A stretch of 64,000 nucleotides of DNA, taken from Nitrospirota bacterium (lineage in GTDB: Bacteria > Nitrospirota > UBA9217). The stretch is taken from the NCBI GenBank assembly GCA_035623825.1, contig DASPSR010000060.1:13954-77953 (forward strand), written 5' to 3'. Position numbers and translations under genes: made by a program. Under the pieces are notes generated by a model. It was not told where the DNA came from. It made no database searches and saw nothing but the letters and a program-made list of their open reading frames with translations. Positions 1 through 64,000 of the stretch are shown piece by piece (within the stretch, counting starts at the first letter, position 1; each line of letters begins with the position of its first letter).

Positions 1-261
1 GCAGAATCGAACTGGGCAAAGGACCATCCGCGTCGGACCCAGGTAAACAAGCGGCTGAAAAATCAAAATAATCGTATCAACGCGAAAGTCAAAAATGGGG
101 ATATGACGAAAGCCGAAGCCAAGAAACTCCATCATGAGGACAGGAATATCCGACAGGAAGAGCGGTTAATGGCCAAGCAGAATGGCGGTCATATTACCAA
201 GCAAGAACAGCGCACGCTAAATCAGCAGGAGAATCAGGTCAGCAGGGAAATCGGGAAATGA
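1..261 (+). CDS. 3' part of a conserved hypothetical, probably secreted protein (5'-truncated by window edge)
   Basis: Frame 1 open to TGA at 259-261; translates AESNWAKDHPRRTQVNKRLKNQNNRI...QNGGHITKQEQRTLNQQEN; not in ORF track because start lies outside. Confidence 0.75.
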   Translation, partial: AESNWAKDHPRRTQVNKRLKNQNNRINAKVKNGDMTKAEAKKLHHEDRNIRQEERLMAKQNGGHITKQEQRTLNQQENQVSREIGK

Positions 262-383
262 CCTTGTGCTTCTTCTGAAACACACATGACGTCGAGAATA
301 AATCAGATAAGGATTTAAAGCTGAGTGTGTGCGAGTGATGCCTGAAAAGGTATGTTCAGAGGCTTGCGATCATTGAGCAGGTA

Positions 384-401
384 GGGGGCCTCACGGCCCC
401 C
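384..401. terminator. GC-rich hairpin between convergent genes
   Basis: GGGGGCC-TCAC-GGCCCCC perfect 7-bp stem; weak U-tract. Confidence 0.45.
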
Positions 402-520
402 GTCTTTACCACGACTAGTGCAAAGCAGCATTAACCAATTTATAAGGGTTAACCAGCCGTGTCGTTGGATGTCTTTGCTGGTTCTCCCCCATATTCTTAG
501 GACGGACAGTTCAATGGAAA

Positions 521-721
521 TTAACTCTTTTTCTCTTCTTTTTGCCCGCTGGATTTGGGCTCATCTTTTGGCTCTTCTTCCCTCGATATGGCTTTCTTAA
601 ATGCTCTTATACTTTTCCCTAATCCTTCCCCAATTTCTGGCAGCCTTCCGGGGCCAAATATGATCAATACGATAATAAGAATAAGAAGCAAATGCATCGG
701 TCGAAAAAGTCCTTCAAACAT
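521..721 (-). CDS. tatA: Twin-arginine translocase TatA/TatE subunit
   Basis: TM helix followed by [23 protein letters not shown]; SD GGAGG upstream. Confidence 0.92.
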
Positions 722-799
722 GTCACGCCTCCTTTAGAGAAAACCAGTTTAATCTTACGCTCTGGTTTGTTCAATACCGCTCATTACGCAAAAGCGAGA

Positions 800-1035
800 T
801 CATTTTAAACCTTTTCGATCCCGTTCTGCAAACACTTCTTTTGCCACAAAATGAGCCATTCACTGCCGCTGCAAAAACCGGCGTAGACCGCCATTTGGAT
901 TATCAATCCAACAACTTTCTTCCGCGTGAGACCGTCGTTGAGCGCCCCGCGCCCCGTGAAAGTGCACCTTCAACTGCGGTCGTGCATCCCCGTGCGATGC
1001 AAGGGCGACGATGGCGCGATCTCGCGGTACAGCAC
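800..1035 (-). pseudogene. Frameshifted, 5'-truncated carboxymuconolactone decarboxylase (CMD/AhpD-like) family remnant
   Basis: Pieces in changing frames read REIA / PQLKVHFHGA / LNDGLTRKKVVGLIIQMAVYAGF / AAVNG / AKEVFAERD-stop; includes GGGGCGC duplication. Confidence 0.75.
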
Positions 1036-1117
1036 TATCGAACCCGTGATGTCGTGACGGTTCTTATTGTCCACGCGGACCGCGTTCTGACACTAGACAT
1101 TTTGCAGCGATGGTCGA

Positions 1118-1354
1118 TCATGGCAAATGATGCTTAAGAGGAGGACCACGCCGCTTTTTCAAGGCTAATCTGCAGGTTGCATCAACTATCGCGTCGGCTT
1201 CATCCTTGCTCATACCGTCCGTCTGATAGTAGATATAGTCGTCGACCATATCGCACAGTTCCTTGCGAGAAATATCCGGCTTCAATTCAAGAACTTCCTC
1301 CTCAAACAACTTGGCAGCTTGAGGTGCCGTCTCCTTCTTTTCTATCCTGTTCAT
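1118..1354 (-). CDS. Small hypothetical protein
   Basis: 78-aa ORF with SD GGGAGG and protein-like composition. Confidence 0.6.
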   Translation of the reverse strand: MNRIEKKETAPQAAKLFEEEVLELKPDISRKELCDMVDDYIYYQTDGMSKDEADAIVDATCRLALKKRRGPPLKHHLP

Positions 1355-1522
1355 AGCGCCTCCCTTACGGCCCGCTTTCCGGCGAAAAACGCCGCCGACT
1401 GCGGATGCCCCGCATATTAGGAAGACATCTCATGTCTTTCATCCTAAACCCATCACATTTCATCATGAGCCAGGTAAACCTTCACAAACACAGACGCAGA
1501 TCTGTCATACTATTCGAGCCGG

Positions 1523-2185
1523 CTAAGCCGCACTCCTTGACCCGGCAAGCTTTATATTTAATTTTTTCCTGATCTCCCTCGCCGAGGCGCTCGTTGCATA
1601 CACAACTGTCCCCACATCGAATAATTTTGATGCGCTCAGGCCTCCTACGACAACGGGGTCGAGACCCGCATGTTCCGCGAGCCTTCCAGCAACTTTCAAT
1701 CCCTCCTCGTCGTCGCTGGCTATCGGAATTCCGATCTTTTCACCTTTTTTGTTGACTGTTCTTTTGAGGTCTTCAAAATAAACAGTATTAAACGCTCTTA
1801 CTATTCTCGCGCCCGGCAGAAGACGGGCCACCAAGGTGCCGGTACCGCCCGGCTCTCTTCTTGCCTCTTCTGCAATCTTTCCATCTCTCTCAGGATAAGG
1901 ATTCGAGGTGTCGATGACGATCTTGCCCTTCAGGGCGTCTTTTGTCTTTGCGTCAAGGGCTGGCACTGCCTTCAAGGGAAGCGAAAGCACGATCACATCT
2001 CCAAATGCTATTGCCTCTGCGACGCTCCCAGCGCAGGCTTTAGGCCCAGCGGTCGTGACAAGGTCTTTGAGGGTTTCAGGATGTCTCGAGCTGAATAGAA
2101 TCTCGTGTCCCGCCCTTGCGAGAAGGATTCCGAGATTTCCCCCAATACGGCCTGATCCTACGATGCCGATCTTTTTTGTCTTCAT
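1523..2185 (-). CDS. NADPH-dependent F420 reductase-like NAD(P)-binding oxidoreductase
   Basis: GIVGSGRIG Rossmann motif, VIDTSNP, IVRAFNT. Confidence 0.88.
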   Translation of the reverse strand: MKTKKIGIVGSGRIGGNLGILLARAGHEILFSSRHPETLKDLVTTAGPKACAGSVAEAIAFGDVIVLSLPLKAVPALDAKTKDALKGKIVIDTSNPYPERDGKIAEEARREPGGTGTLVARLLPGARIVRAFNTVYFEDLKRTVNKKGEKIGIPIASDDEEGLKVAGRLAEHAGLDPVVVGGLSASKLFDVGTVVYATSASAREIRKKLNIKLAGSRSAA

Positions 2186-2584
2186 ACTTTTATCTCCTTC
2201 TTATTGCGATTGAGTATTGAACGCTCTGGATGCCTTTAGCTCTTCTAATTAAAAGATATCACTGCTTGAAAGAATATCAAGACAACTAAAGTATGCGTCT
2301 TTCAATTGGGCATGGCAATTCTACTGATTGGGCATTGGATGGGTCATGTATGGGGATGTAATAATTTTTAACTTGTTCCGGTCAATTGAAGAGATTGTCC
2401 CACGGTCCAAGGACGTTGCAGGTGCTCAATAGGTCCAATACGTCATATCACGCAGGTCGCACCACTATGAAGGGAAACTGTCTTAAAAAATCGACATGCA
2501 ATGCCGGGGGGTCTCAATTCGAAACAGATCCAATCATTTTTTTATAGCCCAACCCCTTCATGGTTGGTCATACGTTGGCAGCGT

Positions 2585-3151
2585 TTATTTAACACCGAAC
2601 AGGGTAAATGTATGGTCCGGCAGGAATGCGAAGATCCCCTCCGTGAAGTAACCTGCCTTCTCCATTGTCCTTACAATGACCTCCTGTGACGTATGGTGCC
2701 CAAACAAAGCGACAAAGCCGTAGCCCTTTTTTTTATGCTCGATGATAGCGACTTTCCCATCCTTCTTCACGTATTTTTTGAGATTGGCGAAGTAGTTCGC
2801 AGGTTCGGGAAGATGGTGAAACACGTTCCTGACGAAAACAAGGTCGACTCCGGCTACCGGCAAATCCATCTCGCCTTCCCCCGAGAGCGTGAAGACGATG
2901 TTATAGAGTCCCGCCCGCTCAGACCGGCGCTTGATAAAATCGAGATACTTCTTTTTGACATCAACCGCGTAGATGCGACCGGTCTTGCCTGTTTTTTGGC
3001 TGAGGGCGAGCGTGAAAAAACCTCCCCCTGACCCGATATCGGCAATTATCTGCCCTTCCCGAATCTGAAGACTTTCAATGACCTCTTCGGGCTTGCTCCT
3101 GGCTGACGCTGCTTCCCTGTTCAGCATTTTCAAAAAAAGAGAAGTGAACAT
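2585..3151 (-). CDS. Class I SAM-dependent methyltransferase
   Basis: IADIGSGGG motif I, YAVDV, FHHL. Confidence 0.88.
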   Translation of the reverse strand: MFTSLFLKMLNREAASARSKPEEVIESLQIREGQIIADIGSGGGFFTLALSQKTGKTGRIYAVDVKKKYLDFIKRRSERAGLYNIVFTLSGEGEMDLPVAGVDLVFVRNVFHHLPEPANYFANLKKYVKKDGKVAIIEHKKKGYGFVALFGHHTSQEVIVRTMEKAGYFTEGIFAFLPDHTFTLFGVK

Positions 3152-3299
3152 CGGTCGCTCCTGAGGTTTTTAAGTTCGATGTCGACGACATTCTCTAACA
3201 AAAGGCACAATTTATTCATACATCGTAATTTTCTTCATCCATTGACTCATAATGAAATGCGCTAACCCGATTTTTTCAAAACTCGTCTCGGTTGATGAA

Positions 3300-4220
3300 T
3301 CACTTAAACTCAAAAGTGATTCCGAGACCGATATAGGTCAGTCGATCGTTAAAAAATTGGCCGACAGGTGAAAATCCCTTATATCCTTCAAACAGAAAAC
3401 GAATTGACCGTCCTTGCGAATCTGAATCATCAAATTGTAAGCCCGCTTTAAATGATGTGTTCAATGGCCATCCATTCTCCTGAGTGCATTTCAGATCCAG
3501 ACCTCCAATGACCCGCCCCCCTAGCAGAAATCTATTCGTTCCGTAATATTCCAAGCCGCTTTGAATAGTGATCGGCCTATAGTTGCTCGGTTCCACCTGA
3601 ACCATATATTCGCCGCCGTAATAAATGCGCCACTTTGTCCACTCGTATGATCCTATGAAGTTGATTGCCTCATATGAAAATTCGATTCTTGTTATGCTGG
3701 TATGCTGCAAGTACTGATCTCCAATGTGGGAGCTCTGGTGATAAAAGTTAATCCGGTATGATACGGGCCCTTTCCGTAAAGTGAAAGGAAGACCGATGAA
3801 ATAATCGCTGTCCACCAGGTAAAAATATTTAATATCAAACTCGCTATAAATACCGCCGCTGATGTTCGTCTGCCAGCTGTAGCCCCCCCTGTTATTGATG
3901 GAACGATATAATCCAAAGATGTCCCCGAGACTGCCGGCGAATATTTCAGTACTTTGAGATATGTAGTAAGGGGCGTGCTGGTAGGGGCGGTAACTAAGAT
4001 AAAATCGAAGTTCCTTTGGGTCAGCAATTAGCGGTCGGAAAAGGTTACCCTCGGGCAAAAATTTAGTTTCATTCGGTTTTTCCGCCTCTCCAGAGAAGAC
4101 GTCCTGAGGCGAAGAACTTGCTGCAGATTTATCGTCCGCTTGTACGACGCCATAACTAAATAGCCATATTATCAAAGATAGAACCGTTATGATGCTAATA
4201 GATATAATTTTATGTTCCAT
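3300..4220 (-). CDS. DUF1207-like outer-membrane protein
   Basis: Signal peptide, LFRPLIADPKE, YHQSSHIGD, beta-strand pattern with terminal aromatic residue. Confidence 0.75.
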   Translation of the reverse strand: MEHKIISISIITVLSLIIWLFSYGVVQADDKSAASSSPQDVFSGEAEKPNETKFLPEGNLFRPLIADPKELRFYLSYRPYQHAPYYISQSTEIFAGSLGDIFGLYRSINNRGGYSWQTNISGGIYSEFDIKYFYLVDSDYFIGLPFTLRKGPVSYRINFYHQSSHIGDQYLQHTSITRIEFSYEAINFIGSYEWTKWRIYYGGEYMVQVEPSNYRPITIQSGLEYYGTNRFLLGGRVIGGLDLKCTQENGWPLNTSFKAGLQFDDSDSQGRSIRFLFEGYKGFSPVGQFFNDRLTYIGLGITFEFK

Positions 4221-4759
4221 GGCGCTTCAGGCTTCTATAACGTATTTTTTTTACGTCAATGAGGCAGCTTTACGTCCGCTCCAGCAAGAATACGTCGGGC
4301 ATGCATGCGAGCACCAAGGAGTAAACTGAACACGGACAGAAACCGTCAGAAAATCCCAAAAAAGAGATTTTTGAAAGAATGTTTTGCTTTGCGACAAACT
4401 TTATTATTACCTTAGCATAAAAAAAATAAATTACAAATGAGTATTCCTGGGGCCATTGCATAAAATAACAATAAATTGCAGGGGTTGATACACTCGTCGA
4501 TGTAAATTTTACATGCTTGATTACGATTATAGCAGTGAGGGAGGTGTAAAAGGATGCTACCCGATGTCTCGCGAGGAGTGCAACATAAGTAACCTATCTA
4601 GACCACCGGCCTATACGAAGGTAGCGCGGACCAAAAGGCCTTCCCTGGCCTCCGTCAAGCAATTCCTTCAGTCCAATTAGGAAAGATGCCCACGATGTGC
4701 TGCAGTGATGCATGTACTCTGCTTCACGCCAACCACAATGCTTGAAGAGCAGAATGAGA

Positions 4760-5020
4760 AAGCGGAAAAGGTCGCTTTGCCTACCATCTTCTGACCAGCG
4801 GGTCCGGGTGGTATCGCTTTACCCGGCAAATGGAGGACGAAGTCCGGTGCGAACAGCTGATCAACGATGTCAAGATTCGCCTTGTTCTTGAACTCCTCCA
4901 TGAAGCGCCGGACCACGGCCACCTTCTCGTCTCTAAAGTAAGCTGCCATCTTTGTCCAGTAGAACTCCGACCAGCCGCTGTTGATCTCATCGCCGATCAG
5001 CGCCGGAGCACCCGTAAACT
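4760..5020 (-). pseudogene. Internal fragment of an SRPBCC/SnoaL-like ester cyclase gene
   Basis: GWSEFYW followed by KVAVVRRFMEEFKNKANLDIVDQLFAPDFVLH, then loses similarity; no good start. Confidence 0.6.
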
Positions 5021-5284
5021 TGCTGATATCACACACCTGTTTTTTGTCAAGCCACGCTCTTCGCTTGCCTGTGAATAGTCATTTACCAGAGATCACAACA
5101 CTGTACTGTACTGCATTGCATTTTAGACGAGGACATGGAGGAGTTCTGCTTCCGGAGAGGAGGAATGTTGACGACAAGTCATTTCTTTGAAGTTAACGCA
5201 GTAACCGTGATATTGAACGTAGTTGCCGCTAGATTCCGCGGTTAAACGATCGAACCAGTCGATCAATGCAGAGTGACGTTTGTT

Positions 5285-6100
5285 TCATTTATCCTGGGCT
5301 ATGAGCCTCACCTCGCTCTGCGGGAAGGGTATGCTGATCCCTTTCCGAGCGAACTGTTCGATAATCGCCTGATTGACCTCTGTCTGCGCGCTAAAATAAT
5401 CGGGGACCGCCACCCAGGGCAGGATCGAGATGACAACTGATGAATCGGCTAGGCTGGAAACGCCGACAACAGGCGCGGGATCCTTCAGCACCCTCGGGTT
5501 CTGGTCCAGGATCTCATTGATGGTCGCTATGGCGAACTTGACATCGGCATTGTAGGCAACGTTTACCGACAAGCTCATTTGGCGGATCTTGCCGTAGTTA
5601 TGCAGGATTTCCCCAACGATCTTGCGGTTCGGCACCACCACCCGGGATTTATCCGCATGCAGCAGGGTCGTGGAAAACAGGGATATATCCTGGACCTGGC
5701 CATAGACGCCCAGCAGCTCAATGTATTCTCCGACCGTAAACGGCTTGCTGAAGATGATGTTGAGGCCGGCCACGAGATTGCCTAGGACGCTCTGCGTGGC
5801 CAAGCTGAGCCCTACGCCGGCGACGCCTATACCAGCGAGCAGCGGGGTGATTTGAATGCCCATCTGGCCCAGCGCCATGACGACAAACCCGGCAAATACA
5901 ATGAGCCGCAACAACTTGGTGATCAACTGTCGGACCTGCGGTTCGAGCTTGTGCTTTTCAAGCCAGCGCTGAACGACATTTCCCACCCATCGCGTGCAGA
6001 AAAGACCAGCAACTATGATGACAATCCCAGTTACTATCTGCATGCCGTGTTCAATGAAATACATCACAAGCTTGTCGGTTATTTCCGCGGATTTAATCAA
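5285..6100 (-). CDS. mscS: Small-conductance mechanosensitive channel
   Basis: LLAGIGVAGVGLSLATQSVLGNLVAG, KPFTVGEYI, VVVPN, GISIPFPQ; TTG start with GGAGG. Confidence 0.92.
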   Translation of the reverse strand: MIKSAEITDKLVMYFIEHGMQIVTGIVIIVAGLFCTRWVGNVVQRWLEKHKLEPQVRQLITKLLRLIVFAGFVVMALGQMGIQITPLLAGIGVAGVGLSLATQSVLGNLVAGLNIIFSKPFTVGEYIELLGVYGQVQDISLFSTTLLHADKSRVVVPNRKIVGEILHNYGKIRQMSLSVNVAYNADVKFAIATINEILDQNPRVLKDPAPVVGVSSLADSSVVISILPWVAVPDYFSAQTEVNQAIIEQFARKGISIPFPQSEVRLIAQDK

Positions 6101-6225
6101 AACGACCTCCTTATATTTCAGCGTCGCTACGAGATTATGCCGGTTGTAATGCTGAATTCCAGGATAATGACACAGTCACGGAACCGGTCGTCGGTTAAAG
6201 CTTAGCTCGCTTTTTTTGTCATCTT

Positions 6226-6702
6226 TTATCTTGTCCATGTCGTCGTCCTACCGAGGAGAGAGATGCCGATGAAGCCCCTCAAATTCAGTTGGTTCGGAGA
6301 CACGAGCGTCATCTTTCCGCTGTATGTTTTGCCGTCATCCGGATTGTAAAGCTTTCCTCCAGTCCATAAGTTGTCTCCGGCAAACGTGAAGTCATAAAGG
6401 ATCTGAAGACCAATGATAGGAGTTTTTCTCAGCCCCGGGTTCGGATTATTATGATCGAGCACCGGTGTTCCTGGCGTACCCTCCTTCGAATCAGGAGGAT
6501 AGTATGGGTCCTTGGACCAGACAATTTTACCGCAATATTTTTCGCCGCACCTATAGATCATTATCTTTGCTTCTTTTCCCTCGGTGTTCCACACTCCCAG
6601 AATTTCTTCCGATCCGGCAGCGTGGGCTGACGTCATGGCGATCACCAGACCCACAAAATATGAGAATATCCTCTGCCCTCTATTGCGCTTGGAAACTATC
6701 AT
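6226..6702 (-). CDS. DUF2147 family exported protein
   Basis: ILGVW, CGKIVW, DHNNP, GGKLYNPDDGKTY, LRGFIG..LLGRTTTWTR. Confidence 0.88.
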   Translation of the reverse strand: MIVSKRNRGQRIFSYFVGLVIAMTSAHAAGSEEILGVWNTEGKEAKIMIYRCGEKYCGKIVWSKDPYYPPDSKEGTPGTPVLDHNNPNPGLRKTPIIGLQILYDFTFAGDNLWTGGKLYNPDDGKTYSGKMTLVSPNQLNLRGFIGISLLGRTTTWTR

Positions 6703-7022
6703 CGTTCAATGTCTCCCAAAAGTTGAAGATTTCAGGAATTCGGGCTCCTCGTTCTTGATCGTCAGGTACCGTATGACTGAAGTATATAGAAATGTACATT
6801 GAAGATAAAGTGAAAAATTGAGGTTTCTTGGGCAAATGCTGATGGTCTCTGAATACAGCTCGATTATTTCTGAGAAACAGAGCCACGGCGAATCACTAGA
6901 TGCATAATGTGGGAAAAGTTTCGTTCAGAATCCATTATTCTCCGCTCCAAGGCACGTCTCTCAGCGCCTTTTCAACGGAGCATGTGAGACCATCGTGCCA
7001 AACTAGGGGACGTGTCCGGAGG

Positions 7023-9569
7023 TCACTGCTGCCATAAGATAAGCGTTGTTTCGAGAGGGACCGCAACACCAGCGCGGAATGGTATTATCCGGGCGGTATA
7101 ATCCACAGGCGGCCGTGTCCCTGGAACCGTCCCGCTGTAGAGATAGCCGTTTTCGGCCCCCACAAGCCGCCTCCCCCTCTTCAGCTCTTTTCGCACTGGC
7201 TCACTTCCGTTCAGGCCGTTGGCAAACAGTTCAACGCGCACAGCTTCGGCACTGATGCTGTTGAAATAAATCTGAATTGTAAATACGTGATGTTCACCGC
7301 GAGTATCTACCGTCACTTCGCCAAAGTGCAGGTTAGCCCAGTTTTCCTTCAGTGAACGGTCCCATTTGACCAGTTCGGAACCTTTCGCGCCCTTTTCTAC
7401 TGCGCGTCCGCGATAGGCGGCCGCGGCAGGGATGTAGTACTGCTCTGTATACTCCTGAACCGCCCGGTGAGCGGAAAATTGCGGAGTCAGCCGTGCCATA
7501 CTTTCGCGAATTCGTGCCACCCAGCCGACTGGGATGCCGCTTTCCTCGCGCTGGTAAAACTCGGGGACCACCCCTTGTTCAAGCAGCGAGTAAAGTTCCT
7601 CGGCCTCGGCGGCGTCCCAGGTGGGATCATCGCCGTGTTCCCGACCGTCGCCCAACGCCCACCCCACTTCCGGCGAATACGCTTCCGCCCACCAACCATC
7701 CAGCTCCGACAGATTGAGCCCTCCATTGACGAGCACCTTCATGCCGCTCGTTCCGCAGGCCTCCCAGGGTCTCCGTGGCGTGTTGATCCAGACATCCACA
7801 CCCTGCACAAGCTGCTCGGTCAGGAGCATATCGTAGTCGCTCAGGAAGACCACATTTTTGCGCGCGTCGGGACGCCGGATGAAGCGCATCCATTGTTCGA
7901 TCATTTCCTGGCCCGCCCGATCCGCCGGGTGGGCTTTTCCGGCAAGTATGAGCTGCACGGGACGCTGCGGATTGGAGAGTATGCGAAGGAGTCTCTCCGG
8001 GTCGTGAAGCAGTAGGTTCGGCCGCTTGTATGTAGCAAAACGGCGTGCGAAGCCAAGAGTCAATGTGTTGCCGTCAAACACATGGTTTGCATTTTCCAGT
8101 TCTTCGGGAGAAGCGCCGGAAACAGAGAGTTGTCGGAACAGCCTTTTCCGAACTAATTCAATGAGGGATTTCCGAGCGGACGAGCGGCATTCCCAGAGCT
8201 GGTAATCCGGCACCCGGCGTATCTTTTCCTCCAGGATCTCTACGGTACCCAACCATCGTTCCTTTCCGCAACTTTGGGTCCAGAGCTCATCGGCTTCCTC
8301 GGAATCCCATGAAGGCATATGAACCCCGTTCGTGACGTGGCCCACCGGCACCTCGACCCGCGGCCAGTGAGGGAAAAGCGGCTGAAAAATACCCCGGCTC
8401 ACTTCTCCATGCAAACGGCTTACTCCGTTGACTGCGCCGCTGCCCCGCACGGCAAGATAGGCCATATTGAATTCTTCCGAATGATTATCGGGATTCTCTC
8501 GGCCGAGAGCGAGGAAATCTTTCATAGAAATGCCGAGGCGGTCGACGGCAAACCTGCCGAAGTACTGCTCAATGAGTGCTGGCGAGAACCGGTCGAAACC
8601 CGCTGCTACCGGGGTATGCGTGGTAAAAAGATTGCCGGCGCGGCTCACGGCAAGTGCGACCTCGAAAGGCCGGCCGGTCTCCTCCATAAACGATCTGGCC
8701 CGCTCCAGGACCACGAACGCCGCGTGTCCCTCATTGAGATGGCATACTTCGGGTTTAATGCCGAGCATGCGGAGCAGACGCCACCCGCCCACTCCGAGCA
8801 CCAGTTCCTGCTGCAGCCGCAACTCCGGTCCGCCCCCGTAGAGCTCGCTCGTTATGCCCCGATGGGCAGGGAAGTTCGCCGCGTCATTGCTGTCAAGCAG
8901 GTAGAGCTTCAATTTGCCTATCTCGACCTGCCAAGCGCGCAACCAGAGGGAGTACCCCGGCAATTTCAGCTCCACTCGCAACCATTCTCCGTTCTTTTCG
9001 CGCAAGGGCATGATCGGCAATTGGCTGGGATCGTTGTACGGGAAAAAGGCTTGCTGCACGCCGTTCCGGTCAATGACTTGTCGAAAATAACCCCGCTGAT
9101 AGAGCAGTCCGACGCCCACCACCGGCACACCCAGGTCGCTTGCGGCCTTGAGCTGATCGCCGGCGACGTTGCCGAGACCTCCCGAATAGATGGGAAGCGC
9201 CTCGCTCAGCATGAATTCCATGCTGAAATAAGCCACGGAACTGAGCGGGGAACCGGAGTGCTTCTTCTGAAACCATCCGGCTAACTTCGCCGCATTGCGT
9301 TTTGCACGAACGAGGCGGCCGACCTTCTTGCGGAATGAGGGATCGGCCGATGCCTGTTCGAGCCGTTCACGCGAGACGGTTTGTAGCACGACCCAGGCGT
9401 TGTGGGTGAGATCCCAGAGCTCCGGATCGAGCTGCTGCCAGATCTCGTCCGCCTCATGATTCCACGACCAGCGCACATCCAGAGCGAGCTCCGCAAGGGA
9501 CTCGAATCCCTCGACATCGGCGTGGAGAAAAGAGTGCAGACGACTGATGGCTTTTCGCGGTTTTTTCAT
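7023..9569 (-). CDS. glgP: Alpha-glucan phosphorylase
   Basis: AYFSMEF, YSGGLG, HLNEGH, FARRFATYKR, EACGTSGMK (PLP lysine). Confidence 0.96.
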   Translation of the reverse strand: MKKPRKAISRLHSFLHADVEGFESLAELALDVRWSWNHEADEIWQQLDPELWDLTHNAWVVLQTVSRERLEQASADPSFRKKVGRLVRAKRNAAKLAGWFQKKHSGSPLSSVAYFSMEFMLSEALPIYSGGLGNVAGDQLKAASDLGVPVVGVGLLYQRGYFRQVIDRNGVQQAFFPYNDPSQLPIMPLREKNGEWLRVELKLPGYSLWLRAWQVEIGKLKLYLLDSNDAANFPAHRGITSELYGGGPELRLQQELVLGVGGWRLLRMLGIKPEVCHLNEGHAAFVVLERARSFMEETGRPFEVALAVSRAGNLFTTHTPVAAGFDRFSPALIEQYFGRFAVDRLGISMKDFLALGRENPDNHSEEFNMAYLAVRGSGAVNGVSRLHGEVSRGIFQPLFPHWPRVEVPVGHVTNGVHMPSWDSEEADELWTQSCGKERWLGTVEILEEKIRRVPDYQLWECRSSARKSLIELVRKRLFRQLSVSGASPEELENANHVFDGNTLTLGFARRFATYKRPNLLLHDPERLLRILSNPQRPVQLILAGKAHPADRAGQEMIEQWMRFIRRPDARKNVVFLSDYDMLLTEQLVQGVDVWINTPRRPWEACGTSGMKVLVNGGLNLSELDGWWAEAYSPEVGWALGDGREHGDDPTWDAAEAEELYSLLEQGVVPEFYQREESGIPVGWVARIRESMARLTPQFSAHRAVQEYTEQYYIPAAAAYRGRAVEKGAKGSELVKWDRSLKENWANLHFGEVTVDTRGEHHVFTIQIYFNSISAEAVRVELFANGLNGSEPVRKELKRGRRLVGAENGYLYSGTVPGTRPPVDYTARIIPFRAGVAVPLETTLILWQQ

Positions 9570-9678
9570 TGCTTGTCTCCTTCAAATCCGTCATTAGGGA
9601 TGATTGCCAATTGCATCCCAGCGGGTTTTCCCGCGCGAGGGTTTATGTTCACAATCCCTCCTTAAGACAATTGTTTAT

Positions 9679-10365
9679 CTACCCATTCCGTTCATCGCCG
9701 AGAAACGCAGAGAGATCACGGTGCATCAGGTCGCCGACATGCTCGATGGCGATGTCCGCAGGCGGGTACATGGCGATGCTTTCAAGGTCGAGCGCATAGT
9801 GTCCCTGGCGCGGAAAGACCGTCATCAGCCGCCCATCCCAGACTTTTTTCATGGCCGTGAGAATCCGCAGCTTATCGTCCACCATGATATACCGCTGCGC
9901 GGGGTAATGCCGCTCAACATCGGCCAGCATCCTCTCTTTATGAATGTAAATGAGCACGCGTCCCTCGACGGCGTCCCACAACCCCGACCGCTGCACTTTG
10001 CGCGGTTGAAAGACAACGTCGCCGTCGGACAGGATGACAGTTGTTCCCCACTCCCGTACATGGTCAAGAACCGCGAGTGCGCCGGGGTACAATCGATCAG
10101 CGAAGGGGTAATCCACCAGGAATGAAGACATCGTCAGCAGACGGGGATCGCAGAGGTCATCGAGACGGAAACGCTGCAAGGCCCCCAGATAATCGGCATA
10201 GCCGAGTTCGGCTCGCAGCTCTTCGAAAATGGCGAAGTACCGGTTTTCGATTTCAGACCCGAACTCGCTTTCAAGATGTCGCCGGAAATCTCCCTCCACG
10301 CGGTCGTTGTCGAGCAGCGTGTTATCGACGTCGAACAGGAATACGATGCCTTCCGATTGTTTCAT
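9679..10365 (-). CDS. HAD-superfamily hydrolase
   Basis: FLFDVDNTLLD motif I, LSDGD, MVDDK. Confidence 0.88.
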   Translation of the reverse strand: MKQSEGIVFLFDVDNTLLDNDRVEGDFRRHLESEFGSEIENRYFAIFEELRAELGYADYLGALQRFRLDDLCDPRLLTMSSFLVDYPFADRLYPGALAVLDHVREWGTTVILSDGDVVFQPRKVQRSGLWDAVEGRVLIYIHKERMLADVERHYPAQRYIMVDDKLRILTAMKKVWDGRLMTVFPRQGHYALDLESIAMYPPADIAIEHVGDLMHRDLSAFLGDERNG

Positions 10366-10746
10366 CGCATTTCTCCGCAGCTAGAGAGCATACAGACACT
10401 TAAATTATAGCTCGTTCCTTATCAAATCTTGAGGAGAATAAAGTCGTATGAACTAGGGAGAATAATCCGAGACGTGATAAATACATTTATCGTCCGCCGA
10501 TTGCGGACCGTGATTTGCGGCGCTCTGTCCCCCACTAATTGTATTTTTGTCCTCATTGGTTGCGGTTGTCAATTGAGCCAAAATAGCAATCTTTTGGTGT
10601 GCTGCTCCATTATTACAACGTTGGTCGTACGATGACGCCTCTCTATGATGGCAAGACTTCTCGTAGAGACGGGTTTTTACGGATTCGTTCTTAAGATTTC
10701 GAGACCGTGTTAAAATAATAATAGACATATTCTTGGAGGCTTAACC

Positions 10747-11211
10747 ATGGAAGACATCAAACACATTCTCGTTGTTAGCCGAATGGTAAAATACGACGCC
10801 AAGGCTATTCACTCCGGCGTATCCCTGGCGAAAAAGTACGGGGCGAAATTGACTGTCATGCACGTAATACATAATCCCTTCGGTATTGAAGGCTGGAACC
10901 TTCCCATGCCCAATCTAGCGAAAGACTACCAGCAGCTCCTCGAAAAGACCAAAAAGGAGCTCGACAAAATTATCGAGCAGGAGAGAACAGGAGGGGTGGA
11001 AATCCAGGCCATGCTCAGAGAAGGAGAGCCTACAAAGGAAATATTGAAAACCGTCAAGGAAAGTCAGATCGATCTTCTTGTCATGCTTGCGCACGAGGAG
11101 GGGCATATGGAGCACTTCTTATTCGGCAGGAGCAATCATGAACTGCTCTTGAAGATGCCCTGCTCCATTTTGCTCATCAAGAAGGAACCACAGCCCATCT
11201 ACGGATCGTGA
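10747..11211 (+). CDS. Universal stress protein
   Basis: IKHILV, LTVMHV, EGEP, IDLLVM, FGRSN..MPCSILL. Confidence 0.88.
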   Translation: MEDIKHILVVSRMVKYDAKAIHSGVSLAKKYGAKLTVMHVIHNPFGIEGWNLPMPNLAKDYQQLLEKTKKELDKIIEQERTGGVEIQAMLREGEPTKEILKTVKESQIDLLVMLAHEEGHMEHFLFGRSNHELLLKMPCSILLIKKEPQPIYGS

Positions 11212-11339
11212 TCGAACGATAAGCGGACGTGCTATTTTCCAAACATCGGAGTTGACAGGTAAGGACCGAACGTTTCTGCGTTCTTTCCGCCGAGCACGTT
11301 CCTTGAACATCCCCCTTCTACGGGCATTCCGGGGTCCAC

Positions 11340-12572
11340 TTACCACGGAGGGCGCTTCATCAATCGTTCCCCCTTCGGTACGATCGAAATGCCCGATGGA
11401 TCCCGGTGGCAGGCGCACTGCAAACGATCGGCATCTGGGCCGAATCCGATCCGCTCCCCTTCGGCCAAGACGTTGAATTTGTCTACGATCACCCGTTTGA
11501 GACGGCAACCCTTCCTGATTACCGTGTGGTCCATGATGATGCACTCCTCGACGACAACGTCATGTTCTATCATGACATCCCGTCGTATCACCGAATTCAC
11601 GATTCTCGCATCCCGGATAACGACGCCCTCTGCAATGAAACTGTTCTGGATGTCGCCCTTCAAGATCTTCGCCGCAGGCCCCTGATACTCCGCAGGATGG
11701 ATCGGCCACCGCTTGTTTTGCAGTTCAAAAAGGGGATGCTCTCCGAGCATGTCCATGTGAGCGTCGAAAAAAGCCGGGATCGTTCCGACGTCCCGCCAGT
11801 ATCCCTTCTCCTCGTACGGGAGGGAACCCGGGATTACACTGGTTGAGAAGTCATAGGCAAAAACGGTTCGCGTACCGATGAGACCTGGAATGATGTGCTT
11901 CCCGAAATCATTCTGATTGGTCCCCTGAGCCTTTTCCAGCGCATCGATAAGCACATCCTTGTTAAAGATGTAATTCCCAAGCGACGCGTACGCACGTGAT
12001 GGATCGTTCGGCAGAGGAGTCGGATTTTCCGGTTTTTCCTCGAAACCCGTGATTCTTCCGTCCTCGTCTGTATCGATCACGCCGAAGGACGATGCCTGAG
12101 CGATGGGAACGGGGCGTGCCGCAACAGTTACCGACGCGTTCCGCTCCAGGTGAAAATCGATCATCTGGCGGATGTCCATCCGGTAAATGTGATCGGCCCC
12201 GAAAACTGCCACGAGTTCCGGCTGCTGATCGTAGATCAAATTGATGTTCTGGTACACAGCATCGGCCGTGCCCTGGAACCATTCCGGGCCCATCCGCATC
12301 TGCGGCGGGACCACAGCGACAAAATGTTCCCTGACAATGGGAGAGAGAACCCAGTTTTGTCGAACATGCTCTATCAGCGATTGAGACTTATACTGCACGA
12401 GCAGATAAATTGAATAGATGTGCGAGTTCACGAAGTTGCTCAGCACAAAATCCACGAGCCGGTACCGCCCGCCGAACGGCACTGCCGGCTTGGATCGGTA
12501 ATCGGTCAGGGGTGCAAGTCTCTCGCCTTTCCCTCCGGCTAGTATGAACGCAAGGATTTTAGGATGCGCCAT
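11340..12572 (-). CDS. glgC: Glucose-1-phosphate adenylyltransferase
   Basis: LAGGKGERL, KPAVPFGGRYR, GTADAV, ADHIY, FEEKP, YWRDVGT; start placed at MAHPK after GGAGG. Confidence 0.95.
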   Translation of the reverse strand: MAHPKILAFILAGGKGERLAPLTDYRSKPAVPFGGRYRLVDFVLSNFVNSHIYSIYLLVQYKSQSLIEHVRQNWVLSPIVREHFVAVVPPQMRMGPEWFQGTADAVYQNINLIYDQQPELVAVFGADHIYRMDIRQMIDFHLERNASVTVAARPVPIAQASSFGVIDTDEDGRITGFEEKPENPTPLPNDPSRAYASLGNYIFNKDVLIDALEKAQGTNQNDFGKHIIPGLIGTRTVFAYDFSTSVIPGSLPYEEKGYWRDVGTIPAFFDAHMDMLGEHPLFELQNKRWPIHPAEYQGPAAKILKGDIQNSFIAEGVVIRDARIVNSVIRRDVMIEHDVVVEECIIMDHTVIRKGCRLKRVIVDKFNVLAEGERIGFGPDADRLQCACHRDPSGISIVPKGERLMKRPPW

Positions 12573-12592
12573 AGTTTCCTCCATCGACAAAA

Positions 12593-13000
12593 TCATTTGA
12601 TGACATCAGCGATATTGTCCTTCTTCCGGTACACGGTACCCTCGAACAGAGCGATAGCGTTGCCGTCTTCATCGGTCACGTTGACCAGATAGGTAGCGAG
12701 CTTGGGGTTTAAAGATACTTCGTCTGCCCCGGCGGTCAAGGAGCCCTTTCTTACGGCCTTAAAATAGGAAATGCTCACGTTGATCGCCATGGCAAGCGTG
12801 CCGTGGGAATTGGAGGCGGCTGAGAAGACTGCATCAGCGAGTGCGAAGATTGCTCCCCCGTGGACGGTTCCTGCGCTGTTCAGGTGATGGTCCTTTATTT
12901 CCATTCTGGCCTTCGCCCTGCCCTGGGAACATTCTATCATCTCGATGCCGAGATGCCTGGCAAAGCGGTCGTTAGCAACGAACTTTCTTATATCATCCAT
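12593..13000 (-). CDS. paaI: PaaI family hotdog-fold thioesterase
   Basis: HLNSAGTVHGGAIFALAD motif. Confidence 0.85.
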   Translation of the reverse strand: MDDIRKFVANDRFARHLGIEMIECSQGRAKARMEIKDHHLNSAGTVHGGAIFALADAVFSAASNSHGTLAMAINVSISYFKAVRKGSLTAGADEVSLNPKLATYLVNVTDEDGNAIALFEGTVYRKKDNIADVIK

Positions 13001-13277
13001 TACATGGTCCTTTCCGTCCCCGATCTGTTCAAGTGTCGCAAGAGGGAAGAGCTCTGTTCGTTTCAGATCTGATATAGTTCTTGATTTCTTTCTATGTTGT
13101 CAAATGTAATTTGATACATAAAAGTCACGCCATTATATCAAAATTGCCCTTCATGACTCAACAGATAACATGGATTTATGTTTACAAAATAGTGCATTCA
13201 GGTTTATACTAAAACGATATTCTCGAAACAAAATCCCTCTTTTCGCGATGAGATATCAGCACACAGAGGAGTCGTGT

Positions 13278-14621
13278 ATGCCCTGGAATACCGAAGAATC
13301 CCTTTCACGACAGGAACTTGCGAAACTGCAGAGCGACCGCTTGAAGAAGGCCTGTGATCGAGTCTATGTCCGTGTCCCTTTCTACAGGAGGAAGTTCGAC
13401 GAGAAGGGCGTCAAGCCTTCCGACATCAAAGGCATCCAGGACATCGTGAACCTTCCATTTACGAAGAAGACCGATCTCAGGGACAACTATCCGTATGGGC
13501 TTTTTGCCGAACCCCTCGAAAGCATCGTCCGCATCCACGCCTCGTCAGGCACCACTGGCAAACCGACCGTTGTGGCCTACAACCGGAACGATATTGCGCT
13601 CTGGGCCGATGTGATGGCACGCACCTTCACCTGCGCCGGCGTGACCAATAAAGACGTGGTCCAGAATGCCTATGGGTACGGTCTGTTCACGGGCGGCCTC
13701 GGCGCACACTATGGAGCGGAGCGTGTTGGCGCTTCGGTCATTCCCATCTCGGGCGGCAATACCCAGAAGCAGATCATGCTCATGCAGGACTTCGGCAGCA
13801 CCGTGATCTGTTCCACGCCGTCCTTCGCGCTCTACATCTATGACGTTGCCTGCGAAATGAAGATCAACCTCGATACTATCAAGCTGCGAGTCGGGCTTTT
13901 CGGCGCTGAACCCTGGACAGAAGAAATGCGCAGCGAGGTGGAAGAGCGGCTTCGCATCAAGGCTATTGACATCTACGGCCTCTCTGAGATCATCGGACCC
14001 GGTGTTTCTTCGGAGTGCATCGAGGCGCAGAGCGGACTCCACATCAACGAAGACCATTTCTACCCCGAGATCATCAACCCCGAGACGGGAGAGCAACTGC
14101 CGTACGGACGGGAGGGTGAGCTCGTGATCACGAGCATATCACGCGAAGCCATGCCGCTCATCCGTTACCGAACGGGCGATATCACCAGCCTGAACCCCGA
14201 GCCCTGCAAGTGCGGCAGAACGCTCGTCCGCATGAAGCGGATCCTCGGCCGCGCCGATGATATGCTTATCATCCGCGGCGTGAACGTGTTCCCGTCGCAG
14301 GTCGAGTCGGTCCTTCTCCGCTCCGAAGAGGTTGCACCCCACTATGTCATTGAGGTCACGCGCAAAGGGAGGCTCGACGAGATGAATGTGAACGTCGAGG
14401 TGACGGCGAAGTTCATGGAGGAAATGGCGCAGAAGGTGCTGTCCACAGACCTCCAGGCCTTCGCGCAGGAAGAGGAAGTTCTCATTCACCTCAAACGCGA
14501 GATCCAAAAAAACATCAAGGACATCATCGGCGTGAACACCGAGGTGACGCTCCGGCCGCCCAACACGATTCAGCGCAGCGAGGGCAAGGCTAAACGCGTG
14601 ATCGACAACCGGCCGAGGTAG
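13278..14621 (+). CDS. paaK: Phenylacetate-CoA ligase family protein (copy 1)
   Basis: [53 protein letters not shown]; start after GAGGAG. Confidence 0.92.
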
Positions 14622-14733
14622 GAATACCGCGAACAGCCCAAGGCCGCGAACCGGGCAAGAATTGCTTCTCGGGGCAGCGCCTTGTGCTCTTAGCGTCCTC
14701 CCGGTTCACTATTGGTATGTGAGGAGTATCTTC

Positions 14734-16479
14734 TTGAAGAAAGCAATCCTTTCAGGTAACGAAGCCATCGCCCGTGGGTTTATCGAAGCGGGGGGCAAGA
14801 TCGCCGCGGCCTACCCCGGCACGCCGAGCACCGAGGTGCTCGAGACACTTTCCCAGGTCGAAGGCATCCACGCTGAATGGTCTGTGAACGAAAAAGTTGC
14901 CTTCGAGGTGGCCATCGGCGGCGCCCTTTCCGGTGTGCGTTCACTCGCGTGCATGAAGCATGTGGGCGTAAACGTTGCAGCCGACCCGCTCATGACCGCG
15001 GCGTACACCGGCATAAACGCCGGACTCGTGCTAATGGCTGCCGACGATCCGGGCATGTTCAGCTCCCAAAATGAGCAGGACACGCGCCACTTCGCCCGTC
15101 TCGGCAAGATCCCCTGCCTCGAACCGGCGGATTCAGCAGAATCAAAACAGTTCATAAAAGCCGCTTTCGAGCTGAGCGAGTCCTTCGACACGCCGGTGAT
15201 CCTTCGCACGACGACACGGATCTCCCATTGCAAAAGCGTCGTGACGCTCGACCCTGCCGAGAGTCCGGCGGGGCGCGGACTGGTCCGTGATTTCGCCAAG
15301 TATGTGATGCTCCCGAGCAACGCCAAAAAACGGCATGTGTTCGTTGAGGACCGCCTTGTGCGACTCAAAGCGTGGGCGGAGACTTCAACGCTCAACCAGG
15401 TGATCGATGGCGACAAGGAAATCGGCTTTATCGCCTCAGGCATCTCGTACCAGTATGTTCGCGAGGCTTTCCCTGATGCATCAGTGCTCAAGCTCGGGGT
15501 AAGTTTCCCCCTGCCTGAGAAGCTCATCTGGAAGTTCTCTGCATCCGTGAAAAGGCTCGCTGTGGTAGAAGAGCTCGATCCCTTCCTCGAAGAGCAGATC
15601 AAGGCCATGGGCATTGCCGTCCATCTCGGCAAGAACCAGCTCCCCTCTTGCGGCGAATTCAACCAGAGGCTGGTGCGCGAGAAGATATCCGGCATCCAGC
15701 TTCCGACGAAGGAACCTGTGGCAGGGCTGCTCGTGCGACCGCCGACGTTCTGCCCGGGCTGCTCGCACCGCGGCCTGTTCACCGTGCTCGCAAAGCTCAA
15801 GCTCTATGTTTCCGGCGATATCGGCTGCTATACGCTCGGCGCGCTCCCACCTTTTTCGGCAATGCACACGTGCATCTGCATGGGCGCAAGCGTCTCCGCT
15901 GCTCACGGCATGGCCAAGGGGCTTGCGCTACAGGGGGCCACGCAGAAACCCGTAGCCGTCATAGGCGACTCCACATTCCTTCATTCGGGCATTACCGGCC
16001 TCATGAACATGGTCTACAACGGCGGGGACGCCATTGTCATCATAATGAACAATGACACTACAGGCATGACCGGCGGCCAGGAACACGCCGGCACAGGCCG
16101 ATCGGCAAAAGGCACGGCCGCTCCGCGGCTCGACATCGCCAAACTCTGCCAAGTCATTGGCGCGAAGCGCGTGCGGGAGATCGACTCTTACAGGATCAAG
16201 GACCTTGAGAAAATCATGAAGGAAGAACTTGCGGCAGAGGGCCCATCCGTGCTCATATCGAACCAGCCCTGTGTGCTGCGCTACCGGGTCTCTAAGAAGG
16301 CCTTTGCAGTGGAGCGGAAGACCTGTACCGGATGCAAGGCATGCCTCAAGGCGGGATGCATAGGCCTTTCCTTTACGCCCGAGGGAAAAACAGGATATGT
16401 CGAAATCGATCCCCTCTTGTGTAACGGGTGTGGCGTCTGCGCGCAGCTGTGCACCACAGGCTCGATGAAGATGATGTAG
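14734..16479 (+). CDS. iorA: Indolepyruvate:ferredoxin oxidoreductase alpha subunit
   Basis: GNEAIARG, YPGTPSTE, MKHVG, CPGCSHR, GDIGCY, GDSTF, two C-terminal ferredoxin Cys motifs; TTG start inferred. Confidence 0.94.
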   Translation: MKKAILSGNEAIARGFIEAGGKIAAAYPGTPSTEVLETLSQVEGIHAEWSVNEKVAFEVAIGGALSGVRSLACMKHVGVNVAADPLMTAAYTGINAGLVLMAADDPGMFSSQNEQDTRHFARLGKIPCLEPADSAESKQFIKAAFELSESFDTPVILRTTTRISHCKSVVTLDPAESPAGRGLVRDFAKYVMLPSNAKKRHVFVEDRLVRLKAWAETSTLNQVIDGDKEIGFIASGISYQYVREAFPDASVLKLGVSFPLPEKLIWKFSASVKRLAVVEELDPFLEEQIKAMGIAVHLGKNQLPSCGEFNQRLVREKISGIQLPTKEPVAGLLVRPPTFCPGCSHRGLFTVLAKLKLYVSGDIGCYTLGALPPFSAMHTCICMGASVSAAHGMAKGLALQGATQKPVAVIGDSTFLHSGITGLMNMVYNGGDAIVIIMNNDTTGMTGGQEHAGTGRSAKGTAAPRLDIAKLCQVIGAKRVREIDSYRIKDLEKIMKEELAAEGPSVLISNQPCVLRYRVSKKAFAVERKTCTGCKACLKAGCIGLSFTPEGKTGYVEIDPLLCNGCGVCAQLCTTGSMKMM

Positions 16480-16638
16480 GATGTTCCTTACCGGAGAGCA
16501 CGCAGAGGGGAATAACTACTTGGCGCTCATAACCATCGGGAAAAGGGAGTACAATAAGTGCTCAAGCTTTGAAATCTTCAAACGCCAGTGAAAAACTGCG
16601 GCCCATGATTTTTGGGCCATTTTATCAGGGATCTTAGC

Positions 16639-17217
16639 GTGAAAGTCTTCAATATTCTGATCAGCGGCGTGGGCGGGCAGGGCGTGCTCCTGACAAGCAA
16701 GATCATTGCCGAGGCCGCGCTCCTGCAGGGCCTGGATGTGAAACAGAGCGAGGTGCACGGCATGGCGCAGCGGGGCGGGAGCGTCCTCTCGCAGGTGCGA
16801 TTCGGAGAGAAAGTATATTCGCCGATCGTAAGCGAGGGCGAGGCCGACCTCCTGATCGGGTTCGAGCCGCTCGAAACGGCGCGGTACCTACACTTTGTGA
16901 AGGACGATGGCGCTGTTATCTACAACACACGTCCTATCGGTACCATCGGCGTTTCCATCGCCGCGGAAAAATATCCGGCGGACATAGAAGACATCATCAA
17001 AAGCCGTGTCAAGACCGTTCTGCCTTTCGACGGCACGCAGCTTGCGGTTGCTGCCGGAGATAAGCGTACGCTCAACCTTGTCATGCTCGGTGCGGCGCTC
17101 AGGTTCCTCCCGCTCACAGAATCGATCATCATCGACGCAATCGTGAACACAATCCCCAAAAAAGCCCTCGACATCAATCAGAAGGCCTTAGAGGCGGGCA
17201 AAGCGCACCTCCCCTGA
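16639..17217 (+). CDS. iorB: Indolepyruvate:ferredoxin oxidoreductase beta subunit
   Basis: GVGGQG, SEVHGMAQRGGSV, NLVMLGA. Confidence 0.94.
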   Translation: MKVFNILISGVGGQGVLLTSKIIAEAALLQGLDVKQSEVHGMAQRGGSVLSQVRFGEKVYSPIVSEGEADLLIGFEPLETARYLHFVKDDGAVIYNTRPIGTIGVSIAAEKYPADIEDIIKSRVKTVLPFDGTQLAVAAGDKRTLNLVMLGAALRFLPLTESIIIDAIVNTIPKKALDINQKALEAGKAHLP

Positions 17218-17275
17218 ACAACCGGACGGGCCTTCCCTGCGGACAGAGTTCTCCCTTCCCCATGGATGAGATGAT

Positions 17276-18088
17276 CTATTCACTTTGTTTCATCCCAAGC
17301 AGCCTCGCGGCATTGGAATACAGCATTTTCTCCTTTAGCCGGTCGGATATCTTCAACCGCAGCGTCCGTTCAAGCATCTCTTCCTGATCTGTCCAGGGGC
17401 TGTCGGTCCCGAAGAGGATTCTGTCATCAGCAAAATGTGAGATGTGCTTAACGAACTGTTCATCACTCACTTCGCTCAATGTCATCGACGTCTCGGTATA
17501 AACATTCTCGCAATCGCTCAGGCAACTGATCCTGTCCCACTGCTTCCAACCGCCGACGTGCGTACAGACGATCGTGAGGTCCTTGAACCAGTTGGCGACT
17601 TTCTTTACGCGCTCAACGTCGGCCTGAGTGTTCCCCGGAAAGGCCATGTCGAACCCGCTGTGGAACATGACGTAGAACCCGAATGATGCAATGAGCTCGT
17701 AAAAACCATACATATACTTGTCATCGATGAAAAACTTCTGGTACATGGGGTGAAGCTTGACGCCCCGGATGCCCGATCGATGCGCTTGGCCGAACATGTC
17801 CTCCACGTCTTCGGTGTCGTTCGACGGGTGGAAGGAGATGAGTGGATGGATGGCCTCGCTCTTGATCTGCATGCAGAAGTCGAGAATAGACATCATCTGG
17901 GAAGGCTTCGTGGCTATGTTCGCGACTACGCTTGCGGAAATGTGCGCGGTCTTCATCGACTCGATCAGGCCCCGCAATGTTCCGTCGGTTCGGGGCCGGT
18001 AGTCGCCTGACTCTGCAGCAAGGGCGTCCATGGCGGCCTTGGCGACCCTGTCCGGGAAGATGTGAGTGTGGAAGTCAATGTATTTCAT
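17276..18088 (-). CDS. Amidohydrolase family (TIM-barrel) protein
   Basis: IDFHTH, GVKLHP, FHSG, THVGG, LFGTDSPW. Confidence 0.88.
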   Translation of the reverse strand: MKYIDFHTHIFPDRVAKAAMDALAAESGDYRPRTDGTLRGLIESMKTAHISASVVANIATKPSQMMSILDFCMQIKSEAIHPLISFHPSNDTEDVEDMFGQAHRSGIRGVKLHPMYQKFFIDDKYMYGFYELIASFGFYVMFHSGFDMAFPGNTQADVERVKKVANWFKDLTIVCTHVGGWKQWDRISCLSDCENVYTETSMTLSEVSDEQFVKHISHFADDRILFGTDSPWTDQEEMLERTLRLKISDRLKEKMLYSNAARLLGMKQSE

Positions 18089-18192
18089 GCCTGTTTCCCT
18101 TTGAAATCGTTAAGAGACACAGAGGTACGGTGAAATTTTTTGACGAAGAACTGCGCTGATTCTGCTTGTCTTTGTCGATCTGCTTCAGCGAG

Positions 18193-19491
18193 TCAGAACT
18201 TTCGGTTGTCAATGACCCGCACCGCTTTTCCTTCGAACCTCTCCAGCGTCTTCTTTCCAACGAGCTTCACGTCGACGGAGATGCCGAGTTCCGCGGCGAG
18301 ATGGTTTTTGATTGTCTCCCTCAGCCCAGCCTGTTTCCTGATCTCATCCAAGACGCTCGCTTCCGACACCTCGACGATCACCATGGTCTTATCAAGTGCG
18401 CCCTTGCGGTCGATGATGATCTGGTAGTGCGGGGCGACACCTTCGATCCCGAAGAGAACCGTCTCGATCTGCGACGGGAACACGTTTACACCACGGATGA
18501 TGAGCATGTCGTCTGTCCGGCCGAACACCCTTGTCATCCTCCTCATCGTCCTGCCACAGGGGCATGGCTCGGAAATAAGCCGGGTGAGGTCGCGGGTCCT
18601 GTACCGAACGACCGGGAAGGCCTCTTTTGTGAGCGTGGTGATCACCATCTCACCAAGCTCGCCAGGATCGGCCGGCGCGAGCGTGTCGGGATTGATCATC
18701 TCGACAAGAAAATGGTCTTCGTTTATATGCAGGCCGTTCCGTTCGAGGCACTCTCCGGCGACGCCCGGTCCCATGACCTCTGAGAGCCCGTAATTGTCCG
18801 TCGCTGTGATCTTAAGCTTTCTCTCGATCTCTCTTCGCATGGCTTCTGACCAGGGTTCGGCGCCGAAGAGACCGTACTTGAGGGAGAGCGAGTTCGGGTT
18901 GATTCCCAATTCCGTGACAGTGTCTGCAATCAGCATGGCATAGCTCGGCGTGCTTACGAGCGCTGTGGTCTTGAAATCCTGCATGATCTTGATCTGGCGC
19001 TTCGTGTTCCCGCTTGAAATCGGGATAACCGATGCGCCGAGCCGCTCCGCACCGTAGTGCAGGCCGAAGGCGCCGGTGAAGAGGCCGTAGTTGAAAGCTA
19101 TCTGGACCACGTCGTCTTTCGTAACACCTCCGGCGGCGAGGATCCGCGCGACAAGGTTCGACCAGATTTTGATGTCATTCCTCGAATAGCCCACAACCGT
19201 GGACATGCCCGTCGTCCCCGACGAGGCGTGAACACGGACGACTTCACGGAGCGGAACGGCGAAAAGACCGTAAGGGTAATTGTCCCGCAAATCGTTTTTG
19301 GTCGTGAAAGGGAGCTTGCGCAGATCATGGAGGGAGCGCAGGTCATCGGGGTTGAACTTGATTTCATCGAACTTCTTCCGATAAAAATGGACATTCCTGT
19401 ATACCCGGCTCAGGGTCGACCCGAGCCGTTCGAACTGCAGCCGCTGAAGCTCTTCTTTGCCCATGCGTTCGCTTTCGGGCTGCCAGAACAT
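18193..19491 (-). CDS. paaK: Phenylacetate-CoA ligase family protein (copy 2)
   Basis: [43 protein letters not shown]. Confidence 0.92.
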
Positions 19492-19674
19492 GAGTCCCTC
19501 CGTGCAGCAAAATCCAAAACTTTAATCACGCAGCGACGAACTGCCGCCGTCGAACAGCGGGAAGGCAGCGCGCTCGAGATCCCGTCAGCCGCTTCGCTGG
19601 GAGCCGGGTACGATGCTGAAGGTAATCGTATCGACGCTAGTAGCGGCTTGGAATGTGGTGACCCCTGGATAGTT

Positions 19675-19710
19675 TGGTAGCGGGGAGAGGTTTGACCTCT
19701 GGCCTTCGGG
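19675..19710 (-). repeat. Degenerate 3' half of initiator tRNA-Met (att-like remnant 1)
   Basis: Minus strand CCCGAAGGCCAGAGGTCAAACCTCTCCCCGCTACCA: T-stem AGAGG/CCTCT, acceptor strand CCCCGCT, ACCA end. Confidence 0.8.
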
Positions 19711-19864
19711 CTTTCAATACGACGGTCGCATAAATACAGGCAAACTTCGGAACAATGGCTTTTCCTGACCGATAGAAGTGTTGGACAATCCTGTTCCGAC
19801 ACCATGTCGCGTGCTGAATGTCTCTTCTCCTGCCCACCCTCGGCGATGTTTTTTCGAAGGCAAG

Positions 19865-20275
19865 TCAGACACTGTCAGTTGGTTCCTTCCCGGCCTTTTC
19901 ATCTCTAAGATCGGTTTTTACGCCGGGCGGCGAGTGATGAGCAACAAAGAAAACACCAAGGAATATAAAAATGGAAATGCAGGCTACTGTGAATGCGAGT
20001 GATTTCCCATGCCATAAGCCGGCAAACCAACGGCTGAACTCATCCGCAAGCACAGCCGCCTTTCCACCGAAGAGTTCCAGATCATGGACATATATTTTAG
20101 AAGTTTCAGGTGCAGTCGGATATACATATCCGCCCACTACCTCATAACCTACAGCACTCTCCGACTCATCCTCAGCTGTCAGGTAAATCAAGATGGCACT
20201 GCTCAAACCAACCAGCAAGATAATGGCGCTGATGAAGTAGAGGCGCCTTTGCAGATTTGTGTTTTCCCCTTTCAT
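19865..20275 (-). CDS. Hypothetical membrane protein (2 TM)
   Basis: Two hydrophobic segments flanking YVHDLELFGGKAAVLADEF..WHGKSLA. Confidence 0.75.
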   Translation of the reverse strand: MKGENTNLQRRLYFISAIILLVGLSSAILIYLTAEDESESAVGYEVVGGYVYPTAPETSKIYVHDLELFGGKAAVLADEFSRWFAGLWHGKSLAFTVACISIFIFLGVFFVAHHSPPGVKTDLRDEKAGKEPTDSV

Positions 20276-20370
20276 GGCGTGCCTGTGTTATCCTCCACCA
20301 TTCTCAGATGTGACCCGCGCGTCCAGATCACCTATTCTTATTCCATCCCGTGGAAGGAATGTATATTTTT

Positions 20371-20463
20371 ATTATGATATAAAATAATCAAGATTACAAC
20401 TGGAATTTAACCTCAAAGACGGCGGTGTATCAAGCGCACATAGCCTTCAAATGACCTTCAGGT
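20371..20463. repeat. ~90-bp repeat copy A, ending in the TGACCTTC core
   Basis: Aligns by eye with 62302-62401 (ATCAAGATTA.AAC, AGCGCACATA..CTTCAA, TGACCTTC.GGT). Confidence 0.7.
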
Positions 20464-20585
20464 ACGCTTGCAACTATCTTGAAGCTCTAGCCCAATCGCC
20501 ATCCGACCGAATTTCGTAATAATTTCCCGCTCGAGACCCCTTTTTGATATAATGCCACCCATCTAAAGGCAACGGAGGTAGGCTC

Positions 20586-20771
20586 ATGGCTGTTACCGCA
20601 AAAATTGAAGGGAACAAGCTTATTATTACAGCTGATCTCGAGACTCCGACACCAAGCGCATCAGGGAAAACAATGGTCGTGGCAAGCACACGGGGGAACA
20701 AAGAGACGGATGTAATGATAAACGGGAAACCTCTTATTATCGGTTTGAATGCTTACATTAGGAAAAATTAG
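20586..20771 (+). CDS. Small conserved hypothetical protein
   Basis: 61 aa with PSASGKTMVVASTRGN motif; SD GGAGG. Confidence 0.75.
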   Translation: MAVTAKIEGNKLIITADLETPTPSASGKTMVVASTRGNKETDVMINGKPLIIGLNAYIRKN

Positions 20772-20857
20772 CTGATTTTCAAAACATCATAAAATTATCG
20801 AAGGGCGGATTACTCTCAATAGACTATAGTTGCCGGGACGGCACATCATTTTAGGGG

Positions 20858-21415
20858 ATGTTACATGTGGGACTTCTTGTGAAGATATATTTCATAGTTT
20901 CATTACTCATCCTTTCCTCCTCATCTGCTAACGTCGTAGATGCCAAGGACCTTACACTTAACAATGCACCTACTCAGGTCTATTTCTCTCCCAAAGGTGG
21001 ATGCACGGAAGCTATCGTAGACGCTCTGAACCATGCAAAATCCGAAATCCTCGTTCAGGCCTATTCATTCACATCCAAAGATATCGCAAAAGCCCTTCTC
21101 GAAGCCCACAAGAGAGGCGTTCATATTGAAATCATCCTCGATAGATCCAATCGGTCAAAGAATTATTCAGCGGGGGACTTTGCCGCTCATATGGGGATAT
21201 CGACTTATATTGACTCAGCCCACGCCATCGCTCACAATAAAATCATCGTCATTGATAAGAAAACGGTCATTACGGGAAGTTTCAATTTCACGAAGGCTGC
21301 TGAAAACAATAACGCCGAGAACTTGCTGATCATCTCCTCGACTGATCTGGCAAAGTATTATATCCAGAATTGGGAAACGCACAAAGAGCATAGCGTGGCG
21401 TATATGGGGCGGTAG
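20858..21415 (+). CDS. Phospholipase D-family (Nuc-like) secreted endonuclease
   Basis: VYFSPKGG, QAYSFT, single HNKxxxxD, TGSFNFT, NNAEN. Confidence 0.9.
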   Translation: MLHVGLLVKIYFIVSLLILSSSSANVVDAKDLTLNNAPTQVYFSPKGGCTEAIVDALNHAKSEILVQAYSFTSKDIAKALLEAHKRGVHIEIILDRSNRSKNYSAGDFAAHMGISTYIDSAHAIAHNKIIVIDKKTVITGSFNFTKAAENNNAENLLIISSTDLAKYYIQNWETHKEHSVAYMGR

Positions 21416-21476
21416 TCGAGGATCCTTATAAGCTCGCTTCCGGGTACAGACGCCATCCTATGTATACAGGCAAGAT

Positions 21477-21617
21477 TTAAGAAGATCTGCGGTCTATCCA
21501 ATATCTCCTATCTTTTCCGCTTCTGCGATCAGTCCCCTTGTAGTCTGAATCACGTTTTTGCCTTCGATCTTCGCTTGACCTTCTGCTACGCACAGACCTG
21601 CGTTTTCTTTTTCCCAT
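21477..21617 (-). CDS. 46-aa Arg-rich DRR-repeat microprotein (below ORF-track cutoff)
   Basis: MGKRKRRSVRSRRSSEDRRQKRDSDYKGTDRRSGKDRRYWIDRRSS; SD GAGG. Confidence 0.7.
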   Translation of the reverse strand: MGKRKRRSVRSRRSSEDRRQKRDSDYKGTDRRSGKDRRYWIDRRSS

Positions 21618-21776
21618 AAACCCTCTTTGACACCTTGAGGCCGTTATAATTCACTCATAGACTCCATTCATAACTGCATGATACCACGAAAGTCCCCGCC
21701 GCTCGTAAGGTCAAAAACGCCCACTTCGCGCTGGTCAGGCTGCCCGTTAGGCGATCGGCGGGAAGCCACAGATGGA

Positions 21777-22427
21777 TCATAGGCGCTTGCGCAGTATTAT
21801 ATGGCAAGCGGAACGGCCGCCGGCGATGTGGTTCACGCATTCGTAGCCCAACGCCGGCATATTGATGCCATCAAACAGATGTTCACCGGCACCGAGCAGG
21901 ACTGGCGAAATTACGAAATGCAGTTCGTCAATAAGTGCGGCGCGCAAATATTGTCGAATCGTAGACACGCCTCCACCAAGTCGGATGTCGCGGCCGCCTG
22001 CCGCATCCCTCGCCTGCTTCAGAGCGGCGTGGATACCTTCGGTGACGAAACGGAACTCCGTGCCGCCCGCCATCTTGATCGATGCTCGTGGGTGGTGAGT
22101 CAGCACGAAAACGGGAGTGTGATACGGCGGTTCGTCACCCCACCAGCCTTTCCAGCTGTCGTCCGGCCAGGGGCCACGCACCGGACCGAACATGTTCCGC
22201 CCGAGAATCCACGAGCCGATCCCGACGAAGCCTTCCTCCGCCATATCGTCATCTACGCCCGTTTCGCCGCCTTCATTGCCGTGCATCCGCTGCCAGGTGC
22301 GCGTATGGAAGAACCAATCAAACAACGCCAGGCCGCCGACTCCGAGCGGATTCTGGAGGTCCTGGTTCGGCCCGGCACCGTATCCATCGATTGAGATTGA
22401 GAAGCTGTGCACGCGTAGTTTCGACAT
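21777..22427 (-). CDS. Dihydrofolate reductase / RibD C-terminal family protein
   Basis: SISIDGY, LGRNMF, PVFVLTH, GGGVST, IDEL..SPVLLG. Confidence 0.9.
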   Translation of the reverse strand: MSKLRVHSFSISIDGYGAGPNQDLQNPLGVGGLALFDWFFHTRTWQRMHGNEGGETGVDDDMAEEGFVGIGSWILGRNMFGPVRGPWPDDSWKGWWGDEPPYHTPVFVLTHHPRASIKMAGGTEFRFVTEGIHAALKQARDAAGGRDIRLGGGVSTIRQYLRAALIDELHFVISPVLLGAGEHLFDGINMPALGYECVNHIAGGRSACHIILRKRL

Positions 22428-22532
22428 GCCCTTCCCCTCCGATCTCGGCTTGGGGACTTAAGCGTTGCACGGTCGCCGTCGAACAGGATATTTATTCACT
22501 TCCCACCTTACTGCAAATTCCTGATCACTTGC

Positions 22533-23186
22533 CTACTGCTTTTTGAACGCAATATCCGCAAAGTAGCTCTCCGCCGATGTCCCGGTGTGCTGGGAATTGA
22601 TCTGAAGCCGCATGCCGCTTGCCGGGGGAGGTTCCTCGCCAAAGAAATTCTTGAAATCATCATATACGTTCCGGGTCTCCGTAACCCACGTCCCCGTGCC
22701 GGCAGCGCCTGATCGCACGACTACCACATGGACGTGCATGAAAGGAACGGGCGTCGTGTCCTTCGTTAGACCCTGTGGTGCGCTCGTGGACCAGATGTAG
22801 ACGATAGACTTAGTTTTGGTGAACGCGATGAAGAGCTGAGCGGCTTGGTCATCAGTCTTCGATTTTCTGAAATCCCCTCCCTCTGGCAGCTTGGTTACCT
22901 TCCACTTCCAGGTGAGCACCGGAAACTGTTTGAGGTCCACGTTGATCTCTTTTTGGAGGGAGAAAGACGTGTTTGCGCTACGGAACCGGACGGCCGAGAT
23001 GTCGCCATCCTTGACGACAGCGAAATCCGCCTTGCCGTATTTTTCCTTGAGCTGCCACCCGGCGGGAACGCCGCCAGCATCGACTCCGCGCGAAAAATCC
23101 GCGATCACTACGCTGTTTTCAGCCCAAACCGGTCTGACAAAAAACAGGACGGCTACCAACAAGATTTTCGATATACGTGTGAGCAC
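22533..23186 (-). CDS. DUF3047 family exported protein
   Basis: Signal peptide, LTWKWKV, DDQAAQL, IVYIW, WVTETRN. Confidence 0.82.
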   Translation of the reverse strand: MLTRISKILLVAVLFFVRPVWAENSVVIADFSRGVDAGGVPAGWQLKEKYGKADFAVVKDGDISAVRFRSANTSFSLQKEINVDLKQFPVLTWKWKVTKLPEGGDFRKSKTDDQAAQLFIAFTKTKSIVYIWSTSAPQGLTKDTTPVPFMHVHVVVVRSGAAGTGTWVTETRNVYDDFKNFFGEEPPPASGMRLQINSQHTGTSAESYFADIAFKKQ

Positions 23187-23540
23187 AGATCACCTCCATA
23201 TAAAAGAAAATCCCACATGTTGCGCTGTTAGTTGCTGTATAAAATAAAACGGATGCGGTTTCCACTCCCGCATCTATTGTTGACTGAATCTCTCCTAACA
23301 TCTTCAACGTCTCGTTATTCTAAAACCGTTGACATCCATTCCGCTCTAACGAACAGCTGACGTAGTCAGGGTCTATGAAGAGAGGGGTATTTCGGACTAA
23401 ATGATTAGAATATAGCAAATATCAAGAAGGAGTGCCGATAATTTAAGGCTGAGTAGTGCAGAAAGTTGCAACCAATAAACTCAAAATCCGACAGGAAACT
23501 ATACGTAATAGATGAAAATGCGTATCGACGGCAGGCCATC

Positions 23541-24473
23541 TTAATTCAAATATTTCTTGGGATTCACAGGCACTCCGTTCAATCGTACTTCATAATGGAG
23601 ATGCGGTCCAGTGCTCGACCCGGTATCGCCCACATAGGATATGACGTCCCCTCGTTTGACCCGCTGCCCCACTTTCACGTTGAGCCTGGAGTTGTGTCCG
23701 AAAACGGTCTTGATTCCGTACCCATGGCTGATTTCAACCATATTGCCGTATCCGGGGCTGAAACCGGCTTTGAGCACAACACCGTCGGCCGGCGCTACGA
23801 CCGGCGTTCCTGTCTGTGCTGCGATATCTAAGCCTTCATGGAACGTGAGTATGCCGCTGAACGGAGAGGTACGTTTGCCGAAAGGAGATGTGACCCAGCC
23901 CCGGACAGGCCATACTGAAGGTGTAGAGGCATAAAGCGAGCGCTTGTCTTCAAAGTATTCGATCAGCGTTTGAAGGCTGGTTTCCTCCTTTGAAGCAGCG
24001 CCCTTCAACTCAGACAGCTGGTTATGCATTTCCTTGAGCGCTTCATCCTGCTTCTTTTTGCCCAGATGGGCAAGGTTCTGAAGCCTTGTTTCCTCGGGGC
24101 CTCCTATGCCGATTACCTGACTGGCCCGGTCCCGGGGACCGAGACTCACGACACGGCGAAGCTTGGTGTCAAGGTCGCGCAGAAGGAACATCTGCCGCTT
24201 GTAATCCATGAGATTGAGCGCAAAGCCCTGGACCTGTGCTTTTTGCTGCATCAACTCTTCTCGGACGGAACGAAGTTCCATGACTTTATCTTTGACGTCG
24301 TTGTATTCATAGAAAAGATACAGAGAAAGCAATGTCAAGGCTACTATAGAGAAGAGGACGGTTTTAAGCACCGGTTTAGATATGCTCATCGTTCGGACCC
24401 TTTGATTCGGTCCTGGAAGGAACATGAAAGTATAATATTCTTTTCTGTTGAGCCTGCTATATTTTGTTGACAT
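23541..24473 (-). CDS. M23 family metallopeptidase with TM anchor and coiled coil
   Basis: HEGLD and GPHLHYEV motifs; start uncertain (24473 or 24503). Confidence 0.92.
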   Translation of the reverse strand: MSTKYSRLNRKEYYTFMFLPGPNQRVRTMSISKPVLKTVLFSIVALTLLSLYLFYEYNDVKDKVMELRSVREELMQQKAQVQGFALNLMDYKRQMFLLRDLDTKLRRVVSLGPRDRASQVIGIGGPEETRLQNLAHLGKKKQDEALKEMHNQLSELKGAASKEETSLQTLIEYFEDKRSLYASTPSVWPVRGWVTSPFGKRTSPFSGILTFHEGLDIAAQTGTPVVAPADGVVLKAGFSPGYGNMVEISHGYGIKTVFGHNSRLNVKVGQRVKRGDVISYVGDTGSSTGPHLHYEVRLNGVPVNPKKYLN

Positions 24474-24918
24474 AACCGTACCCTGGGAAAAAATCAGCGA
24501 CAATCAATAGCTGGGAGGTGTCAGGATGCCGCCTCGACTGCTCATTGAGTCCCAGACAGTCTTGTTTTTCCCCGCACAACAGATCTCAAGGGAACACTTC
24601 ACTAATCCACCCATTCTTGAACATTCGGGGACGTATATCTTTTCGGACACATTATTCAAATTCTTTAATAACTTATATCGCTATACTAAGTCTTAAGGAT
24701 TACTGATGAGAGAAGGTCGATAGGGCGGCTGGAAAGGCTCTATTTTCACTGACATTTAATACTTACACGGGGACGGCAATCGCCCGACATTTGCTTTTAC
24801 AACAATAAATTACATAATATGCGCTCTGCATGTTCCGAGATGACAGTCTTTGAACCTGCGCACTCAAGAGCATGTGAGAGAGAGTGCTTCTATGACCGAA
24901 ATTATCCATCATTCTTGC

Positions 24919-25647
24919 CTATGGGCATTTCTCTTTCATTTCTTCGTCCCTACTAAGCAAGGCCAGCAATAACAAAGCTCCGGTCCACAGACAGAAAAAA
25001 GCTGCCCGTTGTCTCAACCCGCTGGCCTTGCCTATAATCCCTAAATATTTCGGCCATGGATGCGATTTGGCTACAAGGGCAAGCGGTCCGGTAGTCGCAA
25101 TAATGGCGCCTACCTTGTGGATCTTCGTGGTTTTTGCCATCAACACCACTAGCCCCGCTGTGATCGCGGCAACGACGGATCCTGTGAAAAACAAGAACAA
25201 CCCGACATCATGTAATGCCTGTTGACGGATAACATCAACGTCAATATTTTGCAGTATAATTCCACCTGGTATCGTTTCTTTGAAGGAGACCAAGAGGAGT
25301 AGCCCGGACACTGAAACGCCGAGAATCATCGATGTGATCTGGCCGAGGGGAGTTCTTCCGAATTCACAATGTTTCGCAAATGAGATGCCGATGCAGGCTA
25401 GCGACATGGCGGACAGTAAAATGGAGGCCGTGATCCAATTGGAATGGGGGGCATACGAGGCATATGTACTGATGTGATCGCGCGTCCAGTTCAGCTCGTG
25501 CGAACCCAAGTGACCGACTATCATCGTGACCGGCGCGAGTAAAAGGGCCAGCCATGAAATGATTAAGACGACATGAAGACGCATGACTCGCTTCAAGAGC
25601 GATTGTGCTATTTGATTATCATGATCATCGAGTTTCATGGCATGCAA
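24919..25647 (-). CDS. DUF998-like multi-TM membrane protein
   Basis: W..DHISTYA, six hydrophobic segments, GLRQRA near C-terminus. Confidence 0.65.
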   Translation of the reverse strand: MHAMKLDDHDNQIAQSLLKRVMRLHVVLIISWLALLLAPVTMIVGHLGSHELNWTRDHISTYASYAPHSNWITASILLSAMSLACIGISFAKHCEFGRTPLGQITSMILGVSVSGLLLLVSFKETIPGGIILQNIDVDVIRQQALHDVGLFLFFTGSVVAAITAGLVVLMAKTTKIHKVGAIIATTGPLALVAKSHPWPKYLGIIGKASGLRQRAAFFCLWTGALLLLALLSRDEEMKEKCP

Positions 25648-25688
25648 CGAGCATTGGTTTCATAAGCTTGGACAAAAGATGGAATCTG

Positions 25689-26483
25689 TCATTTTGTTGC
25701 GCGATGCTTAAAAAACGTTATTGTCTCATTTGCTACGATATCCCGCTGGTTATCTATGGGCAACATGTGATAGCAGTCATCGAGAAGCACCATGCGCACC
25801 TCGTGAGCTCCTATGTGATTGCGCACATATAGCGCGTTTTTTTCACTGGCGAGGTCATCCTCCCGTGAGTGGAGAATGAGAGCCGGCGTCAGCACTGCAG
25901 GCACAATTTTCTTCGTTGCCCTGATCAGTCGGTATAATTCACGCATGCATGAGCCAGGAACGCTTTCGTGAGCTATAGAGCCGTGACGCATGCCCTCGAC
26001 GATCCGGGTTCGAAGAGCTTGATTCTTGATCCCATACGGTTCCCGTTCCTTGAATGCATAGATGTGGTGCGCCGGGGTAGTGTAAATAAGGGGCAACAGA
26101 AATTTATACCACGGAAGACCCCATCCATCGTAGGAGAGCGTTGTCGAGATCAATGAGATTGCAGAAACTCCATCTTCGTATTCGGCTGAGAGGCAGAGTG
26201 CCAATAGCGCACCCATGCAGAGGCCGGCCACGGAAACGGTTGCATGCGTTCGCTTCAATTCTTCAAACGCTTCGCGAACGGTCCGGTACCAATCCTGCCA
26301 TCTGGCTCGCTTCAGATCCTTGAGTGTCTTCCCGTGGCCTGCCAGACAAGGCCCCTTCACAGTGAACCCCGCCCGGTGAAGTTGCCTGGCCAGGTATTTC
26401 ATCTCGAAGGGGCTGCCGGACAGACCATGAATCAGGAGAACGGCGTCGTCTCCGCCCCTCATCTCTATTTTATGCTCACTCAT
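25689..26483 (-). CDS. Alpha/beta hydrolase, carboxylesterase-like
   Basis: LIHGLSGSP, GHG, GLCMG nucleophile elbow (Cys in place of Ser), HSREDD, CYHM. Confidence 0.85.
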   Translation of the reverse strand: MSEHKIEMRGGDDAVLLIHGLSGSPFEMKYLARQLHRAGFTVKGPCLAGHGKTLKDLKRARWQDWYRTVREAFEELKRTHATVSVAGLCMGALLALCLSAEYEDGVSAISLISTTLSYDGWGLPWYKFLLPLIYTTPAHHIYAFKEREPYGIKNQALRTRIVEGMRHGSIAHESVPGSCMRELYRLIRATKKIVPAVLTPALILHSREDDLASEKNALYVRNHIGAHEVRMVLLDDCYHMLPIDNQRDIVANETITFFKHRATK

Positions 26484-26893
26484 GCTTCCCCACAATTAGC
26501 ACCGTAACCGTACGGCCAAATGCGAATGAAATCGATATGACATTTCTAATGGGCAGGCCCGTCCCGGACCTACCCGGAACATAATCAAGGTTGCATTCTT
26601 CTTACGTGTCTGCCGGCTGCCAATTGGCAACCGATTTTACAACAGATTATCAAATGTGTAAAGAGTTTGTAGGCGAATAATGGTCTCACTGCAGCTAACA
26701 TAAATAGCAGCGGCTGCGCTTGCACGAGCGAAGTGTCACGCATGGACGGAGGGAACTGCCTAAAAAACATTATTATGGCATAAGCTCAAGGCGCACCAAG
26801 CAACCTCGGCCTCGAATACGACCACATGACAACCCGCATTCTCTCGTCCCTTTCTATCCAACATTAATTTTAGTCTCTGTCTTTAAATACCCG

Positions 26894-27490
26894 CTAGAGG
26901 AACAGGTCGAAATGTATCCTCTCTCCGGTCTCCACATTCGTGACGCCGATATACATCTTCATGGTGCCTTCTCTAAATAACTTTCTTATAATAAAATTAC
27001 CGGCATCTTCTTCATTTTCTTTAATTTTAAAGAACATTACCCCCTGGTAACTCTCCTGGGGGGTCAGCGCGGTCTCTTGCAGAGCCAGACTCGAGAAATA
27101 AGCATTGACCTGCCGGCCGGTCTTGGCCGATATCCGTGAGTGCAACTCTTTGGCCACCTCAACAACCGTCTCGACGGGCATTGGATCAATTGCCTCATTG
27201 CCCTTCAAGAGCATAACATCGGAAGGTTTGATAATGTACCGACCTTTGCCGTGATTAGAAAAGATAATATTGACCGGCAGAATCTTCACTTTTAACAGGT
27301 CAGCCCCGAAATACGTCACGACCCTTTCGCGATCTGTGATCCCATCGACAGCAGCAGTGACATCGTCTCTCGTCAGAGATCTGGGATACAGGTCAGCATT
27401 TCGAAGCGGGATCTGGACGACCGTATACTCGGTGGCACACCCTGTGAGACCTAAAAAGGAGATCATCACAAGTATGACGAGTCTACGCAT
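26894..27490 (-). CDS. Hypothetical lipoprotein
   Basis: Lipobox LTGC. Confidence 0.75.
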   Translation of the reverse strand: MRRLVILVMISFLGLTGCATEYTVVQIPLRNADLYPRSLTRDDVTAAVDGITDRERVVTYFGADLLKVKILPVNIIFSNHGKGRYIIKPSDVMLLKGNEAIDPMPVETVVEVAKELHSRISAKTGRQVNAYFSSLALQETALTPQESYQGVMFFKIKENEEDAGNFIIRKLFREGTMKMYIGVTNVETGERIHFDLFL

Positions 27491-27746
27491 ACTGCTTACC
27501 TTCCTTTAATTACGCATTGTTTTTTACACGCCACTATTTTAATTTTAGCATAAAAGAGACATCACTAGGGTTTATTGGGGTATTGAAAGATATGATACGT
27601 TGCATGCGGGAAAAACCAGACAAACCTGTTGGCTGTTGTGAAAGGATCGACCGAATTTCGCCCGTATAAGTGCGGCTACACTTCGTAGGAAACAATCAAT
27701 GCCCCTGAGCATCCTGTTCTGCTGCTTGCAGATGACTCATTTATGA

Positions 27747-28538
27747 CTACTTGTCCTCATTTCCAGAAGTCTTGCGCGCGGTAAAAAAGAGCCTTTTAAA
27801 TGGATAAAGGATTCTCCCATCACGTTGGAGCGGATAGGCCTTTTGACAGTCAGTCAACACTTCCTTTTTAAATTCATCTCTGCTCTCACCATCCGGCAAG
27901 CTATCCAGAAACGGCTTCATCGCCGTGCCCTTATACCAGTCGATCAGCTCCTCATGGGATTTCATGACATGATAATAAATTGTTTCCCATATAACGATTT
28001 CCTTCGTATACAAAGCCAGCTGGCCGTAATAATAGTCGGCACTATGATACGTTATGGAATCTTCGCGGCCGGTAGTGAACGCACTCCACTTCCCGCTCCT
28101 CGAAACACGCAGTATCGATTTATATAAGGGAGACTCCTGGTTTGCCGGAACCTGGACGGCCAATATGCCCTTATCATTTACCATCTGAAATAGCCGATGT
28201 AATAAGATATCGTGTCTCGGGATCCAATGGATTGCAGCATTGGAAAAAACGATATCATAAGTGAGGCGAGTCGATAAAGTGGCGGCGTCCGCGACGACCC
28301 ACTTCTGGTGCGGATAGTCTTGCCGTGCTCTTTGTATCATGGCTTCTGAACTATCGATTCCAAGGATATCCGCATGGGGCCATCTTTTCAGTAATATTTG
28401 AGTGCTATTTCCCGGGCCGCATCCTATATCAATAATGGTCCTGGGATCATCCATCTGGATTCGGGCAACCAGATCTATCGAGGGTTGTGTCCTTTGAGGC
28501 TTGAACTGCAGATACTGATCCGGGTCCCATGCACGCAT
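27747..28538 (-). CDS. tam: Trans-aconitate 2-methyltransferase-like
   Basis: WDPDQYLQF..RTQP, DIGCGPGNST, NAAIHW, AVQVP, YPFKRLF. Confidence 0.85.
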   Translation of the reverse strand: MRAWDPDQYLQFKPQRTQPSIDLVARIQMDDPRTIIDIGCGPGNSTQILLKRWPHADILGIDSSEAMIQRARQDYPHQKWVVADAATLSTRLTYDIVFSNAAIHWIPRHDILLHRLFQMVNDKGILAVQVPANQESPLYKSILRVSRSGKWSAFTTGREDSITYHSADYYYGQLALYTKEIVIWETIYYHVMKSHEELIDWYKGTAMKPFLDSLPDGESRDEFKKEVLTDCQKAYPLQRDGRILYPFKRLFFTARKTSGNEDK

Positions 28539-28711
28539 TTGCCATCTCGAGAAGTTCAAAATAAATTATACTGCTTGAGCGTTGCCATCCTTAAGCGAAG
28601 TTTTTGACGTCGCCAGCACTCGCAACTGCAAGTTCTGCCGGAGGTACTTCGCTTCACGCATGCATCTGAAAGACGCTTTTTGCTCCGCTTGAATTAATCG
28701 AACGGAATGGC

Positions 28712-29431
28712 TCACCTGCTGAGATACTTGTCGATAAGGTCTTCTACCCCCTTGCGGAGCAGCCGCTTGCCCTGAGTCCTGGCAACGGCTTTTGCAGTCT
28801 CTTCAGCCAGAGTGGTGGCCATTAAACGCGCGATCTCCGAAGGAGTGGCGCCACCGTGCTTGCCGATATCGGTCAGTTCAAGGCGGGGCAGCTCGACGGT
28901 ATAAGGCTTATCCACAAGTTTTGCAATTCGCACGTGGACCATCCCCTTTTCGAACACCAGCTTTTTGACGTTCAGCTTGATCGCTTTGCCCCTGGAGCTT
29001 TGCTGCGGCTGCTCTTCCGAGGGGGAACCTGAAGGTGTCAGATTCTGCTTCATAACATCGACATTTGTTGTTCCGTTTTCCTTCATTTCATAGAACACTT
29101 CGGGACCGGAAATCAAGATATTGTCGATTACAATGGGCCTACTCTTGACGGAGCGAGGCTCGATCTGGACTGCTATGTCGTCAAGCGTAATTATGAAGGG
29201 AAAAGAAAAACCGGCAGGATTGGCGACCTTCAATCCGAGGACAGCGCCCTCGCCGTTCCTGAGCTTTATTTTCACAGCGGATACCCGGACGTCCGTTTTC
29301 GTTGCCTGAGAGCCGTATTTTTCTATCGCTGCTTTTACGATGGAGTTGAGGTTCGTGAGAACGTAGACTGCGGTGCCAGCGATGGCCAGAATCAGTGCTA
29401 GGACTATGAAAATAATAAATTTCCTTTTCAT
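28712..29431 (-). CDS. AsmA-like/DUF748 membrane-anchored protein
   Basis: N-terminal TM, LKVANPAGF, IGKHGGAT. Confidence 0.65.
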   Translation of the reverse strand: MKRKFIIFIVLALILAIAGTAVYVLTNLNSIVKAAIEKYGSQATKTDVRVSAVKIKLRNGEGAVLGLKVANPAGFSFPFIITLDDIAVQIEPRSVKSRPIVIDNILISGPEVFYEMKENGTTNVDVMKQNLTPSGSPSEEQPQQSSRGKAIKLNVKKLVFEKGMVHVRIAKLVDKPYTVELPRLELTDIGKHGGATPSEIARLMATTLAEETAKAVARTQGKRLLRKGVEDLIDKYLSR

Positions 29432-29671
29432 TGGCTCAGATCCTCAACATCCGTCGTCCAATACTGCCATATTTTTTCATGAATATATACCTAACCATGC
29501 GATATATCAATAACTATTCACGGCCATTTACCAGGCATGCGTCAATGAATATCGCCTGAGCATTTAATTCGACCGATTCCCTTTGCTATAATTCAAATAT
29601 AAACGTTCCAGCACTAGGGCACAAGTCCTCTCAGTGCCGGCTTTTATTTCCGGCCCGCTTCAGGAGTTGAT

Positions 29672-30814
29672 ATGTTTATGCTCGTATTCATCATGGGTGT
29701 CGCTATCATCCTGATTGTCTTGTGGGATGCCTTCGAGACGGTGGTTTTCCCGCGACGGGTAACACGGCGGATCCGGCTCGTGCGCCTTTTCTACAGGACA
29801 TCCTGGCGCCTTTGGCGCGCGACCGCACGCGCCGTATCAAAGGGAAAGCAGCAGGAAAATTTGCTGAGCTATTTCGGCCCGCTTTCGCTCCCCCTGCTGC
29901 TGGGTTTCTGGGCCTTCATGCTGATCTTCGGTTTCACGTTGCTCTACTGGGCGCCCGCCCACTCTCTCAAAACGCCGGAGGGGACTGTGAGCTTCGGCGC
30001 GTGCCTGTACTTCAGCGGGACCACGTTCTTCACGCTCGGCCTGGGAGACATCGTCCCCCTTACCTCTACGTCACGGGCTCTCATCGTGCTCGAAGCGGGG
30101 ATGGGGTTCGCCTTCCTTGCCATTGTGATCAGCTATCTGCCAGCGCTCAACCAGTCCTTCTCCCGCCGCGAAGTCAACATCTCGCTCCTTGACGCGCGTG
30201 CCGGATCGCCCCCAACGGCAGCGGAAATGCTGCGAAGGCACACGCAGGGCAATGCCATGGAGGCGCTTACCCAGCTTCTCCGTGAGTGGGAGCGTTGGTC
30301 CGCCGAACTGCTCGAGAGCCACCTTTCTTATCCGGTGCTCGTGTATTTCCGGTCCCAGCACGACAACCAGTCCTGGCTGGCAGCGCTCACATCCATCCTC
30401 GATACGAGTGCGTTCGTCATCACAAGCCTGGAGGGTGAGTGCACGCGCCAGGCCCAGTTGACCTTTGCCATGGCGCGTCATGCGATCGTTGACCTCGCCC
30501 TCGTCCTGCGCACGCCTCCCCGAGAACCGGACAGAGACCGTCTTCCGCCAGCAGATCTGGACGCCATACGCTCTCTTCTCTCGTCAGAGGGGCTGAAACT
30601 GCGGAAAGGGACTGAGGCAGATGAGAAACTGAAAGAACTGCGCCGAACGTACGAACCTTATGTGTATTCGCTGTCGCAACGCCTGCTCCTCTCTGTCCCG
30701 CCCTGGATACTCGGGGCGAGCGGAACCGACAATTGGCAGATAAGCGCATGGGGGAAGAGCAGCGCGTTCAGGAGGGCAGCTCAATCAAAGCGGCGCGATG
30801 AAGGACATTTTTGA
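29672..30814 (+). CDS. Two-TM pore potassium channel family protein
   Basis: LYFSGTTFFTLGLGDIVP pore signature; ESHLSYPVLVYFRSQH. Confidence 0.85.
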   Translation: MFMLVFIMGVAIILIVLWDAFETVVFPRRVTRRIRLVRLFYRTSWRLWRATARAVSKGKQQENLLSYFGPLSLPLLLGFWAFMLIFGFTLLYWAPAHSLKTPEGTVSFGACLYFSGTTFFTLGLGDIVPLTSTSRALIVLEAGMGFAFLAIVISYLPALNQSFSRREVNISLLDARAGSPPTAAEMLRRHTQGNAMEALTQLLREWERWSAELLESHLSYPVLVYFRSQHDNQSWLAALTSILDTSAFVITSLEGECTRQAQLTFAMARHAIVDLALVLRTPPREPDRDRLPPADLDAIRSLLSSEGLKLRKGTEADEKLKELRRTYEPYVYSLSQRLLLSVPPWILGASGTDNWQISAWGKSSAFRRAAQSKRRDEGHF

Positions 30815-31099
30815 GCGTTCCGGCATCGTCTGCGCCTGACTCGTGGACACATTAACGATAGTGAATGAGCTCTGTGGGGAGCATGCTGCATGTAACAACA
30901 GTAAGGAGGGGGAAGCAAGTACAGATGACGTCATGAGGGGGAGTACACTTCTAAGAAAAGAAGCATATCAACAATTCAGAAATTTCAGGGCTGACCGTGC
31001 ATCATACATTTCATAACGCAGCCAATGAACAAAATGGATAGGCACGACATAAACGACTTCTTTATTTTTCTATCTTCTCATTCAACCTTCATCCTGTGA

Positions 31100-31663
31100 T
31101 CATCGCCTCATACTGGATGTATTGATTGCAACCCATGCCGCAAACGCATGCATGAACGTGACAGCAAATTCCCGAGCTGATTCAACCAGGTTGCCGCTTT
31201 CATCGAATAGATTCACAGCATTCCCTATATAGGCCTCGGGCTGTTGCAGTACGGGCATATTGAGGAATACCAGCGATTGCCTCAGGTGATGGTTCGCACC
31301 AAATCCGCCGACAGCGCCGGGCGATACGCTGACTACGGCGCATGGTTTCCCATCCCATACGCTCTTCCCATAGGGACGAGAACCCACGTCTATGGCGTTC
31401 TTGAGTCCCCCGGGAACAGACCGATTATATTCAGGCGTGACAAACAAGACGCCATCATACATTTTTAAGCGTTCACGAAACTCGATCCAGGCCGCGGGCG
31501 GATTGGCCTCGAGATCCTGATTGTAAAGCGGCAGTCCTCCGATCTCTACAATTTCGGGATTTAGAGAATCGGGCGCAAGTTTCAAAAGCGCATTTGCCAT
31601 TTTTCGGTTCAATGATTCCTTGCGCAGGCTTCCTACAAAAACAGCGATTTTTTTCTGTGCCAT
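31100..31663 (-). CDS. NADPH-dependent FMN reductase (ChrR/YieF-like)
   Basis: GSLRKESLN, TPEYNRS, LKNAIDVGSRP, GGFGA. Confidence 0.92.
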   Translation of the reverse strand: MAQKKIAVFVGSLRKESLNRKMANALLKLAPDSLNPEIVEIGGLPLYNQDLEANPPAAWIEFRERLKMYDGVLFVTPEYNRSVPGGLKNAIDVGSRPYGKSVWDGKPCAVVSVSPGAVGGFGANHHLRQSLVFLNMPVLQQPEAYIGNAVNLFDESGNLVESAREFAVTFMHAFAAWVAINTSSMRR

Positions 31664-31682
31664 CGTCTCTCCTCCGAAACGC

Positions 31683-32435
31683 CTATGGCTTCGCGTCCGA
31701 GGGGAATCGTTCCAACATGGTACGAAAATCGTCATAGGAGCCGTTAAAAACGTTGAGATCGACCCGGCCTGTTATTCCGTCTACCCTGCCGTTATTCGCA
31801 TATTGCCAGAGGGTCCATTTTCTGCCGTTTGGCAACCTTGGTGCTTTGAAGATGTCTCTGATCCAGATATTATTTTTTTCGCTAAGATCCTTCAGGTATT
31901 CATTATAAGATTCATGCGTTGCATAGATGATCAGGGCCATGCCATGGGTCCCCCTGACCCTTCCCATGAAATGCAACAACTCCCTTACGATCACTTCTTT
32001 CTCGGGCCTGTTCTTACAGTTGCCGCCAAACTCCAGGTCAATGACAGGAGGAAGCGCGTTCATATCAACGGGAACAGCGGCAAGAAAATTCTGTGCCTGT
32101 TCGTCTCCGGACTTGCAAAAACTGAAAAAATGGTAAGCGCCCCTCACTAGACCTGCGCTTGCCGATTCTTTCCAGTTGCGGTCAAACTCCGGGTCCTTGT
32201 AATCGCCCCCTTCCGTTGCTTTCATGTAGACGAAATGAACCTGTTGTCTTTTGATCTTGTCCCACTCGATAGTCCCCTGATGATGTGAGATGTCGATGCC
32301 TCGCACAGGATATTGCGAGCGACCCGGATAGTTGAACCTCCAGTATCCCAAGTCGTAACTCAATAACAAAAAAGCCGCGATGGCGGCAAGGAGAGGAACG
32401 ATGAAAAGAATTCGCTGTTTCATAATCGAACGCAT
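31683..32435 (-). CDS. GH25 family lysozyme, N-terminally anchored
   Basis: GIDISHHQG, KATEG, GAYHFF, PPVIDLE, WTLWQY, VDLN. Confidence 0.92.
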   Translation of the reverse strand: MRSIMKQRILFIVPLLAAIAAFLLLSYDLGYWRFNYPGRSQYPVRGIDISHHQGTIEWDKIKRQQVHFVYMKATEGGDYKDPEFDRNWKESASAGLVRGAYHFFSFCKSGDEQAQNFLAAVPVDMNALPPVIDLEFGGNCKNRPEKEVIVRELLHFMGRVRGTHGMALIIYATHESYNEYLKDLSEKNNIWIRDIFKAPRLPNGRKWTLWQYANNGRVDGITGRVDLNVFNGSYDDFRTMLERFPSDAKP

Positions 32436-32738
32436 GATTGATGGCCGCCAGGCAGGTCGGGGTGCGCCTGAGCCAGGCTTTCTTTGCGATTAGACGCCCT
32501 CTCTTTCTCCCTGATGATACCGTAATCGTATCTATTCACAATATATGCCTGATTTTTGTGCCTGTCAACGATTCCGTTTTATTAATTCCGGCCGCCTCAA
32601 AACGAATTCGGATTGTCATATTGGTGTTTCGTCAACCCCGGCCGGGACAACTTGCGAGAGTCAACCCTCTTTTGAATAAAAACAGCTCTCGCTACCTCTT
32701 GAATTTTATTTAGAGAATATCCGATTCGCAAATAGTTA

Positions 32739-34115
32739 CTATTGTTCCGCTTTCAGGTCAGCAAGCAGCCTCTGGAAGGCCGGTGCCTCACGCAGGAGTC
32801 GTCCGGCAACCTCGCGCAGCTTGTCCACCTGCTCCTTGGGCAACTGCAATCTGGTCTTCACCCGCTCGAAATACTGGCGTTCTGCCGGGTCCTTCAACGA
32901 GTCGAAGGTAACCTGCACAAAGTACGCGTGCCGCTCGGGACCGCCGGCCGGTGCGTCAGCCTGCCAGACGGCCAGTTTCTCGCGCACTTGCTCCACTCCG
33001 TCGAGAGTAATTCGGTCGACCGGGATCGACCACATCTGGTCAGCCAGCGTGTCGGTGTCAGGCGGCTCTGGAGAGCGGTCCCAGTCCACCTCGGGGAAAC
33101 GAAGCGCGTTCACGGCGATTACCACCACTTTGCGGGCCCGACGGAGCGCCGGTAGCACCGTCTCAGTAGGGTCGATCTTCATGATCTCGATGGCCCTGAT
33201 CACCTCGCTAAGGCCGAGATTTTCGGAGAGACCGCCGTCGAAGATGTGGATGTAAGGGCGTGCCGGGTCCTCATAGGACTGGAGTGCACGGGCACGGAGC
33301 AGGACTCGGCCTGGCGTCTCGGACTGGCCAGCAACGGCCTCGGCAGCAACCTGCCAGGCCGGCTCCTTCCTGCCGCAGGTACCGCCGCGGTTCTCAAATG
33401 TGATCGGTGTGAGCAAAGGTGGCAGCGCGGTCGAGGTGGCAACTGCTCTCCCCAGCGTTACCCGAGAGAGATTGCCGCAGATAGCGTCGAACTGCTCCTG
33501 CGTAAAGCTGAACCGGGCGCCGGTCATGACATCAGTACCGTTTATGATCACAATTGGCCCGTTGGCCTTCTGCAAATCGCTGAAGGTCGCATGGTCGAAA
33601 ACAGTCTCGTCGTAGAGCTCAGCGAAGAGGTCCGACTTCCCGAAGGTCCCGGATGGAAGCCGGAACCAGTTGACCGGATTCAGGATGATGCGCCGCGCCA
33701 GCTCGCTCTCGAAGTTGCGGTACAGCACCCGTGTCTCGAACTCCTCGAACGTTTTCTCTCCACGCAGGGCGTAATAGGTGGCGGGGAACGTGCCCCCCGA
33801 CACCGCTGAGATCACGTCCACCTCGTCGATAAGGCGGCGTTTCACCCCGTTCACCACCACCTCAGTGCGACGCAACTCTTCGAGGACACCATAGCCCAGA
33901 GCCGCTGCACGTATGCCACCGCCTGATATGGCGACGATCACCAGCAGGCCGTCTGACTGGTCAGGGCGGCTCACCTCGGGGCGTCCATAACCATGCGCAT
34001 TGACCTGCTCCAGCCGAGGTGTGGCAGGCCAGTGGGCGCAGCCGCCAGCGAACATGCAGAGTGCCGCTAGCAGGGTGACAGCAAAAGCTACAGTGAAGAT
34101 TGATTTGAGTTTCAT
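32739..34115 (-). CDS. Patatin-like phospholipase lipoprotein
   Basis: SGGGIRAAA, AVSGG, FDGG; lipobox-like AGGC. Confidence 0.88.
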   Translation of the reverse strand: MKLKSIFTVAFAVTLLAALCMFAGGCAHWPATPRLEQVNAHGYGRPEVSRPDQSDGLLVIVAISGGGIRAAALGYGVLEELRRTEVVVNGVKRRLIDEVDVISAVSGGTFPATYYALRGEKTFEEFETRVLYRNFESELARRIILNPVNWFRLPSGTFGKSDLFAELYDETVFDHATFSDLQKANGPIVIINGTDVMTGARFSFTQEQFDAICGNLSRVTLGRAVATSTALPPLLTPITFENRGGTCGRKEPAWQVAAEAVAGQSETPGRVLLRARALQSYEDPARPYIHIFDGGLSENLGLSEVIRAIEIMKIDPTETVLPALRRARKVVVIAVNALRFPEVDWDRSPEPPDTDTLADQMWSIPVDRITLDGVEQVREKLAVWQADAPAGGPERHAYFVQVTFDSLKDPAERQYFERVKTRLQLPKEQVDKLREVAGRLLREAPAFQRLLADLKAEQ

Positions 34116-34461
34116 GTGAATCCCCCTATCTACGATAAACATTATGAATCTTCACAACATCGATGTCGGGAACTTTTACAATTCTATCTCTGTGGAATTG
34201 GCTCTCAAAATAATCACTTCTTAATCAAATAGCTAGATAACAGGCATTAGTTATGCACGGTTATCTTGAGATAGTAATGTCTCTGATCAACGAGCGTTTA
34301 AACGAAAAAATGAATACTGCATGGGGCAGAGATATACTTCCTAATATGCCCTAGTCTGGATCCGTAGCGCAGGCTGTCATCAGCATTATTAACGCAAATA
34401 GCAAATATGTTTACATTTCTCTTCGTAACAATTCCCTCAGAGAAAGAAAGGAGACAGGAAA

Positions 34462-34755
34462 ATGAGATACTTGATAATGTTAGTGGGCTTGTTTGTGTGC
34501 AGTACTGTCTCCACGGACGCATTTTTAAAAGTAGATTATAAATGCGTTTCGGAATGTACTGCGAAAGGCTTTACATATAGCTATTGTTATTCAAGCTGCT
34601 TATACGACGACAATCCCCAGCAAAAACAACAGGTACTATCAGAACAAAAGAAGCAGCAAAAATCTCAAAAAACCCAAGTATACTATAAATGCTTAAATGA
34701 TTGTAAAGCAAGAGGTTACGTGGAGCAGTTTTGCAAGCAACAATGTTCTAACTGA
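34462..34755 (+). CDS. Small secreted Cys-rich protein with duplicated Cx3Cx9Cx3C unit
   Basis: Signal peptide; YKCVSECTAKGFTYSYCYSSC and YKCLNDCKARGYVEQFCKQQC. Confidence 0.75.
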   Translation: MRYLIMLVGLFVCSTVSTDAFLKVDYKCVSECTAKGFTYSYCYSSCLYDDNPQQKQQVLSEQKKQQKSQKTQVYYKCLNDCKARGYVEQFCKQQCSN

Positions 34756-34890
34756 CGTCTTTTCAATCCTGATACATAAAGTACGAAATCCTTGCACTTC
34801 GTCTGGGATTTTCAGGTCTTACGGAAATCTACACCTGCGCGATCATGTAGGGTGTTCAACTGTAGAGTATCAGATATACCCTGATCGCAA

Positions 34891-35532
34891 TTAAAAGGCG
34901 CATTTGTTAGAACGTGTTCCCGTCGGTTCGGACATCGGTTGCCCAGCTTTAACGAAATCACGCTCAGCTTCTGCTGTTTTCCCCTGTCGCAAATAGGCGA
35001 TCCCCCTATTATTATATGCTTTAGCATAGTCAGGATTGAGCTGGATGGCTGTTGAATAGTCACGTATAGCTTCATCGAGCTTCCCCAGCTCGAAATATGC
35101 AATTCCGCGAATGTTATAAGCGGCCTGGTTCTTGGGATAGAGGCGTATAACCTCAGTGAAATTATGGATCACTTCGTCATATTTACCTAAATGAAAAAAT
35201 GCGACTCCTTGATTGAATAATGCCGTGTAGTCTTCAGGCGCGAGATTGATTGCTTTGGCAAATTCCTTTGCTGCTTCATCGTATTTTAATTGCAGCATCA
35301 AGACTTTCCCCAGGCTGTCATAGGCTTCAACATAATTTGGATTCAGGGCAATAGCCTCCGTAAAAGCCTTTTTGGCTTCTTCGTACTTGCCGTCTTGAAG
35401 CAAGCTGTCCCCCTGCTCAAAGAGCGCCAAGGCTTGGCTTTGTGCATTCGGCGTCTGACCACCTTCAGACGCGAAAAGGGGTACTGCCAATGTAAGTGAT
35501 AGCAGTGTTGCTGCGATGTGTGATTTTTTCAC
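34891..35532 (-). CDS. Exported tetratricopeptide repeat protein
   Basis: About five TPRs (e.g. AYNNRGIAY..G..EA); signal peptide; GTG start. Confidence 0.9.
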   Translation of the reverse strand: MKKSHIAATLLSLTLAVPLFASEGGQTPNAQSQALALFEQGDSLLQDGKYEEAKKAFTEAIALNPNYVEAYDSLGKVLMLQLKYDEAAKEFAKAINLAPEDYTALFNQGVAFFHLGKYDEVIHNFTEVIRLYPKNQAAYNIRGIAYFELGKLDEAIRDYSTAIQLNPDYAKAYNNRGIAYLRQGKTAEAERDFVKAGQPMSEPTGTRSNKCAF

Positions 35533-36075
35533 GTTTTCTCCTATTTGCTTAGAGCATTAATTCAGCAATGTCGATGTGAAGTGAGAAGATCATTTCAGTT
35601 GATATATATGAATCTTCAACCTGGATATCCCGCACGGAGAGAAAAAGTTAATAGTAGAAATATACCACATCAGACATTTTTGATACAGGATATTTAATTT
35701 TCATCAGCTGCGGACCGAATTCCCTTATTCACCCTTGTTATCCTCCAGTACGGCTCCATAATTCAGCTCAGATTGTAACCACTTGATTCACAAAATATTT
35801 TCTATAACTTTCTTCACTCCTCAATGATTAATGCGGATCAAGATGCGGTAGTGACTTTCGATAAATCAATACTGTCGCTTCAATGGACTCTGACCGCCGG
35901 ATACGCCTGCGGCGTCAATTGCGCGAAAACTTGAGAAATAAGTCCGTTGACACTGCCATGCTTTTTTTGCTACCATTTAGCCGAAGGCACATTCGCATGC
36001 AGGTCAATGATCGGTGTGATAATACGGTTGTCAGGTGACGTTGCAATAAAATCCGAAGCACGAGGGGATGAGAAC

Positions 36076-36408
36076 ATGAAAAGAAAAGTCTTGCTTGCCG
36101 CCCTAAGTCTTGCGCTGCTGCCGTTTCTTTCAGCAGTGACGATTCTATTTGCCGAAGCCCAGGATACGCCTGCGGCCGATGATGGGCCTTATTCCATAAC
36201 CATTGGTGTGGGACAGGCTGTCAATATCTGTACCACCGGTACCGTCATCTGCCCGGTGAGGTTCACGGTGTGCGCCGACACCTCAATTGCCCTCGTCCGG
36301 GAGAGTGGACAAGGTCCGGAGATCGTCGGTGTCAAGCCGGGAACGACTCTTTGTTACACGACGTCGGCGAACGCAGTTCGTTTCGCCTATGAGGTGACAG
36401 TCCACTGA
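36076..36408 (+). CDS. Hypothetical exported protein
   Basis: MKRKVLLAAL signal peptide; four Cys, beta-rich. Confidence 0.7.
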   Translation: MKRKVLLAALSLALLPFLSAVTILFAEAQDTPAADDGPYSITIGVGQAVNICTTGTVICPVRFTVCADTSIALVRESGQGPEIVGVKPGTTLCYTTSANAVRFAYEVTVH

Positions 36409-36543
36409 CGTTTGATTTTCCCGGTGCAAAAGTCAAGGGAAACAGAGATTGATGAAGATGAGCGCATAGAGGCCTTGGTGGACTCGATTTCGGAAACCCT
36501 TCGCCTGCGGTTCAAATTCACTTCCGACATGACGTCGCTTTGT

Positions 36544-37323
36544 TCAAGTCCGCCAATTTCGCAAGTTTCGCAGGTACATCATATCAAGCGGCTCATTTTT
36601 TTGAGATGGTTGATTGTTTCTTAAATGATCATCAATATATTTGGCAATTGATTCCTCAAGACGATGCCTCTGCTGCTTCAATGCATCAGCCGTCGTGTTT
36701 CTACCCCTAGACGCTTTCTTTAATGCCAGACCAGGATTGATTCTGCCGGAACTTTCTCCAACAATCAAATCATCTCCAAATGTGTTTCCCGATGCTGATT
36801 GTGCTACTCCCACTAGTTCAGTCTTCACATCACTTTCCTCAACAGGCACATGAACTTTTACGACTACATTGTTTACGCCTTTGATCAGCACAACGATGCT
36901 GTCGTCATTGACGAGCGAAATGATATTATCAAACTCAATTCGTATTGGTTTCAGCCACTTGAAATTCCTCTCGTAGAAATCTGAAATATCCTGAATTAAA
37001 TCCTCAAGGTTGATATTCTTAGTGTTGTATCTGCTGGTACTGCAAGTGTTTGACATAAGTACGTTGGAGTGTATGTATTGTATCAATTCGTCTTCTTTGG
37101 CGATTGGTTTTTGAGAATTGTTCTTTTTGGGTTTTTGCGCCTCAACGTTTGGTTTCTGCGAGTCCACCAACTGCATCAAAAAAAATATTACTCCTCCGAT
37201 CAATATAACCCCAATAGCCGCGATCCGTACTGGACTATGAACAGTATCTAAAGGACCCGAAACTACAAAAAAGACTCCGGAAATCAATACAACCGTGCCG
37301 ATAATTATTCTAAGTATTTGCAT
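36544..37323 (-). CDS. Hypothetical membrane protein, AT-rich
   Basis: Two N-terminal TM segments; SD GGAGG. Confidence 0.7.
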   Translation of the reverse strand: MQILRIIIGTVVLISGVFFVVSGPLDTVHSPVRIAAIGVILIGGVIFFLMQLVDSQKPNVEAQKPKKNNSQKPIAKEDELIQYIHSNVLMSNTCSTSRYNTKNINLEDLIQDISDFYERNFKWLKPIRIEFDNIISLVNDDSIVVLIKGVNNVVVKVHVPVEESDVKTELVGVAQSASGNTFGDDLIVGESSGRINPGLALKKASRGRNTTADALKQQRHRLEESIAKYIDDHLRNNQPSQKNEPLDMMYLRNLRNWRT

Positions 37324-37367
37324 ATCGCCTCCAATATCTTAAGCAGTGACAGCTGCATATAAATACA

Positions 37368-37389
37368 CTCGGCAGAATGACTTGCCGAG
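37368..37389. terminator. Hairpin downstream of the small minus-strand ORF
   Basis: CTCGGCA-N8-TGCCGAG. Confidence 0.4.
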
Positions 37390-37397
37390 CAGAGTAT

Positions 37398-37571
37398 TCA
37401 GAACGACAAATAGACGTCAGTAACTCCTCTTAAGAATACGGGGACCTCTTTGGCATTGATCAGTGTCTTTTTAAGTATCCTGTGCATTTCGTCCGCGTAT
37501 CGGAGGAGCGCCAATGCATCTTCCAGTGTGCTTACAGTGTGGTACTTTACAGGCTCTAATTTCGGAGGCAT
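37398..37571 (-). CDS. Small hypothetical protein
   Basis: MPPKLEPVKYHTVSTLEDALALLRYAD...; start uncertain. Confidence 0.45.
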   Translation of the reverse strand: MPPKLEPVKYHTVSTLEDALALLRYADEMHRILKKTLINAKEVPVFLRGVTDVYLSF

Positions 37572-37819
37572 TTGTCGTTTCCCTTTCTCCATCTCGGCAT
37601 GGGATGCGCATACTGAGATAAAGAGCAATAATCGTGCCTGCATAAAATGCATAATAAATCAACAGCTTAAATGGGGATAGAGGGACCAGATTTTGTCAGA
37701 AAACTGACGTTTCGCGGTTACTCAGGTAACTCTTTGGGAATGTTAGAAGATTGCCAGAAGATGCCTCGTTTTCTAATAGAAAAGTACTCACGGCATAAAC
37801 CTCAAGACATTGAATAATA

Positions 37820-37867
37820 GGTGGCGGGGATTGAATGAACCACTGACCTTCGGGTTACGAACCCGAA
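37820..37867 (-). repeat. Degenerate anticodon arm plus 3' half of initiator tRNA-Met (att-like remnant 2)
   Basis: Minus strand TTCGGG-TTCGTAA-CCCGAAGGTCAGTGGTTCATTCAATCCCCGCCACC; GGG/CCC anticodon stem. Confidence 0.82.
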
Positions 37868-37895
37868 TGACAAACAATGAGAAAGCTGTGATTCC

Positions 37896-38429
37896 TTACC
37901 TCATAACGTTCTTGTCCAGCGCCGCCTTGATTGCCGGAGGATTGTATCCGCGTATTATCGTACCATCGATGTCAATGAGGGGTATCGAAGTCGAGCCACC
38001 GCTTATCTTCTTCATTTCTGTTTTCATGTCCGGTTCTTTTTCGATATCATGTTCTACCAAATTTGCTCCAAGCGAATGGATATATTCTCGTGCCTTCTTA
38101 CAGTATCCGCACCAGTCGGCCATATACATAACGACGGTCACACCGCTATAATCCCTGCTCCGCTTATTTTCCAAGGGTAGTGACGACTGGGTCGTACTAC
38201 TATCTTTAGATGGGGGTAGATCCGCTTCTCTTTGGTTTGACCAATAGACTCCATCGTCCTTCAGCTGCTTTTCTTTCACTGTTTCTCCGGCGGGGGGCTT
38301 ATCAGTAAACACAATGTTGCCGTTCTTGTCCTTGTACTGATAGAGTTGTCCCCATGCTTTGGGCAGTGAGAAGGTCGTGAAAAAAATTATCAATATAATA
38401 GTTAATATGGAGTTTTTCACTTCGTGCAT
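37896..38429 (-). CDS. DUF4124 plus glutaredoxin (NrdH-like) fusion
   Basis: LYQYKDKNGNIVFTDKPP; WCGYC; IPLIDIDG..IRGY. Confidence 0.88.
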   Translation of the reverse strand: MHEVKNSILTIILIIFFTTFSLPKAWGQLYQYKDKNGNIVFTDKPPAGETVKEKQLKDDGVYWSNQREADLPPSKDSSTTQSSLPLENKRSRDYSGVTVVMYMADWCGYCKKAREYIHSLGANLVEHDIEKEPDMKTEMKKISGGSTSIPLIDIDGTIIRGYNPPAIKAALDKNVMR

Positions 38430-38561
38430 TACAACTGATCTCCCTTAGTTATGGTCTGTGGTTAGTTGTTTCATACAGTCTAGGGGCGAAGCATGCATTC
38501 TTATCATCAATATCATGCATGCATGTTGTTAGAACCAAATTCTTGAAACTTATCAATATTC

Positions 38562-38588
38562 TTATCGGGGTCCTATGACATAACTTTA
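38562..38588 (-). promoter_or_regulatory. Putative sigma-28 (FliA) promoter
   Basis: Minus strand TAAA-N15-CCCGATAA versus consensus TAAA-N15-GCCGATAA, upstream of the glutaredoxin gene. Confidence 0.55.
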
Positions 38589-38738
38589 AGAAAATATAAG
38601 AGGATTTAAGGAGTTTTTATTAGGCATGACCTTGCCGCTTCGATTTCCAGGATTTGCATATTTTAAATGTATTTCATTTATGGATAAAAGGCGACTCAGG
38701 CATGAAGAGCAAGATTGATCATCAACCCAAAGCTCCCC

Positions 38739-39743
38739 TTATGATACCATTAATAAATAAATGATAAATAAAACATACAGCCCCCCACACGCTATAAGAA
38801 CTCGTGGGGTTATCTTTTTCTTCGCCTTCAGGGTTAAATAACACATAAGCGAAGACGCGAGCGCAATGACTGCGGCGACCATCATCGGCCCGCGCAGATC
38901 CCATTTCGTGAACGCCACACCAATTGCGACCGGGAAACTTGATTGAAAAACCATCGCGCCCGTGATGTTTCCGAGCGCAAGCGTGTCTTTCCCGTCCTTT
39001 ATCCAGATGATGCTGTTCATTTTCTCGGGCAGCTCGGTCGCTACCGGTGTGATTATAAGGGAGAGGAGCACCGCCGGGACCCCAGCCATATTTGATATAT
39101 GGCTGACAGCTACTACGAAGTAGTGAGCCCCTACCACTATAAGCGCGAGGCTTATCAGTATTTGGAGCAGGATGAATCTCTTCCCGACTCTGTGAGATCG
39201 AAAGAGTCTCAAGAGGTACAGGTGGCTCAAGTCACCCGCTGCCTCGCCTTGATGCCGCAGTGCGGCATACAAATAGATGCTGTATGAAAACGTCAGGCCT
39301 AGCGCTATGGCCGTCCTGAAGCCCTGCCTCTCAACAAAGGTCGTCAGGACGGCAACGGTATAGATGATCATGAAGAAAACGAGGTCACGTTCGCCGGCGA
39401 CAACATCTATTTCCAGCTCCCGGCTTCTCTTTCCTTTTCCCGCATAGTAGAAGACCGCAATGCCGGTCACGCAAAATGCGAGCGTTGCGAGCATGAACGG
39501 CGCGCCCGCAATGGCGCCGATGGCGACCTCTGCGTTTTCCTTGTTGCCCGAGATTATGGCTATTATGGGGATAGTAGTCTCAGGAAGAGCTGTCCCTACG
39601 GCGGCCAATATGGAGCCGGTGGCCCCGTGGGAGAGGTCCATTTTCTTGCCTGCCCACTCTACTGCGTTCGTGAAAAGCTCGGCGGCGAAAAGGATCACTG
39701 CAAGGCATGAAATTAAAAGAGCTGGATAGAGTATGTAATTCAG
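38739..39743 (-). CDS. Sodium:calcium antiporter (CaCA, YrbG-like)
   Basis: AVGTALPE and PVATELPE alpha repeats; about 10 TM; start uncertain (39743 CTG or 39809 ATG). Confidence 0.88.
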   Translation of the reverse strand: MNYILYPALLISCLAVILFAAELFTNAVEWAGKKMDLSHGATGSILAAVGTALPETTIPIIAIISGNKENAEVAIGAIAGAPFMLATLAFCVTGIAVFYYAGKGKRSRELEIDVVAGERDLVFFMIIYTVAVLTTFVERQGFRTAIALGLTFSYSIYLYAALRHQGEAAGDLSHLYLLRLFRSHRVGKRFILLQILISLALIVVGAHYFVVAVSHISNMAGVPAVLLSLIITPVATELPEKMNSIIWIKDGKDTLALGNITGAMVFQSSFPVAIGVAFTKWDLRGPMMVAAVIALASSLMCYLTLKAKKKITPRVLIACGGLYVLFIIYLLMVS

Positions 39744-39930
39744 AACGACTCCTGTTTGTACAAATTTTACAAAACCAACCGGGCAGTAGGAGCGCTCTTC
39801 GCAATACATGCCGCCCCAGAGCCATCAAGCGCTCGGGTGATGTTGAGCGATCGCTTGCCTGCATGCCCTCGATTACACCACGAAGTGGACTGCAGAAGAT
39901 GGGAACGGCATCACTTGCGGCTCTGTGTCC

Positions 39931-40455
39931 TTACTTTGTGTCCGTACAAACTGGGCCTAGCCACTTGGCCGAGAAGTTCATGTCTCCATTCATCGTGCGG
40001 CCATCGCCGGTTACAATTATATGCCCTGACCCCTTCACATTTTCGGAATTGAGCGCCTCAATCTTAATAGTCGTGTCCATCTTCATGCCCTTTTCCGTGC
40101 ATATCTGGCGAATCTCCATCTTGCTGCCTGTCGAAGTCAGGACGGTCCGAGTGCACGACTCTTTTTTTTCACTGAACGGGTCCTTGTTCAGATCCTTCTC
40201 AGTCACGCAGTGTTTATAGGTCCTCGTCTGCGGTCCCTGTGAGGCTCTCGCTTTCATTGATTCCTCTAATTTTGAGCGCTGTTCAGGAGTCAACTGGTTC
40301 AAGACCTCCGGTGATATCGGGGGAATTCCAGTCATATTTGTGGTTGTAGTTGCTTGCCAAAGGCCGGTCTTTACATTCAACGGCTTGATATCGCCACCCG
40401 CCAAAACGACAGATGCCGACAAACAAATCAGGCTTAATAAAATTATCTTGCGCAT
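39931..40455 (-). CDS. DUF3617 family exported protein
   Basis: KTGLWQ, four Cys, C-terminal AKWLGPVC. Confidence 0.8.
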   Translation of the reverse strand: MRKIILLSLICLSASVVLAGGDIKPLNVKTGLWQATTTTNMTGIPPISPEVLNQLTPEQRSKLEESMKARASQGPQTRTYKHCVTEKDLNKDPFSEKKESCTRTVLTSTGSKMEIRQICTEKGMKMDTTIKIEALNSENVKGSGHIIVTGDGRTMNGDMNFSAKWLGPVCTDTK

Positions 40456-40768
40456 TTTCCCCTCCTTGTCAGCGTGCACGCCGTATCTTGCATGAGTTCT
40501 ACGAAACGTACTCCATCTGTTGTAAGTCCTCAGTATTTCGTTGAATCAGTTGTTTTAAAATTTCTTCCTGCTTGAATGCATCATTATCAGTATAGCTGAC
40601 AATATTCTTAACCGCAAGAGGCGTCTATCTATTTGCATCCTGTTCATCTTCATCGACGCCACCTACGACTGTGCACGCTGCGGACAGCTGTGACAAGCTG
40701 TGAAATCCAGTGACAATTCAACACCGAAAACGCCTGATACGGGGCGCTTGAGGAGCCCAAAGGCCGAA

Positions 40769-40810
40769 GCTCGTTCCGCGCTGGAATATGTAAGCGTCTG
40801 TGGAACGAGC
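40769..40810. terminator. Inverted repeat downstream of DUF1330 gene
   Basis: GCTCGTTCC...GGAACGAGC 9-bp arms. Confidence 0.4.
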
Positions 40811-40820
40811 GGAAATCCAA

Positions 40821-41126
40821 TCAGGATGGCTGCGGGCCTTCGTAGCCCTCAGTAATTACGAGATCGAGTGTCGACACAGGCAACCTAAGCTTGATCGCTG
40901 CCTGGTATTCCGGTGATCTCCAGCAATCGAGGGCGGCCTGATAAGTAGGAAATTCGATGACTATATTGCGCGTTCTGCTTGTTCCTTCCGGATTCTCGAA
41001 TCGGCCTGCGCGCACAAGGAACCGTGCGCCATGTTTCTTGAACGGTTCGGCGATTGCTGCGACGTACGCTTTGTACTTTTCCTGATCGGCGATATCGACA
41101 TGAACGATCCAGTATCCCTTGGGCAT
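40821..41126 (-). CDS. DUF1330 family protein
   Basis: KGYWI, GARFLVRAG, VIEFP, SPEYQAA. Confidence 0.9.
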   Translation of the reverse strand: MPKGYWIVHVDIADQEKYKAYVAAIAEPFKKHGARFLVRAGRFENPEGTSRTRNIVIEFPTYQAALDCWRSPEYQAAIKLRLPVSTLDLVITEGYEGPQPS

Positions 41127-41277
41127 AAATCTCTCCAGTAGTGCTATGGCGCAATGAAGATTGCTACAACTAAATAAGCGCCTAGTTGGGGTCCTATTTG
41201 TTCAACGTGCGTTATTACTGAATTTGCTGTTACTTTATATACTATCTGTCGAGTTGACAACAATGCTGGCTAAATTC

Positions 41278-41766
41278 CTATTTCGCCCGTTCTAGCGTAA
41301 TAATGCTCCGCTGCATCCCCTTTTCAGGCCAGTTAGGCATCACTCGCCAAGGAGTGAGGATTTTAAGACTGTTGCCATCCACCTTGAAAAAACGCGTCTG
41401 TTCAGTGCCGACCCATTCAGGATTCCAGGCAACTTCGACTTTCGTAATCCACTTGTCTCCTTCTATGCGGTACGTACCTGTATATGCAACCAGACTGTTC
41501 AGCAGATCGGCACGTTCCTGAACGGATTTCGCCGGCTTCCGCCCTTCTCCGGTGAAAATGAAAAACACTCTTCCCTCGGGTGTGAAGATTACGTATCCCG
41601 TCGGGTCTTGTCCCATACTTAACTCTTTTTGGCCTGTCGCTTGCATCTCAACTTCGTAGGAAACCAGCTTCCATAGGCCGTGAACCTGCGTGCCGTCGTC
41701 AGCGAAACTCGGTTGCACCGCAATCAAAAGCAAAGCCAGGACAACCGGCCACTTAAACTTAAACAT
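41278..41766 (-). CDS. Lipocalin-like domain protein
   Basis: GLWKLVS, GYVIFTPEG, AYTGTY, NPEWVGTEQTR. Confidence 0.85.
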   Translation of the reverse strand: MFKFKWPVVLALLLIAVQPSFADDGTQVHGLWKLVSYEVEMQATGQKELSMGQDPTGYVIFTPEGRVFFIFTGEGRKPAKSVQERADLLNSLVAYTGTYRIEGDKWITKVEVAWNPEWVGTEQTRFFKVDGNSLKILTPWRVMPNWPEKGMQRSIITLERAK

Positions 41767-41855
41767 GATGTCCCCCCCCTTCTGCCCAATGTGAAGGCGA
41801 CCTAATTAGGTGGACAAATACATCGAATTGTCCCACGCCGACGTATCGGCCGCAC

Positions 41856-42920
41856 CTACTGTGCGTTCTCGAACACATCAGTGATGATGTAATTGTCGCT
41901 TATGCCGGCTCCGGCTGCGTTGGGTTGCTGATTTCCCGCTTTAGGCAGTCCATACATGGCCTCGAGTGTACGCAAGATATTCACGTGTGTAATGCCCTTG
42001 CCCTCTGAATAGTCACCGTGCTTGATATGAGCCCCGACAAATATCGTGACAATGCGGTTTTGAAGAAGGACGCAGTACGCGTGGTCGTGCCCCGGCTCAA
42101 GGCAGGTCGTTGGATCAACCAACGGATTTGTCAACCCCAAGTATCGCCTCTTGTCCTCGTTTTCGTCGAACGTTAGGATCAAAAGGCTGTTGTGGGTCTT
42201 TGCCCATTGAAAATAGGAATCGATGTTCTTCTTCAACCAGCGGTCGCCTGCCGGAATGCTTTCTTTGACTGGGCCGTCGTGCATGTCATTGACCAGGTTA
42301 GGAATGACAATGGCAATGGTGGGCAGTGTATCATACTGGGAAGGATCGGAAGGAAAGTCCGCAAACCTGAGGTTGGAGGAGGTCGAGATGGTCTTGCCGT
42401 TGGGTATATTGGCGAAACTGATCCAAGGAACATGTTTCCGTGCATAAAGGTCCTGTTTATCGCCCGAGAAACCGATTTCAGGAAGACTCTCGGAGTAACC
42501 TTTGAAAGAATGGCCTTTGTTGATCAATTGCTCGCCAAGATTCGGACTCGTAAACGGATAGCGAGGATTATTTTTTTCAGACGGAATCTGGTCTGCGAAA
42601 CCAATGGTTTGATTGTCGCCTGAAAACAGCCAGAAATAATTCCCCTCGCTGAAGTGCTCTTCTGCAAACATATGCGTGAAGTTAGCCCCTTCCTTCTTTA
42701 ACACGCCGTTGATGTAAGAAGCGGCTAAATTGCCGATTATCTCGTCGTAATCTTTATTCTCCTCGATGACAATCACGATATGGTCATAGACTGGAAGACC
42801 AGCAGGCCAGACGAGGGTGACGGTCTCGGTAACCGGAGGCTGCCTCTCATGGGTACACGATTGCTGAAAAGGCAAGAATAACACGGCGATGAAGTAAAGA
42901 ATGATGGCAAGTCGGCTCAC
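41856..42920 (-). CDS. Phosphoesterase-family acid phosphatase
   Basis: DHIVIVIEEN, YARKHVPW, NDMHDG, LTFDE; GTG start after GGAGG. Confidence 0.88.
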   Translation of the reverse strand: MSRLAIILYFIAVLFLPFQQSCTHERQPPVTETVTLVWPAGLPVYDHIVIVIEENKDYDEIIGNLAASYINGVLKKEGANFTHMFAEEHFSEGNYFWLFSGDNQTIGFADQIPSEKNNPRYPFTSPNLGEQLINKGHSFKGYSESLPEIGFSGDKQDLYARKHVPWISFANIPNGKTISTSSNLRFADFPSDPSQYDTLPTIAIVIPNLVNDMHDGPVKESIPAGDRWLKKNIDSYFQWAKTHNSLLILTFDENEDKRRYLGLTNPLVDPTTCLEPGHDHAYCVLLQNRIVTIFVGAHIKHGDYSEGKGITHVNILRTLEAMYGLPKAGNQQPNAAGAGISDNYIITDVFENAQ

Positions 42921-43871
42921 GATCGCCTCCAATTGCAAGGTCGCATCAATTCCAGTGAAACTGTTGCTGTTTGAGAAGATCAGAAACTCCAATGTGCCAG
43001 GACGGATGACGACGAAAGTTACAGTAGAAATTTATCACTCCCGGACGTCCTAAAAGTGATATATGGATGACGCCGAATGGCTTGAGAAACCATCTGTTCG
43101 GCAGCATTTATCGAGCAAAATGTCAAAATGTTTGATGGAACTACCTGCAACGACTATATGCCTGATTAGCTGTCTTGTCAACAACAGTGAATGGGTATTT
43201 TCGGGGTACGGAAATCTAATCTGTGGCGATTCCCCGCCTATGTGAACCCGTGGTTCGCCTTTGCGTTTACATTTTATTTCTTCAATATGGATCATTTCTG
43301 CCCAGCGTTGAGAAGGAACCTTCGACCACGTACCGCTGCAGACATCAATCCCCGCCGTCAACAGCAATGAGAGCTCGCAAAATTCATTGAACTTTAACTT
43401 AAGATTCACACACCTGTAACATGACGTCGATATCATAAGTTTGATGGGCGAATTATTCCTGTCGTTTGGTCCTATTTCTATAAATGCAATTGTTCGAAAC
43501 AACAATATTAGGAATGGTCACTCGATCATTTTTTGATTAAATTTGCGTCTCGGGAATGCTTTTGTATATTTGACGAATCGTCCTATCTTACCGTTTATGT
43601 CTTGCATTAGGGACCCCTCTAACCGGCTCAGATACGAAAGGAGGTGTAAATGATTATTAAACAATCGCGTCATTGCCTCCGGGAAATCGGGCGGACAGCC
43701 CAGCTTCCTGACAAGGATTAAAACACTACAACATGCATGAGAGCATTGACTCGATTGCACACCACACAAATCATCTTTCTTCTGGACAGCCGCTACATCG
43801 CCAGACACAATTCCGATGTTCTATGTGGCTCAAAAAAGATAATGCAACATGCTTTCTAAAGGAGACATGCC

Positions 43872-45995
43872 ATGAATCGAATACTGATGAATTGCCTTGC
43901 GCTTGTTGTAGCAGTCTCTCTCATGATAACCCCCGTCATTCCGGCCGCGTTCGCCGAATCACCGGTCAAAGACGATACCCCATTGCACAGCGACTGGCAG
44001 GATCACCCATCAGTCACTGCCCAACCCTTCATCGGACCAGACATTGAAAAGTATTTCAACGATCCCTCGAGAGAGCCGAGGTTGTCGACGTGGGAAATAA
44101 CAAAACTGTTACAGAAGCGTATCAAATATGTTTTCGTAATATTCAATGAAAACCACTCATTCGATAACGAGTATGGAACGTTCCCCGGTGTGAATGGACT
44201 TTATTCGGACGGACAGAAGCCGCGATCTGCCGCGGAGACGCCTGGATTCACCCAGACCTATATCGATGCCGGCGGATTGACTGTTTCGGTCCAGCCCTTT
44301 CGGATCGGACCCGACCAGAACTCCACGGTCGTCGATAGCGTCGATCATTCGCATACTGGCCTGGCAACTAAAATCGACGTTGTTAACGGCGATGCGCAGA
44401 TGGACAAGTTTTCCTATGATGAGTACACTCGCTTCGCAAAGAACGGCGGTGCGGCAAACATCGCCAAGGGTACGCAGTTTGCACGCCTTGTGATGTCGCA
44501 TATCGACTGCGATACCATCCCGTTCTTCTGGCAATGGGCCAGCCGCTTCACGATCTTTGACAACATCTTTGCGACAGAAGACACTCCCTCCTCTCCGAAT
44601 GCGATAGCAATGATCGCCGGACAATCGGGCGAGACGCAATGGGTCAAGCATCCGAGCACAACCGCCAATCCGACGGCAACCGGCACGACAGGCCCGCTTA
44701 GCGGCACAATCAACGGCGTGAACTACAGCGGCCAGACCGGGACCACGCAGGGGCCTCCGATCGTTAACGATCCCCAGCCCTGGTATGGGTCGGAGTTTGA
44801 CGCGACGGCGACTGATCGGCAACCCTCGAGCCCGAAGGAATCCTATGGGCCCACCAACATTGCCTCGAACCTGACCTTCGCCAGCCTGCCGCTCACCTTC
44901 CAGGGCCGCGATATAAAGGAAATGATGGCACTGAACCTCAACCCGGCTTTTGACCTGGCTGACATCCAAGAAGACATCCCTTTCATCCATCATCTCAAGA
45001 CGGAACCCGTCAATTGGCGTTGGTACCAGGAAGGTTACGACCTTGAGTCTACTGATGTCAATGGCATCGCCTCGCACAATGGCTATGTTACCCATCACAA
45101 CGGGGCACAATATTTCGGATATATCGCAAATACTCCGAAGGTGAGAGACAGCCTGCGCGGTCTCACTGACTTCTTCACCGACATGGCGGATAATAGTTTG
45201 CCAGATGGCGGAGTCTTTTACATACGGGGTGGCTATGCGAACCAAATGGGGCTTTCGCCAGTGATCACAAATCCCACCACTACTGCTCCTGAAATCGCCG
45301 CCATTAATGCAGCGAAGTCCGGCGACGACGATCACCCGAGCTACTCTGATCGGCAGCTCAGCGAGGCAATGGCAGCGCGCGTCATCAATGCGATCGCCTC
45401 AAATCCGAGGATATGGGAACATTGTGCGATCATCATCACCTACGACGAATCGGACGGCTTTTACGACCATGTCCCACCCCGTATCCTTTCTTACGGTCCT
45501 GACGGCCTTCCGCTCTCTCGCGGTATCCGGATACCACTGATTCTGATCTCGCCTTACGCACGCGTGCATGCTGTCTCGCATGTCGAGGGTGATCACAATG
45601 CAATTATCGAAACGATCAACACGATCTTTGGTCTGCCGGCCCTTGCCAGCTTGCCCGACGAGGCGCAGGCGCTCGCGAACGGCAATTCACCGTATTTCAA
45701 CCAGTTTGCTCCCATCGGGTTCGAACAGAAGTATCTCGGGCCCCGTGATATCAACAGTCAGATTACCGACAGCCTATTGTCGGGCTTCGATCCGAAGCGC
45801 CTGCTTGGTATCTCGCCACCCGTGCCTGCCTCGTTTGCGATGATCCCGGACAGCGTTGTTAACACGTTGCCGCACTACGGTGCACATGGCTGCCAAGCGA
45901 TCGACATTACTCCGGAGGACGTCAGGCTGGGAATCGTCAACAACATACCAGCCGGCTTTAACCCACTTCCCAGCACCTGGCCGGCAGCCAATTGA
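43872..45995 (+). CDS. Secreted phosphoesterase (phospholipase C / acid phosphatase AcpA-like)
   Basis: ENHSFDN, DDHP, ITYDESDGFYDHV, RIPLILISPY. Confidence 0.88.
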   Translation: MNRILMNCLALVVAVSLMITPVIPAAFAESPVKDDTPLHSDWQDHPSVTAQPFIGPDIEKYFNDPSREPRLSTWEITKLLQKRIKYVFVIFNENHSFDNEYGTFPGVNGLYSDGQKPRSAAETPGFTQTYIDAGGLTVSVQPFRIGPDQNSTVVDSVDHSHTGLATKIDVVNGDAQMDKFSYDEYTRFAKNGGAANIAKGTQFARLVMSHIDCDTIPFFWQWASRFTIFDNIFATEDTPSSPNAIAMIAGQSGETQWVKHPSTTANPTATGTTGPLSGTINGVNYSGQTGTTQGPPIVNDPQPWYGSEFDATATDRQPSSPKESYGPTNIASNLTFASLPLTFQGRDIKEMMALNLNPAFDLADIQEDIPFIHHLKTEPVNWRWYQEGYDLESTDVNGIASHNGYVTHHNGAQYFGYIANTPKVRDSLRGLTDFFTDMADNSLPDGGVFYIRGGYANQMGLSPVITNPTTTAPEIAAINAAKSGDDDHPSYSDRQLSEAMAARVINAIASNPRIWEHCAIIITYDESDGFYDHVPPRILSYGPDGLPLSRGIRIPLILISPYARVHAVSHVEGDHNAIIETINTIFGLPALASLPDEAQALANGNSPYFNQFAPIGFEQKYLGPRDINSQITDSLLSGFDPKRLLGISPPVPASFAMIPDSVVNTLPHYGAHGCQAIDITPEDVRLGIVNNIPAGFNPLPSTWPAAN

Positions 45996-46017
45996 GGTCA
46001 TGTAAAGTTAACAGGAT

Positions 46018-46048
46018 GGGTGGGAGTGCTAATACAGCCCTCCCACCC
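46018..46048 (+). terminator. Stem-loop after the phosphoesterase gene
   Basis: GGGTGGGAG...CTCCCACCC 9-bp stem. Confidence 0.5.
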
Positions 46049-46101
46049 GCTTCTTAGGCCTTGAATAGGTCCATTTTTACAATATCATTCCGGGAGATGT
46101 T

Positions 46102-47076
46102 ATGCGTATTCAGTCAATCTTGTATGTCATGCTCTCTTTATTGTGCTTGAACTCAAATGCTCAGGCAGGGTCCGTCGTTGAACGGGTCAAGGCGCGCGGT
46201 TACGTACGTTGCGGCAGCGTTGAGCGGCCGGGTCTCGCTCGAGACTCTGGCGGCGGTCTATCTGGTCTCAATGTCGATGTATGCCGCGCAGTCGCGGCGG
46301 CGGTGCTCGGATCGCCTGATCGCATAGCATACCGTATATACGGGAGTCAGAAGGACTTCGACGCTGTTCGCAACCAGTTAGATGATGTTTATTTCCTCAC
46401 CGGATCTGAGATCAACGAACAACAATTAGCAGGAAAGCTGGTGCCAGGTCCAACGGTGTTCATAGAATCCGACGCGGTAACGGTGGCGTCAACATCAGCT
46501 GCACACCACGTAAGCGACCTTGCCGGAAACAGCATCTGCTTCTTGATAGGCAGCTCAGCCGAGCGCAGCCTGGAGTCGTACTTCGATGCCTTCCACCAAA
46601 CCTGGTATCGCCGAGCGTTCTCCGAGGAGGGTGAAATGATCGATACCTACGTTGTGCAGAATTGCCATGCGCTCGCGGGCGAAATGACAACTCTGGCTGA
46701 AGTGCGCCTCAATCATGGTGTGAACCGGCTGCAGAGCCGCATCCTTCCTGAGCCGTTGACAGTCTTCCCTATAATGGCAGCAACAGGGACTGGCGACGCA
46801 CAGTGGTCCGCGATTGTTGCTTGGACGGTGCATGCATTGATAAGTGCCGAAAGACCTGAAACGCGGTGGTATGCAGGAGGCGCCGGTGCGATGCCGATCT
46901 CCGCGCTGGAGCTCGGGCTGGACAAATCGTGGCAAGGTCGCGTTCTTGCGGCAGTCGGCAACTATGGAGATATCTTTGAGCGAAATCTCGGCAAGGGCTC
47001 CCCTCTCAAGCTTGACCGCGGCTTTAATGCGAACTATATCTATGGTGGCCTGTTTCTGGGTCCATTCCTCGAATAA
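46102..47076 (+). CDS. Orphan AapJ/BztA-like ABC substrate-binding protein
   Basis: VKARGYVRCG, DVCRAVAAAV, VGNYGDIFERNLG; no permease adjacent. Confidence 0.8.
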   Translation: MRIQSILYVMLSLLCLNSNAQAGSVVERVKARGYVRCGSVERPGLARDSGGGLSGLNVDVCRAVAAAVLGSPDRIAYRIYGSQKDFDAVRNQLDDVYFLTGSEINEQQLAGKLVPGPTVFIESDAVTVASTSAAHHVSDLAGNSICFLIGSSAERSLESYFDAFHQTWYRRAFSEEGEMIDTYVVQNCHALAGEMTTLAEVRLNHGVNRLQSRILPEPLTVFPIMAATGTGDAQWSAIVAWTVHALISAERPETRWYAGGAGAMPISALELGLDKSWQGRVLAAVGNYGDIFERNLGKGSPLKLDRGFNANYIYGGLFLGPFLE

Positions 47077-47185
47077 GGGGTTCAAGGGTCACTGTCACTC
47101 ATGGTTTCGTGCTATAAAAGTAATATTGCTTTGGAGGTCACCCGAGTCTCTTTGCCTGCCCGCGCGCGGCTACTGGAAAGGAACT

Positions 47186-48442
47186 TCATTGCGTAACAAG
47201 TCCGTCCATGAGCACTACCTCGAAATCCGACCCCTTCACGCTGCCTAGCTCGCTCACGAGCGCATCATTGTTCCATCGGGGATCCGGTGCGCCGCTGATG
47301 AACCAGCTGGAGCCGTTATCTGCCACAAACATACCGTAGGTCTTGAGTGCTTGGAGGACGGCCTTAGTCTCTGCGCTGAAATTTGCCGGGATAACATAGG
47401 AGGATTTGAGCCGCACGCGCATCCCCATGGGAGGCAGATTTGGGTTTGTGTCGCTTGATGCCCAATGCGTGGCTGGAGGGACGTACGCACGGCGCGTGGA
47501 ACTGACCGTGAAGCGGAGGGCATGACGTATGGACCCGCTCGCTGCTTCCTCGTATCGTACAAGGCCGGGGAAAATGGGCAATCCAGCTGCGTCGGCACTT
47601 GTCCAGCCCGGCTGTACAGTAGGCCGCACCGTGTCTGAATCCAGATGGAAGATCGCCCCGCAGCTTGCCTGCCACGATCCGTTGCTTTGCGGGTAGGCGT
47701 TAGCCAGTTCATACAAACGATTCGTATCACGGTCAATGACCAGCACGTGCCGGTCTCCGCCGAATGCAGATCCGTCACCTGTCTGCCCCTCGATCGGAGC
47801 GTTCATTGGCACCGGATACGGGCCAGGGTCGCTTTCATCTCCATACGCAACAAACTGGATGGGTACAAACGGCTGGCTGCTCGTGACAACGATATAGGGA
47901 ATGCCCATGATTGCTCCGTTGTATAATCCCGAACCGAAGTCCGGGTGTAGCCCTGCAGTGAGACCGATACTGCTTATGAGGGCAGCTGAATTTGTATCCA
48001 CCGGGGCAGAAGAGATGTCCGTGTTCCAGGGGTTGTCTGCTGGGAAAGGAATTGCGCCGTTCAGATTCGCTCCTGCGCCAATATCTGCAGCACTCATATT
48101 TCCATAGGTAACCGTTAAACTGCCCACAGTGACGGTCACTGAAGCAGTAGAGCTTCCGTTTTTGTTAGTCGCAACGAGCGTATAAATTGTAGTTGCTCCA
48201 GGACTTATGGTTGTTCCGCTGCCGGAGGTGGCTACGCCATTCAAGGTTATTCCGGCTGCATCTGTGATTGTCCACGTCAATTGGCTTGACTGTCCTGATG
48301 CGATCACTGAAGGTGAAGCAGTAAAGGAGGAGATGGCGGGAGCGGCAGGGGCTGAAATCGCCTCATTGGAACCACTCCCATTACAGGCAGAAAGGGAAAG
48401 GAGAAGGATTAGCAAGATCATATATGTGACGTTTTTATGCAT
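47186..48442 (-). CDS. Hypothetical lipoprotein with Ig-like domain and conserved C-terminal domain
   Basis: Lipobox LSAC; ISSFTASP..LTW; PFPADNPWN, GDRHV, SADAAGLP, HALRF, YGMFVADNG. Confidence 0.8.
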   Translation of the reverse strand: MHKNVTYMILLILLLSLSACNGSGSNEAISAPAAPAISSFTASPSVIASGQSSQLTWTITDAAGITLNGVATSGSGTTISPGATTIYTLVATNKNGSSTASVTVTVGSLTVTYGNMSAADIGAGANLNGAIPFPADNPWNTDISSAPVDTNSAALISSIGLTAGLHPDFGSGLYNGAIMGIPYIVVTSSQPFVPIQFVAYGDESDPGPYPVPMNAPIEGQTGDGSAFGGDRHVLVIDRDTNRLYELANAYPQSNGSWQASCGAIFHLDSDTVRPTVQPGWTSADAAGLPIFPGLVRYEEAASGSIRHALRFTVSSTRRAYVPPATHWASSDTNPNLPPMGMRVRLKSSYVIPANFSAETKAVLQALKTYGMFVADNGSSWFISGAPDPRWNNDALVSELGSVKGSDFEVVLMDGLVTQ

Positions 48443-48613
48443 TGATAAGATGTGTTATGGCTCGACAAAGCAGGAATATGTACTTCCACAGCAACCTGTG
48501 GGGGACCGCAAATTACCCAAAAACAATTTCAGCTGCTAGCCACTTTGAGACTGCAAAATTCTGCTGATAAATTGCAGTAAAGGGCCACGAGACAAATCGA
48601 ACCGTATGCTTAT

Positions 48614-48684
48614 TGGAGTATAAGGGACATCCCGGTATGAATCTGTGACTATGATTACATTTTTTAAATGTTCCTTATACTCCA
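48614..48684. repeat. 71-bp element with 17-bp terminal inverted repeats
   Basis: TGGAGTATAAGGGACAT ... ATGTTCCTTATACTCCA (16/17). Confidence 0.7.
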
Positions 48685-48925
48685 CATGCGCGAACCTGAA
48701 ATAATAAATTCAAACTGATACAACGCATAGACAGGCGGTTGGCCTATGCAGTGTTCTCATGTGAGCATAGTATCAATAATCGTCAACAGTTCAGAATGGA
48801 CTCTACGACAAGAGTGACAAATAATCAAAGCTCCCGGCAACCTGGGTCTTTACTTTTTAAATGCTGAAGAGTAAACTTGACGTGATTCGTGAGCGATTTT
48901 CAGATTATGAAACTGGGAGGGGAAA

Positions 48926-49303
48926 ATGACAAGAAAAAAGTTGATATTGTTTGGCTTTCTTTTTTTATTATTTGTCACCTCTCCACTATATTCTGCGGAT
49001 ACTATTTCTCCTGAAGAAGCAATAAATCATATTGGTCAACCAGCGACTGTATGCGGGATTGTGGCAAGCACGCGTTTTGCAACCAAAAGCAAAGGCCAGC
49101 CAATCTTTCTTTATCTCGACAAACCCTATCCGGACCATATATTCACGATCATAATTTGGGGATCAGATAGGAGCAGTTTCCCCAACGTTCCTGAAGTCTA
49201 TTACAAGAACAAAAGAATTTGCGTGTCAGGTCAAATACAGCTGTATAATGGAAAACCGGAAATCACTGCAAGAAGATCCAGCCAGATAAAGGAAGAACGG
49301 TGA
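48926..49303 (+). CDS. Exported OB-fold nucleic-acid-binding-like protein
   Basis: Signal peptide; HIGQPATVCG, FLYLDKPYP, ICVSGQI..YNGKPEI. Confidence 0.75.
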   Translation: MTRKKLILFGFLFLLFVTSPLYSADTISPEEAINHIGQPATVCGIVASTRFATKSKGQPIFLYLDKPYPDHIFTIIIWGSDRSSFPNVPEVYYKNKRICVSGQIQLYNGKPEITARRSSQIKEER

Positions 49304-50025
49304 AGATACCATTTTTAAAACGGACTGTCTGGACATTAATCTTTCTAGGGCTGTATCTGTGCGCTACCCCCTCATATCCGTGGTATGATCAAACGCACGC
49401 CGCCATTGCGAAAGCAGCACGATACAAGTACTGGTTTAATGCTGCAGGCGCGGATATTACGAAAACGAAGGCTGGTGATCTGGAAGGACTGAATCACTTT
49501 TATAACAATTATGAAAATATCAGCGTTACCGATAAAATGGTTTTCGATCAGGTTAACAAATACAATGACCCAACCGATAAGGAAGGTCACCTTTATGGAG
49601 CAATAATCGCTTCTCTTAGAGACTATGTGAAGGTGAGATCTTCTGGGAAGTTCGCTGAATATCACATGGCTTTTGCTGTTCATTACATCGGTGATCTTAG
49701 CCAGCCGCTTCACAATATACCCTACGATGGTTTCAATAAAGCCCACCATTCTGCCAATGATGGAATTGTAGATGATGGCATATTGGAAAATTTCCGCGAT
49801 ATTGAAAAGAATATGTATGAAATAAAATTAAGGCCAGATCATTTTGAGGAGGACTTGGCAAAAGAGATAGCAAGGATAGCCAATATATCGAGACAACTCG
49901 GTTTAAAGCTTCGTTCTGAAGACAGGAACATGACAAAAGAAGAGGCCTATATCCAGTTAGGGCATAGCGCATCATTGCTTAGAGCTGTAATAGCGAATAT
50001 AGCTCCGGGACAGAGCTTACCCTAA
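49300..50025 (+). CDS. S1/P1 nuclease or Zn-dependent phospholipase C-like exported protein
   Basis: Mature N-terminus W..TH; HYIGDLSQPLH; overlaps upstream stop. Confidence 0.78.
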   Translation: MKIPFLKRTVWTLIFLGLYLCATPSYPWYDQTHAAIAKAARYKYWFNAAGADITKTKAGDLEGLNHFYNNYENISVTDKMVFDQVNKYNDPTDKEGHLYGAIIASLRDYVKVRSSGKFAEYHMAFAVHYIGDLSQPLHNIPYDGFNKAHHSANDGIVDDGILENFRDIEKNMYEIKLRPDHFEEDLAKEIARIANISRQLGLKLRSEDRNMTKEEAYIQLGHSASLLRAVIANIAPGQSLP

Positions 50026-50095
50026 TCTAGGGAGGTAAGCAATAATTGCAATAATATTTCTTGCGACAACTCCACAGTCGACCATTTTAAATGAT

Positions 50096-50503
50096 TTACC
50101 GGTTTGCTTTGCTGCAAAGGTAGGGCTCGTATTTCTTATCTTCCACGAGAATATGGGCATTCAGCCAGCTCGTAAGTAAAAGCATCACGTCAATGGTCGT
50201 TGGCCACTTCCCATGGTCGAAGGATTCCTTGAGGTTCCGCGCCTTCTTAGACAAAATATCATGTAGCTCCTTGTGCTCTTTATAATGTGGATAGTCATAT
50301 TGCTGAAGCAAGAGTTCTTCAGTGTTGAAATGATAAACCGTGTAATTCACCAAATTCGCTATAACATTTCCTAAAATATCCTTCCCTTTGTCGATATTCA
50401 TGGCATCGTACATTTCGTTAATCAGAGTGATAAGTTTTTTGTGTTGCTCGTCGATTTCTGTCACATTTACCGAATACTTTTTGCTCCATTTTAAGAAACC
50501 CAT
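50096..50503 (-). CDS. Bacteriohemerythrin
   Basis: IDEQHKKL, HFNTEE, HKELH, WLNAHILVED. Confidence 0.92.
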   Translation of the reverse strand: MGFLKWSKKYSVNVTEIDEQHKKLITLINEMYDAMNIDKGKDILGNVIANLVNYTVYHFNTEELLLQQYDYPHYKEHKELHDILSKKARNLKESFDHGKWPTTIDVMLLLTSWLNAHILVEDKKYEPYLCSKANR

Positions 50504-50658
50504 AAGAACCCTCCGAATAGCCCTAAAAAATATTTCGCGTTGATTTAATCGTTGCTTCCCATTCCTTGCCGTGTGGGCATACTGAAACGCTCGGGTTGCC
50601 CTTTATGAGAAGTGCTTTATTTGCGCCAACAAGCAAGGGGACAGCGATCCGGGATGAC

Positions 50659-50679
50659 TCCTCATGGGAAGCATGAGGA
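50659..50679. terminator. Hairpin downstream of zinc-ribbon gene
   Basis: TCCTCATG-GGAAG-CATGAGGA. Confidence 0.45.
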
Positions 50680-50702
50680 CACACAGAAATAAATTGAGTA
50701 TC

Positions 50703-51011
50703 TTAATCCATGGGATCTTTTTTCTCGTTACCGAATTCTGCCATCAGAATTTTTTTGTATGTCTTGCAGACAGGATACCGTGAACATCTGAAACGGACAA
50801 GGCCTTGCTCCTTCCGGTAGACATGCATGCCGCTTCCGCAGATCTCGCATGAAGGCCTCTCTCCTACATGCACTCGATGGGATATTGTGAACTGAAAACC
50901 GCACATTAAGCAGAGATATCGCTGTTTTCCTGTACGTGCTCTCCCGTCGCGATACACAGCTTCCGAGTCACAGTCAGGACACTGTATATTGTTTATGGTA
51001 TCTTTAGACAT
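50703..51011 (-). CDS. Double zinc-ribbon protein (IS1 InsA-like N-terminus plus topoisomerase-C4-like finger)
   Basis: CPDC..GKQRYLCLMC and CEICGSGM..FRCSRYPVC. Confidence 0.75.
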   Translation of the reverse strand: MSKDTINNIQCPDCDSEAVYRDGRARTGKQRYLCLMCGFQFTISHRVHVGERPSCEICGSGMHVYRKEQGLVRFRCSRYPVCKTYKKILMAEFGNEKKDPMD

Positions 51012-51138
51012 CGATTATTGCCCGAGAATGCACCAGCAACGTCAGTACCCATGATAAAAGAAATAGTATTACTCCGCCCCTGAGGCAGTTAATTTACAGG
51101 TAGTGAAGTGATTAGAGCCCCCCTGATCTAAATCCAAT

Positions 51139-51327
51139 TTATTTACTGCAATCTTCCAGCCATAAGCAAGCCAATTGACCACATGTCTTGACTTGCGATG
51201 TAGAGAAGCACTCGTTGTTCCCTTCGGCCCTTTGGATAGCCCTTATAAGCTGTATCTTGTTCAATTTACCACTCTTTACTCCAATCTTAGAACCAATTTT
51301 AGTAATATCCTGTATCTTCATATCCAA
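51139..51327 (-). CDS. Small SAP-like domain protein
   Basis: LIRAIQRAEGNNECF..CGQLACLWLEDC. Confidence 0.8.
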   Translation of the reverse strand: MDMKIQDITKIGSKIGVKSGKLNKIQLIRAIQRAEGNNECFSTSQVKTCGQLACLWLEDCSK

Positions 51328-51765
51328 ACCTCCAGAGATTTATTTTACTTCCGGGAATAATATGTCGCGGAATCGGCACGCTGCTGTTCTTTTCACCAGA
51401 TTCAATTATCCTGACGCAGAAGGCGCAGACAATAGCGGTATTATCTCAGGAAATCGAGGCCATAGTGATCGCTGTTCCCTGCGTCTTCCGCGGTTGTTGT
51501 CAGCTGATATTAGACTTCTGTCGATTTTGCCCGTATATATGCAGGACAATGTAAACTGTACCAGATAAATGTGACATGAATATGTAAAATCTGTTAAATT
51601 ATTGTTACAGTAGGATCTCGCGCCTCAGAGACCCGCAACGATCGTAGAACTAAGCTGCATCCATGTGCAGAAGCCCAATCTAAACTCGGTGTCTGCTGAT
51701 CGTTTATAAAAATGTTGCAATAACTGTTCCTGTTCGCTACAATAAAAAAGTTGAGGTGAGTTTAC

Positions 51766-52866
51766 GTGAATGAATCGGCCATCCGCAGATTTCTCAAGCC
51801 CGGGATCAATTGGCTGGCAATCTTCATCCCCATCGCCTTCCTCATGGGGTATGTCCCGGCGCTGCACAACGAGTTGTGGCTCTTCATAGCGGCCTCTCTG
51901 GCGATGGTGGCCTGTTCAGCCTGGATCGGCAATGCCACCGACAAACTGGACGAAGTGGTGGGGCCCACATGGGGCGGCATGATGAACGCCGCGTTCAGCA
52001 ATCTGCCAGAACTCATCTTCGGCCTCATCGCGGTTTCCAAAGGGCTCGGAGAGCTTGCGAAGGCCGCCTGGGTCGGAGCAATCATCGGCAACGTGCTGAC
52101 CGTGATCGGCGCGGCGATGCTGGTGGCAGGACTCAAGTACGGCACCGTGAAATTTCCGGCACAGCCCGCCAGTGATGCCTGTAACAACCTGATCCTAGCG
52201 TCGCTCGCCATGTTCCTCCCGAGTCTATATATCGGCGCCCTGACCCACTCGACGAAATCTGGAGCCAACTCTGCCGGGCAAATCTCTCTGAGCGTGGCTG
52301 CCTTACTTTTTCTCATGTACATCGCATCTTTGATATTCACGTTCACCCGCGCCCGGGCCGATGCCGCGCGCCGTTCGTCAGTGGCTACTTCGAAATTTGG
52401 CCCCGCAACCCTAGCAGCCATAGGCGTTCTGGCGCTGTCCAGCGTACTGATCGCCTTCCTATCGGATTTCGTGGCCGAGTCTGTCGATACGGTGAAATCC
52501 GCCCTCGGCCTGACCGATCTGTTCATCGGCATCGTGGTGATTGGCACAATAGGCAACGTCGCGGCCATATGGAGCGCTATCCAGGCGGCCCTCAATAACA
52601 AGATGGAACTTGCTTACGAGATCGGCATGAGCGCTGGTACCCAGATCATTCTGATGGTGGTGCCGGTGCTGGTGTTCGCGTCGCGGCTGTTCGGCCATCC
52701 GGTGGACCTTCACTTCAGCAACGCGGAGCTGGTGGCACTGTTCGGCTGCGCGGTCCTGGTGAGCCTCACGTCCAAAGACGGGGAAACCAACTGGCTCAAC
52801 GGCCTCCAGCTGCTAATCCTCTACGCCCTGATAGGAGCGCTGTTCTTCTTCCTGCCGGGAGTCTGA
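51766..52866 (+). CDS. Calcium/proton exchanger (CAX/ChaA family), divergent motifs
   Basis: NAAFSNLPELI, IIGNVL, IGNVAA, DGETNWLNGLQL. Confidence 0.85.
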   Translation: MNESAIRRFLKPGINWLAIFIPIAFLMGYVPALHNELWLFIAASLAMVACSAWIGNATDKLDEVVGPTWGGMMNAAFSNLPELIFGLIAVSKGLGELAKAAWVGAIIGNVLTVIGAAMLVAGLKYGTVKFPAQPASDACNNLILASLAMFLPSLYIGALTHSTKSGANSAGQISLSVAALLFLMYIASLIFTFTRARADAARRSSVATSKFGPATLAAIGVLALSSVLIAFLSDFVAESVDTVKSALGLTDLFIGIVVIGTIGNVAAIWSAIQAALNNKMELAYEIGMSAGTQIILMVVPVLVFASRLFGHPVDLHFSNAELVALFGCAVLVSLTSKDGETNWLNGLQLLILYALIGALFFFLPGV

Positions 52867-52954
52867 TCAGGGGGCCTCTGGGGAGGAGGGTTTGCTGTAG
52901 CGCCCTTTGAGGCGGCCGGTCGAATCGTGTTAGAAAATTACCGCAGAAGTAAAG

Positions 52955-52985
52955 AAAGGGGTGACAGCATAAGCTGTAACCCTTT
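52955..52985 (-). terminator. Hairpin just 3' of tRNA remnant 3, overlapping an IHF-like site
   Basis: AAAGGGGTGACAGC-ATAA-GCTGTAACCCTTT; minus strand AATCAAAGGGTTA (52977-52989) matches WATCAANNNNTTR. Confidence 0.6.
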
Positions 52986-52994
52986 GATTTGTTC

Positions 52995-53027
52995 GGTAGC
53001 GTTAGAGGTTTTGAACCTCTGACCTTC
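52995..53027 (-). repeat. Degenerate 3' half of initiator tRNA-Met (att-like remnant 3)
   Basis: Minus strand GAAGGTCAGAGGTTCAAAACCTCTAACGCTACC; T-arm AGAGG-TTCAAAA-CCTCT. Confidence 0.78.
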
Positions 53028-53214
53028 AAGTTCTCAGCATGAAGTGTAGAGCAGAGAAATAGACTTAGGATGCGCTGATATCATTCCTAGGCATATCTAA
53101 CGAAAAAGAATTGAAATCCATCCCTGCTTAGATTAAAATTTCAGAGGTTTGATCTGCAGAAACCATAATTGTGTTTTGACTGGCTGTAAACAATACTCGT
53201 CAGGGGCTAATCTC

Positions 53215-53862
53215 ATGAAAATAATGGCTTTCAATGGAAGTCCAAGAAAGAAATGGAACACAGCAACCCTACTGCAAAAAGCTCTTGAAGGTGGTGCCTC
53301 ACAGGGGGCTAAAACTGAACTGATTCATCTCTATGACCTCAACTATAAAGGGTGCATAAGTTGTTTTGCCTGTAAGACCATCGGTGGAAAAAGCTATGGC
53401 AGGTGTGCTGTTCAGGATGACCTTGCCCCTCTCTTCAGCAGGATTGAACAGGCGGATGCCATTTTGATGGGTTCCCCTATTTATTGGGGTGATATCTCAG
53501 GCGAGATGAAGTCATTCCTGGAGCGTCTGATGTTTCAGTACATGACTTATACCAATCCCCCGGGTTCACTATTTACCGGTAAGATAAAGACGGGATTCAT
53601 CTATACGATGAACGTCACTGAGGATATCATGAAGGAATGGGGGTATGCAGTCAATTTTAACCGCTATGATGCGGCTCTTCGGAGAATTTTTGGGGAGTCT
53701 GAATATATGTGCAGCTATGATACATACCAGTTTGATGACTATTCCAAGGTTCTTGCAACCCGTTTTGACCCCGTGAAGAAGAAGCAGAGGCATGAAGAAG
53801 TATTCCCACTGGATTGCAAAAAGGCATTCGATATGGGTGTAAGGTTGGTTGCAGGGAAGTGA
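53215..53862 (+). CDS. Flavodoxin family / iron-sulfur flavoprotein
   Basis: NGSPRKKWNT, CISCFACK..C, GSPIYWG. Confidence 0.9.
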   Translation: MKIMAFNGSPRKKWNTATLLQKALEGGASQGAKTELIHLYDLNYKGCISCFACKTIGGKSYGRCAVQDDLAPLFSRIEQADAILMGSPIYWGDISGEMKSFLERLMFQYMTYTNPPGSLFTGKIKTGFIYTMNVTEDIMKEWGYAVNFNRYDAALRRIFGESEYMCSYDTYQFDDYSKVLATRFDPVKKKQRHEEVFPLDCKKAFDMGVRLVAGK

Positions 53863-54074
53863 TAAGGTCTCTCCCTAAGATTATGAACCCTACAGTAAAA
53901 TATGTTGCGGAGAATTGGCTCTCTCAGTATTAACGACAACAACATCCCGAAATAGAATTCGGAAATAACTTAAAGCTGCGAATTGCACCTCCTAACTGGG
54001 TTGAACTTCACGCTACCCGCGTCACTTCACCGCTGGCTAATACGTTCATTGGAGTTAGCGAAATCGAACAGGAC

Positions 54075-54452
54075 TTACTTCTTTTCCAGCTGGATGGCTA
54101 TTCCTTTGACTTCAGTACACGTGTAAGAGAAGAAATTGTAAATTGGTATGAACCCGTATAGGCTATTGGTCACTGTAACATTAACCAAAGCGTCGCCCCC
54201 TGACTTTGCGAGAGCATTATCCACTGCCTTTGAAAATGTTGCATCGCCCCATGGAACTATTGCCAAAAGAAAGTAGCGGCAAGCCTCGCCTTCTGTTGGC
54301 CCCAGTTCTTTGTATGACTGTCCGTTTTTCAACACCGCCGCAGGATCAGCCGAGGTCCGTGTAACAACCCCGAGAGTACCAACCGATGTACAGCTGGATA
54401 AAGTTACTGCCATCAACAACGTCACCATCAATACCAGGTTACTTCTCTTCAT
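54075..54452 (-). CDS. TRL-like small lipoprotein
   Basis: Lipobox LSSC; EGEAC, GGDALVNV, CTEVKG. Confidence 0.7.
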   Translation of the reverse strand: MKRSNLVLMVTLLMAVTLSSCTSVGTLGVVTRTSADPAAVLKNGQSYKELGPTEGEACRYFLLAIVPWGDATFSKAVDNALAKSGGDALVNVTVTNSLYGFIPIYNFFSYTCTEVKGIAIQLEKK

Positions 54453-54699
54453 ACGCCTTCCCTCCCATCTATTGTATTTTGCTGTAACCCTCTGACGGCG
54501 GCGCTAAGAACTATATAATCAAAATATAACAGGGGTTAGGAATAATTTTCATCAATAAATAGGGTATTTTCAGGGTATCACATTAAATTACAGTATATAA
54601 CAGGCATAGAAAATCAATACCCTGAGATGAAACATAAAGTTTACATTTTTCTGATCCCCTTTCATCTGCCTGCATTCTCTATTCTGTTGCCTGAACATG

Positions 54700-57600
54700 T
54701 TAACCAGTTTTTCGTTTTCTAAAGCGTTCACTTAGACTCTCCATAAGAACGTAAAATACTGGTACAAACGGGATAGCCAGAAGCGTTGAAGAGAGCATTC
54801 CTCCGAATACGACTGTTCCGATTGCCCTCTGGCTTGCAGAGCCGGCTCCAAAAGCTACTATGAGCGGCACTACTCCGATTATGAATGCAAACGAGGTCAT
54901 GACAATGGGACGAAAACGACGTCGGGTTGCCTCTATGGCTGATTCGGCAATCGACCTCCCTTCTTTATGTAAATCCCGTGCAAACTCCACTATTAAGATG
55001 GCGTTTTTGCTTGAAAGGGCTATCATCAACACAAGGCCAACCTGCGTATAGAGGTTGTTGTCATATCCCCGCAAGATAAGTGCCAGTAGGACTCCGGTGA
55101 GCGCCATTGGAACAACCAGTATGACTGCAGCGGGTGACGTCCAGCTTTCATACAAGGCCGCCAGCACCAAGTATACCATGATGATGGAAAGGGCATAAAC
55201 GAAGTAGGCCTGGTTACCGACCTTTTTTTCCTGGAAACTGGAGGACGTCCAGTCGTAGGCCATGCCCGCAGGCAATCTTTGTGCGGCGATTTGCTCCATC
55301 TGTCTGAGGGCCTGACCTGAGCTGAACCCGGGGGCCGCGGAGCCGAAAATTGCCGCCGCGGGATAGAGATTGTAGCGTGTTATCAATTCGGACCCAAACA
55401 CCGTCTTCACATCGAGCAAGGCGCCCAAGGGGACCATGTCGCCACCGACATTGCGGACATGCAGGTTCTTAATGTCCTCGGGCCGGAGGCGGTAGCGGTC
55501 ATCGGCCTGGACGTATACTTGATATACCTGGTTGTATTTATTGAACAGGTTTACAAACGAGGAGCCCAGATATGATTGGAGAGTTCCGAATACATCCGCG
55601 GTGGACACCTGAAAAGCTTCTGTTTTCGTTCTGTCTATATTCAGGTAGAGCTGCGGGCTTCCGACGCTGAATGTAGTTTGAAGACCCCGCAAGCCCGCTT
55701 GAGAATTCCCCGCCTGGACGAGTTCGTATGTAGCGCCCTTGAGCTGATTCAGACCCAGGCTGCCCCGGTCTTCCACCATCATCTGGAAACCGCCTGTCTG
55801 CCCCAGTCCCCGGATCGGTGGAGGAATAACCGCAAACGCCAGCGCCTCCTCGAGACCCGAGAGCTCACGGTTCATGTGTGAGATGATAACGTCCTGGTTC
55901 AAAGCGGTGCCGCGCACGCTCCAATCCTTGAAAGCGAAGAACGTCGACGAAATATTGGAGACGTTGGCGAAGTCCAGGACCGAGAAGCCGCCTATGGTTA
56001 CCCAGGAGGCTACTCCAGGGGTCTTTTTTAAAATGTCGTTGACCTTGTAAGCTACCCGCTGCAACCTTGGCTGCGATGAACCGGGAGGCAGAATGGTCAC
56101 CAAAATGGCATAACCCTGGTCCTCGGTGGGGAGAAATCCTGTCGGCCTGCTCAAAAAAACCAAAAACGATGTGGTGACGATAACCGCAAAAACGATTGCA
56201 AACAGGCCAGAACGTCTCACCATCCGGGCGACGACACCTATATAGAAATCGGTCATCGCCTGAAAGGCCCTGTTGAACCCGCGGTAAAACCAGTTTGGCT
56301 CTTTTTTTTGCGGCCTTAACCATAATGCGCACTGCGCCGGCTTTAATGTGAGCGCGTTTATCGCGCTGATGACAGTAGTGGCGGCTATCACAAGCGCGAA
56401 CTGGCGAAAGATCTGTCCGGTGAGACCCGGGAGAAATGAAGCAGGCAGGAAGACCGAAACAAGGGCCAGGGTAATTCCCATAACAGGCCCCGTCAGTTCC
56501 TGCATTGCTTTTATGGCAGCATCTTTCGGTGTAAGCCCTCGTTCTATGTAATAAGAGCTGTTTTCCACGATAATAATCGCGTCATCCACCACAATGCCTA
56601 TGACCAGGACCAGCGCGAACAGGGTCATAAGGTTTATCGTGAAACCGAGCGCATCTATTGCGATAAATGCGCCGAAGATGGTGACCGGGACGGTAGTGGC
56701 CGGAACCAGCATGCCCCTGAAGCTTTGAAGAAAGAGAATGATCACTATGAGCACAAGAATGCCGGCTATAATCAAGGTTTCATAGACCTTGGATATGGCC
56801 TCCCTGACAAAAAGGGTGGTGTCGTACGGGATGGAATATTTCAGGCCCTCGGGAAAAGTCTTGCTCATGTCCGCCATCGCCTTATAAACGCTGTTGGCTA
56901 CTTCAATGGCATTCGCATCCGGCAGGGAGAACACTAGGAGCAATGCAGAAGTATGGCCACTAGCCAGGGCAAAATTGGCGAAGTTCTGCCGGCTCAGCTC
57001 CACCTTCGCTACATCGCGCAGGCGCACGATCTGCGGAGACGGACCGGTAGCCGTCTTTATAACGATATTCTCAAACTGTTTTTCACTGGACAGCCTGCCA
57101 AGGGTGGTTATCGTGAGCTGGGAAGGCTGATTCTCCGGCACCGGCGGAACGCCCAATTGACCGGCGGCAACCTCGACGTTCTGCCCCTGTATGGCGGCTA
57201 CGACATCGGATGCCTTGAGGCCGAAGTTCTGAAGCCTGCTCGGGTCAAGCCATACCCTAATGCTGTAAGGGCCGGCTCCGAAGACCCTCACCTGGCCCAT
57301 ACCCGGCAGGCGCGCAAGAGGATTTTGCAGATTTATTATGCCGTAGTTGGACAGGAATGTCGCATCATAACGGTCATCGTCGGAGTAAAGGCTTAACACC
57401 AGGAGGATATTGGGAGAGACTTTCTTTACGGTAACGCCCTGCTGCTGAGCGCCTCCGGGTAGCTGGGACAGAGAGGTGTTTACAAGGTTTTGCACTAGCG
57501 CTATCGATTTGTCCAGGTCTGTCCCGATATCGAAGGTAATCGTAAGAGTATAGGACCCGTCGCTACCGCTGCTGGACGACATGTAGATGGCCCTTTCCAC

Positions 57601-57816
57601 GCCGTTTACGGCTTGTTCAATCGGCGTCGCGATAGTGTCCGCCACAACTTGGGCGCTTGCTCCCGGGTAGCGGGATGAAATCTGTATTGTCGGCGGGACG
57701 ATCTGAGGATATTGGGCCACTGGAAGTTGCAAGAGGAATAAAACACCAATGATTACGGTGACTATCGCGATGACATTCGCAAAGATCGGCCTCTCGATAA
57801 AATATTTTGAGATCAT
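54700..57816 (-). CDS. RND efflux permease (HAE1 family)
   Basis: FIERPIFANV, IGIVVDDAI, KNAILIVEFA, RFRPIVMTS. Confidence 0.96.
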   Translation of the reverse strand: MISKYFIERPIFANVIAIVTVIIGVLFLLQLPVAQYPQIVPPTIQISSRYPGASAQVVADTIATPIEQAVNGVERAIYMSSSSGSDGSYTLTITFDIGTDLDKSIALVQNLVNTSLSQLPGGAQQQGVTVKKVSPNILLVLSLYSDDDRYDATFLSNYGIINLQNPLARLPGMGQVRVFGAGPYSIRVWLDPSRLQNFGLKASDVVAAIQGQNVEVAAGQLGVPPVPENQPSQLTITTLGRLSSEKQFENIVIKTATGPSPQIVRLRDVAKVELSRQNFANFALASGHTSALLLVFSLPDANAIEVANSVYKAMADMSKTFPEGLKYSIPYDTTLFVREAISKVYETLIIAGILVLIVIILFLQSFRGMLVPATTVPVTIFGAFIAIDALGFTINLMTLFALVLVIGIVVDDAIIIVENSSYYIERGLTPKDAAIKAMQELTGPVMGITLALVSVFLPASFLPGLTGQIFRQFALVIAATTVISAINALTLKPAQCALWLRPQKKEPNWFYRGFNRAFQAMTDFYIGVVARMVRRSGLFAIVFAVIVTTSFLVFLSRPTGFLPTEDQGYAILVTILPPGSSQPRLQRVAYKVNDILKKTPGVASWVTIGGFSVLDFANVSNISSTFFAFKDWSVRGTALNQDVIISHMNRELSGLEEALAFAVIPPPIRGLGQTGGFQMMVEDRGSLGLNQLKGATYELVQAGNSQAGLRGLQTTFSVGSPQLYLNIDRTKTEAFQVSTADVFGTLQSYLGSSFVNLFNKYNQVYQVYVQADDRYRLRPEDIKNLHVRNVGGDMVPLGALLDVKTVFGSELITRYNLYPAAAIFGSAAPGFSSGQALRQMEQIAAQRLPAGMAYDWTSSSFQEKKVGNQAYFVYALSIIMVYLVLAALYESWTSPAAVILVVPMALTGVLLALILRGYDNNLYTQVGLVLMIALSSKNAILIVEFARDLHKEGRSIAESAIEATRRRFRPIVMTSFAFIIGVVPLIVAFGAGSASQRAIGTVVFGGMLSSTLLAIPFVPVFYVLMESLSERFRKRKTG

Positions 57817-59006
57817 GGGCTGCCCCTCACTTCTCCGCCGGATTGAGGCGGCGCTGCGATTGACAGGAAACTCTTCCGCTCGGGGGTAACCTGCCGTCCG
57901 GGGGCCGCTTTCAGCAAGCCTTCAACAACGATCCATTCATCTCCGGTAAGGCCCTCGGCAATGGCGCGCACGTTTTCGCTCACTACCGGGCCGGGCTTTA
58001 TATTGCGACGCTCTACGATATTCTTCTCATTGACGACCAGCAAATACGTACCCTGCTGGTCATCACTCACTGCCATGGCGGGGAGGACGAAGAGGTCCTT
58101 CTTATCGATCGGCACGCGCACCCGTGCATACAAGCCCGGTATGATTTTCCCCTCTGCGTTTGGGAAGATCCCCCGCATCAGCAGGGTACCGGTAGTAGAT
58201 GTCAGGCTGATCGATGCAAAGTCCAGACGACCGGTGTGAGGATATCCGTCTTCATCGGTTACGCCTGCTAAGACCGGCCATTGGCCGGCATTGCTCTTCC
58301 CTGGCATCCAGCGCGTAATTTTCGTGAGACGGGCGAGATCAGCATCGCTGATATTGAAATATACGTAAATAGGGTCCATCTGGCTTAATTGGGCAAGGTT
58401 GCTGTTCGACGATGAAGATCCTACCAGGTTCCCGGGGTCCTGAAGTCTTCGATCGATTCTGCCGTAGAAAGGAGCAGTTACTCGTGTGTAGTCCAGATTC
58501 AGCTTGGCAAGGTCCCGGGCCGCTATGGCATTCTTCAGATTGGCCTCCGCAGTATCCCGCTGATATCGCCAGTTGTCCACGTCGGATTGATCGGCAGCGT
58601 TCTCAGACAAGAGATTCGAGTAGCGGTCGAACTGCCCTCCGGTGTAGGCGAGCTGCGCCTTGTAGAGAGCAATTTGCGCTTCCGCCTGATCAAGTGCGTC
58701 TTGATAAGTGTTTTGTTGTATGAGAAAGAGCAGTTGGCCCTTTTTTACCATCTGCCCGTCCTGGAAGAACACTTTATCCAGATAGCCGGACACCCTGGCC
58801 GTCAGTTGCACTGTATTTATGGCCTGAGTATTGCCAGTTGCCTCCAGATAATCGGTCACCGTCTGTTTTATTGGCTGGGTTACGGTGACCTTCGGCGGAG
58901 GCGGAGGCGCACTTGCATCCTTTTTCCCGCATGCAGGCAAAAGAATAAAAAAGATCAGAATCGTTGCACAGGATGCAATCATTTTAATTGATTGTCTCAT
59001 AGGCAC
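57813..59006 (-). CDS. RND periplasmic adaptor (membrane fusion protein)
   Basis: LPAC lipobox, ARVSGYL, LDYTRVTAP, TTGTL. Confidence 0.94.
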   Translation of the reverse strand: MPMRQSIKMIASCATILIFFILLPACGKKDASAPPPPPKVTVTQPIKQTVTDYLEATGNTQAINTVQLTARVSGYLDKVFFQDGQMVKKGQLLFLIQQNTYQDALDQAEAQIALYKAQLAYTGGQFDRYSNLLSENAADQSDVDNWRYQRDTAEANLKNAIAARDLAKLNLDYTRVTAPFYGRIDRRLQDPGNLVGSSSSNSNLAQLSQMDPIYVYFNISDADLARLTKITRWMPGKSNAGQWPVLAGVTDEDGYPHTGRLDFASISLTSTTGTLLMRGIFPNAEGKIIPGLYARVRVPIDKKDLFVLPAMAVSDDQQGTYLLVVNEKNIVERRNIKPGPVVSENVRAIAEGLTGDEWIVVEGLLKAAPGRQVTPERKSFLSIAAPPQSGGEVRGSP

Positions 59007-59008
59007 TC

Positions 59009-60592
59009 CTACCAGTCCGGAAGCCGAACGGCCGGTGAAGGTTTCGCATCAACCGGCGGATTATATGACGCCGGCGCCAGCAAGCCGCCCCAGTTGGTTC
59101 GTCCTTTCATTTCCTTCGTTATGGCCTGTGATACCAGGTCCTTGCCGTCGCGTATCTCCCAGCCGCCGCCAATCGCCCTGTAAACTCCTACGAGCCCTAA
59201 AGATATGTTGCCCAAGGTAGAAGCCAGATTGTCCTGTGCGGTCAAAAGGGACTGCTGAGCCGTCAATACAGTGGTGAAATCCTTAATGCCCGCACGATAC
59301 TGCTTGACTGCCAGATCCAGTGCATTTTTGGCGGCCTGAGTGCTTTTAGCCAGGTAATCGGCGCGTTCCTGAGACTTGAGAAAGGCCGACAGATTATCCT
59401 CAACATCCTGTTGCGCGGTCAGGACGGTATTCTGGTAAGTGAGGAGCAACTCCTGGAATCTTGCATCCTGCAGGCGGACATTGTTGGTGATCTGGCCGTA
59501 ATTGAAAATATTCCATGAGAAAGAGGGGCCGATCTGGTAAAAACGGTTCTCCCACCGAAAGATCTTGCCAAGGCTCGAATTCCCGGCATTGTTTGAGAGA
59601 AAGCCGAACACCCCGTTTAGGGAGAACGCGGGATAAAGGTCGGCTTTGGCCGCGCCGATCTGGGCCGATTGGGCAACAGCTTGGTATTCCGCACTGCGGA
59701 CATCGGGACGACGGCGAAGCAGATCTGTGGGAATACCCACGACTACCTCGCGAGGTGATGTGGGGATGTCCGAATCGCCTTTAAGAATGTCTGCTAGGTC
59801 GTTCGGCGCTATGCCAAGCAACACGCAAAGCGCATCTTTTTGCTGCCTCAACTGGATCTCAAGGGAAGGAATGGAAGCCTGGGTATCATTGAGTTGTGAC
59901 GTGGCCTGTTCCACATCCAGCAGGGTGACGGTACCGAATTTCAATCGAACTTCGGCGATCCTTAGGCTCTCTTGCTGGGTTTCGACATTCTGATGGGCAA
60001 TGAATATACGTTTTTCGAGAGTCCTGATATTGATATATGAACTGGCTACACTGGCTGTAAGACTCACGAGGGCGTTGTCGTAATCAGCGGTCGTCGCAAG
60101 CCATGCGGCGCCGGCGGATTGAATCCCCCGCCTGAACTTTCCCCAGAAGTCCAATTCCCAATTGGCGGCCAGCTGAACCTGATCCTGGGTAAATAAAGCA
60201 GAAGGGATAGCTGAAGGAGAAGAGGCGCTGGTTCGAATTCGCTGTAAAGAACCGCCAACCTGCTGGGTCTGGGGGAAAAAATCTCCAATGGCAATACCTA
60301 GCTGCGCCCTTGCCTCCAGCACACGGACGCCTGCAATCTGAAGTGAAAGGTTTTGGGTGTATGCCAGGTCGATGAGCCTGTCCAAAATCGGGTCGTTAAA
60401 GTTCTTCCACCAGTAGCGGTAGTCCGCTGCCTCGCTCTTGACACGATTATCTCCGGCATCCATCCAGCTCTGCGAAACCAAAACTTCCGGTCGGTGATAG
60501 TCGGGGCCGACCATACAGCCGGATATTATTAAACCCAGCGCCGAGGAAATGACATAAAGTAATGGTTTGAGATGAACCGGACTCTCTGTCAT
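59009..60592 (-). CDS. RND outer-membrane factor lipoprotein (NodT/OprM-like)
   Basis: GCMVGPDY, WELDFWG, LLRRRPDV, YRAIGGGW. Confidence 0.94.
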   Translation of the reverse strand: MTESPVHLKPLLYVISSALGLIISGCMVGPDYHRPEVLVSQSWMDAGDNRVKSEAADYRYWWKNFNDPILDRLIDLAYTQNLSLQIAGVRVLEARAQLGIAIGDFFPQTQQVGGSLQRIRTSASSPSAIPSALFTQDQVQLAANWELDFWGKFRRGIQSAGAAWLATTADYDNALVSLTASVASSYINIRTLEKRIFIAHQNVETQQESLRIAEVRLKFGTVTLLDVEQATSQLNDTQASIPSLEIQLRQQKDALCVLLGIAPNDLADILKGDSDIPTSPREVVVGIPTDLLRRRPDVRSAEYQAVAQSAQIGAAKADLYPAFSLNGVFGFLSNNAGNSSLGKIFRWENRFYQIGPSFSWNIFNYGQITNNVRLQDARFQELLLTYQNTVLTAQQDVEDNLSAFLKSQERADYLAKSTQAAKNALDLAVKQYRAGIKDFTTVLTAQQSLLTAQDNLASTLGNISLGLVGVYRAIGGGWEIRDGKDLVSQAITKEMKGRTNWGGLLAPASYNPPVDAKPSPAVRLPDW

Positions 60593-60796
60593 TACGTTAG
60601 CTCCAGATGGTTGCTGGCTGCCTTCGCTATTTCAAGTATCAGATGCAATTCGTTGCGTGTTTGCGAGATCTTTATCCCGCCGTAAATGCCTATCTAAATT
60701 ATACTTTATAAAATCTCCGCCTGGCAAGAGTGTCAATCCGATTAAAGTACTATTGTCATGGTGATCGCGTTGATCACTTTTTGTAATACTTAAAGC

Positions 60797-62113
60797 TCAT
60801 ACGAACTTCACGCATGTGCGATATCGCAGAGCCCGCAAATATGCCACATTCAAAGGTAAGGTCCACCACAATCCCACGGGAGAGCGGGCTAAACGCCGAG
60901 ATAGGCTCCGCAAAGAGTAGAACCGTAGATTGGCATACCGATAGCCTTCTAGCAAGGTCTTCGGGCTCATATGCCGAGGTCGAAAAACGACATCTTCCCG
61001 ACCATTGTACTTACTCCAATCGCGTGTTAAAATCCGACCTTCTGCATCCAAACGCTGATAAAGTCGCGTCCCAGGATACGGTGTCAATATATTAAAAGTC
61101 GCATTTTGCACCCCGACCTCTTCAAGAAAGTCCAGCGTTGCGCCAAAGATTGTATCATTGTCATTATCAAAACCAAAGACTATTCCCGCCTGTACTGCAA
61201 TGCCGTAAGAATGGATACGCTCAATTATTCTCGCATATTCTTCCACGCGGTTGAAGCTCTTGTGAATACCGTCCATGCTGGCCTGAGAAATCGATTCCAG
61301 GCCGATGAACAGCTGTTTGCAGCCGCTCCGCGCGGCCCACTCCAGGAATTCTTCATCGCCGCCCGCCTGAATGCTGGCCTGGCTGCTCCACCATTTCTTG
61401 TAGGGCGCAATTGCCCGAAATAAAGCTATGGCATATTCCCGGTCATTTGCCAGATTATCATCCCAAAAAATGATCACCTTCCCCGGAAAAGATGCATATT
61501 CCGTTGCCGCCGCAGTCACAGAGCGCTTCCGAACCTTGCGCCAGTACATCATGGGCAGCACGCAGAAATCGCATCCATGGACACAGCCTCGCGTGGCAAA
61601 CAGCCGCCCGGCCGTATAATCGCGCCGATGAAATAATTCTTTCCTGGCCATTGGTGCATTCTCCAAAGAAGGCGGAACGCTTGAGCCATAACGGGTGTTA
61701 TAATGCCCCTGTTCGAAGTCTCGCAAGAATCGAGGCCATTGTGTTTCCGCCTCCCCAACGAAAATTACATCCGCGTGCGCCTGCGCCTCATCCGGTAATA
61801 AAGTTACATGCGGCCCTCCAAGCACGACGGGAATGCCCCGCCTCCGAAATTCGGCGCTAAGCGCATAGACATGCAGAGCGCTCGGAGTGTGAAAAGTAAT
61901 CCCGACTAGATCCACTCGCAATTTGACATCAACCGGCTTAACCGCTTCATCAATATGGATAACCTCCCAATGCGGCGGCACAAAGGCAGCGAGATAGGGC
62001 ATAGTGATCTGCTGAAAATTCAGCACACGAGACCGCCGTATCCTCCGGATTTCGGGAGAGGAAGAAGTAATTAGGAGAAGCCTTGGTCGAACCAATAAAT
62101 CATGATTAGCCAT
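60797..62113 (-). CDS. B12-binding domain radical SAM protein
   Basis: VVLGGPH, RGCVHGCDFC, DDN, IGLES, TPYPGT. Confidence 0.92.
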   Translation of the reverse strand: MANHDLLVRPRLLLITSSSPEIRRIRRSRVLNFQQITMPYLAAFVPPHWEVIHIDEAVKPVDVKLRVDLVGITFHTPSALHVYALSAEFRRRGIPVVLGGPHVTLLPDEAQAHADVIFVGEAETQWPRFLRDFEQGHYNTRYGSSVPPSLENAPMARKELFHRRDYTAGRLFATRGCVHGCDFCVLPMMYWRKVRKRSVTAAATEYASFPGKVIIFWDDNLANDREYAIALFRAIAPYKKWWSSQASIQAGGDEEFLEWAARSGCKQLFIGLESISQASMDGIHKSFNRVEEYARIIERIHSYGIAVQAGIVFGFDNDNDTIFGATLDFLEEVGVQNATFNILTPYPGTRLYQRLDAEGRILTRDWSKYNGREDVVFRPRHMSPKTLLEGYRYANLRFYSLRSLSRRLARSPVGLWWTLPLNVAYLRALRYRTCVKFV

Positions 62114-62301
62114 TTTTGCTTGAGCTTTTCGGGCAACCTAATAGTATTTTTGACAATCGTGAAAACTATATTCCTGGTCAACGATGTTGTCAATCGACGG
62201 AGAGATTATTTTTGCGGGGTATCAGCTACTTAATTCCGGATGAAATGTGGATATTGTGGAAGGTCGCAAAAATCAATGTTTCAGGATGTAGGTGCGTTTT
62301 T

Positions 62302-62413
62302 ATTGTGGTTTATAATTATCAAGATTATAACCAGAAATTAAATCTCAAGAGCCGCATATTGGCGTGTTTAGAGCGCACATATTCTTCAATGACCTTCGGG
62401 TTATTGACCCGAA
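62302..62413 (-). repeat. ~90-bp repeat copy B fused to tRNA-Met anticodon-arm remnant 4
   Basis: Minus strand TTCGGG-TCAATAA-CCCGAAGGTCA, followed by the arm shared with 20371-20463. Confidence 0.75.
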
Positions 62414-62455
62414 AGTAAAAACAACTCATCGAGCATTAGCGAGAACGACATCCTT

Positions 62456-64000
62456 TTATTGGCTCTTTACATCCTCTTCCCTATCCACCTTCACTTCGAC
62501 AAGATGTTTGATTTTTGGGAGCAAGGAAGTTGCTGACGGGTATGCATTACCGGACGCGGTGCCTATCTTCTGTTCCTCATTATAGAGCGCTTTGACTCCC
62601 TTCATTACATCGTCAACAAAGGCTTTGATATATGCGTCTCTGTTCGCGCCTCGGACCCTTAATTTCCCGAAGACAACCCGGGAGCTATTATCGACAAAGA
62701 ATACTCTCGCCTTTTCATCGCTCCCCCGTATTATGACCGCCGCAAACTGTACACTAACCACATCCCCCTTTTCGCCGATAAGGCCCAATACGATCTGTTT
62801 GAGAAGGCTTGGTCTTCCCTCGTTTTCAACAGGCGTTTCGTTCTTGAGGAACCTCCATGGCGCATATGCTGCGTAGCGAGCGTCGAGTTCTGACGATAAT
62901 TTATTGTATTCTGGAGTATCATATCGTCCGGCAAGGTTTAGGACATGTGCCTGATCATCCAGGAGCGCGGCCTTCAGATTCTTTTCCCACTTGTTCTTCT
63001 GTTTGGCCCGTCCGACCGCATCGGCGGGGGCATTCAGATACGGGAGAATGCTTTCCCGGTATTTGACCAAATCGTATACGTTGGTGCCCATGAGGCGGCT
63101 CCTTCCGATGCTATGGGGTGCTGAAAATTCGAGGTACAGATTGTTATCAGTATTGATCCTTCCCCCGTAGCTGTAAGCCTTCGCGCCTTCGGTCCCCATC
63201 ACGAAATAGCTCAGGAAATCCTCAGCCGACCCCATCTTGACCCGGTCCAGGTCCTGCAAGACCTCCGGCACCCTGATTCGCCGCTCTAACTCCACTTCGT
63301 CGATAATGATGGGGGAGTTGCTGCCGACCAGTTCTGCGTCATCGTGGGTAAGCCAAACCATGATGAATGAGAAGTTATCTCTCAGGGTCGCGACAACGGA
63401 TTTGAGATTTTCTTCGGTAAGTTCGTACAGGGGAAGCCACTGGCACACGATGCCGCCGGGGTTGAGATGTCGCGCGGCAAGCTTGAAATACTCAGTGGAA
63501 TAGAGGTATCCGGCCCCGCTGAACCACGGATGGATCGGATCGGCGGTGATGACGTCGAACTTCTCCGTCGTGGTCAGCAGGAAATTCCGGCCGTCGTTGA
63601 AGACGATCTTGAGTTTCGGATTATGGAGGGCATAGTGGTTGTAAATACCGAACGTTCTTGCGACGCCGAGCACCTTCGGTTCGATCTCGGCAAGCGTGAC
63701 CTGTTCCACGCCAGGGTGCACTAAGGTCGCCCCCAGGGTCATCCCGCTCCCCGTACCGAGCACGAACACTTTCTTCGGATTCTTGTTGAGCAGCATAGGC
63801 AGGTGGCCTAAAGTATACTGACACTGCATGCCTTCATTGCTGTTCGACGCCTCTACCCTGCCGTTCGTTATAAAATACTGGGCCTCCCCCGATTTGATAG
63901 AGCTCACGATTGCCTGGACGCCCTCCCCATAATAAAGGACGTCATTATTTTCCATGGCTTCCCGTATCTTCTCCGGCGTGCCGTACATCTCGGGGTGGTT
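62456..64000 (-). CDS. Spermidine synthase-like domain protein (probably membrane-fused; 5' end outside window)
   Basis: VFVLGTGSG, EIEPKV, NDGRNFL, FDVITADP, LNPGG..CQW. Confidence 0.85.
   Translation of the reverse strand, partial: NHPEMYGTPEKIREAMENNDVLYYGEGVQAIVSSIKSGEAQYFITNGRVEASNSNEGMQCQYTLGHLPMLLNKNPKKVFVLGTGSGMTLGATLVHPGVEQVTLAEIEPKVLGVARTFGIYNHYALHNPKLKIVFNDGRNFLLTTTEKFDVITADPIHPWFSGAGYLYSTEYFKLAARHLNPGGIVCQWLPLYELTEENLKSVVATLRDNFSFIMVWLTHDDAELVGSNSPIIIDEVELERRIRVPEVLQDLDRVKMGSAEDFLSYFVMGTEGAKAYSYGGRINTDNNLYLEFSAPHSIGRSRLMGTNVYDLVKYRESILPYLNAPADAVGRAKQKNKWEKNLKAALLDDQAHVLNLAGRYDTPEYNKLSSELDARYAAYAPWRFLKNETPVENEGRPSLLKQIVLGLIGEKGDVVSVQFAAVIIRGSDEKARVFFVDNSSRVVFGKLRVRGANRDAYIKAFVDDVMKGVKALYNEEQKIGTASGNAYPSATSLLPKIKHLVEVKVDREEDVKSQ

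Follow-up and report, generated by a model that had tools for sequence, protein, structure and literature searches.

Initiator tRNA-Met gene fragments as likely recombination scars in a gene-shuffled flexible region of a peat bacterium

Fragments of an initiator tRNA-Met gene were found in a stretch of 64,000 nucleotides from a peat bacterium MAG (G000, 89.65% complete), and they were most likely recombination scars of a large flexible region with shuffled genes. The whole stretch, called the window here, was located on contig C12 and ended at the contig end. A cassette system, which had been suggested in the initial annotation, is unproven. Six positions had been described there as pieces of one sequence. 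Our results showed that two families were mixed. Three positions were 3′ halves of the tRNA (type A), two belonged to a second repeat of approximately 230 nt (type B) that shared the core only, and the one at 53881 was unsupported. The five real sites were all on the minus strand and between picked ORFs, which agreed with the earlier description. ORFs were chosen by greedy picking, 63 window ORFs were scanned with Pfam, and 61 genomes were compared.

The repeated type A pieces derived from the initiator tRNA-Met gene, of which they represented the 3′ half. They started in the anticodon loop, continued as far as the terminator of the gene itself, and were found at approximately 19.7, 37.8, and 53.0 kb of the window. 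The composite consensus was identical at 38 of 38 bases to the initiator tRNA-Met 3′ half of two relatives (G011 and G021). An independent BLAST query was made from a relative's intact initiator tRNA (L007). It matched C12:33627-33663 (window 19674-19710; 92%, E 2e-7), C12:51770-51819 (window 37817-37866; 81%, E 3e-6), and C12:66948-66991 (window 52995-53038; 82%, E 6e-5). By this search, three of the six positions were true tRNA 3′ halves, and the tRNA origin proposed earlier was confirmed.

The outermost type A site (19630..19717, minus strand), which adjoined conserved genes, carried a degenerate left arm GACCGTCGTA, the loop TTGAAAG, CCCGAAGGCC, the T-arm, the acceptor, and CCA, and ended in a decayed terminator flank. 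The nhmmer E value at this site was 4e-16, with the copy itself within the seed set of the model. The degenerate site at 37792..37858 (minus strand; nhmmer E 1e-3) was read as CATTCGGG-TTCGTAA-CCCGAAGGTCAGTGGTTCATTCAATCCCCGCCACC, and its palindromic left arm was retained. The site at 52947..53036 (minus strand) was a tRNA 3′ half with a native-type terminator flank (AAAGGGTTACAGCTTATGCTGTCACCCC). It was detected by nhmmer and BLAST and as a partial match to RF00005 (17.9 bits), and it had no left arm. The 3′ flank of the fragments was that of the intact gene in G051 (AACTTATCAAGGGGTTACAGC...GCTGTAACCCC). A relation of degeneracy to distance had been suggested as a check. The degeneracy was flat, with 35, 35, and 37 of 46 identities to the tRNA in the three window copies, and this flatness was one observation against scars.

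The type B repeat consisted of a palindromic 11-7-11 core copied from the anticodon arm and a conserved promoter-like arm, and it was present at 20.4 and 62.4 kb of the window. Its only part in common with type A was the core CC(C/T)GAAGGTCA. The L007 tRNA matched only 23 nt at 62390 (E 0.73) and gave no BLAST match at 20451. When the flank of the 62390 site was compared with the contigs of the same genome by blastn, matches were found on C2 (E 4e-21), C14 (E 2e-17), and C11 (E 1e-13). The copy at 62186..62419 (minus strand), supported by blastn, nhmmer, and alignments, was located upstream of a B12-binding radical SAM gene. It had the palindromic core TACTTTCGGG-TCAATAA-CCCGAAGGTCA and a conserved arm of approximately 200 nt. 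The copy at 20268..20488 (minus strand) had the right arm of the core, CCTGAAGGTCA, without a left arm, and then the TTGTAA-17-CATAAT arm. Aligned type B copies were 70-75% alike, and their ends were therefore blurred. In these alignments, the sequence immediately outside the hairpin was not conserved. Rfam gave no match in the window at the gathering score and none in 62050-62450 at E values up to 5, and the fold z-score was −0.5. Co-oriented B...A pairs on C12 differed from the prediction for one integration of a B(rc)-core-A attP, which was a second observation against scars.

The core was compared in an alignment of 35 sites from G000, G001, and G051, in which one row was mis-anchored. The likeness to the tRNA increased from left to right across the aligned sites. 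The 3′ part of the loop, ATAA, was retained in 23 to 29 of the 35 sites, and the 5′ half of the loop was different in nearly every copy, the latter being an observation against scars. The consensus left arm, GACCTTCGGG, was the exact reverse complement of the right arm; the tRNA has GCTCGTCGGG instead. At least four of the five stem positions were able to pair in 23 of the 35 sites. The left-arm complementarity and the rightward rise in tRNA likeness suggested an attR layout, with an element core arm, an overlap, and the host tRNA 3′ half. In addition, one core at G051:C2:150343-150535 joined a type A fragment (E 2e-8) to an arm of type B (E 2e-15). Because of this shared core, the two repeats were taken to be the arms of a single site type.

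These sites were probably att-type scars left by elements that integrated by means of a tyrosine recombinase, and the flexible region around them was probably a persistent one associated with a tRNA. That a recombinase made the sites, the identity of this recombinase, and the order of events are what we infer. A tyrosine-recombinase-type system would take the anticodon arm of the initiator tRNA-Met as its core, consisting of GACCTTCGGG, a 7-nt spacer, and CCCGAAGGTC. Every integration would displace the 3′ part of the gene, anticodon loop through terminator (approximately 95 nt), and the displaced copies would correspond to type A. The type B repeat would be the element-side arm adjoining the same core. 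Repeated integration, element decay, integrase loss, and later deletions and rearrangements might then lead to a large integrase-poor flexible region. In such a region, single genes with upstream DNA would be gained, lost, and reordered.

The flexible region (19527..64000) was delimited by ORF picks, Pfam, and relatives. It carried approximately 44 mostly unrelated ORFs up to the contig end, and its GC content per kb varied between 0.42 and 0.62. The window ORFs included an InsA-like zinc ribbon, a GH25 lysozyme, and a PLD nuclease. As had been stated earlier, integrase, phage-structural, and conjugation genes were absent, with none of the 63 window ORFs matching a Pfam family of these kinds. 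PF00589 gave no match on C12, and no integrase was found beside the examined sites of this genome.

A synteny break (19491..19630) was identified by comparison with G001, G002, G003, and G012. Homology to these four relatives stopped at approximately 19526, 35 nt upstream of the start codon of a PaaK-like gene. This end was approximately 100-180 bp from the outermost fragment and approximately 100 bp from the type A flank, and the 100 nt or so between the homology end and this flank had no match in the compared stretches of the relatives. Breakpoints at the sites had been suggested earlier as a check, and homology did stop beside the outermost site. However, in the four relatives the same gene was followed by a Liv-type ABC cluster, and no tRNA-fMet was present at the PaaK|Liv-ABC boundary. 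This absence, together with the lack of an integrase nearby, was a further observation against scars.

The arrays were not limited to the peat MAG. Pattern hits in the 61 genomes were mostly one to three, which were the gene itself, and rose to 6 in G000, 10 in G001, 16 in G045, and 12 in G051. Comparable arrays of 10-16 mostly co-oriented fragments over 200-600 kb were present in three other genomes, which belonged to two genera. The orientation was uniform on C14 (6 of 6) and C12 (5 of 5) of G000, all minus, and on C5 of G001 (10 of 10 plus). In the near-closed G051, the hits were nine plus and three minus. Its intact tRNA-fMet was on C1 and 11 fragments were on C2, scattered over approximately 600 kb. 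No fragment was seen in the parts of C1 examined downstream of the intact gene (1-30 kb and 56-66 kb). The location of this gene and the fragments on separate contigs was also an observation against scars. Neither an intact tRNA-fMet nor its 5′ half was assembled anywhere in the peat MAG, and the intact gene was assembled in none of the four genomes of the genus, which likewise spoke against scars.

An active trans-acting module system was considered as an unlikely alternative. A recombinase encoded at another locus would cut out core-bounded units and insert them again, in a manner similar to integron or pdif modules without attC. The candidates would be a small 280-aa integrase on C20, which was unlinked to any site, or the host XerC/D. 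Each unit would have the promoter-like arm on one side and the tRNA-half/terminator arm on the other. Such a system fitted the one-by-one reshuffling of genes between the congeners G000 and G001. For nine of the 44 island ORFs, homologues were present in the array region of G001:C5, where their order was scrambled, and the orientation relative to the array was retained in eight of the nine. Homology stopped 0-15 bp from the stop codon in four of the nine pairs and extended approximately 100-300 bp upstream in three. It also fitted a 0.8-kb unit at window 19.6-20.5 kb, in which a 136-aa ORF without a Pfam family (19865..20275, minus strand) was the sole ORF separating the type A site at 19.7 kb from the type B repeat at 20.4 kb, and the small toxin-antitoxin units between sites on C14 and C59. 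The T-stem variant was uniform among the fragments of each genome (AGAGG/CCTCT in G000, GTCGG/CCGGC in G001), and four of the five genomes carrying the small integrase or its pieces, of 61 compared, also carried tRNA-fMet fragments.

However, the five sites, spaced by 0.8, 17, 15, and 9 kb, were few for approximately 44 ORFs. A repeat search of 19500-64000 gave only the two families, and none recurred at gene ends. Most shuffled genes were therefore not flanked by sites, and the earlier picture of sites punctuating single genes did not hold. The spacers varied by site, so that a recombinase requiring homology would be unable to carry out most exchanges between pairs of sites. Contigs of three further samples bridged the sites at 19675, 20451, and 37820 unchanged, with no rearranged joint at any site among these contigs. 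With the query used, the small integrase was not found in G051, and the G001 copy, which adjoined an odd tRNA-Lys, carried an in-frame TAG. In addition, 33 of 44 ORFs from 19.8 kb onward were on the minus strand, in line with the roughly 32 of 43 counted earlier. Since 13 of 17 ORFs left of 19.5 kb were also on this strand and the GC skew kept one sign throughout the window, the strand bias was not special to the island. It also seemed unlikely that, in at least two genera of this family, a site built from the initiator-tRNA anticodon arm (an 11-7-11 palindrome) links two interchangeable arms, one tRNA-half/terminator and one promoter-like, and is used in trans by the unlinked small integrase or Xer to move and reorder expression-ready single-gene modules over hundreds of kb. 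If true, such a system, with its tRNA-derived site, would be functionally analogous to the exchange of integron or pdif modules.

A dispersed tRNA-derived repeat, either MITE-like or RNA-mediated, was judged quite improbable. Its copies might have been retained as terminators (A) and promoters (B). The copies ended at the terminator T-run, as a transcript 3′ end would, and in G051 they were spread on both strands of a contig other than that of the intact gene. Type B occurred in either orientation to neighbouring genes, and one arm copy scored TTGTAA-17-CATAAT. However, this block was flagged by the promoter scan in only one of the two window type B copies, and the terminator scan gave no flag for the type A copy at 53 kb. 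The type B alignments had a hairpin at one end only, with no second hairpin or conserved inverted repeat at the far end. The exact complementarity of the arms, as in a recombinase core, the single core carrying both arms in G051, and the strong co-orientation within contigs also argued against it.

Chance matches to a short G+C-rich motif were very improbable and were refuted for five of the six positions, because CCCGAAGGTCA with at most one mismatch had six window matches against 1.06 expected (a count reached in 0 of 100 shuffles), the 21-mer T-arm had one match against 0.01, and the copies were 60-90 nt long with the native terminator flank included. Four of the six CCCGAAGGTCA matches were previously listed sites, and two were inside ORFs, as background would be. 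At the weak position near 53881 (53860..53930, minus strand), only the 10-nt GGGTTCATAA resembled the anticodon stem and loop. No match was obtained there by the blastn or nhmmer scan, and it was not supported as a site.

Islands that target tRNA genes leave displaced tRNA fragments, and tandem or accreted islands and CIME-type remnants without integrase are known. A scheme for the sublocation of integration within tRNA genes was reportedly given by Williams in 2002. The window resembled such islands in its direct repeats of the tRNA 3′ part from the anticodon loop, in the element-type inverted-repeat arm left of many copies, and in its co-oriented sites with foreign-looking DNA between them and a synteny break at the outermost copy. 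It differed in the initiator tRNA target, in 10-16 copies over hundreds of kb rather than 2-4, and in having no integrase in or beside the examined segments. In addition, the intact gene was not adjacent in G051, and the repeat ran through the terminator. According to one report, tRNA gene fragments serve as attR sites (PMC9897764). In a Prochlorococcus study, tRNA-linked islands that persist and contain dispersed partial tRNAs as well as degraded integrases are described as remodelled by tycheposons; their genes belong to no functional element, and the flexible content varies among close relatives (Hackl et al., bioRxiv 10.1101/2020.12.28.424599). The present region was similar in its scattered partial tRNAs and in the content shuffled between G000 and G001. 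However, it belonged to another lineage, of peat metagenome MAGs, and a second promoter-like arm shared the core. The main text of the Prochlorococcus paper did not contain tRNA-Met (bioRxiv 10.1101/2020.12.28.424599). This likeness was based on tRNA fragments and gene content, and the sole recombinase candidate was the small integrase on C20.

Chromosomal integron arrays and CALINs are long co-oriented runs of unrelated genes with toxin-antitoxin pairs, attC after the cassettes, and IntI. The mostly co-oriented, unrelated single genes, their reshuffling between relatives, and the toxin-antitoxin pairs were similar here. However, the window had no IntI-type gene and no attC-like repeat after each gene, the sites were 0.8-17 kb apart, and the units seemed to carry their own upstream regions. 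The pdif (Xer) modules of Acinetobacter plasmids are small modules flanked by short palindromic sites with a spacer. Palindromic recombinase-type sites with a central spacer, small gene modules, and the lack of a dedicated recombinase nearby were shared with them, whereas the 7-nt spacer, the core copied from a tRNA anticodon arm, and the chromosomal setting were different.

For annotation, recombination scars would explain a seemingly random mosaic of singleton genes, and tRNA-like matches here are to be read as fragments. The window's own part would be a fairly ordinary consequence of the proposed history. The defined 29-bp core and the two arm sequences are directly testable for recombination. 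If the reading holds, the flexible regions linked to tRNA-fMet would be unusually large and rich in sites (10-16 scars over 200-600 kb in the genomes that have them) and would have no resident integrase nearby. The idea of persistent tRNA-anchored islands, described for Prochlorococcus, would then also cover an unrelated group from soil and include the initiator tRNA.

The five supported sites in the window (~19.7, 20.4, 37.8, 53.0 and 62.4 kb) are intergenic and lie on the minus strand. Read directly on that strand, the sites at 19.7, 37.8 and 53.0 kb show ...GACCGTCGTATTGAAAGCCCGAAGGCCAGAGGTCAAACCTCTCCCCGCTACCA, ...TCGGGTTCGTAACCCGAAGGTCAGTGGTTCATTCAATCCCCGCCACC and ...GAACTTGAAGGTCAGAGGTTCAAAACCTCTAACGCTACCG, respectively. 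A pattern made from the best copy had matches in 7 of the 31 genomes searched. In five of the compared genomes (G011, G021, G004, G026 and G027), the match was an intact tRNA-Met carrying CGCGGGG...GGGCTCATAACCC, and the genes of G011 and G021 were identical to the pattern at 38/38 bases. This meant that the source of the sites is the initiator tRNA (tRNA-fMet), as the initial annotation had proposed. When the tRNA of a relative served as an independent query, the 19.7-, 37.8- and 53.0-kb sites showed 81–92% identity; just 23 nt were matched at 62390, and 20451 gave no match. RF00005 returned 38 full tRNAs from the MAG and one partial match, which was the 53-kb site. A sixth site, claimed at 53881, did not hold up, as it has only GGGTTCATAA and was found neither by blastn nor by the nhmmer scan. 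No tRNA gene was detected in the window by ARAGORN. The MAG has 39 tRNA genes, including two tRNA-Met(CAT) genes (C41 and C66), which were ruled out as the source because they have only 7–8-nt words in common with the sites. The initiator tRNA 5' half was found nowhere in the assembly (67 contigs, 89.65% complete; as many as 6 mismatches allowed over 30 nt), and all four genomes of the genus lack an assembled intact tRNA-fMet. The upstream neighbour of the G011 tRNA-fMet has its best match in the MAG at C48:69016-69762. No tRNA lies beside it, and the native tRNA-fMet locus is therefore unplaced in the MAG.

Two repeat families with a common palindromic core were defined by extending the sites and searching the MAG. 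Type A runs from the anticodon loop of the tRNA to CCA and on through some 45 nt of flanking sequence (AAACTTATCAAGGGGTTACAGC-loop-GCTGTAGCCCC-T-run). It occurs three times on C12, the contig of the window (the window sites), six times on C14 and once on C59. The type A flank is the gene's native terminator; in G051, AACTTATCAAGGGGTTACAGCGTACGCTGTAACCCC follows the intact tRNA-fMet. The type A profile matched this intact gene with E 3e-16; the nhmmer models were built from copies of the MAG only, which themselves match by construction. Type B, a repeat of ~230 nt, starts with AATGACCTTCGGG-N7-CCCGAAGGTCATT, followed by a conserved arm. There are six full copies, with two on C12 (window 20.4 and 62.4 kb) and one each on C14, C2, C11 and C59. 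Partial copies are located on C27 (two), C59, C60 and C31. Likeness between copies is 70–75%. Among 41 genomes searched, full copies were confined to the MAG; pieces were found in G001 and G002, and short weak matches in G008 and G020. Type B is placed in either orientation to the neighbouring genes, and those downstream of it are unrelated to one another. The two families are linked in G051: at C2:150343-150535, a type A fragment (E 2e-8) and, on the opposite strand, a type B arm (E 2e-15) have one core in common.

Type B was also considered as a promoter and as a structured RNA. The arm carries the block TTGTAA-17-CATAAT, and a promoter scan flagged the 20.4-kb copy and not the 62.4-kb copy, that is, only one of the two window copies. 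In the case of a structured RNA, the fold of the 62.4-kb repeat was no better than that of shuffles (z −0.5), and Rfam gave no match around it at E up to 5 and none in the window at the gathering score. The distal ~55 nt of the type B arm (CCTGAAACATTGATTTTTGCGACCTT..ATATC.ACATTTCAT; window 62186-62240) also occurs alone, without the core, in other intergenic places (G000:C31:8438-8497 and G000:C60:132-186 in the MAG) and in G001 (C5:71466-71525), and may represent a small repeat in its own right or a regulatory motif.

Conservation per position was determined for 35 sites of the MAG, G001 and G051, with one row mis-anchored. The right arm was 94% conserved, a biased value since the right arm itself was used to find the sites. 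The 3' part of the loop, ATAA, was kept in 23–29 of the 35 sites, and the 5' part was variable. The left arm has the consensus GACCTTCGGG, which reverse-complements the right arm exactly and differs from the GCTCGTCGGG of the tRNA, and a stem of at least 4/5 pairs is possible at 23/35 sites. Judged from its sequence, this layout of an element core arm, an overlap and the displaced 3' part of the host tRNA is that of a tyrosine-recombinase attR. In a minority of copies, the complete tRNA loop (CTCATAA or GCATAA) adjoins an unrelated left side (C14:3159 in the MAG; G051:C2:37013 and 182961). A search of species-representative genomes for the exact palindrome TGACCTTCGGG-N7-CCCGAAGGTCA gave just 3 loci, each in an unrelated MAG of the Solirubrobacterales or Acidimicrobiales, and pointed to no named element. 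The T-stems are uniform within a genome and differ between genomes (AGAGG/CCTCT in the MAG, GTCGG/CCGGC in G001), and the farthest G001 copy has a hybrid T-stem. The expectation that degeneracy would track distance was not borne out. Identities to a 46-nt reference were 37 at 53.0 kb, 35 at 37.8 kb and 35 at 19.7 kb, and those of the G001 copies (34–43) showed no trend, but the farthest copy was the lowest.

Similar arrays were observed in other genomes. Most of the 61 genomes had 1–3 matches, which is the gene itself. The multi-copy genomes were the MAG (6), G001 (10), G045 (16; 14 plus, 2 minus) and G051 (12; 9 plus, 3 minus), with G045 and G051 belonging to another genus of the same family. 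The ten matches on G001:C5 (376 kb) extend from the first bases of the contig (133 to 158,551) and share the plus strand; nhmmer found an eleventh, more degenerate copy at 219,782. G051 consists of two contigs; its intact tRNA-fMet is at C1:66303-66379 (minus), and C2 carries the fragments, at 35–628 kb. Downstream of the intact gene, at a distance of 6 kb, lie a type-B-like core and arm. A PF04185 phosphoesterase (C1:62238-64253), a PIG-L protein and a GIY-YIG protein are encoded in the intervening segment, in which no integrase was found. Two PF04185 paralogues are also present in the flexible part of the window, at 41856-42992 (−) and 43872-45995 (+).

The outermost fragment coincides with a break in synteny. 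The PaaK-like gene (window 18193-19491) shows 88–89% identity in G001–G003, and homology to the relatives ends at ~19526. The same DNA follows this gene in G001, G002, G003 and G012, and in G001 it encodes a Liv-type ABC transporter with two ATPases, a permease and two binding proteins. No tRNA follows the gene in these four genomes; several of the compared genomes are incomplete. The outermost fragment therefore marks a real synteny break, but the relatives have no tRNA-fMet at this position. The PaaK/indolepyruvate-oxidoreductase/Liv-ABC cluster, contiguous in G001, is broken in the MAG (window 13170-19491; G000:C58:17132-24698). Neither the ATPase genes nor the permease gene of the Liv-type transporter was found among the contigs of the MAG, and the binding-protein genes are on C58.

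The window corresponds to C12:13954-77953, and C12 is 77,953 bases long, so that base 64000 is the contig end. Pfam was run on 63 window ORFs, which were picked mechanically for this analysis. The families included PLD nuclease, RibD_C, DUF3047, M23 peptidase, methyltransferases, patatin, GH25 lysozyme, two PF04185 phosphoesterases, an RND efflux operon and a B12 radical SAM enzyme, among others. No integrase, phage-structural or conjugation family was found among these ORFs. The sole IS-like trace in the window is a 102-aa ORF (50703-51011, −) that combines an InsA-type zinc ribbon with a Top1-type zinc finger and has no adjoining transposase. The strand bias noted in the initial annotation was confirmed to the right of 19.8 kb (33/44 ORFs on the minus strand), but it was also present to the left (13/17), and the GC skew kept one sign across the window. 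The bias is probably a replication-strand effect.

All six PF00589 matches in the MAG are on contigs other than C12. A 280-aa tyrosine recombinase is encoded at the start of C20 (C20:198-1037), with fragments on C15 and C32; no site adjoins it, and it was rejected as the linked recombinase. This integrase or pieces of it occur in 5/61 genomes (the MAG, G001, G003, G044 and G045), and the same query gave nothing in G051 or G002. The G001 homologue (66% identity; C5:19710-20552) has an in-frame TAG and lies inside the fragment array, directly after an odd tRNA-Lys(ctt) (G001:C5:19552-20552, locus L036), which is very unlike the chromosomal tRNA-Lys of the MAG. The G003 integrases at contig starts were also rejected, as they adjoin tRNA-Thr, tRNA-Pro and tRNA-Ala and not tRNA-fMet. 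No recombinase among the candidates examined was tied to the tRNA-fMet sites. Outside the window, G000:C9:108650-112014 contains a tRNA-Ala(ggc) (C9:111939-112014) beside two integrase fragments (PF00589, C9:109916 and 111669), with weak tRNA-fragment-like matches at C9:110206 and 108710. It looks like a separate decayed island. PF00589 matches numbered 46 in G045 versus 11 in G051. In G045, tyrosine recombinase genes stand side by side in groups of three to five, repeated on several contigs (C1:620-624 kb, C1:821-824 kb, C3:67-69 kb, C6:422-424 kb and C8:536-540 kb). These groups resemble recombinase-in-trio elements.

The initial annotation had proposed that the sites punctuate a mosaic of single genes, as a candidate cassette system. 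The gaps between the five sites are 0.8, 17, 15 and 9 kb, and the sole interval of cassette size is the 0.8-kb unit, consisting of type B, a 136-aa ORF and type A. A repeat search at 19.5–64 kb gave no other recurring inter-gene repeat, and thus nothing attC-like was seen in this stretch. Two distantly related two-gene units, G000:C14:69936-70726 and G000:C59:1173-1976, are each flanked by two tRNA-fMet-type sites. They encode a ~100-aa UPF0175-type protein and a 165-aa protein without a Pfam match, and look like toxin-antitoxin pairs.

Genes were shuffled relative to G001. The first 240 kb of G001:C5 matched the MAG mostly in single-gene-sized blocks (0.3–2.9 kb, 72–93% identity) with counterparts dispersed over at least 10 contigs; the exception was a longer collinear stretch, about 15 kb in length, shared with C52. 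At E up to 1e-20, 11/61 window proteins matched this stretch, nine of them from the 44 island ORFs. The nine homologues were in scrambled order in G001 (189, 181, 27, 116, 172, 226, 190, 188 and 42 kb), and 8/9 retained their orientation to the fragment array. Nucleotide homology stopped 0–15 bp from the stop codon in 4/9 pairs examined, and upstream it extended about 100–300 bp in 3/9. Since the shuffled genes mostly lack flanking sites, the sites alone are insufficient to explain the shuffling.

The window stretch is contained in peat metagenome runs. Present activity was examined in four public peat runs (X1, X4, X5 and X7). In X1, possibly the source sample, a 9,098-nt contig spans 18973-28070 with no difference. 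One X4 contig bridges 19675 and 20451, one X5 contig bridges 19675, and 37820 is bridged by contigs of X1, X4 and X5. No rearranged joint was found at any site in the Logan contigs of the four runs; contigs drop rare variants and are silent on rare excision. In all four runs, a further contig matched 19675-19710 only, with two A bases restoring a perfect T-loop. Its depth was close to that of the window, and the MAG lacks the flanks seen in X1, X4 and X7, the runs in which they are shown. These communities therefore hold at least one more fragment copy, which is an unassembled or unbinned one.

These results suggested that the sites are probably recombination scars left by tyrosine-recombinase integration at the initiator tRNA gene. 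This reading was based on the palindromic core on the anticodon arm, the tRNA homology beginning inside the loop, the element-type left arm, the co-orientation within contigs, the synteny break at the outermost copy and both arm types on one G051 core. An active system of modules mobilized in trans, behaving like integron cassettes, could account for the 0.8-kb unit, but it is unlikely, as its main supports are missing: a site at every gene, spacers that are compatible, a recombinase linked to the sites and variants of the junctions. A tRNA-derived repeat spread by means other than recombination would share the initiator origin, and with the arms and core described it is slightly less likely. 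Chance matches are extremely improbable: the 11-mer CCCGAAGGTCA with up to one mismatch occurs 6 times in the window versus 1.06 expected, a count reached in 0/100 shuffles. The remaining probability was reserved for other histories that we have not conceived.

In the scar model, a tyrosine recombinase would integrate at the initiator tRNA gene and leave scars, and decay and rearrangement would then leave a persistent flexible region. It fits the general knowledge of tRNA fragments set out in PMC9897764 and in the Islander work. In bioRxiv 10.1101/2020.12.28.424599, tRNA-linked islands of Prochlorococcus are described with scattered partial tRNAs and degraded integrases, remodelled by transient elements; on that description, they are the closest match to the present region. 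What is unusual here is the absence of a linked integrase, the initiator tRNA as the target, and the copy number and spread of the sites, together with the G051 copies lying apart from the intact gene and the second arm repeat.
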